A stretch of DNA of 64,000 bases, from contig NC_086385.1 in the NCBI RefSeq assembly GCF_036588685.1, positions 55,017,216-55,081,215 on the forward strand. The letters run 5' to 3'. The notes under the pieces are model-generated. The model was not told the DNA's origin and searched no databases. It was given only the letters and a program-made list of their open reading frames with translations. This DNA is from Mytilus trossulus. Its lineage: Eukaryota. Shown in pieces: positions 1-64,000 of the stretch. Both the position numbers and the translations under genes were made by a program. Numbering within the stretch: position 1 is the first letter of the stretch; every line of letters starts with the position of its first letter.

Positions 1-883
1 TGCGTGTGTTACATTTTGATGTTGTTTCAATGTTCTCCTCTGATATTTAATGCGTATTCCTAAGTTTTAATTTGTTACCCCGATTTTGTTTTGTTGTCCA
101 TTGATTTACGAGTTTTGAACAGCGGTATACCACTGTTGCCTTTATTTAAATCAGTAGAAAACAACAATATATTGTCGAAAACACACCCAATATGTTGAAA
201 ACATTATTGATTAACAACAAGTCGGGATTTTACTAATATTAGCAACACGACAGAGTCATATGTGTAGCATGATCTGTGTTCCGTACTGGAGCAAGCACCT
301 GCTATCCTCCTCCGTTTTTTATGAGGTTTGTTTTGCGCAGTCATTAGAGTTTCCTGTTGTGTTTTTGCATACGGGTGTTTGTTACTTGTCCATGTTGTTC
401 GTTTTCCTCGGGGTAATTTCATATCATGTCAGTTTCTTTTCTAAATGAGTTGCAATTTTCTTGTGGTATTCTTTGCTTCTGTTATAAGATGAGTCTGATA
501 AAGAAAAGCATAATGATTGTAATGACAATAACTTTTTTTAAGGATTTTGCAATAGTAATGTTATTGTATTTAAATAAAAAGCCTCGGTGTCAACACAAAT
601 GCGTTTCGTTAGGCCTAAAGGGAAATACAAGAATGCTGATACGTTATATTATAGAAATAAGTCAAATATAGACAAATACTTCCAATGACCTCAATTTAAC
701 TTGAATAATTTACTCCAAATTTTTGTATGTGTTTGATATTGTATTTTGCCATTTGATTAGGGACTGTATCACTTTTAAACAATTCTAAGCGTGTCCAACT
801 CTTTCTTTAAAAAAGGCTCTGGCATTAACGATAAGGGAAGTATCCGATGTGTGTAGATATTTGCCAATTTTTCGCCCCGTATG

Positions 884-1125
884 AATAAACTCATCATAGA
901 TACCAGGACTAAATTTAGTATATACGCCAGACGCCCGTTTCGTCTACAAAAGACTCATCAGTGACACTCGAATCCAGAAGAGTTAAGAAGGCTAAATAAA
1001 TAACGAAGTTGAAGAGCATTGAGGACCAAAATTCCTAAAAGTTTTTCCAAATACAGCTAAGGTCATCTATGCCTGAGGTAGAAAAGCCTTAGTATTTCAA
1101 AAAATTAAAAAAAATTTAAACAGTA
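884..1125 (-). mobile_element. Retrozyme fragment with an intact type I hammerhead (924-968)
   Basis: Minus strand reads gtgtca-CTGATGA-gtct-tttgt-agac-GAAAC-gggc-GTC-tggcgt. Confidence 0.85.
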
Positions 1126-1609
1126 AATAAAGGTTTAATTTTGACGACTTATGCGTAGAACATATTTTAGATTTCTCATATCATTTGTTGTCCATTCGTT
1201 TGATGTGTTGTGTTATTTGATTCTCCTCAGAGTTCAGTATTTTTGTGATTTCACTTTTAATTTGTAGCGTGTGCATGTCTGGTAAAAGCTTCACACATCT
1301 TTTTTCAGTGTAGTCATGCTTGTCTCTTGACTTTGGTCGTGCTCTTTCACTTTAAGCACCGTTTTATGTATACTTAATTTTTATAATTTTACTATTTCGA
1401 GCATTCAAATTATAGTTGCCTTCTCTGACTTCATTTGTGTCCTTTTAGTGCTGAATTTACAGTTTGACTAGTGTTGACGGTCACTTGAGTATCTATAGAT
1501 GCTAATATATAGGTTATTGAGATATCTTTGTCTGAAAAAAGTCGTATGGACATAATTAACACATGTACTAGTCATATATTATAAATAATTATTTGACATG
1601 TGTTAAAAA

Positions 1610-1651
1610 GTAAAAGAAAGCAAACACTCAGATGTTAGTATTCAGTTTATT
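1610..1651 (-). terminator. Poly(A) signal and cleavage region, copy 1
   Basis: AATAAA (1646-1651, minus) followed by the conserved TGAATACTAACATCTGAG and a U/GU-rich tract. The same block occurs in all four copies. Confidence 0.65.
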
Positions 1652-1922
1652 GACGTTAATAAACGCAACAAAGTAATTTAAACCTCATTGAAAGGTTTTA
1701 TCTGTTTATCATGGAACCTACAGCCTTTGAGTCACGTTCAACTCTTTCCTACAGTGGTAAAACTTCGAACACTTGTATGCCAATTGAATAAAGTAATTGT
1801 AAAATAGAACGACTTTGGTCTTCTTTCTTTTCAATGTTACAATATGAACTGAGCTTACTTTATGTCTTTATTATTAAAGAATAATTAAGATGCAACGTTA
1901 AAGATAACACTCAATCAGGTTG

Positions 1923-2114
1923 TCAAATGCCATTGTCCAGCCCTAATATACTATATAAACATCCTATCTGCTTAGGCATAAGTTTTATCTCATGGTCCAC
2001 AAATATAGCCATGTTCCATCCATTGTCACCAATAGTAAACACCATATTACAAGTTCTTCGTGATTTGCGAAGTCCAGGGTTCAGATTAAAACTAGCAGGT
2101 AATACTACAGACAT
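1923..2114 (-). CDS. Small intronless ORF family, copy 1 (63 aa, MSVVLPASFNLNPGLRKSRRTCNMVFTIG...); unknown function
   Basis: Aligns without gaps to three paralogues (17127-17318, 40318-40521, 54607-54810). Synonymous changes occur at invariant residues (Thr27 is ACT/ACA/ACC). It has a conserved promoter and AATAAA. An in-frame upstream ATG lies at 2177. Confidence 0.75.
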   Translation of the reverse strand: MSVVLPASFNLNPGLRKSRRTCNMVFTIGDNGWNMAIFVDHEIKLMPKQIGCLYSILGLDNGI

Positions 2115-2273
2115 ATTTTCCTGATTGAAATTGATATCAATAATCTTTTTCAATCCTCGATTATAGTTTGAACACATTCAAACAACGTTCTTTCTGTTTC
2201 TTTTAAGTATCAAATGGGATAATTATTTTACAGTTAGATCTAGCTATATACAATTCCTATTGCATTTTTTTCA

Positions 2274-2320
2274 CCTTGATATGTATATAGTGAACAGGCG
2301 TGGTTCCAAATAGGCGTGGT
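2274..2320 (-). promoter_or_regulatory. Putative core promoter of copy 1: twin AGGCGTGGT boxes plus a TATA-like element
   Basis: Boxes at 2296-2304 and 2312-2320 (16-bp period). The TATA is degenerate (CTATATAC / CATATCAAGG). Confidence 0.6.
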
Positions 2321-2659
2321 TTTACTTTTAAGTTAAACATGTAAACTGTTTCAATACATATTTTTATATATGTATAGCAAAATGTCAGGATATTATGATG
2401 AGTCTGTGAATATTAATGTCAATAATAATTATCTCCTCGGCTTTTTATAAAACAATCAATTTTCAGTTTGTTTATCTAACTTTCCAAAATATTTTCTTTA
2501 TTTCAAATAAAAGATCATTAGTGTTTGTGCATACATTTGTATTTTAAGATGTGCATGTATCTGTGCAGTTTTATTTTATTTCATTGCATGTGCAAGGTGT
2601 CACATGCATTACTGATAATGCTAACCTTATTTATCAGATTTTCAGAATTTACAAATTTT

Positions 2660-2840
2660 CCACTGGGTCGATGCTACTGCTGGTGGACGTTCGTCTCCGA
2701 GGGTATAACCAGCCCAGTAGTCAAAACTTCTGGGTTGACATAAATATCAATAATGTAGTAATTTTTATAAACTTCCTGTTTATGAGCGTCACTGATGAGT
2801 CTTATGTAGAATACAATTATAATCCTGGAACCTTTGATTA
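2660..2840 (+). mobile_element. Retrozyme fragment, hammerhead 3' half deleted
   Basis: gagcgtcaCTGATGAgtcttatgtaga is followed by a deletion of GAAAC...GTC. Confidence 0.75.
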
Positions 2841-3427
2841 CAAGTCATAAAGATATTCTTTTTTTTAAATTTGTAATGTAAAATGCTGCATTTAGCAAAA
2901 TTTATATATTTTTTGGCAGAAAAATATTTAACAAACCTTTATGTATATGTCAGATAAAAAAAAATCTGTTGTTGAAAGTCTGAAGTCAGGGTCTTATAAA
3001 ATATTAAGTGACGAGTGTCACAACAAAAGACTAATAGTTAAACTTGTTAGCTTAAATTAATTAATCTATCGATGTCAAATGAATTGATCAGCTTTCAGTT
3101 ACTGTGAGTATTCTTATGTTATTGTAACTTTTGTCTACTCACTGTAGTGTTTGTTGTTAGTGTGGTTGAATCAATATTTGTTTTAAATCAACTTAGTTAA
3201 ACAGTTTCATATTATGTTATCCTGATTTTGTAGTTGCCTTTGAGTCCTGCGTTTTTGTTATACTTTATAACTATTACACCACATCTCCTATAAATGGACG
3301 TATTGAGCATTGGACAAAGGTGTTGTCCACAACACATGTAAGCGTCTGTCCCAAGCAAGGAGTCTGTTATACTGTGGTTGTCGTTGCTACGTGTTTGTAA
3401 AGTTATTGTGGTATAATGTATTGTTGA

Positions 3428-3580
3428 ACAACTTTTTGAAAGTATGGATCCTCAATGCTCTTCCTTTAGTACTTGTTTGGCTTTATGAATATTTAGATTT
3501 GAGCATCACTGATGAGTTTTATGTTGACGAAACGCGCGTTTGGCGTACTTAATTATAATCCTGGTACCTTTGATAACTAT
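3428..3580 (+). mobile_element. Retrozyme fragment with hammerhead (3501-3546; GUU triplet)
   Basis: gcatca-CTGATGA-gttttatgttgac-GAAAC-gcgc-GTT-tggcgt. Confidence 0.8.
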
Positions 3581-4591
3581 TAAAAACAACCCGTTAGTTT
3601 GTGCTTTACTTAAATTTCTGTTAACCGGTCCAGCACAATTTCAGTTTATGTAGGGTTGGTTTTCTCCGTTTTTCAGCTTTTAGTGTGGTTCTATTTATGG
3701 TTGAGACCATAACTGTGTTTGTTTCGCTCTTTTTGTTTTCTTATACGCCAATCAATGTATTTTTCATTCCGTATGGAGATTGGTGATTTGCGAACTAAGA
3801 CAAACACTGCTTGTTACGCCCTAATGACATAAATATTGTATCAAAAACGTCAGCAACCCAATTTTGTACTTTCTCATTTCTATGTTGAAACATTTCAGCA
3901 GGCCTTCACACGGAGTTCATATAAATCTCATAGTTGATATTCGAGGGCTTTGTATGTTGATCATTATTTCCTCGATAGAGTGTTGCTGCTCAAAAGGAAC
4001 ATATTACACCTATTAAACCAAGATTTCCAAGTGGTGAAGTTGAAATAATTTCTTCATTACTCCGGACGCCATCGCGAGTTCGTTGACTGTTATGAATGAA
4101 GAAGGATATGTTCAAACTGTCAAAACATTCATCACAGACCTCTAAAGTGACCTACAAATTCAGACATATCACCGATATCACAAAACTTTGAATAGGGTAA
4201 TTTTTGGTCAGTCTTTTGATTTTGTGTAGTGTTGCTTGTCTGTATCTCCTTAGCCATGGATATTAATTTTGACTTATGAGTTTGAATGTGCAATTTGGTA
4301 ATATTAGGTACACAATTATTTCGTAGTGCAAATCTTTTAGACAATAAATCAAAATTCAAAAGATCTCACCTGTGCTTTCTCAATAAGAATGTTTTACAGT
4401 GTATTGTATTACTTTTTTGACAAATTATATCAAAATTATAGAAAATGTCATCGGCTCTAACTCAAAAAGTGGACAATTTTATGTTAAGGGGTCTTGGAAT
4501 CTTTTGACAGCTTCAGAAGTTCCAATTTGTATATTTTTTTAATTCCTTAACTTGCTATTTGAGGTATAAAACATAAAAATTACATTAAGAT

Positions 4592-5320
4592 ATGGAACGC
4601 CAACACTGTCTTGTTATGACCATTTTCATTATATGATGTGCATTTACCTTTATATGAAGTGCATTTACCTTTATATGCTGTGCCTAAACCTTTAAATGAT
4701 GTGCACTTGTCATTATATGATGTGCAAACACCTTTATATGATGTGCAAATATCCTTATATGATGTGCAAATATCCTTATATGATGTGCATATACCCTTAT
4801 ATGATGTGCAAATATCCTTATATGATGTGCACACATCATTATATTATGTGCACACATCATTATATTATGTGCAAACATACTTATATGATGTGCATATATA
4901 CTTATATGATTTGCAAATATACTTATATGATTTGCAAATATACTTTTATGATGTGCAAACATTCTTATATGATGTGCAAGCATTATTATATGATGTGCAA
5001 ATGTACTTATATTATGTGCAAAGATCCTTATATGATGTGCAAGTATACTTATATGATGTGCAAAGCTCCTTATGTACTGTGTACATATCATTATATGAGG
5101 TGCAGTTTCCCTTATATTACGTGCAAACATCTTTATATGATGTGGTTGTGTCATTATATTATGTGCTTGTAATCTTATATGACGTGGTAAGGTTTACTTC
5201 ATTATGTGATGTCGAAACGTCATTATATGATGTGCTTTCATCGTCGTTATGGTCAATGAACATGATTACGATTAGAATGATTACTGTCTACGTCATAGCT
5301 GAGTCCGATCTGCTTCTGTA
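4592..5320 (+). mobile_element. Non-autonomous element with an internal 21-bp minisatellite (ttatatgatgtgcaaatatcc)n
   Basis: Unique ends (atatggaacgccaacactgtc...; ...ccgatctgcttctg) and the array are shared with an inverted copy at 11128-11774. Confidence 0.75.
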
Positions 5321-5863
5321 AACTATTAACCCGGCTCAAATATGTGTCTATCGATAGCGAAAGTACAATTTATAGGAAAAATGAGACAAAGCAATTTAAC
5401 AAAATCAACGTTTAAAACATTTCGGTTGAAGATTAAGATCAGTTAATACAGGAGCTAGTTGAAGAGATTCCCGGCTGTGGAGAAAATGATAAAACAAATT
5501 TAAGAACTTTTTATAGCTTGATATTCGGTTTAAGCATAGGCTCCGTGTTAAAGGTCGAACTATGACCTATTATAATTGTTTCCTCTTACAAATTATGACT
5601 TAGATGGAGAGTTGTCTCAATGGCTCTCAAACCACATCTGCTTTTTTCTATTCATTGCAAAAGACACCATTAAAATCTTAGTCAGTTTCAAAAATATTTC
5701 ATAACAATAGCTATAAAATTAACTACTGATGCATAATATGGCGAGATGGTTTGTTTTATAAAATGTTATTGAATAATATTTAACTGTAAATGGTAAGATG
5801 TATAATGTAGTATTGAGTATGTACAATGATATATATTAGATCTGGTATATAATATAATCTATG

Positions 5864-5906
<43 letters not shown>

Positions 5907-7029
5907 TAAACCATACAAAGTCGGAAATATTTGTGATATGACGTTTACACGTAGTGTTTTTTTACCTTTGATTTGTCTTTGAACCAATCTTTTTTCACAG
6001 AAAACGCCTGGCCAGTTATGTGAGAAAATATTTATCAAATTTCGAAGACTGTAAGCTTAGTCGACGTAGTGCCCGCGAAATGCAAAATGGCTATGTGGAT
6101 ATTATAAAAAGAAAAGAAAAAGTGGTATCCTTGCTAATGAGACAACTCTCCACAACAGACCAAATGACACATAAATTAATAACTATAGGTCACCGTACGG
6201 TCTTTAACAATGAGCACACATTGGCATATACAGATTGTTTATCTTCAACTTATTTTAATGGAGATTGTTTTAATTGCTAATAAAATTCTGAAACATGAGT
6301 ACTAGTATGTCAACAGATTTGGAGAAGGGTCAACATTTCTGAGATACAAGGGCGTAATTCCTGATGAAGTGTTTAAGATTGAATTTTTCGTCCGACTAGA
6401 TCGGATTTTCCCCATTGTGGTACTTATTTTGATCCTTTTCGGTAATGGTAACGGCTTTTATGTAGACGATACAGACTTGAGTTATTGAGTTAAAAGGGGG
6501 GGGGAAAACCACTGAAAATCACACTTTGCAACACTTTTTCAAATTTAAGTTATTAAATACTTTTATTTTCCAACCGAGATGAACGGGATGACGCCCGTCT
6601 TTTGCATTTTGTTCGTCTTTTTCGTCTATTTAAAAAAAAAAAAAGAATAAAAACTATTAACCTTGTCATCACTGTGTCCACCTTATTACTGTGTCATCAC
6701 TCTTTGTTTCAACACTTGCCCACTCGGTGGCATCTCCGTGTGTCATCGGTACAGCGGATATAGGTACTAACCAAGGGGTCGTGATCGATATTTCTTCTGA
6801 CACGGTACACACATCTTTGTTTTGTTTACTTTATATCAATGTATACTTCAATCTAAACATATTTGTTGTTTTAAGAATTGTTTTTAGACGTAGGTTGGTT
6901 ATTAGAGAAGTCTCACTATTTGCCCAAAACAAGAACCCTTACTACAAACATGTGCAAATACTTGTCAAAGAAGTTGGCGCTCGTCTCATCCAATATGATT
7001 CTATATTCATAACTCTTTTTATGAAATAA

Positions 7030-7800
7030 GGCCACTGTTTGTGGGTAATAAGTATAGCTGTTTCAATAATTGGCATTGAAATATTTTATACATATGTTAG
7101 TTTTCGATATTGTATTCCGACAAGAAGCGTTGTGTATAGATGACCACATAAATCCTTCTGTACGGTGCATAATTAAATGAATGTACGGTATATAGTTTTT
7201 CTCGCTTCGAAGTACCTATAAAGCTATATTCTCTCTACCGATGATACATGGTGGTTATTATAATTCGGAATACTTGCTTGTGACAATGGTGTTCGACAAG
7301 GAGAAAACTTATCACCTTTCCTATTTTATTTACTTTTGATTAACTAAAATAATTACTTAGTGACTAAAAATATTACAGGACTTAACAGGTCTATACCAGA
7401 AGATCTGAATAGAGAATCATAAATATATCTTCAGTGTTTTGTAATATTGTTTGCAGATGACACGGTGTTGTTGGCTGAAACAGCAAAGGACCTGCAGACT
7501 CATCTCAATGCTTACCATGATTATTGTAACGCTTGGAACTTGAAAGTAAAGTTGACAAAATTAAAGTCTTAGTGGGGTTTTTTTTATGACGGAAGCCAAA
7601 AATCTCTGATTTTCTTACAATGATACTAGCATTGAGATGATAATACAATATAACTATTTGGGAATTGTTGTAATTTTAATGGGAAATTTTAATATGACAA
7701 ACAACATTTATCCGATAAGCCCTTAAGCCATGTACGAAAACTTAAAAACAGGAAAGATGTATAAGATTTCTCTAAAATGTCAACTTCAGCTTGTTCGTTT
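7030..7800 (+). mobile_element. Degenerate non-LTR RT fragment (clade uncertain)
   Basis: GVRQGENLSPF at 7288-7320, LFADDT at 7447-7464, then YC..WNLKV. Confidence 0.75.
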
Positions 7801-7979
7801 ATAAAAAAATATATAAACACGTGCGTTTATCCTCCAGCTGGCTTAGTAATTTTGAAACCTCTCTCTCTTGTTTTGTATATACTGTAAATAGTTTTTATTT
7901 TTATCTCTGTATACTGATGTTATACAGTGACTTTGTGAGCTTAAATATTTAGATTTAGAGGCCATAAGTATACCGGCAT

Positions 7980-8215
7980 GGATGATTGATTGACTGTTAT
8001 GTAGCGCCACTTTCAACACTTTCATGCTATTTTGTGGCGGTGAGTTTATACTGGTGGAGAAAGCCGAGGTGCCTGGAGAGACCGCCTGACCTTCGTTTAG
8101 AAAACAAACAATTTTGGTCAATTAAGATTGGAGTCGAGCTTACCTGCCACGTGCTGAATTTTAAATTGCACACCTAAGTGTTGACATGGTAGTGATACAG
8201 CAGTTCGACTACTTA
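7980..8215 (-). mobile_element. SINE with a V-domain-like core and (CAAT)n tail
   Basis: Minus strand reads ggtctctccaggcacctcggctttctccacc...gttgaaagtggcg, ending in caatcaatc. Confidence 0.6.
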
Positions 8216-8599
8216 TAAAAAAGAAGATGTGGTATGACTGCTAAAGAGACAACTCTTCACAAGAGGTCAAAATGACACAGAAGTTAACAATTATAGGTCA
8301 CCGTACGGCCTTTAACAATGATGAAAGCCCATACCGCATAGTCAGCTATAAAAGGCCCCGAAATGACAATGTAACCACTCGAACGCCTAGCGCCAATCAC
8401 TTTCACCCGAAATGGATTAAAGGAGATATGGAATGAACCTGAACTCGGTGCATTACATTCACGTGCAGCTTTTTATCATGTTTTTGTGCATATATTTCAC
8501 AGTTTCAACTATAATATATGATTATTGTGGATTCATGAGGTCCAGCGGCAAATTGATATATGCATATTCGTACAAGAACATGTTAATGTGATATGAATA

Positions 8600-8885
8600 T
8601 TATCCCTGTTTAGTACTAGACCGACACCCTGAGCCGGATTTTTTAACATGATAGTTCAAAAGGTAGCATTCCGAAGGAAGACATTTATGTCACCTTACCC
8701 GGACACATTTTTCTAATTTTGAGCCTACCAGCTTTTGCTCTTACTCCTTAATCCCGCGTGCTTAGCTGGGAAGCAGCATGTACATACGAATTTTAAAGTC
8801 TTTGGTTTTGACCCGGCCGGGGTTCGAACCCACGACCTCCCTCACTTTAGGAGAACATGCTACTACGAAAGTACCACCACTAGAC
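8600..8885 (-). mobile_element. tRNA-derived SINE with a Meta-domain-like core
   Basis: B box GGTTCGAACCC followed by ggtcaaaaccaaagactttaaaatt...tgcttcccagctaagcacgc. Confidence 0.7.
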
Positions 8886-11127
8886 ATGCAGTAACCCGCA
8901 ATATAAAAGGTTTCGTGGGTAGCCGCTCGTATACTAGTATACACCTCTAGACTCAATCAAACAGGGCTAACGTACCGACCATTGATATTTTTATGTGTGT
9001 GTGGGCGGGGGGAGTTATTTTGTAAATGTTTGATTCTAAATTTAAAGAGATGTTATCTATATCAGAAGGGAAGCGAAATAGTTTGTTTCCATTTAAAACG
9101 AGGAAAAAATAAAACAATGATGAAACTTAAAAAAAAACATAAACCATGTTTTAGAAAGAAAAAAAATTTCTAACAAGGAAAAACACGTGCTCCTTCCCTC
9201 ACATGTACACTAGAGTCAATGTCTAACACTTTTATTAATATGTATTAATATATAATGTACATATCATCTGTTTAAGCTTTGGATACAAGAATCTGACATT
9301 TTACCTTCTGTCCTTGTATATATTAATTCAGCCAATGAAATTTCAGCCTTCACAATTTTGAAGGTGTGTATCAATCCGACAAAACCAGAGAATTGATCGT
9401 TTTTAGATCGACTTAATCAGACAATATCTGTTACCTGGTGTCTAAATGAACTTAAAACACTGCATTTATTTATTTATATTTTACTAAGACCTGTTGTTCT
9501 CTTACAGATAGAGAGTGGTGTTTTGATTTTTTCAAATTGAAGATTTACGGCAGCGGCTTTTTATATGTTGCGTTTATCCTGGAAACATAATAGATCTGAA
9601 AAAAAAGGTTAAAAGATGTCGAAATATTTAACTTGGATACTCCATAAAGACATGGCCCCGGGGCTATAACAAACAGAAAACTTACTAATGACCACACACC
9701 CACTTTATAAAGGCAAGATACATTGAAAAAGGAAATGCAAACAAAAGTCAGACCTTCTTAATTATCCTCATCAGCCAAAACAAATTAGGCAGTTAGTATT
9801 CTCGTCTAAATTGTTTAACATTTCGGGCCTTTTATAGCAGACTATGCGGTATGGAAATTGCTTTTGAAGTGTCCTATAGTTGTTAATTTCTGTGTCATTT
9901 TGGTCTCTTGTAGAGAGTTGTCTCATTCGCAATCATAGCACATCTTTTTCTTCTTTTTTTTTCAATCATTTAACAAGACATCAAATTGTTATGTTGTGTT
10001 ATTGTTGCTTCTATAATTCTTCTAAAAAATTAAAAATTGTTCATGTAATTAAAATTTTGTTCAAATTCAATGGAATTTTGTATTTGCACCGGCTTGAAAA
10101 AATAAAACCATATAAAGAAGCAACTTCGAAAATCTCTGTACTTTAAGCGGCATTTCACATGAGTAGAATATGAGATCAACGTTGAAACTTTCCGTGGAAC
10201 AATGTCAAAATCGTCGTTTTAATACGAACGTCGTGTAACACTAAGTGGCCCCAATACCGTGCGTAAAGTTTGTCAAATCAAAGAACTGAAGTATGACAGT
10301 TGTTTGCGACTTCAGGGAACTAAGTTTGGATTTGCCTTTTGTGGTTTCATTAATATTTAACACACCTTCATTCAATAATAGCATCAGATGAAAAATTCTC
10401 TGCTATTAGAAATTGTTGAAACTAAATTTTCAGGTTTTGACAATTTAGGTGAGCGGAACGAGACGAACATATTGATGCCTACGGTTGACAAAGAACTCGC
10501 CATAGCATTATACCGCGGCAAATTTATAACTATGTAAAATTGAATGCCACTTTTCCATTCCAAAAATGATAAAATTAAAGGCCCCCTTTTTTTCTTCCTA
10601 TCTCCTCTTTTTTTGGTTACAAATGACCGGTTCCTTATATGAGCCGTTACTCTACCAGAGTCTGATTTTTTTCCCAATTGTTTATGTCTATCTTGAGAAT
10701 ATATAATGAGAAACTCGAACAGTTGAAATGATCAGCAAGGGTATATTAACATAAATGAAAATACTAAAATTCGTGTATTAACTTCTTATAGAGAAAAATG
10801 CTAACGTTAGGTATACCGAAATTGACAAATATAATGCCTTCCCTCGTTAAAACAATCATAGAGCATGATGACATAATTTTATTTTTTTTTAATTTAATAA
10901 CCTGAACCGTATTGTAACTCCGTATGTTTATTCCTTAAAGACCCGTCGATTTAAACAAAACTTTGCAATTCATATATATTTTTACAATTTTCCAACAATA
11001 TCAGATATAACTTTTTGCATCTTAAAACGAGGTACTAACATGCCAAGGTTTATCTCAAGTCTCAACCTTTTTTCCAAACAGTAGCTACAGATTTGATCCT
11101 AATTTATTTAGTAGTAACGGTAACTCT

Positions 11128-11774
11128 GCAGAAGCAGATCGGAATCAGTTATGACGTAGACAGTAATCATTCTAATCGTAATCATGTTCATTGACCATAA
11201 CGACGATGAAAGCACATCATATAATGACGTTTCGACATCATATAATGAAGTAAATAAAACCACATAATATAAGATTACAAGCCCATAATATAATGACACA
11301 CACACATCATATAAAGATGGCTGCACATAATATAAGGGAAACTGCACATCATATTATGATATGTACACATCATATAAGAATATTTGCACAGCATTTAAGT
11401 ATATTTGCTCACCATATAAGGATCTTTCAATATAATATAAGTATATTTTCACATTATATAAGAATGTTTGCACATCATATAAGTACATTTGCACATCATA
11501 TAAGTATATTTGCACATCATATAAGTATATATGCGCATCATATAACTATGTTTGAACATCAAATAATGATGTTTGCACATCATATAATGATGTTTGCACA
11601 TCATAAAATGATGTTTGCACATCATATAAGGATGTTTGCATATCATATAAAGGTGTTTGCATATCATATGATTGCAAGTGCACATCAGATAATGGTAAAT
11701 GCACATCATATAAAGGTAAATCCACAACATATAATGAAAAATGGGCATAATAAGACAGTGTTGGCGTTCCATAT
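11128..11774 (-). mobile_element. Second, inverted copy of the 21-bp-array element (fewer units)
   Basis: Reverse-complement homology to 4592-5320. Confidence 0.75.
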
Positions 11775-11944
11775 TAAGAAGAGGTATAAAACATATTGCC
11801 AGGTAACAAAACTTTCCACACTAGGAATTATACTAGTGGACAACGAAAACCAATGGACGATAACTGTGTTCCCGGACCTTCTCGTTTAGTTTTACTCTGG
11901 CTCCTTAAAGTACATCCCGCCAATGTTTTATAATGTAAAACATC

Positions 11945-12410
11945 GATCCCTGACTTTTCCTCCTAAGGTTGATACTTTTATTATGTATACATCTTGTCAG
12001 GTTTATATCACGTCCTTGACCTTGTCGAGTTGGTACCATGTTGTAGTATATTGCATGTCTCTTTTCTTCAATCTACGCATTTTTTATCTTCGTTGGTGCG
12101 TATTTCGCACCTCTTTTAATAATTTTACATTTTTTTTCTTATCTCAGTTCTTTGCCGATTGAATTAAAACATAACTGCACATAAACCCACTTCAAAGTGT
12201 AGTGTATATTATTTTTTTTCACATCCGACAGACATGTATTTTTTATGCAAAAACATTTTTAAAAACTGAAATATTCAACACTTAAATTAGATACATGGGC
12301 TGAATGACGTGTGTGACGCCTCTGAAATAAACTCATCAAAAAAATTTAAATATCATAGATTTTTTTTAATCCCGACTTTGTTTTCCGATAAGATTCTTTC
12401 TAAGAAGAAT
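11945..12410. promoter_or_regulatory. Repeated conserved non-coding element (CNE), copy 1, with paired TGACG sites
   Basis: Homologous to five other blocks in the window. TGACGTgtgTGACGC lies at 12305-12319. No conserved ORF. Confidence 0.5.
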
Positions 12411-15400
12411 ATCGTCGATGTTGTTATTTACACAACAGATGGAACGACAATGGTATAGTATGCCATCTTGCATTTCTATACACATGTCCTTAATCAAGAA
12501 CTTTTGTTCAGTGGTTGTCGTTTGTTGCTCGGCATTATATGTATTTTTCGTTACTCATTTTTGAAATGGACGTTTTGAAATACCGTTACAAATGTAGTTG
12601 AATTGTTTTACAATCGTCATTTTAAGGTCCTTGATAGTTAACTTTGATGTTCGGATTAAATTAATGCTGTGCGTTGAAAGCCGTTCTTTGACCTGTAATT
12701 GTGAACTTTTTATAACTCCAGAGTTGGTCTTTGGCACACTTTCTTATAAAGAGGCAAACATGAAAGAGAAAAATAAACTACAAACTTTTTTAAAAAAGCT
12801 CTAAGCTGCGATGTAGAAACAAAACGTCTTGTTAGTTAGACTTGTCATTGTTTATCGTGGTCAATATTTATAATGCATCTCAGAGTGTGGAACCCTAAAA
12901 AAGTGCGGACACGGAAAATCTCGGTGCAGTAAAACTGAACTTGTTTCAATTTTTAAACAGTGCCAGACCTTAACAATTGTGTTGATTTTGGGGACAGAGG
13001 CCTTTAGAGTAAAAGTAAAGAAACCTATTATTTTAAAAGATTTACGTAATAAACAAAAATGTAATCAGAAAGTCTAAAAAAAGTTTAAACACAAATTATG
13101 TTTACAATTAAGAAATGGTCAATTAACACGGGTCACAATACTAGCGAGGATACCCAAATGTTTCTGGACAATACAGCGCATATATTGAAGTAATAATTTA
13201 CTTACGGATCGACAAAAAAGCGTTCGATAGGGTTGAATTGGTTGATTTTGTAAAGTAGATTAGGAGGGAGACTGACAGTGTGGATAAAAATGCTTATATA
13301 TAATGCTACAATTTTCTTCGTGTATACTAATGGATTTGTATTAAGATACTTTTCGAATAATCGCTCAGCTGAGCATGGACGGACAGTGGCGTCTCGTTTC
13401 TGAATCATACAAACTGACATGAATTTTAAATAAATTCTTTATAATTTCCAGGCGTGTGGGAACTTAATAGAAACAAAATGATATACATTTGTACAACATA
13501 TACAATGCATGTTTGCACCTGAAACCCAGGTTTCTAATAAGAACGAAAACTATTTAAAAACATTTATTCACGACTTTGTCCTGATTTGAAAATTAAACCA
13601 CGGGCACTAAAATACATTATGACAATGCAAAAAGCTTGGTTTTATGGGCTTCTATCAGAAAACGACATATAAATTTGATAAAACCAAAAACACTACAAAA
13701 AAGTTAAATTGTAAGGTGTGTGATATTATTATGAAATAGAAGATGGTATATGGACAAAAATAAGTAAAACAGGGAGAAAAGATATTCACATCTGCAACAA
13801 TAAGAGCTAAAATTAACAAGTAGCCCTTTATAGCTTGTTGTTCGGTGTGAGCCAAGGCTCCGTGTTGAAGGCCGTACTTTAACCTATAATGGTTTAATTT
13901 TTAAATTGTTATTTGGATGAAGAGTTGTCTCATTTGCACTCACCCCACATCTTCCTATATCTAAGTAGAACACTTTCAGTTAAAATCTAAGACTATCCCT
14001 CTGTTCTCACAAGAATGATATACAAGGACTTTTGAATAAATAATGAGGAGCTAAACAATGTAACAGTCAGAATTATGTAAAAACAGTAAAAGAAAAACAA
14101 ATCTTTTAAACAATATAAAACGACTTTATGTGAACAACAGGGTCTTGACTGCAAAATGAAAAGTAATCCAAAGATAATAACAACAACAAAAACCACCATG
14201 TCAAGTTTGATATACTTTCCCTTATGTAACACCTCGGTTTTTGTGGGGTTCGTGTTACTCGGTCTCTACTTTCACGTTTTCTTTACATCATAATTTGTCT
14301 TTTGTGTGTTTGGAGTTTTTTTAGGCATGATGGTGTCAGTAAATTATCAACTTATATGAGAATAAATGTCCTTTAAAATATTTTTATAGGAATAACATAA
14401 CATATGTATTTTTAAAAATAAGTGGATTGTTTTTATTGTTTTTTTTAATTTCCCATAGAATCAAACTTAAATTTATCCTTCCTTTTTTAAACATTTTTTT
14501 TTATCAAACAGTTTATATCAATTATGAGATGATCTCGTACAACACATGCATGAAAGTTGTTTAACCATGTGTACAAGATTTCTCGTTATTTTCTTGTTTC
14601 TGGTATGTAATTGACCAGCTTCATCCTTGAACTTTTCCTCGTGAAAATTGTTTGTCGATAGAAGTAATCAATTGTAATACAAATATAATTCAGTTTTAAA
14701 GAGCAATGCATATAATTTTTTAAATATTGTAAAATCAAAAGTTAAATGCCATTTTGATCTTTCAATAATTTCACAGCTACCTTACTAAACTTTCTGTTAG
14801 ACGTCATCAGGTGCATCCAAAATAACACCATAATTCAATAATAAATGTCAAAGTATATTGTTAGTTTACTTACTTTGGTTCTCAACTGGGTACCGATTGG
14901 TAGACCATCCATAGAATACGGTAAACAATCGTTAACGCCGCGTACACCAGTCATTGGACGAATAAATATAGGCTGATATGGAAAAGGCCATGTATTAATT
15001 ACTTTATCATATACTTCCGACAATAGTTTTATGTAAGGCAAATAAACAAATGCAACAACTAAAACAGTCAAAAACTTTAAAAAGAAGTTAAGTTATGAAT
15101 CAAATATACTATAATTGTCCGACAACATCATCACTACCTCCATATATGTTTGGTAATATTTCCTATAGAGCAGGAACATATATACTGTTTCCAGTATAGA
15201 GGCATTTTGAAACATTGCAAATTTGGAAGAGTTTTATGATCATTATTACTCCAGGTTTGTTGTACTATAAAATTATTCATAATTACCAATGGCATCTGTC
15301 GGCAAGTACTTAACTATCCCCACAAAAGTTCACGTCGTCATAAAAAATATCTGACGTTACAATGGAAAAGTAAACAACCGATACCGGAAACACCGGAAGT

Positions 15401-15571
15401 AACTTGCGCGAGAAGCACTGTTATGGGTTTTTGCACAAGACGCCCCTGATATGGGTTATCAGACCGGGCTGAATATGGGTTATTAGCCTGGGTGGGAAAT
15501 TATGGCTTGTGTACTTCCGTTCGTTACACATATGCAAAAGCTATCATATACATGCTAAGTATATGATAAAT

Positions 15572-15965
15572 AATAATTACCCTTGCAAAGTATTGCATTA
15601 TATTACAATAACTCTTGCAAAGTAATGCATTATATTACAATAACTCTTGTAAAGTAATGCATTATATAACAATAACTCTTGCAAAGTAATGCATTATATT
15701 ACAATAACTCTTGCAAAGTAATGCATTATATTACAATACCTCTTGCAAAGTAATGCATTATATTACAATAACTCTTGCAAAGTAATGCATTATATGACAA
15801 TAACTCGTGCAAAGTAATGCATTATCTTAGTATAACTCTTGCAAAGTAATGCATTATATTATAATAAGTCTTGCAAAGTAATGCATTATATTACAATAAC
15901 TCTTACAAAGAAATGCATTATATTACAATAACTCTTGCAGCGGAATGCATTGAATTGCATATTAC
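15572..15965. repeat. 32-bp minisatellite (ctcttgcaaagtaatgcattatattacaataa), about 12 copies
   Basis: Direct tandem repeats with period 32. Confidence 0.95.
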
Positions 15966-16199
15966 ATTTGTAAATGTTAAAATTAAGTTTAAAAAAAAAT
16001 GAAAATAATATGAAATAACAAAAAATTCTAGCATGTGCATTAATGTTCCGTATACATATTGAATTTACGTATCAAGTTAAAAGTTCATTCAAATCAACAC
16101 TTTGACGTTTTAAGATCATAAGAGATTCAACGTATACTCTCTGTGTCTTTCTCTAAAACGAAATTACAAAGTTGAATTTTAAAATTTATTTTAACTTAT

Positions 16200-16420
16200 G
16201 GAATCAAACTTTGTATTTGCGTCAGATGCACGTTTCGTCCACAAAAAGACTATTCAATAACGCTTGCATGAAAACAGTTATAATGGCCACAATAAGTACA
16301 AAGAGGAATACCATTGAGAACCACTAGTTCCGAAAAATGTTTGCAAAATACAGTTAAGTTAATCTATTCCTGGGGTAGAAAAGCCTTAGTCTTTCAAAAA
16401 GTCAAACGTAATTTATAAAA
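16200..16420 (-). mobile_element. Degenerate retrozyme fragment
   Basis: GAAAC and stem II are recognisable, the CTGATGA box is mutated, and the flanks match 884-1125. Confidence 0.65.
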
Positions 16421-16679
16421 AAAAAAATTCAATAATGCGATATCGACAGTTCGATTAAATTTACTATGAGTTTAACATAAACAATTTGCAAACTTATTTT
16501 TTAGCACCGGAATGTCCATAAATAGAGGGAACTATGATATCTGATTTCAAAATCAACTTTTAACCTCATATATATTGTAACCTTAATTCTACATAAATTG
16601 AACGTCTATTTCAGATTATTTTCTCTCGGACAATCATAACATCATTAAAACATATTTGTTGTTTAACAGTAAAATATAT

Positions 16680-16718
16680 CAACAAAAAGTCAACTGAGAT
16701 GTAAGTATTCAATTTATT
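16680..16718 (-). terminator. Poly(A) signal, copy 2
   Basis: AATAAA at 16713-16718 within the conserved 3'-end block. Confidence 0.65.
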
Positions 16719-16800
16719 GTAGTATAACAAGTTGAACAAATTATATATATAATATTATATCACAGTGCATTCATAACTACTGTCAGTACATCAAAGCACA

Positions 16801-16932
16801 TTTTAGTTTTCTATGTTGTGTCATGTGTACTATTGTTTTTCTGTTTGTCTTTTTCAGTTTTAGCCATGGCGTTGTCAGTTTGTTTTTGATTTATGAGTTT
16901 GACTGTCCATTTGGTATCTTTCGTCCCTCGTT
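16801..16932 (+). mobile_element. 3'-terminal fragment of the Naiad-type element, in the 3' UTR of gene copy 2
   Basis: Matches ~63438-63570 and is absent from copies 1, 3 and 4. Confidence 0.85.
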
Positions 16933-17126
16933 TATAGGCATCATCTGCTTATTATGAAACCGAACTTTAGATCACTGTTGTATCGATTAACTGAGGTCAT
17001 TGTACTAAACAACGAATGCAGGCTTCCATCTTTTCAAGGTAACATTTAGAAGATGATGATTCTTTATGTTCTTCTTATTAAAGAATAATGAATACACAAC
17101 GTTAGAGGTAAAACGCCATCAGGTCT

Positions 17127-17318
17127 TCAACTGACTGTGTTCAATCCTAATATACTACATGAACTTCTTATCTGCTTAGGAATATTTTTTTCCTCCTGGT
17201 CCATATCAATAATCGTGTTCCGTCCATCTGAACCAATTGTAAACATCATATTGCAAGTTCCTTTTGATTCTCGAAGTCCAGAAATCAGATTTGAAGTAGC
17301 TGGTAATACTAGAGACAT
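17127..17318 (-). CDS. Small intronless ORF family, copy 2 (63 aa, MSLVLPATSNLISGLRESKGTCNMMFTIG...)
   Basis: Ungapped paralogue of copy 1. TATATAAAAG lies upstream (~17456-17465) and AATAAA at 16713-16718. Confidence 0.75.
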   Translation of the reverse strand: MSLVLPATSNLISGLRESKGTCNMMFTIGSDGRNTIIDMDQEEKNIPKQIRSSCSILGLNTVS

Positions 17319-17455
17319 CTTTTCCCGTTTTAAACTGATATGTATTTGTTGTTGCAAATCCTGGTAATGTTTTGAAATAACATTCAAATAACTTTCTATC
17401 TGTTCCCGTAACGTACTTCACAGATCTAATATTTAACACTTCTGTTCTATATTCA

Positions 17456-17498
17456 CTTTTATATAAAGTTAATAGGCGTGGTGCTAAACAGGCGTGAC
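17456..17498 (-). promoter_or_regulatory. Putative core promoter of copy 2
   Basis: Boxes at 17474-17482 and 17490-17498 (16-bp period), followed on the minus strand by TATATAAAAG. Confidence 0.7.
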
Positions 17499-18885
17499 TT
17501 TACTATTAAGTTGAAAATGTCAACTACATCAATAAATGATTCCAAATGTTTAATAGCAAAATGTCATGATATTGGGAAGAGTCTGTGTATATAAATGTCA
17601 ATAATAATTTATCTTCTTGGCAATGTATTCAACAATTTAAGTTTTCTCTATCGATTGGTGGATTTCGAACAGCGGTCTTCTACTGTTGCCTTTAACTTTA
17701 CATCAACATACATGTATTTGTCAACATATTTCCTTTGTTTCGAATAAAATGTCCCTTATCGTTTCGTTTTATTTTTTCTCTATGAGTTTATTACAAGGTG
17801 TGCCTATGTCTGTTTCAGGGTTTAAAAGAATTGGGATGCATACAGTACTATTGGTACCATATGTCGAAGCTACGGTCTCGAATCTGTTGCAAGAACATGT
17901 GATTCCTTTTTTTTATTGTTGTGTTTTTTTTGTGGGTTTTTTTTTTGTGCTTTGAATTTTATTTATCGATTGCATTGATAAAATTTGCACATCGATTAAA
18001 TACTGTTGCCTGTATTAAAAAGACCTGTTTGTTTTTAATTATATCTTAAAATAGTCATCAAATATGTGAATAGAAAAAAAGAAATGGTATTGTTTTTTTG
18101 TTTTTTTTATTTCATTATGCAATTAATATAATAGATTTTCTTTTTTAATTGTTCCTTGGTATTTTTTGTGGTTTTTATATTTTGCATGGATTTTTTTAAT
18201 CCAAACAATGGAATTTTCTTTCAGAAACTCCAGGACTCCTTTCATGTGTATCACGCATAAATATATCACAATGAAATCATAACAGTTGTTATCTAGTAGT
18301 TCAAAATAGTTTTCCTTTTATAGTTGATTTGTTTCCCTCGGTTTTAGTTTGTAAACCGGATAGTTTTTCTCTCAATGGATTTATTACTTTTGAACAGCGG
18401 AACTCCGTGATTTAACAACACGTAAATCAAGGAAGTATTCAAACCTCTACAAATGCAAGTTGAAATGCGTAAAATAGTACAACAGTACTCAAAATATGAC
18501 ATTAAATAAAAAAAATGCTAAATTCATCTGAGGTAAATTTTGCCTATAGAGAGTTAGAACCTTTGTTTCACTTTAATCTATGAATAGAAAAGATTGAATA
18601 AGAAAAGGATTGTCATAGGACTGCCATACAACAATCATTAATGGCTTTATCAGGGAGGAAACGGTTCAATCGGTTTATTATTCCATTGACAAATATAAAA
18701 CTCGTGATCGAACAACACTAATTGTCATGCTGTTTGGTCTCCCTTTAAGTTTTTTTCTTTCAAAATTTTAAACTTTTGGATTATTTATTCTCTCAATGTG
18801 AACGGAGCAGCATTCTAGCGGCGCCTACATACGAATTAAATATCTCCCAATTGATGCGATATTCCAAGTCTTGTATTTTCTATCA

Positions 18886-20037
18886 GAAAAGGAGGGACGA
18901 AATATACCAAAGGGACAGTCAAACTCGTAAATCTAAAACAAACTGACAACGCCATGGCTAAAAATGAAAAAGACAAACAGAAAAACAATAGTACACATGA
19001 CACAACATAGAAAACTAAAGAATAAACAACACGAACCCCACCAAAAACTAGGGGTGATCTCATGAAAGGGAAGGGATTGTAGTTACGACGTAAGGAACAT
19101 ATCCAATATCATTTGTGAAACGGTTATTCCATAACGGTCAACCAACTCGTGATGGCGTCCGTAAAATTTACGAAGGGATGATTTCAACTTCACCATTTGG
19201 AACTCTTGGTTTAAAAGCTTCCTTGTGAGCAGTAACCACTTATCAAGACAATCATGACAGGAATGCAAGCACGGGAATATCGTATCAATTGGGAGATATA
19301 TACCCCGTATGCAGGTGCTGCTGGAATGTTGCTACTTAGAAATGGAAAGTTCAGAATTGGAAAGCTGAAATCATCTCTTTTGTCGAAAAGTTTTGTCTTC
19401 AACCGACCTTCATTGTCAATTTCTAGATGTAAGTCAAGATATGAAGCCGACTTAACTGTATCTGTAGTATCCTTTATCTCCAATTCGATGGGATAGATGC
19501 GATCCACATAGTCACCAAATTTTGAATTGTTTAGTGAAAGAACGTTAAATAGCGGAAAGTAGAGTTAAAGGATATTGCTAACTTCTTATCTTTCTTCCTA
19601 AGAAGTTCCTGCATGAAGTCAGCCTCATAATAATAAAGAAACAAGTCAGCAAGTAGAGGGGCACAGTTTGTTCCCATTGGGATGCCGACAGTCTGTTGAA
19701 AAACACGTCCTCCGAACGTAACAAATATGTTGTCAATCAAAAAATCAAGCCTCTTGATAATATCGGTTTCAGAGAATTTTTTGTTTGAATCAGAATGATT
19801 CTTTACAAAGTAGGATGTATCCCTCCTTAAGACAAGATACTTGTATCTACGTTGGCCATTCTTTTTTATAAAGCAAAGTAATACCAACTCTTTTAATTTG
19901 TCTTTTAGTTTGGAATGTGGAATACTTGTGTAAAGAGTAGAAAAGTCAAATGTTTTAATACTGTTCCAAGATGAAAGAGAGTTAGATTGTATGTACTCTA
20001 AAAGATCTTTGGAATTTTTAAGTATCCACATCTGATT
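18886..20037 (-). mobile_element. 5'-truncated Penelope-like (Naiad-type) element, same family, frameshifted at YIDD
   Basis: Near-identical to 62497-63575, with an internal 3' UTR deletion. It is nested in an older + strand copy (~18805-18885, ~20033-20150). Confidence 0.9.
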
Positions 20038-21754
20038 TTCATCACAAGGAAGCTAATACATCTATAGTAACTGGTTAATTTGAAAGAATCCCTTTGTTAA
20101 TGTTAAGGACGCCATCAAAAGTAAGTTGACTGCTATGGCGTTGACGACTTGTCTTCCTTGCATCTTTTGCCTCATTTAGTAAACATGATTGGATAAATTA
20201 CACACAGTTGTGATGTATGGTAATTTTTTCTCGTTTTTTATATAGATAAGACCGTTGGTTTTCCCGTTTGAATGGTTTTACACCAGTAATTTTGGAGCCC
20301 TTTATAGCTTATTGTTCTGTGTGAGCCAAGGCTCCGTGTTGAAGGCCGTACATTGACCTATAATGGTTTACTTTTTTGAATTGTTATTTGGATAGAGAGT
20401 TGTCTCATTGGCACTCACACCACATCTTCCTATATCTTTTGAAATTATTAACATTCCCTATCAAATGTTTAGTATTACATGATATAAAATCAAATAAATA
20501 CATGGGTACTAACGTAACCATTAAACTTTGTTGTCATTTTTTTTAACCATTCAAACATTTTCTTGTTGAATATCATGTTGTCCTTGATCCTTTAAAATTC
20601 GGTCATGTAGTTGAGTTTATTAACTTAGCTTTATAATTTCATTGATGAAAACCTACATATTCACGCACACAAAACTCACACACAAAAAATTCGCACACTA
20701 AAAATTCACACAAAAAATTCACACAAAAAATTCACACACAAAAAAATCACACAAGCAAAGAAATATAACAGTCACCAACAACAAAAGTTCAGTTGACAGT
20801 ACAGTAAAGTAAAACATTATGACATATACACTGGTGCAAAATCATTCTACCCTACACTTGGCGCAGTAGATAACTCTGCTTTATCTGACTGCACAGCTTT
20901 ATACGACAGCAGTGGTCGAACCATGAAGAGATTAGCAAATTTTAATATATATCACAGTGATATATCCATAAACGAAGACACACACTATCAAAAAACGACC
21001 ATGATATTAACATGGTAAGGTTAACTCGAGGTAAAACAACCAAATATAAAAACAGTTCTGTGGATTTGTAGAACTTTAATTTTGAATTTAGAACCTGCGA
21101 GGTAAATTTAAACACGGTTTACTATTTCTTGAAGTGAATGTGTAGATCAACAATGTCAACAGTGTATCGGAAACATATTGTTTAAGTATTAGTATGAAGT
21201 AATTTGATTACAATGTTATAACTGGACAGATGTAAAATGTCATAAGAATCTGACTATTTGTTTGTATAGCTTTTTAAATTGGTGTGCGTATAATTGTGCC
21301 TATAATGCTCCTTTTTGTACTTAAAAAATGTAACTTTAACTCTGGAAAGATCGGGAGTTCCGTGTTGATCTGTATTTTCTTCTTTTTTTTTTTTTTTTTG
21401 CTTTTTAAATTTTTATTTGAAAGTTACTGATAAATCTGTTAACTCACGTTTGTCGCAGAAAATGTAAACCTGGTTACTTAAGATTGGTTTGTTTACAAAA
21501 TCGGGTTGATACCTTACCTTTGATGTTGGAAATTTCTGTCTTTGGTTATCTCTAGCAAAGGAGCCACTACTGTTGTTTTTTTTAAATAAGGCAAACATTT
21601 CAGAATATGATTTCTGTAAAAGAACTGTTTCAATTGAAGACATTCTACACAAACAAATATAAATTGTCATTACCTCATCACCTGCACTCAATTAAAAACT
21701 GCTCTAAATTTGTCATTTTCTCGTATGTTGAATGTACGTTCCCTTATATATTCA

Positions 21755-21948
21755 TATATATATATATATATACATTTATATATACAACTCGTCTAAACAT
21801 CACCGGAACAATGTTAGATCTGTAAATTTGCTTCCGCAAAGTTTTTGGTTCTTTCCTCGCCGGGATTCGAACCCATGCTACTGTGATATCGTGACACCAA
21901 ATCGTCTGCACTACAGCCGTCCCGCTAGACCACACGACCACCTGGACT
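21755..21948 (-). mobile_element. tRNA-derived SINE with (TA)n tail
   Basis: A box TGGTCGTGTGG and B box GGTTCGAATCC, then a short body and (TA)n. Confidence 0.7.
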
Positions 21949-22331
21949 AAAAATAGCAACAATCAACATTCAATCTATCTAGGTGTGGGTCAGTTTGTAA
22001 ATAAACTGATGCAGTTACTAAATTAAATTATATAAGTGTCTAAGAATGTAACTTTAACACACTAATGAGTGTTATAAAATTAGGTGTTATATTTTATATA
22101 TTATTCACGCAATATTTCGCTAAACAAATAAGCTTCATCGGGCGTGTGCATCTATCTAGGTGAAATCGGATGAATGACAAGAAATATCTTTGTAGCTTGG
22201 GCTACGCAAAAGTTTAACATAATGATTGATGGTCTGTCTAAAACAAATATTTGCCGTTTACTGTACATAAACATTTTTTTTTAAATTAAAACAAATAGTT
22301 GTTTAAGTTGAATAGAATTAAAATTCATGAT

Positions 22332-22961
22332 TTATTCCTTTGGTTTCGGGTAGAACTGTTTTTCATCCCTCTCATTAAGTCTATCAGGTTCAAGAGTACG
22401 TAGCTGATGCATCCAGAACCTTTCTCTCTGTTTTCTCATTTCGGAGTCCCAATTTTGGTTTACCTCAATTATTTGAAAGGTGATATAAGGATGTTGCTTA
22501 ATTGGAGAAGCATCTCCTACATCAACATCATGAAAAACAGCAGTGGTTTTGTTTGGCACATCTGGAAAAAGATTTTTAAAAGAAAATACCAAAGTTTTTA
22601 TTTCTTCTCTACGATCAAAAGACAGATGTGCAAGTTTTGAATCTAAATTTGACAAAATTTCTTCATTAAAAGTATGTCCTGTTTTTAAGAGGTGTCTCTT
22701 AATTGGACAGTTTCTTTCTTTTGTATAGAACGACCGGTGCTTGTTTAGTCTGATGTTGAATTTAGTTTCTGTTTCACCAACAGACTGCAGCTTGCAAGTT
22801 CCACAAGTAAGAATATAAATACTATTTTCCGTTTTGCAATTAGATGTAACATAGATGTTGTATCGCTGCTTTGTTACTGTGCTGCTGAAAGAGTGGTCAG
22901 TGTTGGCGGCTTTACAGCACTTACAGTTGCTTCTACCGCAGTGTTTGTAACACCCAAATTT
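22332..22961 (-). mobile_element. Penelope-type GIY-YIG endonuclease ORF fragment carrying an in-frame Gypsy pol segment
   Basis: 209 open codons: a Cys-rich linker CGRSNCKCC, then SIYILTCGTCKLQSVGET..FNIRLNKH, then Gypsy-like FPDVPNKT..HDVDVGDASPIKQHPY, then IIE..RKQRERFWMHQLRTLEPDRLN. It abuts a (TA)n tract. Confidence 0.8.
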
Positions 22962-23584
22962 CTATATATATATATATATATATATTAAACTGAGGATAAA
23001 GGAAACAACATATACAGTAAAGCCTTCCTGATATTTTACTTACATCTAAGACACGTACAGTAAGGTTCAGTAAACCTTACAACAAAAGATTCCTACATTT
23101 AAACTTTCCAATTTCTATGTAGAAACACTCCAGCCGAAATATTCATCGAAAGAGGGTTGTTACTCATAAGGAACATATTAAACCAAGAGTTTCAAATGTT
23201 GAAGTTAAACTTTTACAAACGCCATCATGAGTTGGTTGACCGTTATGGATGACGAAAGAAATGTTTCAACTGTCAAGACTACACTTACGGCCTTCGAAAG
23301 GTACGTACCAAGTTACCGAATAAGTATTAACATAAGCAATACGACAGGTGTCGCATGTGAGGATTGATTCCCTTTCCAATCTTCAGGACCTAATGGTTAA
23401 ATTCGATTTTTGAATGGGGTTCTTCTTGCTCAATCTTTTGTTGTTTGTATTGTTGTTTGTCTTTTTCGTCCTAGCAATGTTGTTATGGATATCCCTTTAC
23501 TATTTTTTTGTCTCTCGTTTGAATTTGCTCTGGCTCGTAAATGTGCATCACGCTCATTGTTTTAACCATGTAACAAATACATGA

Positions 23585-25590
23585 CGTGTCTTCATAAGGA
23601 TTATACCTTTATCATGAATACCTTATATTCATTTTATATCATGCAACATACACCCTCAAACTAGTCGATTTAGTACCACGTTGCTGTATGTCGCATGGTT
23701 CCTTTTCTTCAATAAACACATTATTTATCTTCGTTTGTGCTTATTTCGCACCGTCTTCAAAGAATTTGACACTTTTTTTTTATCAGTTGTTTGTCGATCA
23801 AATTTATAAATGCCTGCAAATATATAACTCACATTTAAAGTGCAGTAAATATCATTTTTGACATCCGACAGACATGCATTTTTTATACAAACACACTAAA
23901 CAAAAGTGAAATATTCCACAGTTAATTTAGATACATTTATTGAAAGACGTATTTGACGCTTTTTAAAAAACCTCACAACAAAATAAAAATGTCATAATGT
24001 ATTTTTTTTTTTTTTTTTTTTTTTAAATATAAAACATATTTTATTAACAATCGCCTGTTACATCAACCCTCAGTTGCTCAGGGGAGCAACTAAGGGGCCC
24101 CCAATTGTTACAGTCTCATTTGTCGGTGAAAAATCAAATGAGAAAAAAAACTCCCACTATAAATTATTAACATCAACCTTTAAAAATATTATCTGTCCTT
24201 GTACAAATGTACATGTACCTGCAATCATTATCGATCTATATATCTTTACCTCTCACCATATATAAAAATTTTTAAATAAAGTATGTTTTGTATCTTTATT
24301 TATTTCTCACAAAAGCTACCTGTATTTATTTAGCAGTTTCAAAGTAACCGTACATCAAGTCTTTTGTTATGTTAATTTCAATTACATTTAAATTCTGGTC
24401 ATGTGATCATTTACCACGTGCGATTTGTTAAAGGGATGTGTTACCGTAGTTCATTCATAAAAAAAAGGGATTATTTAATGATTTTTGATTTCCAAAAAGG
24501 TTTTATTTCAAAGATATGGTGAGTAAATATTTGTTTATAAAATTAACCTGTTGATACAACATGTCTTGTTACAATTAGATGGTACACCTGAATTACATAC
24601 ACAATAGAAATTACATGTAGGGAGCTGAGAGCAGTATACAACATATTATTATTCAATCAGTATCAAAGAGGTCATTGCACTGACCTGACCACACAAAATG
24701 TATATTTATATACACAAAATGTCACACATGATAGAAAAGGCTTCGTTTTTTGTATTCGGTTTAAAATATTTGAGCAAAAATTGCATTTCTTGTTTTATCA
24801 TATTTAAAATCAACGATTTACTTATCCCTTTATTTTGATATTTTGCGATATTTCTAGTTTTCCAGATAACCCATTTCGTGATTAGAAGTACCGTATCTAA
24901 AATTTGGGTATAAGATGCATCTGCATTAATGACCCCAAATATTATACTTGTTTCCGATTTTTGTAATTTTTCGATAGTTAATTGTGAACAAAATTCCCAT
25001 ATTTTCTCAAAAATTTCCCGCCAAACGTCTTCCACCAGTTTACAATAAATAAAAAGATGAAAAAGTGATTCGTTTTCATTGCAAAAGTGACACTTCCCGT
25101 TTGAGCGATTCATTTTTTGTAATTTTTCTTCAGTGTAAATTATATTATGTAGTAACTTCCATTGAAGTTGTTTAGTTTTCCTATTAGCTAAATTCTTATT
25201 CAAGGTTATCCATGGTAGCTCATTCCAAAAATGTAAATTCCACTTAAACTGGCTTTTAGGAGCTGTTTTATTCTCATAGAAGAATCTAATATCTTTAAGG
25301 CATAATTTGTTGGCATCAACGACAACTCCATTTTTTATAAATTGACAAGAATTCATTATTTTTATAGGTCTATTAGAGTGACTTTGCATGCTAGAGTCTG
25401 TTTTTAAAACGTCAATTTGTTTATGTGTTAGCGAAGATTTAATGCGGCTATATTGTGCAATCCAATTCCTTTTATCTTTAAGACGGTTAAAAATATCAAA
25501 AGAAGTTTTAAAGGATTTATTGTCTAAGTCCCGTATATCTTTAATTTTTTTTTTTAATTTTTTTTTTTTTTTATTTTTACATTATTTTTA

Positions 25591-25626
<36 letters not shown>

Positions 25627-25695
25627 CATAATGTATTTTTATTATTACCGACTTTGTTTTCCTTAAAGATTCTTTTCAAGCAGAAAGTCTTGGAT
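23585..25695. promoter_or_regulatory. CNE copy 2, split by an L1/Tx1 insertion (24002-25626)
   Basis: Homology to CNE1 on both sides of the insertion. AGACGTattTGACGC lies at ~23945-23959. Confidence 0.5.
24002..25626 (-). mobile_element. 5'-truncated L1/Tx1-like LINE (C-terminal zinc-finger region, 3' UTR, poly(A))
   Basis: ORF 24706-25389 with QWKLLH..CHFC..ESLFHLFIYC..W; poly-T at 24002-24024; TSD tcataatgtattttt on both sides. Confidence 0.85.
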
Positions 25696-26399
25696 GTGTT
25701 TTTTACAGATGTATCAACAAGTGTCTAGTATAGTATAACAATACAACCAACCCGTTGCATTTCTATGCAAATGTCCATAGTCAAAAGCTTGTTGTTCAGT
25801 GGTTATCGTCTGTTGATGTGCTTCGAATTTATATATGTTTATCGTTTCTTGTTTTTGATAAATAATGGACCGTTAATTTTCTGTTTGAATTGTTTTGCAA
25901 TAGTCATTTTGTGGACCCTTTAAAGTTTGATGTTCGGTGTAAGCCAATGCTGTGTAATGAAGGCCGTATTTTGACCCAAAATTGTGAATGCATCGTTGTA
26001 AATAAAAAGGAATGTGAAGAAATTATAAATTTGTGCAATGAAACTGTCTCTTACAATTTTTAATCACTGACTGACCTCAACAATTATGGTCATGTTGGGA
26101 GCAGAGGACCATTGAGTAAAATTTAAACGACATATATACTCTAATTGATTGCAAACATCAGTTGCAATACCTTTAAATAGCGGAATTTTTTATATTGTCT
26201 GTACAAAAAATACATGAACATATACTTATATCGACTTACAATAATATTTCCTTTCTAAAACATTATCTGATCGTCATATTTGTTTTCTCAGATCTTTTTG
26301 AACTCTCCTGAATGTAAACTGAAAGTCTTGTTGGTTTTACAGTTTCAAGATAAATATTCATTTTGTACTTTTTTACTGTAATTACTTTAACATTCATAA

Positions 26400-27940
26400 T
26401 GCCGCGGTCACACATAAACTGATCACTTCGCCGAATCCACTACGGCTTGAATCCCATAGATTATTAAGGAAATACAGTTTACGTAGTCCGATACAGATCC
26501 GATACAGACGCACAACGGTATGAATACGGGTTTTGACCTTACTATCACTTACAATGAAAACTGGAAAACTGGTTGAATTTTGCAACATGAGTGATACGGG
26601 TTCTTACGGCATGATACGGTCAGGTCGTATGTACTGAATATGAACATCGGTTTCTTATGGTATAAGTAAGGGTTAATACAAATGAAAACGGTCTGAAACG
26701 AAATAGTCATCATTTCTATATAGCAGTTTATTGTAGATTATTTGTCGTCGTTGACAGTTAATAAAACAAATATTTATATGTCTGTCTGAACCATATGTGA
26801 TGTACTTCGTACTCCTCAGACCAAATACATGTTGCCGTTCTTGAAACATATTTTAGACTATTCTTTCAAAGTTCTTAAATGTAGCCGAACTTTTCTTACA
26901 ATATTCAGTCTTTGAAATGGCTCAAAGTGGCCATGGATAGGGAAGTCAGTTCATAGTCCACTTTTTATTCTCCTGTCACATCTACGTCTGTCACCAAGTA
27001 GCCATACCCCTGCCCTGTCATTTTGTGCCATGTCAATATCCAATTCAAGCCAATTAATTGTAATCAGAAGTTGTTGAGTATTCATGTTGTATAATGTTAT
27101 GTATACATCAACGAAAAGACACAGAGTAAGTTGGGCTTATTAAGTATAGTACATTCATACAGACGCCTTGTGTCAGTTTGTCGTCGTCATATTCCATATT
27201 GTGTGACGTAGTGATTCGTAAAAGATTTTCAGAAACCAGACTGATACCCTTTTCTCCGTATTGCAACGTAATGAAATTTTGCAGTTCTATGACACATTCG
27301 AAACAAATCGTAGTGTATCCTTACAAATACTTGATGTAACCATAATAAAACTTAATTCCCCGAAACTAGCCTTTATGTGCCTGTCCCAAGTCAGGAGCCT
27401 GCGATTCGGTGGTTGTCGTTTGTTTATGTGTTACATATTTGTTTTTCGCTAATATTTTTTTACATCAGTAAGGCCGTTAGTTTTCTTGTTTGAATTGTTT
27501 TACATTGTCTTATTGGGGCCTTTTATAGCTGACTATGCGGTATGGGCTTTGCTCATTGTTGAAGGCCGTGTGGTGACCTATAGTTGTTAATGTTTGTGTC
27601 ATTTTGATCTTTTGTGGATAGCCATTGGCAATCATTCCACATCTTCTTTTTTTATATTTGAAATCATTCGGGCCAACGATTTAATACGAATTAATGCGGT
27701 TTTGTTAGGTTCTCTAACGGAGCAATATGGTATTATACGGTTTAGAACGAATATATTACGGTCATTGATCTTTGGTCAAATTTTGCGCATGTTCAGAAAA
27801 TGTCAAGGATATACAGGTAGCACTACGTATGACTACGGCTAAAATACGGAAATTTACGGAATAATACAAAATGCCACGAATGATGCCGAATCTTTCCGAA
27901 GCCAATCCGGAGTAAAATCCGTTAATGTGTGAACAAGGCA
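26400..27940. mobile_element. Non-autonomous PIF/Harbinger-like DNA element
   Basis: Imperfect TIRs tgcc....tcacacat(a/t)aac with TAA/TTA flanks. The paralogue at ~48445-48455 shows the empty site. Confidence 0.65.
27370..27655 (+). repeat. Abundant short interspersed repeat (...tttatagctgactatgcggtatggg...gagagttgtctcattggc...accacatcttc); others at ~5510-5650, 6110-6215 (minus), 8216-8372 (minus), 9800-9950, 13826-13962, 20205-20440, 25780-25985, 31078-31213, 33940-34195, 38890-38975 (minus), 45210-45465, 49560-49650 (minus)
   Basis: More than 12 recognisable copies share a 3' end and are variably 5'-truncated, which suggests a retroposon. Confidence 0.8.
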
Positions 27941-28289
27941 TTAGAGTGTAATATGATTAGCTTTAATCGTCAATTTGTCAATCGAAAATGGACAGTTGTT
28001 TATGTTGGTGTACTTTATCATTTGATATGTTAGTTCAGTGTATTCAGATAACGATTACAATCTGCGTTAACACGCGTGAATGAAAACAGTAAAGGTACGT
28101 TTACTCTTTGCAAAAGATGACGCGCCTTTCTTCACGTTAACGCGGAAGTAAACGCGATATTAGACCCGTTTTCGTTTTAAGTCAACTGACATTTCGGATT
28201 TTACCCAGAGTTAACATGGCGTTCACATGATAATATTTATTATCCGCAGCATATATATAAGCCATTACAAATAAATGTGTTGAATGTCC

Positions 28290-28930
28290 CCATCTAGAAA
28301 TTAACAATAATGGTCGGTTGGTATCAAAACTCGTCCACTAAGAGATGCTTTCAGCGTCCCAATTGTGAACTTTTGATGTCTATATAGTAACATTCCAGTA
28401 TCGCCTGCATATAGCATATATATCTCCCATTTCCTTCGATATTCCCGAGCTTTTATTTTCTATCATGAATTACTTGATAGGAGGTTGTTGATCACAAGGA
28501 GGCTATTGCACTAATAATTTCAAATGGTGAAGTCGAAACCCTTCCTTTTAACATATTTCAATTTTTACCCACGATATCACGAGTTTGTCGACCGTTACGG
28601 AATATCCGTTTCTCAGATTATATCGAACATGATCATTATGTCGTAACTACTTACCACAAATATTATCTACCGAATAAGACTACTAATCGAGTTTGTACTA
28701 ACATGAGCAACACATCGGGTGCCACGTGTGGAGCAAGATCTGATAATCCATCCAGGACAACTAATAAACCCTAAGTTTTTGGTAGGTTTCATCTTGCTAA
28801 GTCTTTATTTATAAAGTGTGTCTTGTGTACCATTGTTTGTCTGTCTTTTTTTCCTTTTTAACCATGGCGTTCTTTATATCCGATCTATGAATTTGAATGT
28901 CCCTTCTGGTATCTTTCACTCCTCTTTTAT
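28290..28930 (+). mobile_element. Older degenerate Naiad-type fragment; similar remnants at ~215-480, 3860-4305, 14230-14375, 23060-23520, 30160-30330 (minus), 33720-33845, 41930-42525, 45940-46140, 49085-49380, 56150-56735
   Basis: Recognisable RT C-terminal and 3' UTR blocks (e.g. atatctcccat...cgatattccc, gagcaacac, ccatggcgtt). Confidence 0.7.
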
Positions 28931-29835
28931 TAACACGGACTAATGTAGTAAAGATTTACATATTCGCATGACAATCGAATATGATGTACTAAAAAAATGT
29001 TGTTTCATAAAAAATATTTAGAGTAGAAATTGTCTTAACATTACATTGTTTATTTTGTTATCAGAAAGAGTAAAAAAACTGGTGTAAATGCCTGTTATCT
29101 ATCTACTAAAAAGGCACACAGTCACTGCGCGTATACTCGAGTTGAATTAATGTTGAATTTGGACTTGTTAACGTTATAATAACTGAGCGCGAAAAATGAG
29201 GGAATAAATAATTATGTGCACGATTCGTTGACATTTGTTTTCTTTATGCAAAGCTTCGTCTGTACCAAACGGTATCCATTTTGTCCTACATCAATTTGTT
29301 CACCTATTAGCCAAAACGTAGAAGTTAACAAACAAAGTAGGTAAAAAAAGGACTTTGACATTTACTATAAGATTTGTATGTTATCTTAAATGCTTCTTAT
29401 GACGTCCTAACGTTTAAAAGAAGCTGTGAAAATATCGAAAGATCACAATTGCATGCTTACAATTTTTATTATTAACTGTGAAAAAAAATAACAATGTGCA
29501 TTGCTGTATAACACTGTATTATATTTATAATAAATTTTATTAATTCATTCGACAAACAACGTCCTCAAGGAACAGGTCAAAAATGTATCATGTGGCTGGT
29601 TAAATGAAAGTGATACAACAATCTCACTAGAACATAACGAAAAACATAGAATTAAAATTATATACAGGTAGTTAAGCCGGCCATCATTCATGTGTTGTTC
29701 GAGATTATTTCCTATTGTTACAAAGAGTTTGGTTAGAAAAAACACATTTGAAAAGAAAGGAAAAATATTACTTTGATTTCATCGAATAGAAAACAATAAA
29801 AAACAATCTACTTATTTTCGAGCCTACATGTGTTA

Positions 29836-30103
29836 GAGACGACATCAAAAGTCCAATGTAGGATAAAAAAAACTTAATTCACATGGTTTTTTCACTGTCA
29901 CCACCCCACCCCTACACACACACACACACCCATCACCCCCAACCCCACCTCTAAACTTAATTTGGGGAAAATTGATTTAACAATAGGGATATACGTAAAA
30001 ATCGATTATAGATATACAAATTGTAGAATTTTAACCCCCCTCTTACCCCCAAAACTTTTTGATTTAAGTGTTTTATCCTACATCGATCTTTTGATGTTGT
30101 CCC
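29836..30103. mobile_element. Tourist/Harbinger-like MITE
   Basis: ~40-bp TIRs (g.gac.acatcaaaag..c.atgtaggataaaa) and a TTA duplication. Confidence 0.75.
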
Positions 30104-31279
30104 TTATTTTTTACTTTACCTAAGTTAAATAAATTGTCTGGTCTTTAGTGTTTGAAAATAGTGACAAAGTAACCAAAGAACCCCCGCTCACACAAGTCGA
30201 TTATAAACTGACACCGCCATGACAAAAGCACAAAATACAGTTTCCAAACACAACATAGAAACTGAAGAGATAAACAGACACGATTCAAACACGATCCCAA
30301 GGATGAAGTCAGGTGAAGGTATATCTGTGGCATCCTTTACATGATTGTTATTTAAGTTTTTATTAGTTTTGACATCGTTTTCAAATGTTTTTGCCTTTAT
30401 AAAGTCAGACATCTGTAATTAACATAAAGTCGTGTTTCGCTGTTTTTAATATTTGTGTGGAATGTTTTTACATAATTCAGACTATTGTTTTGTTTCTTTC
30501 AAATCATTTAACTAGAAAAATGAGACCATCATGCGTTCCTATCTGTGTCAATTAATGCATCATGAGGTATCAATATAACTTCATCACCGAACCAATATTA
30601 CATGAATATCATGAAAATTAAAAGAAATGCACTTTTATAATGTATCAGCAATACCTTGATAAGAAGACTGTTAATTATACTTTGTATTTAAAAAGTAATA
30701 AATGGAAGTAATATAATCAAAATCTGCCCTTAAGGGTGTTCGTTTCTCAGTTTCAAAATAATTTTTAAACCATTAGTTTATATTGATAGGGGATAAAATG
30801 AGGATTAAAAAGAGCAAAAAAAATGCAGGACTGGAAAATGTTCTATCTTAATTTTTAACATTGACAAGTTTAAGTTCTCAAAAACTATTAAGATAATAAA
30901 AATTTAAGAGTTTGGTACTTTTACAGATGGCTCATTATTATACATGACAAAAATCTATCAAAGGAAAAATGGGGGTCAATCGGCAAAGTGAAGACCGAAA
31001 TTCGAACACATGACAACCGATCATCCCTACAACTAGTTTATCGATAGCTTTACTCAGTATTCAAAAAGTAATAAAAGCCTTTTATAGCTGACTACATGTA
31101 TGTGGTATGGGCTTTGTTCATTGTTAAACGCCGTACAGTGACCTATAGTTGTTAATTTCTGTGTCATTTTGGTCTCTTGTGGAGAGTTGTGTCATCGGCA
31201 GTCATACCACATCTCAAGTAATATAAGCAAATTCTACACATAAAACTATTTGTCACTCTAAACCGATTTACTGTCATAA

Positions 31280-32830
31280 CACTTATGAAATGTGAATCAA
31301 CAATAGCATCTTATCAACTGAGATAGCACTTATAAAATGTGAAACAACAATAGCTTCTTATCAACTGAGATAGCACTTAAAAATGTGAAACAACATTAGC
31401 ATCTTATCAACTGAGAAAACACTTATAAAATGTGAAACAACAATAGCATCTTATCAACTGAGATAGCACTTATGAAATGTGAAACAACATTAGCATCTAA
31501 TCAATTGAGATAGCACTTATAAAATGTGAAACAACAATAGCATCTTATCAACTGAGATAGCACTTATAAAATGTGAAACAACAATAGCATCTTATCAACA
31601 GAGATAGCACTTATAAAATGTGAAACAACATTAGCATCTTATCAACTGAGATAGCACTTATAAAATGTGAAACAACAATAGCATCTTATCAACAGAGATA
31701 GCACTTATAAAATGTGAAACAACATTAGCATCTTATCAACTGAGATAGCACTTATAAAATGTGAAACAACATTAGCATCTTATCAACTGAGATAGCACAA
31801 ATAAAAAGTGAAACAACAATAGCATCTTATCAACATAGATAGCACTTATAAAATGTGAAAAAAACAATATCATCTTAACAACTGAGATAGCACTTATAAA
31901 ATGTGAAACAACAATACCATCTTTTAAACAACTGAGATAGCACTTATAAAATGTGAAACAACATTACCATCTTATCAACTGAGATAGCACTTAATGTGAA
32001 ACAACAATAGCATCTTATCAACTGAGATAGCACAAATAAAATGTGAAACAACAATGGCATCTTATCAACTGAGATAGCACTTATGAAATGTGAAACAACA
32101 TTAGCATCTTATCAACTGAGATAGCACTTATAAAATGTGAAACAACAATAGCATCTTATCAACTGAGATAGCACTTATAAAATGTGAAACAACATTAGCA
32201 TCTTATCAACTGAGATAGCACTTATAAAATGTGAAACAACATTAGCATCTTATCAACTGAGATAGCACAAATAAAAAGTGAAACAACAATAGCATCTTAT
32301 CAACTGAGATAGCACTTATAAAATGTGAAACAACAATACCATCTTAACAACTGAGATAGCACTTATAAAATGTGAAACAACATTACCATCTTATCAACTG
32401 AGATAGCACAAATAAAAAGTGAAACAACAATAGCATCTTATCAACTGAGATAGCACTTATAAAATGTGAAACAACATTAGCATCTTATCAACTGAGATAG
32501 CACTTATAAAATGTGAAACAACAATAGCATCTTATCAACTGAGATAGCACTTATAAAATGTGAAACAACATTAGCATCTTATCAACTGAGATAGCACTTA
32601 TAAAATGTGAAACAACAATAGCATCTTATCAACTGAGATAGCACTTATAAAATTTTAAACAACATTAGCATCTTATCAACTGAGATAGCACTTAAAAAAA
32701 GTGAAACAACAATAGCATCTTATCAACTGAGATAGCACTTATAAAATGTGAAACAACAATAGCATCTTAACAACTGAGATAGCACTTATAAAATGTGAAA
32801 CAACAATAGCATCTTATCAACTGAGATAGT
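31280..32830. repeat. 47-bp minisatellite (atagcatcttatcaactgagatagcacttataaaatgtgaaacaaca), about 33 copies
   Basis: Direct tandem repeats with period 47 and no spacers. Confidence 0.97.
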
Positions 32831-33165
32831 ATTCGATAACAAGTTTTGTATGTTCTAATATCTAATTTTCAGTAATACTTCGATACTGTTTGAATACTTA
32901 ACAGAATTTATATCCCACTAGGGTCAACAAGAAGCCTAGTTTTCTCACGTTGTTTGTTGGTAAATCTTATAAAGGCTTACAATAGCATCTTATCAACTGA
33001 GATAGCATTAGATAACACGTCTAGTATGTTCAAATATCTACTTTTCAGTGTTACTTCGATCATGTTTGAATATTGATTTTTAACAGAATGGATGTCCCAC
33101 TAGGGTCAACAAGAAGCAGAGTTTCTTCATGTTGTTTGTTGGTATATCTTATAAAGGCTAACAAC
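32806..33165. repeat. Two tandem copies of a ~175-bp unit that begins with the 47-mer's first half
   Basis: Units start at 32806 and 32981. Confidence 0.85.
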
Positions 33166-33884
33166 TTGATTTCTGTAACTGCAAGAACTGCTAGATTAGT
33201 ACTTGATTACTTTTATCTCCAAATAAGTTTAGGGATTCTTGCAGGCTTTCGTTTAGATATGATGAGTCAAATTTAAACAGTTTTTTTTTCTGTTTCTCTT
33301 ATGGTGTACTGTTTTACTACATGACAAGTTCTACGGAAAAGTATGTTTGATGCTTTCAAACATATAGCTGACAATGTGGTTTAAGTATTGCTCGTTAATG
33401 AAGTCCATACGATTACCTATAATTGTAAAGTCTATAGTATTTGTTATTGTTTTGTGTTATGTTTCGTTGCATTCCGATGCTTTGGTGTCCGACTATACTT
33501 CAATGGTTTTGCTCATTGTTAAAGGTTGTATTATATTTGTTATTCTCATAGGATTTTGCCTAATGCTTAGTCTGTTTCTCTGTTTGATATATTATAATGT
33601 TGTATCGCTATTCTCCTCTTATATGTAATGCGTTCTTTCAGTTTTAATTTTGTTATCCGGATTTTAGACAAAATCCTATGAGAATAACAAATATAATACA
33701 ACCTTTAAATCAAATCATACCAATTTTGAATAAGGTTCAATTTGCACAGTCTTTTGTTTTCTGCTGTGTTTTTTTTTTCGTCTTATCAATGGCGTTGTCA
33801 GTTTATTTTCGACTCGATGTCCTATTGGTATTGTTGGCCTCTTGTTCGGTTTTACTCTGACTCATGAATGTATATCCCGCTGAT

Positions 33885-34640
33885 CGTTTTTATCATGTTG
33901 CATCACCTTCACGTTTCTCGTAAGGTTGTTACCTTCATCAGGAGCCTGTAATTCAGTAGTTGTCGTTTGTTTATGTGTTCCCTATTTGTTTTTCGTTCAA
34001 TTCTTCATATACATAAGGCCGTTAGTTTTCTCGTTTGAACTGTTTTCCATTGTCTTATCGGGGCCTTGTATAGCTGATTATGCGGTATGGGCTTTGCTCA
34101 TTGTTAAAGCCCGGTGATCTATAGTTGTTCATGTCTGTTTTGGTCTCTTGTGGACAGTTGTCTCATTGGCAATCATATCACATCTTCTTTTTTATATACT
34201 TAATGTATGCTGTATATCATGCTACACACATCCTTCACCTTTTCGAGTTAACGTTGGTACCACGTTTTAGAATATCGCATGTCTCATTTTCTTCAATCTA
34301 CACATTTTTTATCTTCTTTGTTGCGTATTTTTCACCTTTTTTCAAGGATTTTACACTAAAAAATATTCTTATCTCTGTTGTTTGTCGATCGAATTAATTG
34401 ATATCTGCAAATAACAACTCACATTTAAGGTGCAGTAAATATTTATTTTTTTTACATTCGACAGGCAAGATTATTTTATACTAAAAATTTGAAGAAAAAA
34501 AACTGAAATCATCAACACTTAATTCAGATACATTTGCTGATTGACGTATTTGACGCTTCTGAAATAAACTTATAAAAATTAAAATGTCATAATGTAACTT
34601 TTTTTATTACCGACTTTGTTTTTCAGCAGAAAGTCTTGTG
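33885..34640. promoter_or_regulatory. CNE copy 3 (gene-less unit), interrupted by an interspersed repeat at ~33940-34195
   Basis: TGACGTattTGACGC at 34542-34556; homologous to the other copies. Confidence 0.5.
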
Positions 34641-36019
34641 ACCAATGCTGTTTGTTGAAGACCGTGTTTTTTTATACCTATCATTTTGTTCTTTTTATAC
34701 ATTGTGACTTGAAAGGAGATTCGTCTCATTTGCATTTTTTTTTTCATACATGTAAAAGCAAACACTTAAAGTAAGCATTAGACAAAAAAGTCTCGTAAGT
34801 TACACTTTACATTGTGTATCTGGGTCAATATTTCTAATGTACCTCAGATTTTGGAGCCCTTAAAAAATGTGTATACAGAAAATGTTTATGAAGTGAAAGC
34901 GAACTTGATTTTTATTTATCAGTGACTGACAATGACAATTCTGTTATTTAAGGGGTACCCAACACTATACCCCAAAAAAATCCTGCCGTTTATTTTTTCT
35001 TTTTTTTTTAAATTGATAGACTAGGCCAACAATTACATTTAAAATTAAAAAGAGGTTAAAAATATTTTTGCAACTCAAAAATGGCATCTTTTACTTACTA
35101 GTATCGGCAAAAATTGGAAGTTACTGATATATTTTTATAGAGTTAAATATATTAAAAAGTTTAAAATTTAAACCTAAATTGACAATAGCAAAGCTAATAA
35201 TGATAGCTGAGGTAAATATTAGTTCACTGGTACCCTTTTCTTGTAACTTTTTTTTCCGGATTTAAAATTTTGCACGAACTTTAATAGGGGGTATCCGAAT
35301 CATCCCCGAAAAATGAATGGTGTGCTTCTAGTTTTTGAAGAAGAATTTTATGTGTCGTTTAATATTTCTTAAAACTAAGAATTTAAAAGCTGTACTAGTC
35401 GGTTGTTCTTGCAATTTTTTTAAAATCAAACTGTTTGAATTTTTGGTATTAAAGTTTGAAATACGCCCCACCCTCAAATTGGTTCATTAAACAAGAGTAA
35501 AATATTTTCAAAACGTACATTATGGCCATATTTTTTTTTTCGTCTTTTGAACTAGGCCTTAGATATTTGGCAAGATGATGTGTCATCACGGGGTTCAGTG
35601 TTTTGCATCATGATAACCTTTGTGTGACCTTCAAATGTGACCTCAAGGTCAACTTTATGTTGTTTTTTCGTGAAAACACAACCGCAAACACAACCATGTA
35701 GGCCATAACTTCTTCGCCTTTTGACCTAGGCCTTACATCTGATGTGTTGTGCCTTCTTTAAATTTTGACCTTCATGTGACTTGCACCTCAAGGACGATAA
35801 TTGTGTGTCTTGTTAAGAAATACTTGTACAGACCATGATTTTTATGTAGTTATGAATTCATATTCCTTAAAAAATCATATAACGCAAACGTTAATCGACC
35901 ATACAACAATATAGACACATTTTATGACATGTCAACGCATTGCATAAACACGCAATATATAATAAACATGTAGTCACATAAAATTGTGTGAAAAAGAATA
36001 GTTTCTATTGAAGCGCAGT

Positions 36020-36185
36020 GTACGTTCTAAGAGACAACAAAGTAAAAAATTCCAAGTGATCAAACAATAGCAGGAGTTATGCCAAATAACTATATACAAA
36101 TTATGGGACGGAAGGAAGGACAGATGGACAGGGTCAAAACAATACCCCCTTCTCCCCCGACTTTCAGTTGTAGGGGCAAAAAAGG
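36020..36185. mobile_element. Probable end of a Helentron-type non-autonomous element (HINE-like)
   Basis: GGAC/GGAA-type microsatellite followed by the terminal hairpin cccccgact..agttgtagggg and an A-run. TGACCTT/AAGGTCA-rich repeats lie nearby (35520-35840). Confidence 0.4.
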
Positions 36186-36706
36186 ATTTAACTGATTTTT
36201 TCATTTTAGATACGAGCTGTTGAAATTAAAAGCTTGACATACCTTTGATACATAGGGAAACGCTTTAAACATGTTAAAGTTGGCAGATGCTTTACAATAT
36301 CAAGATTTTCAATTTATTGGTCTACAGATTTAAAAATATACAATTCAAATATTAAGAACAAAACTATTCGTGCAAAGAGCCATGGCTCATGAGAGAAGAA
36401 AAAGAGCTGACTGTTCAAAAATCCTTATACCATGTATACTGTGAAATCTAGTTCGTTTAACATAGAACTTTTTAGTATTTTATTTTACACCCTTCGAAAT
36501 TTAGGAAATTTTGATTTTAAAGCAAAAATAACATGTGCTATTTATTGCATACATGTGTAGATTTAGTTTCAACCATGATTCTAAATATAGATTTTACTTT
36601 TCCTAAAATTAAGGACGGAATAGAAGGCACCCATTTATTTTCTATACCTGTCAGAATAAAGGTTGAGAAAAGATACTAGAAAGATATAAAAAAAAAATCA
36701 TATATA

Positions 36707-37981
36707 CACCTGGAAAAAAGTATTGCAACACCAAATTGAAATTGAAATTTAAAAAAACACTCTTCATTGTTTTGGGATATAATTTGGTAAAATAGAACTA
36801 CTTAAACATTATTTAAGTATCAACTGAGTTTAATCAATAAATATCGACTCGATAATTTTTTATCTGCACATGCAGCTACTGTACCCGTAAACAGCAAAAC
36901 AGTTGTTTTTATCCTCATTGTTTTCAACCCTTTAAACAACCACATTTTTAAAGTTATGTGATTGACACCTTATAACTGGTCCTTGACAACTCTTAACTGC
37001 AGCAATATGGCAGATTATTAGCATAAGGAAAGCAGGGATGTCGCTGTAAAAACTGCACGTATTGTTGGTCATCACCATTTCACTATAAGTCGTTTTGAGA
37101 ATAAATCAGGCAATAAACGCTGTTAAAGACATTCCGAGATAAAGATGACCCATTATACCATTTGCTAAGGAAAATCAAGCATAATGGAGGTTGGTCAGAA
37201 GGAAACCCATTGCATACAAGACAGTCCTAAAAAGAGAGTGGTGGCCATACATCAGCCTTTTAACAAGAACTGTTCGAGATCGACTAATCGCTACTGGTTA
37301 TCGTGCGATAAGACCTTTTCGGAAACCTTTGCCAACTAACAGACACACAGTTTTCCGTATCCAATGTAGTGCAGAGCTCGCCAAAGATGGAAATTAGCAT
37401 CGTGGAGGAAGATCCAATGTTCAAATGAAATTCGGTTCATCTTCCTTGGCACGATCGTAGCCCGGATTTCAACCATATCGAGCATATTTGGGACACTATT
37501 TGGCGGAGAGTGCGTGAAAGGACACCCCAGTTCAAAACCATCATGAAATAAACAATGCCCCTCCTCAGAAATGGTTGCTGCTACCTTAGCGACAAATTAG
37601 TCGATTTATGGCAGGAATCAGAAGACGTTTAGATGCGGTTATCCGTTTGAATCAAGGCTGCGCACAAAGTACTAATTCTTTGGCGTATAACGATCAACCA
37701 TGATATGAACAGTCATCTAAGGAATAATTTTGTAAATTTCGACTACAGTAAAAGTTATAAAATGACTTTTTTTGTACAAAAAACACTCCATTTTGGTATT
37801 AAAATTGTGGTTATATAAATCATTTTTTTTTTCAAAAATTTGTTGTTCGTTTCAATGCCAATATTATCATAAACTATGTTTCAATAATATTATACACATA
37901 TTTTTTATATTTCATTCAGAAAAAGAGGCTGATTTTTCAAGTTTTAAAAAATCAAGGAGTTGCAATACTTTTTTCCATGTG
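36707..37981 (+). mobile_element. Tc1/mariner transposon, degenerate transposase
   Basis: ~26-bp TIRs CAC(C/A)TGGAAAAAAGTATTGCAAC with TA on both sides. Transposase remnants TVRDRL..GYRAIRPFRKPL and SPDFNHIEHIW. Confidence 0.9.
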
Positions 37982-38284
37982 TATAGATGAATGTTACCAA
38001 GTACCAAGTACCAAGTCAGGCATATGACAGTTCTTGTCTATTCGCTTTTGATGCGTTTTGTTATTTGATTTTGCCATGTGATTATTGACTTTCCGTATTG
38101 ATTTTCCTCTAAGTTCAGTATTTTTGTGATTTTACTTTTTAGAGTGCATAAATATGTGTAGTGTTTTGTTGACTGAATAGGATGGTTTTTTTCTACTTTT
38201 TGTCTCTGTTCCGTAATATTTTAATAATGCAATGGTTGATCATCCCCGTCGATATCTTCTTACTTTTTACATGAATTTAAACCA

Positions 38285-38716
38285 TTGTTACTTGCTTGGC
38301 TTTATAAGTATTTTGATATGAGCGTCACTGACGAGTCTTATGTAGACGAAACGCACGTCTGGCGTACAATTTACACCACTGGGTCTATGCCACTGCTGGT
38401 GGACGTTACGTCCCCGAGGGTATCACCAACCTAGTAGTCAACACTTCGGTAATGACATGAATATCATTATTGTGGTCATTTTTATAAATGTTCTGTTTAC
38501 AAAACTTTAAATTTACCGAAAAACTAGGATTTTCTTATCCCAGGCATAGATTACCTTAGCCGTATTTGGCACAACTTTTGGGACTTTTTGATCCTCAATG
38601 CTCTTCAACTTTTAACTAGTTTGGCTTTATAAATAATTTGTTACGAGCGTCACTGATGAGTCTTATGTAGACGAAACGAGCGTATTGTGTACTTAATCAT
38701 AATCCTGGTACCTGGT
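38285..38716 (+). mobile_element. Retrozyme: one monomer between two hammerheads (cores at 38328 and 38653)
   Basis: CTGACGA...GAAAC-gcac-GTC and CTGATGA...GAAAC-gagc-GTA, 325 bp apart (a ~354-bp monomer with a short deletion). Confidence 0.9.
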
Positions 38717-39242
38717 TACGATAATAGAGTTAATTTACTCGAATAGCTGCATCACAAAAGACTAATAACGGTAAATCAATCTATATCCGTACCACATACA
38801 TGTAACTGCCTAACAAGCCTTTGTTTATTGATAATTTTCACTAAAAGATAATTGGAAGAGTAAAAGAGACAAATCTGAAGAAAAAAGGTATGGTCAGATG
38901 TGGTGTGAGTGCCAATGAGACAACTTTCCATCCAAATAACAATGTATGGAAGTAAACCATTATAGGTCAACGTAAGACCTTCGAAGCCTGCTATCTACCT
39001 ACACAAAATGCACACAGTAGCTGCGCGTATACTCCAGTAGATGTTGAAATTGCATCTGGTCACGTTATAATAATTAAACGGAAAAAAAGAGGGGAAAATG
39101 AATTACTTGCAAGCTTCGCAAACGTGTATTAAGATTTTGTATAGCTTCGTCTGCGCCAAACGGTACCCATTTTGTCCGACATAATTGTTCTACCTTTTCT
39201 TAGAAAAAAACATACAAGTTTAGAAACGAAGTAGTTAATTTG

Positions 39243-39512
39243 AAAAATGGACTTTGACATTAATTATAAAGTGCTTGTGTTATTTTGTATGCTTCTTATG
39301 ACGTCTTTAAACACACAGTTTAGTGAAAAGGCTGTGAAAATATCGAAATATAACAATGGCATTTCTCATTTGCCATACAACTTTTAATTATCAACTGTGA
39401 AACAAATAACAACATACCTTGCTCTTTGACACTGAATTATATTTATATTAAATTTGATTAATTCGATCGACAAACAACTTCCTCAAAGAGAAGGTCAAGG
39501 AAGTATCATGAA
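39243..39512 (+). repeat. Diverged inverted homologue of the CNE (others at ~29345-29595 and at 49910-49983 + 53610-53812)
   Basis: ATTAATTCGATCGACAAACAAC on + matches the reverse complement of GTTGTTTGTCGATCGAATTAAT in CNE3. Collinear blocks include aaaaatg(g)actttgac, TGACGTC and ctgtg(a/g)aa(a)tat. Confidence 0.6.
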
Positions 39513-39984
39513 TCTGATTCACCATCAGTGATACAAATGTATGTTTGGTGCTTGCATGCATATTGTTGACAATGTAGTATGGACTTTGTGCATTGTTGAT
39601 GTCCATACGCTGACCTTTAACTGATAATATAGTTGATAGTTGTCTCAATAGAACCATACTGCCTCTTCTTATTTTTATATGTTTACCACAACCACTTTTA
39701 TATGTGCCAACAAGCCCGTTATTCAGTGGTTGTAGCCTATAGTATTTTTTATTGTTTCGTTATATGTTTGGTTGGATTCCGATGCTGTGGTGTCTGACTA
39801 TACTTCAATGTTTTTTCTCATTGTTGAAGGTCGTTATATGCCCTGCATTCTACATGATTTGGATATTGATGACATAATATTTTTTGTCGAACACTCACAT
39901 CATCTGTCAAGCATGTGCGTTTGACTCAAACAATTATATTGATATAATAATTATTCATCTCAATTAGGTGTTAGTCAGTTAAAT

Positions 39985-40024
39985 AAAACAAATTCTCAGC
40001 TCAGATGTTAGTATTCAATTTATT
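39985..40024 (-). terminator. Poly(A) signal, copy 3
   Basis: AATAAA at 40019-40024 within the conserved 3'-end block. Confidence 0.65.
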
Positions 40025-40317
40025 GTATAAAAACCAAAAGCAACAAATTATATTCGTAATGTTTTAGCACATTGCATGTGAAAACACTGTCATAAGCACA
40101 AAGCACATTGAAAGGCTTAATCTGTTGATAATGAAACAAAACTTTCGATCAATGTTATATCGATTGAATGAGTACATAGTACAATTAAAGGATCTCGGCC
40201 TTCTACCTTCCAATTAAATTCTCGGGCTTCTACCTTTTCAATGTTATATTTAGAAGATGAGCTTACTATATGTCCTTATTACTATAAAATAATTAAGATA
40301 TGATGAAGAGGTAGAAC

Positions 40318-40521
40318 TCAATCACTTTGCCAACCACCAGTCTTCATTCCTGTTATACTATGCGAACGTTTCATTTGTTCATGTTTCCGTTTTGAATGCT
40401 GGTCCATAAAACTAGTCAAGTTTCGTTCATTGTCATAAATGGTAAACAACATATTGCAATTTTGTCTGGATTTGCAAAGTCCAGGAATCAGATTTGAACT
40501 AGCAGGTAATACTAATGACAT
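40318..40521 (-). CDS. Small intronless ORF family, copy 3 (67 aa, MSLVLPASSNLIPGLCKSRQNCNMLFTIY...)
   Basis: Ungapped paralogue. TGG replaces the TGA stop of copies 1/2, adding 4 aa. An in-frame upstream ATG lies at 40584. Promoter and poly(A) signal are conserved. Confidence 0.75.
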   Translation of the reverse strand: MSLVLPASSNLIPGLCKSRQNCNMLFTIYDNERNLTSFMDQHSKRKHEQMKRSHSITGMKTGGWQSD

Positions 40522-40676
40522 CTTTTCCTGATTGAAACTGATATTGATAATCTTTTCCAGTCCTCGATAATATTTCGAACACATTCAAATAACTTCCTTT
40601 CTGTTTCTTTTAAGTATCAAACGTAACAATCACTTTACAGTTAGGTCTAATCTAAACATTTTCTGTGTCATTTTCT

Positions 40677-40723
40677 CTTTTATATGTTTCAAGTAAATAG
40701 GCGTGGTATCAAATAGGCGTGGT
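40677..40723 (-). promoter_or_regulatory. Putative core promoter of copy 3
   Basis: Boxes at 40699-40707 and 40715-40723, followed by CATATAAAAG. Confidence 0.65.
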
Positions 40724-41277
40724 TTTACTCTAATTTTATAATGTTAAGTATATCACTAAATGATTCCAATTACTTAATTGCAAAATGTCACGATATCAGT
40801 CTGTGAATATAGATGTCAGTTATAATTGTCTGCTCGGCATTCCATTTAACAATTTCAGTTTACATTGTTTATCATATTATGATATTTCCTTTATTTCGAT
40901 TAAAAAAAAACTCAAATCCGTTCGTTGCATATTTGTCTCTACATGTTTATTTAAAGATGTGCATTTGTCTATGCATTTTATGTTATAAGCTGCGATGTCT
41001 TACATGTCAAAGAAGATCTCATTCCTTTAGTTTCTTATTGTTATTATTTTCTGTTGTGCTTTGAACTTTATTAAATTATTGCATTAATGATATTTTAACA
41101 TGTTTTAAATTATATTATAAAATAGTCATCACACATGTGAATAGAAAAAAGAAATGTTGCTTTTTGTTATTTCATTATGCAGTTTTGCAACTCGATTTTG
41201 AATAAATTATTGATCAGTTTTTCGGAAATCAATTTTTTTAAAGAGATTGTTTTGATTTAAATGTAAAATCCTGGAAT

Positions 41278-41510
41278 ATATATCACATTGCATAGCGGGT
41301 TATATTCACGGGGGGGGGGGGGGGGGGGGGGGGGCTGATTTTCATTGAATAATGTATACGAAATATTTTGGTGGTTATTAATTTGGAAGATCCAATACCT
41401 TTGCATGTGCACTTGTAAATTTTAAACGGACTTTATTTAAGCGATTTTGTTTTATCCGCGAAAATAAGCGAAAATTTGCACTCAGCGATAATAATCCGCT
41501 AAACGGTATT
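41278..41510. mobile_element. MITE-like element containing a G25 run (paralogue ~55498-55732 with G26)
   Basis: Inverted ends tagcgggtta.../...taatccgcta; poly-G at 41310-41334 and 55528-55553. Confidence 0.55.
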
Positions 41511-42559
41511 ATAGACATATTTGCGAGAAGATGTAACCTGTATCTGAAGAAAAACAAATTATCTTGCTGATTGTTTAAGATTTTATTTTTGTTAAACTGC
41601 TAAACCACTGTTAAATTACAGGGAAGGATATCGCCCCAAAATTACAAGCTATATTGGAAACTAACTTTTATGTCAATTCGGTCTTTGGTAAACAATTTTA
41701 AAATCAAACCACCATATCTTCTTTTTCTATTTCTATAAACTTGAATAAACCTTATTTTTTCTCCTGAAAAAACTGTTGAAATGAAAGACATTCACCATAA
41801 CAGTCAGTACCTATTCACCTACCATTAACTCAAATATACTTGCTTTATTCTAGGATTGAAATTTCCTCGTTTGTTGAACCCATATTCCAATCGAACTGAG
41901 TATAAAGAATACATTTTTTGACTCATATCTAAACATTTAAAACAGTAAGGGTCGGTTAAAAACAAAACGTAAGGACAACAAAGCTGATTTCAGCTTCCAA
42001 ATTTTTAATTTACTAATTTCTCTGTAGTAACATTTCAACAGCGAAAAATATTTTAATCATTTTATTGTTTATCATGATTTCTTTGATATAGGTATGCTGC
42101 TAAATTTAAATCAATCAATCCAAGAGTTTTAAGTGATGAAATTGAATGTATCCCTCCGTTAATTCTTCGGAGGCAATTACGATTATGTTAATCGCTATGG
42201 AAAATTCCTTTCACAGATGACGTCGGATTTGTTTCAACTGTCGAAAGAACAATCCCGTCTCCTCCTTAACGAATGTTGCCTACTAAATCAGACTTATCCT
42301 CGAGTAAGTACTTATATGAGCAACACGACGGATGTCACATGTCAGGAATGATCCTCTTATAAATCTTAAGGACTTATATCACTGCAATCAGGCTAGTTTT
42401 GATTGGGGTTCAATTTGCTCAGTCAATTGTTTTTTGTTGTGTTGTTTGTCTTTTTCAATGGCGTTGTCAATTTATTTTCGACTTTTGAGATTGAATGGCC
42501 TTTTGTTATTGTTGGCCTCTTGTTAAGTTTTACTCTGACTCAAGAATGTATAGCCCGCT

Positions 42560-43863
42560 TATCCGAGGCACAGATTACCTTAGCCATAATGGCACCTTTT
42601 TTTTTTAATATTGGACTCAATGCTCTTCAACTTTGTATTTGTTTGGTTTATAACTATTTTGATATGAGCGTCACAGATGATTCTTGTGTAGACAAAACGC
42701 GCGTCTGCCGTTCTTAATTATAATCCTGGTACCGCTGTTAAATATTTACACCATTGGGTCGATGCCTCTGCTTGTGGACGATTCGTCCCCGAAGGTATCA
42801 CCAGCCCCGCAGTCAACACTTCGGTGTTGACATGAATATCAATTATGTGGTCATTTTTCTAAATTTCCTGTTTACAAAATTTAGAATTTTTCGAAAAACT
42901 AAGGATTTTCTTATCCCAGGCATAGACTATATGGTCATTTTCAAAAATTTTCTGTTAACAAAACTTTGATTTTTTTTAAAAGCTAAGGATTTTCTTATCA
43001 CAGGCATAGATAACCTTAGCCGTATTTGGCACAACTTTTTTGTAATTTTGGGTCCTCAATGCTCTTCTTTGGCTTTCTAATTGTTCTGAGCTGAGTGTCA
43101 CTGATGAGTCTTATGTAGACGAAACGCGCGTCTGGTGTTATTAATTATGATCCTGGTACCTTTGCTAACTATTTGCACCACTGGGTCGGTGCCTCTGCTG
43201 GTGGACGTTTCGTCCCTGGAGATATCTCCATTCCAGTAGTCAACACTTCGGTGTTGACATGAATATCAATTATGTGGTCATTTTTATAAATTTCCTGTTT
43301 ACAAAATTTTGACGAAAAACTAAGGATTTTCTTATGCCAGGCATAAATTACCAAAGCCGTAATTGACACTACTTTTTTTTTGGAATTTTGGATCCTAAAT
43401 GCTCTTGAACTTTGTCTTTGTTTGGTTTATAACTATTTTGATATAAGCGTCACTGGTGAGTCTTATGTGGACGAAACGCGCGTCTGGTGTACTAAATTAT
43501 GATCATGGTACCTTTGCTAACTATTTACACCACTGGGTCGGTGCCTCTGCTGGTGGACGTGTCGTCGTCGAGGGTATCACCAACCCAGTAGTCAACACTC
43601 CGGTGTTCACATGAAAATCAATTATGTGGTCATTTTTATAAATTTCCTGTTTACAAAACTTTGAATTTTTCGAAAAGATAAGGATTTCTTTTTCCCAGAC
43701 ATAGATTTACTTAGCCGTATTTGGCACAACTTTTTCAAAATTTGGATTTTCAATGCTCTTCATTTTTGTATTTGTTTGGTTTATAACTATTTTGATATGA
43801 GCGTCACCGAAATGCGCGTCTGGCGTACACAATTATAATCCACGTACCTTTAATAACTATTTA
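42560..43863 (+). mobile_element. Tandem retrozyme array (~352-354-bp monomers; four hammerhead positions)
   Basis: Cores at ~42673 (mutated), 43101 (intact), 43453 (CTGGTGA) and ~43807 (core deleted). Confidence 0.9.
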
Positions 43864-43867
43864 CCGA

Positions 43868-44340
43868 TTTTATCATGTAGCGTATCCTTCACGTTTCTCG
43901 TAAGGTTGATGCCTTTATCATTTATACCTAATATTTATTTTATATCATGCTACAAACATCCCTGACCTTGCCAAGTTAACGTTGGCACCACGTTGTAGTA
44001 TATTGCATGTCTCATTTTCTTCAATCTTCACATTTTGATCTTTGCTGGTACCTATTTCGCACCTTCTTTTAATTTTACACGAAGTTTTTGTCTTAGATCA
44101 GTTGTCGATCGAATAAATAAATACCTGCAAATATATAATTCACATTTAAAGTGCAGTATACATTTTTATTGTCATTTGACAGACACTTATTGTGTATGCA
44201 AAAACTTGAAATATTCCACACCTAATTAAGATCTATTTGCTGAATGACGTACTTAACGCTTCTGAAATAAACTCAGAAAAAAAATTAAAGTGTATCTTTT
44301 TTATTACCGACTTTGTTTTCCGATAATATGTTTATCAAGA
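43868..44340. promoter_or_regulatory. CNE copy 4
   Basis: TGACGTactTAACGC at 44245-44259; homologous to the other copies. Confidence 0.5.
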
Positions 44341-44474
44341 AAAAAAAGTCTAGTAGGCCTAATTGTGTGTTGAAAACCTTTTAAAACCTTGTGACTTGCA
44401 TTTAGATTTGTATCATCATCACTCTTTTATATACATGTTTATATACATGTAATAGCAAATATGACAAGGAGATA

Positions 44475-44880
44475 AATAAACTCATCATATATACCAGGAC
44501 TAAATTTAATATATACGCCAGACGTGCATTTCGTCTACAAAAGACTCATCCGTGACGCTCGAATCCAAAAAAGTTGAAATATAGCCAAATAAAGTACTAG
44601 GTTGAAAAGCATTGAGATCCAAAATTCTTAAAAGTGTTGCCAAATACAGCGAAAGTAAAAAATGCCTGAGGTAGAAAAGCCTTAGTATTTCAAAAAAATT
44701 CAAATTTGGTAAACAGTTTATTTATAAATATAACAATATCAATGATTATTCATGTCAGCACAAAAACTGCTGACTACTGGGCTTGTTATACCCTCGGGGA
44801 AATAAATCTCCACCAGCAGTTGCATCGACCCAGTGGTTGAAACTAAACTCATCATAGATACCAGGACTACATTTAATATA
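44475..44880 (-). mobile_element. Retrozyme monomer of a second subfamily (~367-bp period), hammerhead mutated
   Basis: Terminal redundancy aaactcatcata.ataccaggacta at ~44478 and ~44845; core reads CGGATGA...GAAAT. Confidence 0.85.
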
Positions 44881-46699
44881 GAAACACACTTAAAGTAAGC
44901 ATTATGCTTTGATGTAGAACAAAACGTATTGTAAGTTTCCCTTTACATGGGTATCTGGGTCAGTATTCATAATGTACCTCAGATTTTGGAAACCTAAAAA
45001 TGTGTGTACACCGAAAATGTCTATGCAGTGAACCTGTTTTTTTACCATGGCAAGTGTGTTGTTTTGAGAACAGAGAACCATAGAGTTAAGGTAAACAAAC
45101 TAATTATTTGTTAATTACTAAATGTTTGCAAATAACTTAATTTTTCAGGAAATTTATGGTTATTACAATAACGTGTTTTACCTCGAAGAGCTGCATCACA
45201 AAAGACTTTAAATTCAGTGATTGTCGCTCGTTTATGTGTAACATAATTGGTTTTCGTTGATGTTTTTACATAAATGAGGCCGTTAGTTTTCTCGTTTGAA
45301 TTGGTTTACATTGTCTTATCGGGGCCTTTTATAGCTGACTATGCAGTATGGACTTTGCTCATTGTTGAAGGCAGTACGGTGATCTATAGTTGTTAATGTC
45401 TGTGTCATTTTGGTCTGTTGTGGATAGTTGTCTCATTGGCAATCATACCATATTTTCTTTTTTATATTTCAAGTTGTGCCAACTTATAGTAAAATAATCT
45501 CTATTCGAACCCCAAAAATTCATTCACATATTAAGTACAAATGCGGAAAAGACCCATCTTGCAAATACAAGATAACGATACTTGCAAAAGAATTAAGTAA
45601 ATGGCTGGCATTACCCCATACATGAATGCATTGCGCATCTTGACAAATCTAGACATATATGAAAGTTTCCATTAAAAGACTGATGTCGGGGATTGAAATG
45701 CTGCGCTGAGTGATTTGTATTATACAATAGTATTAGTTTATAAGCCAAGATCGAGATTTAAACTATAAGAAATTAAAACAGATAATTTAACAGATATAGG
45801 AAGATATGGTATGAATACCAATGATATAACTCTCCATCAAAGTCACAGTTTATAAAAGTAGATAATTATAGATCAAGATACGTTTTCTGTTTCATATATA
45901 TTGACCTTTCCCATGCCATAGTCAAATACCATAATCGGGAGCCAAGATCTGCTTTCCCTTTCGAAGCACCTCATCCCCAATATTTGGTTGGGTTCGTGTT
46001 GCACAGTCTTTAGTGTTCTATGTTTTGTCTTATGTACTAGTATTAGTGTTTGTCTATTTGTCTAGTTTTTTATCTTGGTCTTGGCATTGTCAGCATCTTT
46101 TATTTTGAATGTCCTTCTGTTATCTTTCGCCTTTCTTTGTTAAGTGGAAGCCATATGGAATCAAATCAAAGCTGAAACATGATCGCATGGGTAGTTTACC
46201 TATCCCACAAGATAGCAGTTGATGATTCTTTATATACTTTTCAAGACGATAATAAATAAAGGCATTATTTTTTTAATATCAATGTTTGAAATGTCTAACT
46301 AACGGCTAAAATACAAATTCAATTAGGGCATATCTGGCAAATCCATATCTACTCATCATTTACGAGATCGGATGTATTATAAGATCCAACACCCTTCTTA
46401 CTCTTCTTCGTTGTTGTTTGCAAAGATGGCGATGCATATTTAGAAACTTTATTCTGGATACAAAAACTAATAAACAAATAAAATGTCAGAGAAGTTGGAT
46501 TAAACATAATTACAACGCTTTTACTGTAAAATTATTTGACGAGGGTCTAAAATATCCTGAGGACGGATTAGAAAAAACATTTTTGAAATTCTACTCTTTT
46601 ATCTGTAATCACGCTTTTACAACTTTACAGTTAAATCGAAACAATTAATTGATCTATGTTTCACAATTGAAAGTTTTTAGCAGCCTAGTAGTCAACACT

Positions 46700-46960
46700 T
46701 CGTCGTTGATATCAATATGAAGTATATGGTAATTTTTATAAACTTCCTGTTTACAAAACTATAAATTTATCGGAAAAATTACACAATCCGTATTTGGCAC
46801 AACTTTTTGGAATTTTGAAATTTGGAATCCTCAATGCTCTTCAACTTTTTACTTGTTTGGTTTTATAACTGTTTCCTCTGAGCGTCTTTGATGCGTTTTA
46901 TGTAGCCGAAACGCGCGTCTGACGTCTTAAATTATAATTCTGGTTCCGTTTATAACTTAT
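46700..46960 (+). mobile_element. Degenerate retrozyme fragment
   Basis: Monomer body is recognisable; GAAACgcgcGTC is kept and the first box is mutated. Confidence 0.75.
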
Positions 46961-47329
46961 TCCCATTAATTCAAAATTAAGATTTACTAAAGGTAACTTG
47001 TTTATATTTTTGAATGCTTTTTGTCTAGTCGAATGATTGAGACTAAATGATGATCACCAAAAAGTTGTGTACCACCGTCAAATATGTATCTGTCTCTGGA
47101 TCCTCCTCGACCTCGGTTTTCTACTATTGTATTTGTGTCTGAATGCAACGATTAACAAATAGTGTATATGTTTCTTGATACAGCTTAACAGGTGTTATAT
47201 GCTAAACTATGCCTTAAATTTGATTACGTTCGAGTTTTGATTATAAGTCAAACTCCTTCTTTTTTATTGTGTTTTTTATCATTCTACTCAGTAATGACCC
47301 TTGATATATCGTTTGGAACCGCGTTAATC

Positions 47330-47675
47330 AATGATTGTATCATGTGTTTCTTAAAATTGTTCACATGTCGACCTTTTTTTCCTTGTGTTGCTGTTAAATT
47401 GGTTATCATACATCTCTCGAATCATCCTTCAAAAGCGTGATATTGACATTGCGTTTATTGTTTGTCGATTAAATTAATAGATGTCAGCATATATATATAG
47501 CTTACATTTAAAGTGCAGTTAATATTTTTGATATTTGGCAGACATGTTATTGGCATCTTTTATAGAAATATTCCACAGTTGTATTTGTAACAACGTCTTA
47601 ATGACGTAATTGACGCTTTTGAAATAAACTCAAGAACCAAAAAAAAAGGTCAAAGTCATTTTTTTCATTACTGAT
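47330..47675. promoter_or_regulatory. CNE copy 5 (most diverged)
   Basis: TGACGTaatTGACGC at 47602-47616. Shares the ttgtttgtcgat, acatttaaagtgcag and aaatattccaca blocks. Confidence 0.45.
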
Positions 47676-49983
47676 GGTATGATATAATATTAGAATTTTA
47701 TATTATATACAAGGACATTTTAAAGACGATTTCTTTACTTTATCTCAATAAATCTTGATTGATACTTTATTGAGTCACTCTCATGATAAGGAGGTACAAA
47801 ACATTACAGTTGAGTGCATACCAAGTATAACATAAAGTAAACACACGTTAACAGCGTTTGTATATATTTTATTATTATACAACAATTTTAGCGTTTGCTT
47901 GTAAACGCACATTTACTATAATTCCGTTCATGCTTTCGAAATGGAAATTTTTGATTTTTTCCCCAGTTAACGCGCGTTTATTATGTGTCCGTTTAGCTTG
48001 AAACGGGCGTTTCCTACAGATTCGACACGTGCACTTGAAATAATTTCGCTACATTTGTACATTATTTTTAATTTGTTAAAAATACATTTATCTAAATAGT
48101 TAACGAATCTGTTTATAGAACTGTAACAATTCAAAAACACTTTTAATTCAAAATATTAACGTTTATTAATTGCTCAAAATCAGTTCCAAAAACTTTAACA
48201 TGTTTGAAAAGGGGATTTTTTATAAAAAAATAAATCAAAAGTTACAAGTACTGATATAAATATCGACTCAGAATGATATTTCCTTTCTAGAACATTATCT
48301 GATTGTACCAACTCATTTCTATCTTCAGTACATTTTTTGCCTGATCTTCTTGAACTCATCCACAAATATAAACTGAAAATCTTGTTGGTTTTACAGTCCC
48401 AGGATAAATATTTCCTTTGTACTTCTTTACTATTATCATCTTTCAATTCCTTGGAATGTTATATCATAAACTCTAATCGCCAATACGTCAATCATAAATA
48501 AACAGTTGGCCATTTTAATGAAACTTGAATTATGTTAAGTCACTGTACCAAGATTGTGATGACAATCTGCGTTAACGCACGTAAACTACAAACACTTAAC
48601 GTGCACTTACTTTTTACTAAAACAGATATCGCGCCTTTCTTCCTTCACGTTAACGCGGCAGTAAACGTGAAATTTGGTTTACTCTTTTAAAAATTAGAAG
48701 AGGCGTTATTTTGCGTTAACGCGTAGATAAATAAAGGCAACAGGAGTATACCGCTGTTCGAAATTAATAAATCGATTGACAAGAAAACAAGTACGGGTTT
48801 CGAACTAAAACTGAGGGAAACACAATAACAGAGAACCACGACACAACAGAAACAAACGTTTAAAAATCTACCTTTTTATATGAAAGCACGCTTTTGCAAC
48901 TATGCAGTGAAATAAAAACAAACTAAAACCGATACATGATTTAAGGCAAATATTTTATAAGTATTCAATTATCCACTCATTTCTATAAGGAAGTTTATTC
49001 TAGCGATAAAATATTTACATTGTAGTTATTATGCGGAGCATATGCATAAGCCATTAAAAAATGAAAGTGTTAAATGTCATAACCACACTCCTGTTCCCTT
49101 TCCACAAATATGACCTATCTAATTAGACTATTAATCGGATTTGTAATCACGTGAGAAACAAGACAAATGTCACATGTTGATCAGGATCTGATTGCCTTTC
49201 CGGAGTACCTAAGATCACTTCCAGTTTCTGGTGGGATTCATTATACTCAGTCTTTATTTTTATTAAGTGTGTTTTGTGTACCATTATGTATCTCTCTTGT
49301 CTTCTTTAACCATGGCGTTCTTCTTTTTTTTTTTTATTTATGAGTTTGAATTTCACTCTGCTATCCCCCGTTCGGCTTTATTAAAACGGTATTGATGTAG
49401 TAAAACTAAACATATTCGCATGACAATCGGATATCATGTACTTAAAAAAAATGGTTTTATATTAAAAATTCAACGTAGAAATCTTCTATGGTTAATTGAT
49501 AATTTTCACAAAAAGATAATCGGAAGAGTAAAAGAGACAAATCTGAAGTAAATAGGTATGGGAAGATGTATTGTGAGTGCCAATGAGACAACTTTCCATC
49601 CAAATAACAATTTATGGAAGTAAACCATTATAGGTTAACGTACGACCTTCAAAGCCTGCTATATACCTACACAAAATGCACACAGTAGCTGCGCGTATAC
49701 TCCAGTAGATGTTGAATTTGCATCTGTTCACGTTATAATAATTAAACGCGAAAAAAGAGGGAAAAATGAATTACTTGCACGCTTCGCAAACGTGTATTAA
49801 AATTTTGTATAGCTTCGTCTGCGCCAAACGGTACCCATTTTGTCCGAAATAATTGTTCTACCTTTTCTTAGAAAAAACATACAAGTTTAGAAACGAAGTA
49901 GGTAATTTGAAAAATGTACTTTGACATTAATTATAAAATGCTTGTGTTGTTTCTGATGCTTCTTATGACGTCTTTAAACACAC

Positions 49984-52900
49984 TTATCATACTTACTTAC
50001 TTAATCCTCTTCGTGCATACTCGCACATGAGGCCACTACCAACGCCCTCCACTGTTGCCTGTCTTGTGCCTTTCTTTCTGCTTCTCCCCATGTCATTCCC
50101 ATGGCTCTTAGTTCGCTTTCTATTGTACGTCGCCATGTCTCTTTAGGTCTCCCTCTCTTTCTTTCCCCCTCTGCTGGTGTCCAACGAAGAGCTATCCTTG
50201 TGATGTCATGTTTGTCTTGCCGTAGAACATGGCCTATCCGTTTCCATCGCCTTTCTTTAATTTCAACTCTGATGTCTCGTTGTAAGGTTAGGGTGTATAG
50301 ATCTTTATTAATGATGGTTTTTGGCCAGAAGATCTTGCAAATTTTCCGAAGACATGTATTGTGGAAAGATGACAGTTTGTTGAAGTCAGATTTTATAACC
50401 CTCCATGACTCTGCACCATATAGCAAAACTGATTTTACATTACTATTATATATTTTGATTTTTGTGGACCTGGATATTGATGTTGTTTTCCATACTGTTC
50501 GTAATCTGCAGAAAGAAGTTCTGGCTTTGTTGATCCTTGCCATTATATCTTTGCTAGTGCCGTTGTCCTGGCTGATGTTAGTACCTAGATAAGTAAAATT
50601 TTCCACTTCTTCTATGTTGTCTCCTTTAAGAGTTATGGGTTGTTAACTAGTTTTGTCATTAAGACTAATTATCTTTGTCTTTTGTGCATTTATCTTTAAA
50701 CCTACAGATAGAGCAGTGTCATGTAGTCTTGATGTTTTGTTCTTCGTGTTTGCTCTAGTTGTTGATAAAAGGCATATGTCGTCTGCAAAATCTAGATCTT
50801 CTAAGATTGTGTTCATCGACCATCTTATTCCAGTTACTCTATTGCCTAGTGTTCTTCTCGTGCACTAGTCGATGACAATGAGGAAAAGAAGGGGAGAGAT
50901 GACGCATCCTTGTCTTACTCCAGATTGTACATTAATCCAGGTGGATTTGGTTCCATTGTGTAGGACACAGCATCTGTAGTTGTTGTAAAATAATTTAATC
51001 ATGCTAATTATTTTCTCAGGTATGCCATACGATCTCATTATGTCCCACATGCTGTCTCTGTCCAAGCTATCAAAAGCCTTTTCAAAGTCCACATAGTTTA
51101 TGACGATGTTGTGTTGCCATTCTATGCACTGCTCAATGATGTTTCTGAGTGTGAATATCTGGTCACTGCACCCTTTATTGGCTCTAAAACCTGCTTGTTC
51201 ATTCCGCAGGGTGTCATCTAAAGCATCTACTTTTCGCTTGGCAATAACTCTCAGGAAAACTTTTGCAGGTACAGACAGTAGAGATATACCTCTCCAGTTG
51301 TTGCAATTTTTCATGTCACCTTTCTTGGCAAGTTTAACTAGTAGTCCTTCCTCCCAGTCTTCAGGTATATTTTCATCCTCCCATATTTTGCTAAATAGTG
51401 TTTGCAGTATTGATGCTGTTGTTTCCACATCTGCCTTAAGGAGTTCTGCACTGATGTTGTCTACTCCAGCTGATTTACTATTTTTTAGCTTGCATAATGC
51501 TTTCTTTATTTCACCAAGTTCAATTTTTTCTTCTCATATATCAATTTCGATCTTGTCTTCAGTGTTATCAAATAGAGCTGGTTTGTCTGGTGGTTCTCTG
51601 TTCAGAACTTCCCGAAAGTGCTCTGCCCATCTTTCAAGTTTCTGTGCTTCTGATGTTATTACCTCTCCATTCTTGCTTAAAACTGGTGTGTCATTGTTGT
51701 TACTTTTACCACATAGCTGTTTAGTGATCTTATATACAGTACTTAGTTCTCCATGTTTGCATGCCTCTTCTGCTTCATTTGCCAATCCTTCAATGTATTG
51801 TAATTTGTCTTCTCTAGCTTTTTTCTTAACTTCTTTATTTAGCTCTGATTATTCTTTTTGAAGCTTTTCTTTCAACCTTTCTGATCTTGCCTGATTGCAC
51901 TTGCTTTTTGTAGATCTTCTCTTTTCAATAACATTCCAGGTTGTATCTGGAATCCACCTTTTCCTTGTACTGTCTCTAATTCCAAGTACATTTTCAGCTG
52001 TATCGTTAAACATAGTTTTTACTTTGTTCCAATGTTCATTTAAATCAGGACCAATGTTGTCGTGGTTTTCACTGATAGTGTGTAGTGTTTGGTATTGGTT
52101 TCTTATGCTGATGTTGAATTTTTGTCTTATTAGATTGTCTTTGAGGCGGTGGATGTTATATATTTTTCTGTTATGCTGTGGTCTGGCTACCTTTCTCAGT
52201 TTAAGTTTAATTTTCCCAAGTAGAAGGTGGTGGTCACTTCCACAATCGGCTCCCCTTTTGACACAGACATCCATCAGAGACTTTCTCCATCTTCCATTTA
52301 TAATTATGTGGTCTATCTGGTTTTGGTCCCTGCCATTTGGTGAGTTCCATGTTAGTTTGTGAATGTCCTTGTGTGGAAATAAGGAACCTCCAATAACTAG
52401 ATCATTCAAGCCACATAAATCTACTAAAAGTCCACCATTTTCATTTCATTCTCCACATCCATGTCTGCCCATTATTCTTTCCTTACATGAGTTATCTAAC
52501 CCAATCTTTGCATTTAGATCACCAATTACAAGACATAAATCATGTGCTGGTACTTTACTGATAAGGGATTGTAATTTGTCATAAAACTTATTCTTGTCCT
52601 CAATACTAGCTTCGTTGGTAGGTGCATAGCATTGACTCACTGACAGTTTTGAGTATTTTGAATAAAACCTTGCCATAATAAGCCTTTCATCCACTGGTTG
52701 CCATTCTAGAAGAGCTCTTTTTGATTCCTTGCTTAGTACTAAAGCAACTCCCTCATAGTGTTTGTTGTCTGTTCGGCCTGAGTACAATATGGTCTTACCT
52801 GTGTCCGTTGAGATCGATCCGTTGTTTAACCATCTGCATTCACTGACACCTAGTATACTGATGTTATACCTTCTCATCTCATTGACAACTTGTGCTGTTT

Positions 52901-53608
52901 TTCCCGTCTCATACATGGTCCGCACATTCCATGCCCCTATGCTGAGAACATTTTTTGGCGTTAAGAGTCCACACTTCTTGCCCCTAGCTGCATTTCTGCT
53001 TTCACTAGACACATTCATTGGGTCATCTGTATGACGTATGTCCTCGTTCACGCAATTCAGTGTTTCTTTTGGTGTGGTTTCCGTAATCAGCTTCTTTTTA
53101 CTCTGCCTGGTGATTAGCCATGCGAGAAACCTAATTCCTGCAGGGCGGAGTTTTGCTGTCTGGGTGTTCTTTCCCATAGATGATTGCCTGCCATGGCTGA
53201 TGAGTTCCATCTTTCCAGCTTTTCTTTCTGGGTCTGCTCCCATAGCCTTTGATCTTCCAAGATCAAACCACAAGGCAGTGGTACTATTTACCCATAGTTG
53301 GGACAAGGTTGATGAGTGTAAGGGCGTGTCCATACGCCGATGGGCCTACACACTGCATCTCTGGGGCCCTTGCTGCTCCGAGATCCTCTACAATAATGCC
53401 TAGAATGCTAAATCCTAGTTACCATGTGCTGTCGCGAGGAGGCATTGTAGAAGTCTTGAATAGTGTAGAGGCTATGTACTGGCAGAAAGACTTAGGCGAT
53501 CGGCTTTCTTTTCACCTGCAATGCAGGCTAGCCAGCGGTGATAGAGAGCCTATGGCTCTAACCACACTAGACGCTTGCACAATCCTGTGGAACAAACCAC
53601 CAGCACAC
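49984..53608 (-). mobile_element. Full-length RTE-clade non-LTR retrotransposon (APE + RT), inactivated by stops and frameshifts
   Basis: APE motifs (IGAWNVRT, GVSECRW, GDLNA, QIDHI, SDHH) and RT motifs (GVRQGC, FADD). The ORF ends directly in a (TAAG)n tail. A ~7-bp TSD aacacac/aacaaac lies at 49977-49983 / 53610-53616. The paralogue at ~39305-39320 shows the empty site. Confidence 0.95.
53385..53608 (-). ncRNA. HDV-like self-cleaving ribozyme at the RTE 5' end
   Basis: P1 GTGTGCT (53608-53602) / AGCACAT (53430-53424) with a G1-U wobble; P2 CTTCTACAAT / ATTGTAGAGG; P3 GCC/GAC; L3 TCCTCGC; P1.1 GG; P4 CTAGGAT/ATTCTAG; J4/2 GCATT. Confidence 0.85.
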
Positions 53609-54287
53609 TAACAAACAGTTTAGTGAAAAAGCTGTGAAAATATCGAAATATAGCAATGGCATTTCTCGTTTGCCATACAATTTTTAATTATCAACTGTGA
53701 AGCAAATAACAACATGCCTTGCTCTTTAACACTGAATTATATTTTTATTAAATTTGATTAATTCGATCGACAAACAACTTCCTCAAAGAGAAGGTCAAGG
53801 ATGTATCATGAAACTGATTCAACAGCAGTGATACAAAGTTATATTTGGTGCTTGCATGCATATTGTTGACAATGAAGTATGGACTTTGTGTTTGTTGATG
53901 TCCATACGGTGATCGTTAACTGATTATATAGTTGATAGTTGTCTCATTGGAACCATACTGTATCTTCTTATTTTTATATGTTAAACACAACCACTTTTAT
54001 ATGTGCCAACACGCCCGTTATTCAGTGGTTATAGTCTATGGTATTTTTTATTGTTTCATTATATGTTTCAATGCATTCCGATGCTGTGGTGTCTGACTAT
54101 AATTTAATGGTTTTTCACATTGTTGAAGGTCGTTATATATATGCCCTGCATTCTACATGATTTGGATATTGATGACATAATATTTTTTGTCGAACACTCA
54201 CATCATCTGTCAAGCATGTGCGTTTGACTCAAACAATTATATTGATATAATAATTATTCATCTCAATTAGGTGTTAGTCAGTTAAAT

Positions 54288-54327
54288 AAAACAAATTCTC
54301 AGCTCAGATGTTAGTATTCAATTTATT
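54288..54327 (-). terminator. Poly(A) signal, copy 4
   Basis: AATAAA at 54322-54327 within the conserved 3'-end block. Confidence 0.65.
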
Positions 54328-54606
54328 GTATAAAAACCAAAAGCAACAAATTATATTCGTAATGTTTTAGCACATTGCATGTGAAAACACTGTCATAAGC
54401 ACAACGCACATTGAAAGGCTTAATCTGTTGATAACGATCAATGTTATATCGATTGAATGAGTACATAGTACAATTAAAGGATCTCGGCATTCTACCTTCC
54501 AAATAAATTCTCGGGTTTCTACCTTTTCAATGTTATATTTAGAAGATGAGCTTACTATATGTCCTTATTATTATGAAATAATTAAGATATGATGAAAAGG
54601 TAGAAC

Positions 54607-54810
54607 TCAATCACTTTTCCAACCACCAGTCTTCATTCCTGCTATTCTATGTGAACGTTTCATCTGTTTATGTTTCTGTTTTGAATGCTGGTCCATAAAA
54701 CTAGTCAAGTTTCGTTCATTGTCATAAATGGTAAACAACATATTGCGATTTTGTCTGGATTCGCAAAGTCCAAGAATCAGATTTGAACTAGCAGGTAATA
54801 CTAATGACAT
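54607..54810 (-). CDS. Small intronless ORF family, copy 4 (67 aa), recent duplicate of copy 3, possibly decaying
   Basis: Ten substitutions versus copy 3 (8 non-synonymous, 2 synonymous by hand count). A ~75-bp 5' leader deletion removes the upstream ATG. The ORF is intact. Confidence 0.65.
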   Translation of the reverse strand: MSLVLPASSNLILGLCESRQNRNMLFTIYDNERNLTSFMDQHSKQKHKQMKRSHRIAGMKTGGWKSD

Positions 54811-54906
54811 CTTTTCTCTTCTTTTCTGTTTCTTTTAAGTAGCAAACGTAACAATCACTTTACAGTTAGGTTAGATCTAATCTAAACATTTTCTATTTCA
54901 TTTTCT

Positions 54907-54953
54907 CCTTTATATGTTTCAATTAAATAGGCGTGGTGTCAAATAGGCGTGGT
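54907..54953 (-). promoter_or_regulatory. Putative core promoter of copy 4
   Basis: Boxes at 54929-54937 and 54945-54953, followed by CATATAAAGG. Confidence 0.65.
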
Positions 54954-56772
54954 TTTACTCTAATTTTAAAATGTTAAGTATATCAATAAATGATTCCAAT
55001 TACTTAATAGCAAAATGTCACGATATCAGTATGTGAATATAGATGTCAGTTATAATTGGTTGCTCGGCTTTTTATTTAACAATTTAAGTTTACATTGTTT
55101 ATCATATTATGATATTTCCTTTATTTCGATTAAAAAAAAATTCTGAAATCTGTTTGTTGCATATTTTTCTCTACATGTTTATTTATAGATGTGCGTTTGT
55201 CTATGCATTTTATGTTAAAAGCTGCGATGTCTTACATGTCGGAGAAGATCTCATTCCTTTAGTTTTTTATTGTGATTATTTTCTGTTGTGCTTTGAATTT
55301 TATTAAATTATTGCATTAAGGATGTTTGAACATGTTTTTAATTATATTATAAAATAGTCATCAAACATGAAATTGTTGCTTTTTGTTATATCATTATGCA
55401 GTTGTGCAACTCGATTTTGAATAAATTATTGATCAGTTTTCTGGAAATCAGTTTTTTTAAAGAGATCATTTGTTTGAAATGTAAAATCCTGGAATATATA
55501 CCATATTGCATAGCGGGTTATTTTCACGGGGGGGGGGGGGGGGGGGGGGGGGGCGGGGCAATTTTCATTGAATAATGTATACGAAATATTTTGGTGGTTA
55601 TTATTTTGGCAGATTCAATACCTTTGCCTGTGCACTTTTAAATTTTAAACGGATTTTATTTAGGCGATTTTGTTTTATCCGCGAAAGTAAGCGAAAATTT
55701 GCACTCAGCGATAATAATCCGGTAAACGGTATTATAGACATATTTGCGAGAAGATGTAACCTGTATCTGAAGAAAAAAAATTATCTTGCTGATTTTTTTA
55801 GTTTTTATTTTTGTTAAACTGCTAAACCACTATTAAATTACAGGAAAGGATAGCGCTCCATAATTACAGGCAATATTGGAAACTAACTTTTATGTCAATT
55901 CGGTCTCTGGTAAACAGTTTTAAAAACAAACCACCATATCTTCTTTTTCTATTTCTATGAGCTTGATTAACCCTTATTTTTTCTCCTGAAAAAACTGTTG
56001 CAATAAAAGACTCTCACCATAACAGTATATATTGTCAGTACCTATTCACCTACCATTAATTGAAATATACTTGCTTTGTTCTAGGATTGAAATTTGCTCG
56101 TTTGTAGAACCCCTATTCCAATAGAACTGAGTAAAAAGGATAAATATTTTGACTCATATCTAAACCTTTAAAACAGTAAGGGCCGGTTAAAAACAAAACG
56201 TAAGGACAACAAAGCTGATTTCAGCTTTTACTTATTTCTCTGTAGTAACCTTTCAATAGTGAAAAATATTTTAATGATTGTATTGTTTATCATGATTTCT
56301 TTGATAAAGGTATGCTGCTCAATTTAAATCAATCAATCCAAGAGTTTTAAGTGATGCAATTGAATGTATCCCTCCGTAAATTCTACGGAGGCAATTACGA
56401 TTATGTTGGTCGCTATGGAAAAGTCGGATTTGTTTCAACTGTCGGAAGAACAATCTCGTCTCCTCCTTAACGAATGTTGCCTACCAAATCAGACTTATCC
56501 TCGAGTAAGTACTAATATGAGCAACACGACGGATGCCACATGTCAGGAATGATCCCCTTATAAATCTTTAGGACTTATATCACCGCAATCATGCTAGTAT
56601 TGATTGGGCTTCAATTCGCTCAGTCAACTGTTTTTTTGTTGTGTTGTTCGTCTTTTTCGTCTGATCAATGGCGTTGTCAATTTATTTTCGACTTTTGAGT
56701 TTGAATGTCCTTTTGTTATTGTTGGCCTCTTGTTAAGTTTTACTCTGACTCAAGAATGTATAGCCCGCTTAT

Positions 56773-58234
56773 CCGAGGCATAGATTACTTTAGCCGTAAT
56801 GGCACAATTTTTTGGAATATTGGATCCTCAATGCTCTTCAACTTTGTATTTGTTTGGATTATAACTATTTTGATATGAGCGTCACTGATGAGTCTTGTGT
56901 AGACGAAACGCGCGTCTGCCGTACTAAATTATAATCCTGGTACCCTTGTTAACTATTTACACCACTGGGTCGATGCCTCTGCTGGTGGACGTTTCGTCCC
57001 AGAGGGTATCACCAGCCCAGCAGTCAACACTTCGGTGTTGACATGAATATCAATTATATGGTCATTTTTCTAAATTTCCTGTTTACAAAACTTTGAATTT
57101 TTCGAAAAACTAAGGATTTTCTTATCCCAGGCATAGATTATAAGGTCATTTTCATAAATTTTCTGTTAACAAAACTTGAAATTTTTGAAAAACTAAGGAT
57201 TTTCTTTTTTTTTTTTATAATGAATTTTCTTTATTGTAACAAATAGACTAGCACAACATGTATGAACAAAGGTGTACAGAATGGCATTTTAACACAAAAG
57301 AAGTATTATATAATAAAACAACAATTGAATATATATGGTGGTGCAATAGTAGCTTGAAAATAAATAAATATCTTATAACATTGAAGTCTTACTTGTTCTT
57401 GCGATATGCATAAGTGGTGTTTCAATCAAATTTTAACATTTATTATTTATTCTATGATAGGGGCCCAGGGACTCCAGTATTTGTTATATTCCTCTACAAA
57501 GAGGTTTCTAAATTCAAGTGTTCCTTTAAATAGTTTTTTAAAGCATTTAAATTTGGCAAAACTTCTTGTAGTTTTGTTCGGTAGATGTAGTATTTTGAAA
57601 AAAGAATAATCTTATTTTTAACAAAATTCAATTTAACATTTTCTAAGATACCAAATAAAATAATCATAATATTCAAAGGCAGTTCTAAGGATTTTCTTAC
57701 CCCCAGAAGTAGATTACCTTAGCCGTATTTGGCACAACTTTTTGTAATTTTCGGGTACTCAATGCTCTTCTTTGGCTTTCTAATTGTTCTGATCTGAGTG
57801 TCACTGATGAGTCTTATGTAGACGAAACGGGCGTCTGGTGTACTATTATAATGATACTGGTACCTTTGATAACTATTTACACCACTGGATCGGTGCCTCT
57901 GCTGGTGGACGTTTCGTCCCCGGGGATATCTCCAATCTAGTAGTCAACACTTCGGTGTTGACATGAATATCAATTATGTGGTCATTTTTATAAATTTCCT
58001 GTTTACAAAACTTTGAATTTTTCGAAAAGCTACGGACTTTCTTATCCCACGCATAGATTACCTTAGCCGTATTTTGCACAACGTTTTGGAATTTTGGATC
58101 CTCAATGCTCTTCATTTTTGTATTTGTTTGGTTTATAACTATTTTGATATGAGCGTCACTGATGAGTCTTATGTAAACGAAATGCGCGTCTGGCGTACTA
58201 AATTATAATCCTGGTACCTTTGATAACTATTTAC
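56773..58234 (+). mobile_element. Tandem retrozyme array (hammerhead cores at 56885, 57804, 58159)
   Basis: Paralogue of 42560-43863 with a 355-bp period for the last monomer. The first two cores are intact. Confidence 0.9.
57207..57684 (-). mobile_element. Short 3' fragment of an L1/Tx1-like LINE inside the retrozyme array
   Basis: 14-bp TSD ctaaggattttctt (57193-57206 / 57685-57698), a poly-T tail and an ILFG...KYYIYRTK remnant. Absent from the paralogue at ~42985. Confidence 0.8.
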
Positions 58235-58239
58235 CAATA

Positions 58240-58700
58240 TAATCATGTAGCGTATCCTTCACGTTTCTCGTAAGGTTGATACCTTTATAATGTATACCTA
58301 ATATTTATTTTATATCATGCTACAAACATCCCTGACCTTGTCGAGTTAACGTTGGAACCACGTTGAAGTATATTTGATGTCTCATTTTCTTCAATCTTCA
58401 CATTTTTATCTTTGCTGGTACCTATTTCGCACCTTCTTTTAATTTTACACAAGGTTTTTTTCTTAGATCAGTTGTCGATCGAATTAATAAATACCTGCAA
58501 ATATATAATTCACATTTAAAGTGCAATTTATACTTTTATTGTCATTCGACAGACACTTATGTTGTATGCAAAACCTGAAATATTCCACACCTAATTAAGA
58601 TCTTTTTGCTGAATGACGTACTTAACGCTTTTGAAATAAACTCAGAAAAAAATTATAGTGTATCTTTTTTATTACCGACTTTGTTTTCCGATAATATATT
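58240..58700. promoter_or_regulatory. CNE copy 6
   Basis: Near-identical to copy 4. TGACGTactTAACGC at 58615-58629. Confidence 0.5.
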
Positions 58701-58803
58701 TTTCCAGAACCAAGTATTGTTGAAAAACTTTTTGAACATTTTGACTTGCATTGTAAAATCATCACTCTGTTATTTACATGTAAAAGCAAATATGACAAGG
58801 AGA

Positions 58804-59055
58804 TAAATAAACTAATCATAGATACCAGGACTAAATTTGATATACGCCAGACGCACATTGTGTCTACAAAAGACTCATCAGTGACGCTTGAATCTAAAAA
58901 AGTTGAAATAAAGCCAAATAAAGTATACTAAGTTGAAGAGCATTAGTATCCAAAATTCCTAAAAGTGTTGCCAAATACAGCTAAGGTAATGTATGCCTGA
59001 GATAGAAAAGCCTTAGTATTTCAAAAAGTTTCAAATTTGGTAAACAGTTAATTTT
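58804..59055 (-). mobile_element. Retrozyme fragment (second subfamily), GAAA box mutated, truncated next to the Gypsy element
   Basis: Paralogue of 44475-44720. Confidence 0.8.
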
Positions 59056-59069
59056 AGACATTTTCTTCA

Positions 59070-62000
59070 CATTAACGGAAGGTTCCGGAGAAGGTGCATG
59101 AGAAGGCGGTGAGTGCGCTAGATGCTTATTTCACACCACTTTCAAATGCCCCTTATGAACGATCAGTTTTTCGATCTATGATTCAGTTTTCTTCAGAGAC
59201 AATTGAACAATATATAACGCGTCTTCGACAGAGAGCTGATACATGTGATTTTGGCAATCAAAATGCATTTGATGAAAGAAAACGAGATCAAATTATTGAT
59301 AAGTGTTTAAGTCACCATCTCAGAAGTAAATTACTTGAGAAAGGTAGGACACTTACTGTACAATGACACAATAGAACTTTAAATGATATTGAATTTGTTG
59401 TTATTGAAGGCAAAGGTCAGGCTGTGTTGAGTCTTAATACAGCAGAACAGTTAGGTGTGCTGCAGTTTGTTCACAGTGTAAGTGAACCTGGAACAATTAA
59501 GGACAAGTATCCAGAATGTTTTACAGAAGTTGGTAAATTGAAATCATTTCAGTTACAGACACCTATCGACCCAGATGTTGAACCCATTATTCAAGCTATA
59601 AGGAGGGTACCGTTTAATCTGCGCGATAAACTTGGCAATAATTTTGATGATTTTTTTAGATTTAGATATAATTGAACATGTCAATGAACCTAGTCAATGT
59701 ATTTCTCCAGTAGTAGTCGTACCAAAACGTACAGGTGATGACATCAGACTATGTGTTGACATGCCCCAGGCTAATACAGCTGTGAAACGAGTATGTCATC
59801 CGATTCCAACAATAGATGAATTATTGTAAGATATGAACTCCAGTAAAGTGTTTAGTAAGCTTGATATAACTTGGGCCTATCACCAAATTGAGTTAAAACC
59901 GAGTCTAGGGAAATAACTACTTTTGTAACTCATAAAGGGTTGTTTAGGTATAAGCGCCTTATGTTTGGTATTAGTTGTGCCCCTGAATTATATCAAAATA
60001 TCATGCAACAATTCCTTCAGGGCTGTGAGGGTGTTCATAACATTATAAATGATATTATTGTATATGCTAGTAACCAGGTTGAACATGATAAATGTCTTGA
60101 AAATGTTGTTAGGGTACTGAGAGACAAAGGTATTACTTTTAACAATGATAAATGTGAATTTAATATGTCCAAAGTAGTGTTCATGGGTCATGTTTTGTCT
60201 GGTCGGGGTATTGGGCCAGCAGATGTCAAAGTCAAAGCTGTCGTTGAAGCACGTGAGCCAAGATCTTCAGCAGAAAATCGTAGTTTCTTAGGTTGATTAT
60301 AGTGCTAGATTCATTTCTGACTTAGCTACTATTTCAGCTCCGCTGCGTGCACTTACTCGTAAAGATGCAACGTTCACATGGGGTAAAGATGAACAAAGGT
60401 CGTTCGCTGAGCTTAAACGTCGTCTTGCAAATGCGGAAACTTTAGGTTATAATGACAAGTCGGCACTGACTGAGGTAATCGCAGATGCTAGTCCAGTTGG
60501 ACTCGGAGCCGTGCTCATACAAGAACATAACGGTGAGATGCGCATTATTTCTTACGCAAGTAGGAGTTTAAGCGATACGGAACGCAGATAGTCGCAGACC
60601 GAAAAGGAGGCTATAGCCTTAGTATGGGCGTGTGAAAGGTTTCACGTTTATATCTACGGAGGCCAGTTCGAGCTTTTAACAGACCATAAAACGCTCGAGT
60701 GTATTTACTCTACAAAGTCGAAAGTATGTGCTCGAATTAAGCGCTGGGTTCTTCGTATGCAACCATATTCATATACTGTACGGTATATTCCCGGACACAA
60801 AAATAAAGCCGACTCGCTATCACGTTTGATCAAAGAAGGAAAAACACGTGACAATCGGGAAAATGTAACGGAGGAATACGTTTAATTTGTAGCTCAAGAA
60901 TCAACACCGGTTGCAATGACAACACGAGAAATAAAAAGAGCTTCCGAAAATGATCCTGAATTAAAGGCTGTCCGAGAATGTCTTGTTCACAGTCAGTGGC
61001 ACCGTATAGAGTTCAAAGAATATCTACCGATTCGAAGTGAACTATGCGCTATTGGTCAATTAGTACTTCGGGATACTCGTATCGTGATACCTATTAGTCT
61101 ACGGGATCAGGTACTTCAGCTTGCTTATGAAGGTAACCCTGGCATTGTTGTCATGAAAACGCGTTTACGAAGTAAGGTCTGGTGCCAGGGATAGACAAAA
61201 GTATTGAGAAGTTTTGTCAAAGCTGTTACGGTTGTCAATTGGTTAGTCAACCTGGTAAACCCGAACCGTTAAAGTGACAGAGTTGCCCTCTGCCCCGTGG
61301 CAACACTTAGCTGCTGATCTGTTAGGACCGTTACCAAGCAATCTTTATATGTTTGTATTAGTTGATTTTTATAGCCGCTATTTTGAAGTCGCCGTTACTA
61401 AGAATATTTCGTCGGAAAATATAACGTCGTTGATTTCAAAATTTTGATTGACTCATGGACTGCCGTTTTAAATTCACACCGATAATGGACCCCAGTGTGT
61501 TAGTCAACATTTAAAAACTTTATGTCCGAACAAAAAATCGTTCGATAATGAAGCGTGTCAAAATTGCGCAAGCCGAAGGTCGACTGGAAATTAGAATTGA
61601 ATAAATTTATAATTATGTACCGTAGTACTGCTCATTCTACAACAGGAGTAAATCCGTCCGAATTACTTTTGGTCGAAAAATCAGAACAAAGTTACCTGAG
61701 TTGATTGATTATAATATTAATGATTTTGAAGTACGCGACCGAGATGCCGAACAAAAGGAAAAAGGAAAAATATATGCTGATAAGCGTCGTGGTGCGTGCG
61801 AGAGTGATATTCGTGTCGACGATCAAGTTCTAGTCAGGAAAGACCGTGGAAATAAAATGTCTACACCTTTTGTTCCATCCCCTTTTAAAGTGGTTGAGAA
61901 AATTGGTAATAGTGTATTGGTTGAATCTGACCAAGGTGTTCAATACAGGAGAAATGTAACACATTTAAAGAAATTTATTAAGAGAGAAAATAATGATTTA

Positions 62001-62496
62001 TCTTGCTCACAATTTGATGCAAACAAAAATGTAGTTAATACAGAGTCTGAAATTATTTCAAGTCACAAAAATGATTATGAGAATTTAAATGAATCTAGCA
62101 ATTTTGATGAAAATAAGTGTTTAAGTTCTAGTCAAGATGAAACTTGTAGTAAGAAAGATAGACCAGTCAGAGTGAAAAGGTTTTGAAATATTATGTGTAC
62201 CATTATGAACAATTACAAGTTATATATGATTTATGTTATAAAGGTATTAATAACAAATGTTTTTGTTGTTGTGGACATATTATTGACAATGTTGTTTTTG
62301 AATTTTTATGTTTTAACAAAATTGACATAGGGTAGTTCAATTTTTATTTGTAAAACAAAAATGTCAAGATGTTTTCAAATCAAAAAAAAAAAAAGGAAGA
62401 GATGTAGTGTTTGCTATGTATGCTTTTGGTATATGAGAATAGAAAGAGAGATAACTCTGTTATATGTTGAAACAATGTATGTGAACTGCTTGTCTC
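59070..62496 (+). mobile_element. Decayed Ty3/Gypsy LTR retrotransposon (gag remnant, RT, RNase H, integrase, PPT, start of 3' LTR)
   Basis: SPVVVVPK..IRLCVD, RLMFG, INDII, DAS..GLGAVL and EKEA motifs; integrase DLLGP/TDNGP remnants; purine tract 62382-62402 followed by TGTAGT at 62403. Many stops. Confidence 0.92.
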
Positions 62497-63575
62497 CCTA
62501 GATACAAGTATATTGTCTTAGGGAGGGATAAATCCTACTTTGTAAAGAATCACTCTGATTCAAACAAAAAATTCTCTGAAACCGATATTATCAAGATGAT
62601 TGATTTCTTGATTGACAACATATTTGTTTCGTTCGGAGAACGTGTTTTTCAACAGACTGTCGGCATCCCAATGGGAACAAACTGTGCCCCTCTACTTGCT
62701 GACTTGTTTCTTTATTATTATGAGGCTGACTTCATGCAGGAACTTCTTAGGAAGAAAGATAAGAAGTTAGCAATATCCTTTAACTCTACTTTCCGCTATA
62801 TAGATGACGTTCTTTCACTAAACAATTCAAAATTTGGTGACTATATGGAACGCATCTATCCCATCGAATTGGAGATAAAGGATACTACAGATACAGTTAA
62901 GTCAGCTTCATATCTTGACTTACATCTAGAAATTGACAATGAGGGTCGGTTGAAGACAAAACTTTACGACAAAAGAGATGATTTCAGCTTTCCAATTGTG
63001 AACTTTCCATTTCTAAGTAGCAACATTCCAGCAGCACCTGCATACGGGGTATATATCTCTCAATTGATACGATATTCCCGTGCTTGCATTTCCTATCATG
63101 ATTTTCTTGATAGAGGGTTACTGCTCACAAGGAAGCTATTAAATCAAGAGTTCCAAATGGTGAAGTTGAAATCATCCCTTCGTAAATTTTACGGACGCCA
63201 TCACGAGTTGGTTGACCGTTATGGAATAACCATTTCACAAATGATATCGGATATGTTCCTTACGTCGTAACTACAATCACCTTCCCTTTCATGAATTTGA
63301 CCGAGCGAATAAGACTATTTACCGGATTTGTAATCACATAAGCAACACGACGGGTGCCGCATGTGGAGCAGGATCTGCTTACCCTTCCGGAGCACCTGAG
63401 ATCACCCCTAGTTTTTGGTGGGGTTCGTGTTGTTTATTCTTTAGTTTTCTATGTTGTGTCATGTGTACTATTGTTTTTCTGTTTGTCTTTTTTATTTTTA
63501 GCCATGGCGTTGTCAGTTTATTTTAGATTTATGAGTTTGACTGTCCCTTTGGTATCTTTCGTCCCTCCTTTTTTT
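62497..63575 (+). mobile_element. 5'-truncated Penelope-like element (Naiad-type RT with no C-terminal endonuclease) plus 3' UTR
   Basis: GIPMGTNCAPLLADLFL, FRYIDD, YLDL and FPIVNFPFLSSNIP motifs. The ORF is open to the stop at 63270. It is inserted into the Gypsy 3' LTR. Confidence 0.85.
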
Positions 63576-63649
63576 GTACTGTTATATATACAATATGCTG
63601 AGTTTCCGATTACGTAATAAATGATGTACTGTCAATGGTGTTTGTTTAT

Positions 63650-63770
63650 AAGCCAGTATCAGGTTCAATCCGAATGTGCTAGCCACAAACAGTATACTTG
63701 TTTGGTTTTATAACTATTTCGATCAAAGCGTCACTGATGAGCATTATGTAGACGAAACACACGTATACAC
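63650..63770 (+). mobile_element. Degenerate retrozyme/hammerhead fragment
   Basis: gcgtcaCTGATGA...gacGAAAC at 63728-63758, with broken stems. Confidence 0.65.
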
Positions 63771-64000
63771 TGGTTCTCCGTTAAAGCTCCCATTTTATGA
63801 CGTTATTTTTTTTCCCAACGTAAGAAAGCAAACCTAACGACTTCCAGTTATTTACCCGTAGCTTGTTATACTTATATCTGATAATTTTATATTTCTTAAA
63901 TATCTATAGTTTTAATTTTTGTAAAGTTTAGTACATATTGCACAACGATCGTGATCGTACCGGCCGTCCATAATGTTTTCTTCGAAAAGCTGAAATTTCC

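What the first reader, a model, noticed from the sequence alone, without database searches (positions are those of the whole stretch)
1610..54953. Tandem family of four unrecognised intronless microprotein genes with complete Pol II architecture
Seen in sequence: four minus-strand ORFs (1923-2114, 17127-17318, 40318-40521, 54607-54810) align with no indels or internal stops over 63 codons, while their flanks are full of indels. 22 residues are invariant (M1 S2 V4 L5 P6 A7 N10 L11 G14 L15 S18 N23 M24 F26 T27 I28 N34 D40 K44 Q49 I56 G58), several through synonymous codons. Each copy keeps a twin-box + TATA promoter and a conserved AATAAA block. There is no signal peptide, transmembrane segment or domain I recognise. 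Inference: a lineage-specific, fast-evolving intracellular microprotein family in birth-and-death evolution, small enough for annotation pipelines to miss. This is the best candidate for an undescribed system in the window.
Basis: partly seen in the sequence, partly recalled or inferred. Interest (0 to 1): 0.85.

Follow-up and report, generated by a model that had tools for sequence, protein, structure and literature searches.

The report
Mussel-only cluster of six tiny genes
A mussel genome carries six clustered copies of a compact, apparently intronless unit whose 63-codon reading frame has stayed open far longer than chance allows, so it is probably an unannotated lineage-restricted small-protein family; expression is untested and the peptide sequence itself drifts almost freely.

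Summary
The four minus-strand ORFs exist and align without indels. Each has the same upstream box, twin CCACGCCT boxes, a TATA-like box and a conserved AATAAA block. The family is larger than reported: the 1.3-Gb genome has exactly six copies, all within 150 kb of one contig and all open. The genome is a mytilid mussel, since it has myticin genes.

Four copies also carry an in-frame ATG 21 codons upstream, giving 84-88 aa. Under neutral simulation, all six keep the ATG and an open frame in at most 1.5e-4 of runs. Indels are about 12 times rarer in the ORF than in the rest of the unit.

There is no protein-level constraint. dN/dS is about 0.5-1.2, third codon positions show no excess variation, and replacements are as radical as random mutation would give. 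Only the N-terminal MS(L/V)VLPA and a few scattered residues are fixed.

Among about 15 billion database proteins only six unnamed relatives turned up, and no Pfam, PDB or Rfam match. The AlphaFold model is poor (pLDDT 53).

Verdict: probably a real but young, taxonomically restricted small-ORF gene family. This kind is common in Mytilus, so interest is modest.

The parts
1625..2470 (-). Copy c1, whole conserved unit (promoter-like region to just past the AATAAA block)
   Evidence: Self-BLAST and six-way alignment. Upstream box 2377-2393, twin boxes 2312-2319 and 2296-2303, AATAAA 1646-1651. The TATA-equivalent is degenerate (TATCAA) by alignment.
1923..2177 (-). c1 ORF: 63 codons from the conserved ATG at 2114, or 84 codons from the upstream in-frame ATG at 2177
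16690..17650 (-). Copy c2, whole unit, with an insertion of about 150 bp in the 3' untranslated part
   Evidence: Upstream box 17556-17572, boxes 17490-17497 (TCACGCCT) and 17474-17481, TATA 17458-17465, AATAAA 16713-16718.
17127..17318 (-). c2 ORF, 63 codons. The upstream ATG is put out of frame by a 2-nt indel, although the frame itself stays open.
39995..40871 (-). Copy c3, whole unit
   Evidence: Upstream box 40780-40796, boxes 40715-40722 and 40699-40706, TATA 40677-40684, AATAAA 40019-40024.
40318..40584 (-). c3 ORF: 67 codons from the ATG at 40521, or 88 codons from the ATG at 40584
54300..55100 (-). Copy c4, whole unit. It is a recent duplicate of c3 (about 94% identical) with a 66-bp deletion that removes the leader and the upstream ATG.
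   Evidence: Upstream box 55010-55026, boxes 54945-54952 and 54929-54936, AATAAA 54322-54327.
54607..54810 (-). c4 ORF, 67 codons

Best explanation
This is a taxonomically restricted (mytilid mussel) tandem family of six compact genes.

Anatomy of each about 0.9-kb unit, all shown in the sequence:
- an upstream box (ATATCnTGACATTTTGC);
- two direct CCACGCCT boxes 16 bp apart, an arrangement found nowhere else in the genome;
- a TATA-like box about 22 bp further on;
- a leader of about 70-135 nt;
- an uninterrupted ORF of 63-67 codons, or 84-88 from an upstream ATG in four copies;
- about 300 nt of trailer;
- a nearly invariant block of about 26 nt around AATAAA, after which the homology ends.

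Inferred, not shown: each unit is transcribed on its own by RNA polymerase II into an unspliced poly(A) RNA of about 0.65 kb. That RNA would be translated into a 7-10 kDa peptide that is not secreted and is largely unstructured.

Selection keeps the frame open and keeps the N-terminal MS(L/V)VLPA. The rest of the peptide changes about as fast as silent sites. The likeliest mode of action is therefore a short N-terminal motif on a loosely constrained body, as in a young or proto-gene, rather than a folded domain. The biochemical role is unknown.
For: - Copy number and place: six copies, all in C13:55.02-55.17 Mb and all open.
- Unit architecture is conserved in all copies, and homology stops just after the AATAAA block.
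- The twin box occurs only in this family genome-wide.
- Neutral HKY simulation on the estimated tree (length 0.85 substitutions per site): all six keep the ATG and an open frame in 0 to 1.5e-4 of 20,000 runs. Counting stops only, the figure is 4e-4 to 2e-3.
- Indels: about 7 frameshifting indels are expected in the ORF at the rate of the rest of the unit. None was observed, and the only indel is 9 nt and in frame.
- Out-of-sample copies c5 and c6 are both intact, with p about 0.09 each, so about 0.008 together.
- Only this sense frame has 0 stops in all six copies. Four of the other five frames have 2-8.
- The relatives from other samples are full length and share the same start and stop. They are P0004 (c1-like), P0002/3/7/8 (c2-like) and P0001 (c5-like). 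The longest contig recorded for P0002 and for P0004 has the same length (8,567 bp, ENA), which suggests, but does not show, that the two lie on one contig.
- No signal-peptide-like or membrane-spanning stretch; pI ranges from 6.1 to 10.1.
- Recently expanded, taxonomically restricted families of short genes with simple architecture are reported as common in Mytilus (PMC7653742).
Against: - No RNA or peptide evidence could be obtained.
- There is no protein-level constraint. Pairwise Nei-Gojobori dN/dS is 0.5-1.2, and up to 2.8 for c4-c5.
- Variable sites by codon position are 37/29/32 of 59. The number of amino-acid differences and the BLOSUM62 scores of replacements match random mutation.
- The ORF is no more conserved at nucleotide level than the leader and promoter-like region.
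- The AlphaFold2 model is poor (pLDDT 53, pTM 0.22). The ESM Atlas gave no look-alike.
- The finding was picked for being open, so the four-copy statistics carry ascertainment bias.
- Gap counts in AT-rich flanks probably overstate the indel contrast.
Confidence: 0.55

Rival explanations
1. The unit is duplicated non-coding DNA, transcribed or not, and its ORF has no function. All copies remained open through chance, plus the fact that the scan selects open frames.
For: - dN/dS is about 1, there is no third-position excess, and replacements are as radical as random.
- The ORF is not better conserved than its flanks.
- No homologue, domain or confident fold was found.
- An antisense frame is also nearly stop-free, so the stretch is somewhat stop-poor.
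Against: - The joint probability of no stop, a retained ATG and no frameshift in six copies is very low.
- c5 and c6 were not part of the ascertainment, and both are intact (p about 0.008).
- The only ORF indel is a multiple of three.
- Relatives in other samples are full length.
Confidence: 0.2
2. The functional product is the RNA or the locus itself, not the peptide. The frame would stay open only because translation stabilises the transcript. Alternatively, the unit belongs to a longer transcription unit that begins in the upstream 'B' element, 3-9 kb away on the same (minus) strand.
For: - Promoter-like region, leader, ORF and trailer are all conserved to the same degree.
- Nucleotide-level invariance around the ATG includes silent positions.
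- A second cluster-specific non-coding unit B sits upstream of each of c1-c4.
Against: - Each unit has its own TATA-like box and AATAAA block, and homology ends right after the latter.
- An in-frame TGA lies directly before the upstream ATG in c1, c3, c5 and c6, so no coding exon can join in frame there.
- No convincing splice acceptor precedes the ORF (by eye).
- No Rfam family matches the unit or B.
Confidence: 0.15
3. The unit is a small mobile element, or cargo carried by one.
For: - Homology is limited to about 0.9 kb with sharp ends.
Against: - Only six copies exist, all in 150 kb of a 1.3-Gb genome.
- There are no convincing terminal inverted repeats and no transposase or reverse-transcriptase domain.
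- The flanking repeat is a genome-wide 353-bp satellite.
- Duplicons also carry the B unit, and c3/c4 lie in a segmental duplication of at least 5 kb.
Confidence: 0.03

Closest known systems
[quoted passage not shown] 2020, PMC7653742)
   Same: Short ORF, simple gene architecture, local tandem expansion, no functional annotation, and restriction to the mussel lineage.
   Different: Presence-absence variation and expression were not tested here. This particular family is not named in any text searched.
Young or de novo 'proto-genes' and small-ORF microproteins (from my own knowledge of that literature)
   Same: An ORF under 100 codons, no homologue, a poor structure prediction, and dN/dS near 1 with an intact frame.
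   Different: Here the unit has a well-conserved promoter-like module of its own. It has persisted long enough to reach about 30% nucleotide divergence between six copies, which is old for a proto-gene. No parent or ancestral non-coding locus was identified.
Mussel antimicrobial peptide families (myticin, mytilin, myticalin)
   Same: Small, clustered, fast-evolving, mussel-restricted genes. Myticin genes are present in this genome.
   Different: The new peptides lack a signal peptide and a cysteine array. They do not match PF10690 or any other Pfam family, and the ORF is uninterrupted.
Drosophila Reaper/Grim/Sickle (small clustered inducible proteins whose only conserved part is an N-terminal motif; from my own knowledge, analogy only)
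   Same: A peptide of about 65 aa, clustered paralogues, and conservation concentrated in the first seven residues.
   Different: The IAP-binding motif (Ala-x-Pro/Ala-x exposed after Met removal) is absent; here the sequence would be Ser-Leu/Val-Val-Leu. There is no sequence similarity. This is not a member.

Membership tests
Protein-coding gene under selection | Reading frame kept open (no stops, no frameshifts, start codon retained) beyond the neutral expectation | tested here: met
Protein-coding gene under selection | Purifying selection on the amino-acid sequence (dN/dS below 1, third-position excess, conservative replacements) | tested here: not met
   Power is limited (63 codons, about 40 synonymous sites), and only paralogues could be compared at DNA level.
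Protein-coding gene under selection | Transcribed and translated | not testable with these tools
Transposable element | Many dispersed copies, terminal repeats, or a transposition enzyme | tested here: not met
   Six clustered copies, no convincing inverted terminal repeats, no Pfam domain
Mussel antimicrobial peptides (myticin, PF10690, and similar) | Signal peptide, conserved cysteine array, and a match to the family profile | tested here: not met
   No Pfam match. Maximum 11-residue hydropathy is 1.3-2.6 and there are 1-3 Cys at non-conserved positions (alignment).
Known non-coding RNA families (Rfam 15) | Match to a covariance model | tested here: not met
   No match at gathering score in the window, nor at E up to 1 over the c3 unit
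Reaper-like IAP antagonists | N-terminal Ala-x-Pro/Ala-x motif after Met removal | tested here: not met
   All copies start Met-Ser-Leu/Val-Val-Leu-Pro-Ala. The motif definition is from my own knowledge.

The most novel reading that the evidence does not exclude
A mussel-specific family of translated microproteins in which only an N-terminal heptapeptide, MS(L/V)VLPA, and the mere existence of a tail of about 60 residues are under selection. The family would be switched on through a dedicated twin-box promoter found nowhere else in the genome. In other words, a new inducible, motif-based regulator, for example a docking or degradation signal acting on a conserved host protein. It would have arisen without a detectable parent gene and would be expanding by tandem duplication.
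Probability: 0.2. Interest if true: 0.55.

Novelty: new member of a known kind. Interest (0 to 1): 0.35.

Why it matters
If expressed, the family adds a clean and tractable example to the large, mostly uncharacterised pool of lineage-restricted short genes thought to underlie mussel adaptability. It offers six paralogues with a unique, simple promoter module, and a peptide whose only fixed part is seven N-terminal residues. It is also a useful test case for how a frame can be kept open while the sequence drifts. If it is not expressed, it is a warning that conserved open frames in duplicated AT-rich DNA need RNA evidence before being called genes.

Tried and rejected
Tools that gave nothing or were unavailable:
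I instead simulated from extant copies.
I reran it from files.
- The JGI metagenome scan found no relative. The full-text search for the peptide words found nothing.

Hits and ideas rejected:
- P0005 and P0006 (about 960 aa, 'hits') are translations of tandem satellite repeats. Their E-values come from summing weak repeats, and their Pfam rows have 0 stretches.
- A structure search was not run because the model is too poor (pLDDT 53).
- Antisense-strand gene: one antisense frame has 0-1 stops. However, c2 has no ATG in it, c3-c6 share a stop, and its second codon position would be the most variable.
- First exon of a larger gene: rejected because of the conserved stop, the conserved trailer and the AATAAA block.
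- tRNA-derived SINE: no tRNA-like gene was found.
- Assigning the twin box to a factor from memory (KLF/Sp-like CACCC box, or the GCGTG core of bHLH-PAS sites) is only a lead. Neither consensus is matched fully.
Full report
**Observation**

The four minus-strand ORFs translate exactly as described. A four-way and then a six-way alignment shows a shared unit of about 0.9 kb at about 70% identity. Outside it, similarity falls to background. The 22 residues listed as invariant are invariant among the four, some through different codons.

Each copy carries these features at matching distances from the ATG:
- an upstream box (ATATCnTGACATTTTGC, about -275 from the ATG);
- two direct CCACGCCT boxes 16 bp apart (about -201 and -185);
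- a TATA-like box (about -163, degenerate in c1);
- a nearly invariant block of about 26 nt around AATAAA at about +480 to +600.

Homology ends about 40-60 nt after that block.

**Extent of the family**

A DNA search and a profile search of the window's own 1.3-Gb assembly both find exactly six copies, all on contig C13 within 150 kb. Five lie on the minus strand 14-23 kb apart: c1-c4 in the window and c6 about 12 kb beyond it. The sixth, c5, lies 73 kb further on the plus strand. Both extra copies have the full unit and an open frame.

The exact twin-box arrangement occurs nowhere else in the genome.

c3 and c4 belong to a segmental duplication of at least 5 kb (85-94% identity). In copy 4 this duplication is interrupted by a 3.6-kb LINE.

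The genome has eight matches above cut-off to the myticin family PF10690. This fits the 'Mytilus' label given in earlier scan notes.

**The ORF**

In c1, c3, c5 and c6 an in-frame ATG lies 21 codons upstream, directly preceded by TGA. This gives 84-88 aa. c2 has lost that ATG through a 2-nt indel, and c4 through a 66-bp deletion. c1 and c2 end four codons early (TGG to TGA), and the ancestral-looking stop is shared by all copies.

**Is the frame kept by selection?**

- The ORF tree has a length of 0.85 substitutions per site, and about 4-6% of possible substitutions create stops.
- In neutral HKY simulations started from extant copies, all six kept the ATG and an open 63-codon frame in 0 to 1.5e-4 of 20,000 runs. 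With the stop criterion alone the figure was 4e-4 to 2e-3.
- The rest of the unit has 38 gap events in 652 columns, 74% of them not multiples of three. The ORF has one, of 9 nt. About 7 frameshifts were expected, so P(0) is about 9e-4.
- The four window copies were chosen for being open, so I treated c5 and c6 as an out-of-sample test. Each has about a 0.09 chance of being intact under neutrality, or about 0.008 for both.
- Only this frame has zero stops in all copies. One antisense frame has 0-1, and the other four have 2-8. The antisense frame lacks an ATG in c2 and is most simply a by-product of the sense frame.

**Is the protein constrained?**

No.
- Pairwise Nei-Gojobori dN/dS is 0.5-1.2, and up to 2.8 for c4-c5. 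It is no lower than in the two wrong frames.
- Variable sites by codon position are 37, 29 and 32 of 59.
- Given the observed nucleotide differences, the number of amino-acid differences and the BLOSUM62 scores of the replacements fall in the middle of the random-mutation distribution.
- The ORF is no better conserved than the leader or the promoter-like region.
- What is fixed is the N-terminal MS(L/V)VLPA plus L11, S18, T27, D40, K44, Q49 and I56 across twelve sequences. Around the ATG the silent positions are also largely fixed.

**What it resembles**

Nothing known.
- No Pfam family reaches significance. There is no PDB sequence match, no Rfam match and no ESM Atlas look-alike.
- AlphaFold2 with the 12-row alignment gives pLDDT 53 and pTM 0.22. 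It weakly suggests a hairpin and one helix.
- The peptides are 6.8-7.8 kDa. Their pI ranges from 6.1 to 10.1, and they have no membrane-spanning or signal-like hydrophobic stretch.
- Two whole-database protein searches find only four 90% clusters holding six sequences, all unnamed, from Logan and ENA assemblies. They are a c1-like 63-aa protein, c2-like 82-aa proteins and a c5-like 89-aa protein. All are full length and share the same core start and stop.
- The longest contig recorded for the c1-like and for the c2-like protein has the same length (8,567 bp, ENA). This suggests, but does not show, that they are neighbours there too.
- Two long 'hits' are translated satellites and are spurious.

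**Context**

- The window is otherwise rich in repeats: LINE fragments, a genome-wide 353-bp satellite and other tandem arrays.
- A second cluster-specific unit, 'B', is about 450 bp long, has five clear copies and is found only in this window genome-wide. One copy lies 3-9 kb upstream of each of c1-c4.
- B has no ORF conserved between its copies and no Rfam match. Weaker B-like pieces lie near c5 and c6.
- The old duplicon was therefore at least B plus the gene. This argues for tandem segmental duplication rather than transposition.

**Interpretation**

The best reading (0.55) is a real, young, mussel-restricted family of compact genes. Their product would be a small, non-secreted, largely unstructured peptide acting through its N-terminal motif. 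Selection is visible only on frame integrity. Transcription, lack of introns and translation are inferred from motifs, not shown.

Rivals:
- a functionless ORF kept open by chance and ascertainment (0.2);
- an RNA-level or locus-level function, or membership of a longer transcript (0.15);
- a mobile element (0.03).

Recently expanded, taxonomically restricted short gene families of unknown function are reported to be common in Mytilus (PMC7653742). This is therefore a new member of a known kind rather than a new kind of system.

**Limits**

Noticed in passing
window 11880-12394, 23513-24009, 34227-34622, 43884-44329, 58254-58697 (+); weaker at 47458-47674; L021:1633-1919, L021:7962-8264, L023:8008-8307, L024:7505-7836: A second conserved non-coding unit ('B', about 450 bp, 72-77% identity) is found genome-wide only in this cluster. 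One copy lies 3-9 kb upstream (on the minus strand) of each of c1-c4. It has no ORF conserved between copies and no Rfam match. It contains two TGACG-like boxes and a palindrome around an ATATATAA motif. It could be an enhancer, an alternative promoter or an unknown RNA gene.
   Followed up: partly
window 1923-2114, 17127-17318 and the other ORFs, plus strand: One antisense frame across the ORF has no stop in c1 and c2 (79 and 91 open codons) and a single shared stop in c3-c6. Four other frames have 2-8 stops. It is probably a by-product of the sense frame.
   Followed up: partly
window 38823-44723 versus 49491-49983 plus 53610-59054: A segmental duplication of at least 5 kb carries c3/c4, the B unit and satellite arrays (85-94% identity). 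In copy 4 it is split by a 3.6-kb LINE with endonuclease and reverse-transcriptase ORFs (50001-53333, minus strand). The LINE insertion is therefore younger than the duplication. Rfam at gathering score reports no HDV-like ribozyme at 53385-53608, the place flagged by another first-reader note.
   Followed up: partly
window 38289-38713, 42558-44723, 56768-59054: A satellite with a period of about 353 bp has thousands of candidate copies on many contigs of the genome. This is the 'inverted non-coding element' said to bracket copies 3 and 4.
   Followed up: yes
window 31270-32829; 4590-5320 and 11129-11774: A tandem array with a period of about 94 bp (92-95% identity between units). Separately, two inverted copies of a short-period tandem array lie 6 kb apart.
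   Followed up: no
window 24706-25389 (-), 19531-20031 (-), 62596-63270 (+): Further retroelement fragments (zf-RVT, weak RVT_1). The stretch 19060-19849 is 96% identical to 62499-63294 in inverted orientation.
   Followed up: no

What the first reader, a model, noticed from the sequence alone, without database searches (positions are those of the whole stretch)
53385..53608. HDV-like ribozyme defines the 5' end of a full-length RTE LINE, with a 148-nt J1/2 insertion
The first seven bases of the element (GTGTGCT, G1 = 53608) pair with AGCACAT about 180 nt downstream as P1 with the canonical G1-U wobble. A 10-bp P2, L3 UCCUCGC, P1.1 GG, a 7-bp P4 and a J4/2 cytosine complete the nested double pseudoknot. 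The predicted cleavage site lies within 1 nt of the TSD, whose position is independently fixed by the empty paralogous site at ~39310. This implies the inserted RNA was the self-cleaved product. HDV-like ribozymes in RTE 5' UTRs are established. The long J1/2, the P3 C-A mismatch and the atypical J4/2 (GCAUU) are features of this copy and may impair activity.
Basis: partly seen in the sequence, partly recalled or inferred. Interest (0 to 1): 0.7.

Follow-up and report, generated by a model that had tools for sequence, protein, structure and literature searches.

The report
Swappable odd-core ribozyme heads RTE retrotransposons
A jumping gene in a likely mussel genome begins exactly at the predicted cut site of a hepatitis-delta-type RNA fold that likely frees its RNA from longer transcripts; the fold's odd core is shared by most of the family instead of being damage to this copy, and related versions of this front piece sit on 14 distantly related jumping-gene lineages, among which it has likely been swapped.

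Summary
The fold and the element are real. A 3.6-kb RTE-type LINE starts at G1 (53608), one base from a 7-bp target duplication fixed by an empty paralogous site. Across 14 lineages P1, P2 and P4 stay 98-100% paired with compensatory changes; the catalytic C is invariant; 20 of 21 detectable target duplications end within 1 nt of G1. C-A occurs in 12 of 14 lineages, some recently active with intact ORFs; none of 80 cores has a fully Watson-Crick P3. Both partners of HDV's A-minor contact changed, so this is a variant core failing the standard descriptor; cleavage is untested. New here: the ~325-nt head (71-97% identical) sits on bodies only 42-69% identical in protein, and head and body trees conflict (AU p<2e-5), so heads were likely exchanged between lineages. 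Ribozyme-headed RTEs and long J1/2 domains are published; the scan has noted such heads on other DNA many times, including, in this genome, odd core positions and a module shared between LINE types.

The parts
49984..53608 (-). Full-length RTE-type LINE copy (lineage A here), 3625 bp, non-functional ORF
53385..53608 (-). HDV-like ribozyme fold, G1 to end of P2 (224 nt); predicted cut between 53609 and 53608
53602..53608 (-). P1 5' strand (G1 = 53608)
   Evidence: 100% of cells paired in 14 lineages, 2 of 7 pairs with changes on both sides
53454..53601 (-). J1/2 domain, 148 nt: a small hairpin (53587-53600) and a multibranch domain (about 53458-53584) holding hairpins at about 53538-53565, 53516-53526 and 53484-53509
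   Evidence: RNAalifold and pair counts on 14 lineages; structure derived from the same alignment, so counts lean towards it
53444..53453 (-). P2 5' strand (10 bp helix; may extend by 5 more pairs with bulges)
   Evidence: 5 of 10 pairs with changes on both sides; extension predicted without covariation
53431..53443 (-). P3 (G-C, C-A, C-G) and 7-nt L3; A29 equivalent at 53432
   Evidence: central pair is C-A in 12 of 14 lineages, C-G in 2
53424..53430 (-). P1 3' strand
53422..53423 (-). GG of P1.1
   Evidence: G38 14 of 14, G39 13 of 14 lineages
53400..53418 (-). P4 hairpin, 7 bp
   Evidence: 3 of 7 pairs with changes on both sides
53395..53399 (-). J4/2 GCAUU; putative catalytic C (C75 equivalent) at 53398; U at both positions where HDV has A77 and A78
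   Evidence: C invariant in 14 of 14; position 77 is U in 11 of 12 C-A lineages; 76 and 78 vary
53385..53394 (-). P2 3' strand
53291..53373 (-). Two conserved stem-loops downstream of the ribozyme, part of the shared head
   Evidence: helices 15-19, 96-100% paired
53284..53608 (-). ~325-nt head module shared among 14 RTE lineages; identity to lineage C drops at about element base 324
53078..53089 (-). Conserved motif at the N-terminal end of the ORF region (ITET codons); identity to lineage B drops here, and short two-ended derivatives join head to tail just after it
50001..53345 (-). Single reading frame, endonuclease (from about 52937) and reverse transcriptase (FADD at 50789), with five premature stops and no frameshift
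49984..50003 (-). 3' tail of short TAAG-type repeats overlapping the stop codon
53610..53616 (-). Target-site duplication, upstream copy (one mismatch); one extra A at 53609
49977..49983 (-). Target-site duplication, downstream copy
39310..39316 (-). Empty paralogous site in a segmental duplicate (94% identical flanks)

Best explanation
This RTE-type LINE starts with an HDV-type double-pseudoknot fold that likely cuts the RNA at G1 and so likely sets the element's 5' end, using a variant core (C-A in P3, no A-minor adenines in J4/2) that is shared by 12 of 14 lineages, on a head module that has likely been exchanged between lineages. Shown: the fold is conserved with compensatory changes, copies start at G1, target duplications abut G1, the core variant is family-wide, and head and body trees conflict. 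Inferred: host read-through transcription supplies the RNA; self-cleavage releases a 5'-OH RNA that is translated and reverse-transcribed; the structured J1/2 and long P2 hold P1 and P2 together as in drz-Agam-2-1 and may offset the weak P3; the C-A pair removed the receptor for the last J4/2 adenine, after which that strand drifted (lineage H, C-A with GCUAA, looks like the intermediate); heads moved by template switching or recombination at conserved motifs in the 5' region. This copy is dead as a coding element but its core is identical to its family's.
For: Pair counts; invariant U20, C21, C22, C24, G25, G38, G74, C75 in 14 of 14 lineages against 46% invariant columns overall, with variation at positions 23, 76 and 78. 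60 of 79 copies keep the 5' end; target duplications found for 21 of 48 tailed copies (null 222 of 2256), 17 abutting G1, 3 one base off, 1 three bases off; base before G1 is G in only 4 of 60, so no cap-derived G excess; no shared upstream sequence except one duplicated locus. C-A lineages include intact ORFs over 1000 aa (B, C, I, N) and copy pairs 98-99% identical. Head 71-97% nt versus body 42-69% aa; 1 of 12 tree splits shared; AU p 5e-8 and 2e-5; bodies coherent across domains; 44 of 45 copies have their nearest ribozyme in their own body cluster, so each pairing spread. Literature: ribozymes at RTE 5' ends (PMC5786205, PMC6765202, passages), activation by structured J1/2 (PMC4908430, parts 1-2 of 4), A-minor contact of the last J4/2 A on C18-G29 (bioRxiv 2022.09.22.508989, passages).
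Against: No cleavage shown. Single changes in the 3-bp P3 strongly reduce HDV and CPEB3 activity (PMC9901934, passages), and the working descriptor asks for C-R-R-A in J4/2 (PMC6326823, passages); this core fails both. No Rfam match. Nested folding gives P3 probability 0.00 in 13 of 14 lineages, and J4/2 of this copy can pair with the P2/P3 junction, hiding the catalytic C (pseudoknots not modelled). An alternative partner for the P1 5' strand inside J1/2 is invariant and scores lower energy in 10 of 14 lineages (no covariation). J1/2 folding z-scores are mostly not significant. Heads are young relatives, so invariance has limited power. A fixed 5' end is also what an internal promoter gives. 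No target duplication was found by the script for lineages C, F, G, J, M, N, O or for this copy.
Confidence: 0.7

Rival explanations
1. The C-A lineages carry a catalytically dead or nearly dead relic; the 5' end is set by an internal promoter or a host nuclease, and the fold is kept for translation or protein binding.
For: P3 mismatch and lost J4/2 adenines against mutational data (PMC9901934, passages); competing pairings; invariant unpaired runs in the head could be DNA elements.
Against: P1, which matters mainly for cleavage, covaries within C-A lineages; C75 fixed while 76 and 78 vary; no extra-G excess at 5' junctions; a natural P3 mismatch is described for the jewel wasp R2 ribozyme (PMC3774820, section 16).
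Confidence: 0.17
2. The fold cleaves, but the register differs from the one drawn: the invariant A that follows J4/2 acts as the docking adenine (J4/2 = C-N-N-N-A) and P3 is extended by a U-A pair, so the core is rearranged instead of weakened.
For: That A is present in 12 of 12 C-A lineages and is U in both C-G lineages; in lineages I and K an extra U separates it from the rest of P2.
Against: In lineage F the top P2 pair reads A-U behind a bulged U, which supports that position as part of P2; lineage H has C-A with a canonical J4/2.
Confidence: 0.2
3. Heads were homogenised by DNA-level gene conversion between genomic copies, not by template switching during reverse transcription.
For: Identity drops at several different conserved motifs (about bases 234, 325, 455-490, 531), as homology-driven exchange would give.
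Against: All exchanges seen replace the 5' end through to G1, and bodies are coherent from endonuclease to C-terminus; short head-tail derivatives with their own target duplications show jumps at the same motif during copying.
Confidence: 0.25
4. No exchange: the head is simply under much stronger constraint than the protein.
For: All 14 heads are homologous and structured.
Against: D and E heads are 97% identical on bodies 46% identical, whereas E and N bodies are 69% identical with heads 79% identical; each data set rejects the other's tree.
Confidence: 0.03

Closest known systems
drz-Agam-2-1 type large HDV-like ribozyme (Webb et al. 2016, PMC4908430; outline and parts 1-2 of 4 read)
   Same: Double pseudoknot with a large structured J1/2 and an extended P2 (10 bp or more here, 12 bp there).
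   Different: Central P3 pair is C-A and J4/2 lacks the two adenines in most lineages here; activity untested.
HDV-like ribozymes at 5' ends of RTE, R2, R4, R1, Ingi, LOA LINEs (Ruminski et al. 2011, not held; seen only through passages of PMC5786205, PMC6765202, PMC3774820)
   Same: Predicted cut site coincides with the element's 5' end; same proposed role of release from a co-transcript.
   Different: One homologous head is spread over 14 RTE lineages with a history that conflicts with the protein's; I found no report of this in nine searches, but the primary papers and their supplements were not available.
R2 ribozymes (Eickbush et al. 2013, PMC3774820; passages and section 16)
   Same: Long J1/2 (216-498 nt in moths); a P3 mismatch occurs in the jewel wasp ribozyme.
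   Different: R2 ribozymes keep a constrained A in J4/2 and are described as vertically inherited; here that A is lost or shifted and the head is mosaic.
5' UTR replacement and recombination in mammalian L1 (PMC5872511, passages)
   Same: 5' regulatory modules change independently of the ORFs; recombinant families spread.
   Different: L1 recruits non-homologous promoters within one lineage; here homologous ribozyme heads move among lineages under 70% identical in protein.
Bipartite non-autonomous RTE LINEs (Kojima 2018, PMC5786205; passages)
   Same: Short head-plus-tail derivatives of about 0.6 kb occur in several lineages of this family.
   Different: The window copy itself is full length.

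Membership tests
HDV-like ribozyme | Nested double pseudoknot with P1, P2, P4 in HDV order | tested here: met
   P1 100%, P2 98.6%, P4 97.9% of cells paired, with compensatory changes
HDV-like ribozyme | G1 paired with a pyrimidine at the cut site | tested here: met
   G1-C in 10, G1-U in 4 of 14 lineages
HDV-like ribozyme | P1.1 of one or two pairs between L3 and J1/4 | tested here: met
   C22-G38 14 of 14, C21-G39 13 of 14; no covariation
HDV-like ribozyme | L3 with U20, C24, G25 | tested here: met
   all invariant in 14 of 14; position 23 varies; descriptor from PMC6326823 passages
HDV-like ribozyme | Catalytic C in J4/2 | tested here: met
   C at 53398, invariant in 14 of 14
HDV-like ribozyme | Three standard pairs in P3 | tested here: not met
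   central C-A in this copy and 12 of 14 lineages; met with a G-U pair in lineages F and G; 0 of 80 cores read GGC
HDV-like ribozyme | J4/2 ending in purine-A (C-R-R-A descriptor, A-minor adenines) | tested here: not met
   GCAUU here; terminal AA only in lineages F, G, H and two older C copies
HDV-like ribozyme | Match to a curated Rfam HDV-type model | tested here: not met
   no hit at gathering score or at E up to 10
HDV-like ribozyme | Mg-dependent self-cleavage 5' of G1, lost in C75U | not testable with these tools
   only indirect: 5' ends and target duplications
RTE clade (BovB-type) LINE | Single ORF with APE endonuclease and RT, no C-terminal zinc finger or RNase H | tested here: met
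   Pfam on this copy and on intact relatives of 1046 and 1042 aa
RTE clade (BovB-type) LINE | About 3.5 kb, 3' tail of short tandem repeats, variable target duplication | tested here: met
   3625 bp, TAAG-type tail, 7-19 bp duplications; mean 3583 bp for bivalve RTE-BovB (PMC10294476, passages); tail feature recalled
RTE clade (BovB-type) LINE | RT tree placement with named RTE references | not tested
   homologue search returned no clade-named reference

The most novel reading that the evidence does not exclude
These retrotransposons carry a working HDV-type ribozyme with a rebuilt core, in which the C18-G29 pair and its docking adenine were replaced together (C-A pair plus a fixed J4/2 U), a form invisible to current descriptors, and this ribozyme head behaves as a mobile module that sweeps across RTE lineages that diverged long ago, giving a natural evolutionary series from canonical to variant core within one genome.
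Probability: 0.35. Interest if true: 0.7.

Novelty: new variant of a known kind. Interest (0 to 1): 0.5.

Why it matters
If the C-A core cleaves, the accepted sequence rules for HDV-like ribozymes are too narrow and descriptor searches miss a whole class; the 14 natural heads (canonical F and G, intermediate H, variant A-E, I-O) are a ready-made series for testing what the P3/J4-2 A-minor contact contributes and whether a large J1/2 can replace it. The head-body conflict shows that the part that sets a LINE's 5' end can be traded among lineages under 70% identical in protein, which means ribozymes cannot be assumed to track their retrotransposons' history. The basic observation, a ribozyme-headed RTE, is already established.

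Tried and rejected
Rfam scans gave no HDV-type hit. Single-sequence folding was uninformative. The idea that A29 and the J4/2 U changed strictly together was weakened: lineage H has C-A with GCUAA and two older lineage-C copies have GCAAA; the change is nested, not paired. CpG decay does not explain A29 or U30, as neither base lies in a CpG (sequence). RNA evidence: no RNA holder listed; raw reads from a related species were laid twice, reached depth 0 and about 2 near G1, showed no pile-up of ends, and decide nothing about cleavage; their loose ends only gave the lead to canonical J4/2 relatives. A covariance model could not be run on the whole genome, so the family was sampled by DNA and exact patterns; it found only this site in the window. 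One metagenome scan gave a single contig, probably the same kind of locus as L177 and not independent. The homologue search gave no clade name. No non-RTE body was found under this head among 79 copies; the one long non-RTE ORF (L155) follows a truncated head. Two of 60 fetched loci (L200, L210) were dropped because the core was not located; L166 and L213 were left out of the nearest-head count because their bodies are not RTE-coding. Per-mutant data for G29A, A77U and A78U were not seen; the two supplements of PMC9901934 were listed but not read.

Full report
1. Observation. The window holds a segmental duplicate without the element; its alignment blocks overlap at 39310-39316. The duplication is 7 bp with one mismatch in the upstream copy and one extra A before G1. 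Downstream lie endonuclease, RT and DUF6451 matches in one frame with five premature stops and a TAAG-type tail. Rfam gave no HDV-type match and the 329-nt 5' region does not fold better than shuffles (z -0.62).

2. The family. The genome is 1.3 Gb; the closest named protein hit to a relative is from Mytilus trossulus (85% identity), so the host is likely a Mytilus mussel. A DNA search with the 5' 281 bases scored 40 of 247 candidates; in the 30 loci returned, similarity begins at G1 or within a few bases and the flanks are unrelated. That set is biased towards 5'-complete copies. In a wider set of 79 copies (20 from that search, 58 chosen by core pattern or body search, and the window), 60 keep the family 5' end. 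A target duplication was found for 21 of 48 copies with a tail motif, against 222 of 2256 mismatched pairs; 17 abut G1 (6 of them with 1-2 bases of microhomology), 3 end one base away, 1 three bases away. All 21 are in C-A lineages (A, B, D, E, H, I, K); none was found for C, F, G, J, M, N, O, nor by the script for the window copy. The base before G1 is G in 4 of 60, and only one duplicated locus pair shares upstream sequence.

3. The fold is under selection. On one representative of each of 14 lineages, 95.8% of 403 cells of the 29 core pairs are standard pairs and 10 pairs change on both sides (shuffle mean 4.3, 0 of 500; slid controls 1-3). The shuffle ignores relatedness, so it is not a probability. 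U20, C21, C22, C24, G25, G38, G74 and C75 (HDV numbering, recalled) are invariant, whereas positions 23, 76 and 78 vary; 46% of all columns are invariant. J1/2 is 145-156 nt and forms a small hairpin plus a multibranch domain with several covarying stems, and two more stem-loops follow the ribozyme (these helices were predicted from the same alignment). J1/2 folding z-scores run from +0.55 to -2.85, -0.89 for this copy.

4. The odd core is a family trait. The P3 3' strand is GAC in 30 of 30 close copies. An exact pattern that allowed any base at that place matched 80 sites: GAC 69, GGT 9, GAT 2, GGC 0 (the pattern was drawn from known members and misses other ribozyme families). By lineage: F and G have G-U, C-G, C-G in P3 with J4/2 GCGAA or GCUAA; H has C-A with GCUAA; the other 11 have C-A with GCAUU, GCAUA, GCUUU, GCCUU or GCGUC. 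Position 77 is U in 11 of 12 C-A lineages (possibly one inherited change), while 76 and 78 changed repeatedly. In HDV the last J4/2 adenine makes a type I A-minor contact on C18-G29 (bioRxiv 2022.09.22.508989, passages; PMC1874588, passages), so both partners of that contact are altered here. Against activity: P3 of HDV and CPEB3 is highly sensitive to single changes (PMC9901934, passages and section 7); the design descriptor uses C-R-R-A (PMC6326823, passages); nested folding never forms P3 except in G and offers competing pairings for J4/2 and for the P1 5' strand. For activity: a P3 mismatch is described in the jewel wasp R2 ribozyme (PMC3774820, passages and section 16); a structured J1/2 with a long P2 speeds cleavage by up to three orders of magnitude in drz-Agam-2-1 (PMC4908430); non-standard P1.1 pairs are compatible with fast cleavage (PMC13635239, passages); and C-A lineages include intact ORFs above 1000 aa and copy pairs 98-99% identical. 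Changes private to the window copy are three bases in a J1/2 loop (53495, 53498, 53499) and one in L4 (53411).

5. The head is mosaic. Copies with nearly the same 5' end continue into unrelated bodies. Searching with bodies returned further heads. Fourteen body lineages were sampled; over 104 between-lineage pairs heads are 71-97% identical in DNA and bodies 42-69% in protein. Body sisters A-I, E-N, G-J, D-K (support 95-100) differ from head sisters D-E, J-N, I-K (99-100). The trees share 1 of 12 splits, the two A copies; each data set rejects the other's tree (AU p 5e-8 and 2e-5); nearest neighbours are mostly stable from endonuclease to C-terminus. For 44 of 45 copies the nearest ribozyme lies in the same body cluster (three lineages had one copy in that count), so the pairings were amplified after they formed. 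Identity falls at about element bases 234, 322-335, 454-488 and 531 depending on the pair. Short head-plus-tail derivatives join just after the motif at base 531 in several lineages, three with target duplications at G1.

6. Mechanism. Most likely (0.7): read-through RNA is cut at G1 by the head, translated without a cap and copied back, leaving duplications at G1; the large J1/2 helps a weakened or rebuilt core; template switching at conserved 5' motifs moves heads between lineages. The same logic (duplications next to the cut site) was used for twister variants in Perere-3 (PMC8501958, passages). Shown here: fold, conservation, 5' ends, mosaicism. Inferred: cleavage, transcription source, translation, the route of exchange. 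RNA reads from a related species had too little depth at G1 to test this.

7. Comparison and novelty. Ribozymes at RTE 5' ends are established (PMC5786205 and PMC6765202, passages; Ruminski 2011, Webb 2009 and Webb 2011 were not held and their supplements may list similar cores). Long J1/2 domains are known. 5' module turnover is known for L1 (PMC5872511, passages). In nine searches I saw no report of this core or of ribozyme heads traded among RTE lineages. Because two defining core features fail, I file it as a variant that works like an HDV-like ribozyme and descends from canonical ones, not as a standard member. The scan holds 94 notes on HDV-like RTE heads in at least 25 genomes and two related notes in this genome; none matched this sequence or the swap wording. 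Interest 0.5.

Noticed in passing
L034, L042, L049, L164, L167, L172, L176, L183, L028 (5' 0.6 kb): Short two-ended derivatives from several lineages join the head to the last 50-120 bases of a body just after the same conserved motif where the A/B head boundary lies; target duplications at G1 were found for L034, L049 and L164.
   Followed up: partly
window 53475-53481: An invariant 7-nt stretch of J1/2 can pair with the P1 5' strand in 13 of 14 lineages and overlaps a J1/2 helix; a possible folding trap or timer, without covariation.
   Followed up: partly
window 53080-53284 and relatives: Between head and ORF lie two repeats of a purine-rich motif and a GC-rich stem region that are recognisable in all lineages but diverge faster than the head; possible translation signal, not analysed.
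   Followed up: no
window 38823-44723 and 49491-59054: Tandem segmental duplication (85-94% identical) that supplies the empty site.
   Followed up: partly
window 49977-49983: The target sequence resembles the element's own first seven bases; other copies' target duplications do not, so probably chance.
   Followed up: partly
window 31276-32829: Minisatellite of 33 copies of a 47-bp unit; 21-bp arrays in opposite orientation at 4629-5144 and 11303-11734; 32-bp array at 15575-15951.
   Followed up: no
window 18887-19849 and 62499-63572: Two 96-98% identical RT-bearing fragments in opposite orientation; a zf-RVT ORF of another LINE type at 24706-25581.
   Followed up: no
L155:760-3855: A 1032-aa ORF unrelated to RTE follows a truncated head; it looks by recall like an LTR-retrotransposon Gag polyprotein, untested.
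   Followed up: no
L168 versus L203 (lineage H): P1 pair 4 switches between U-A and C-G within one lineage, and H has only one standard P1.1 pair.
   Followed up: partly
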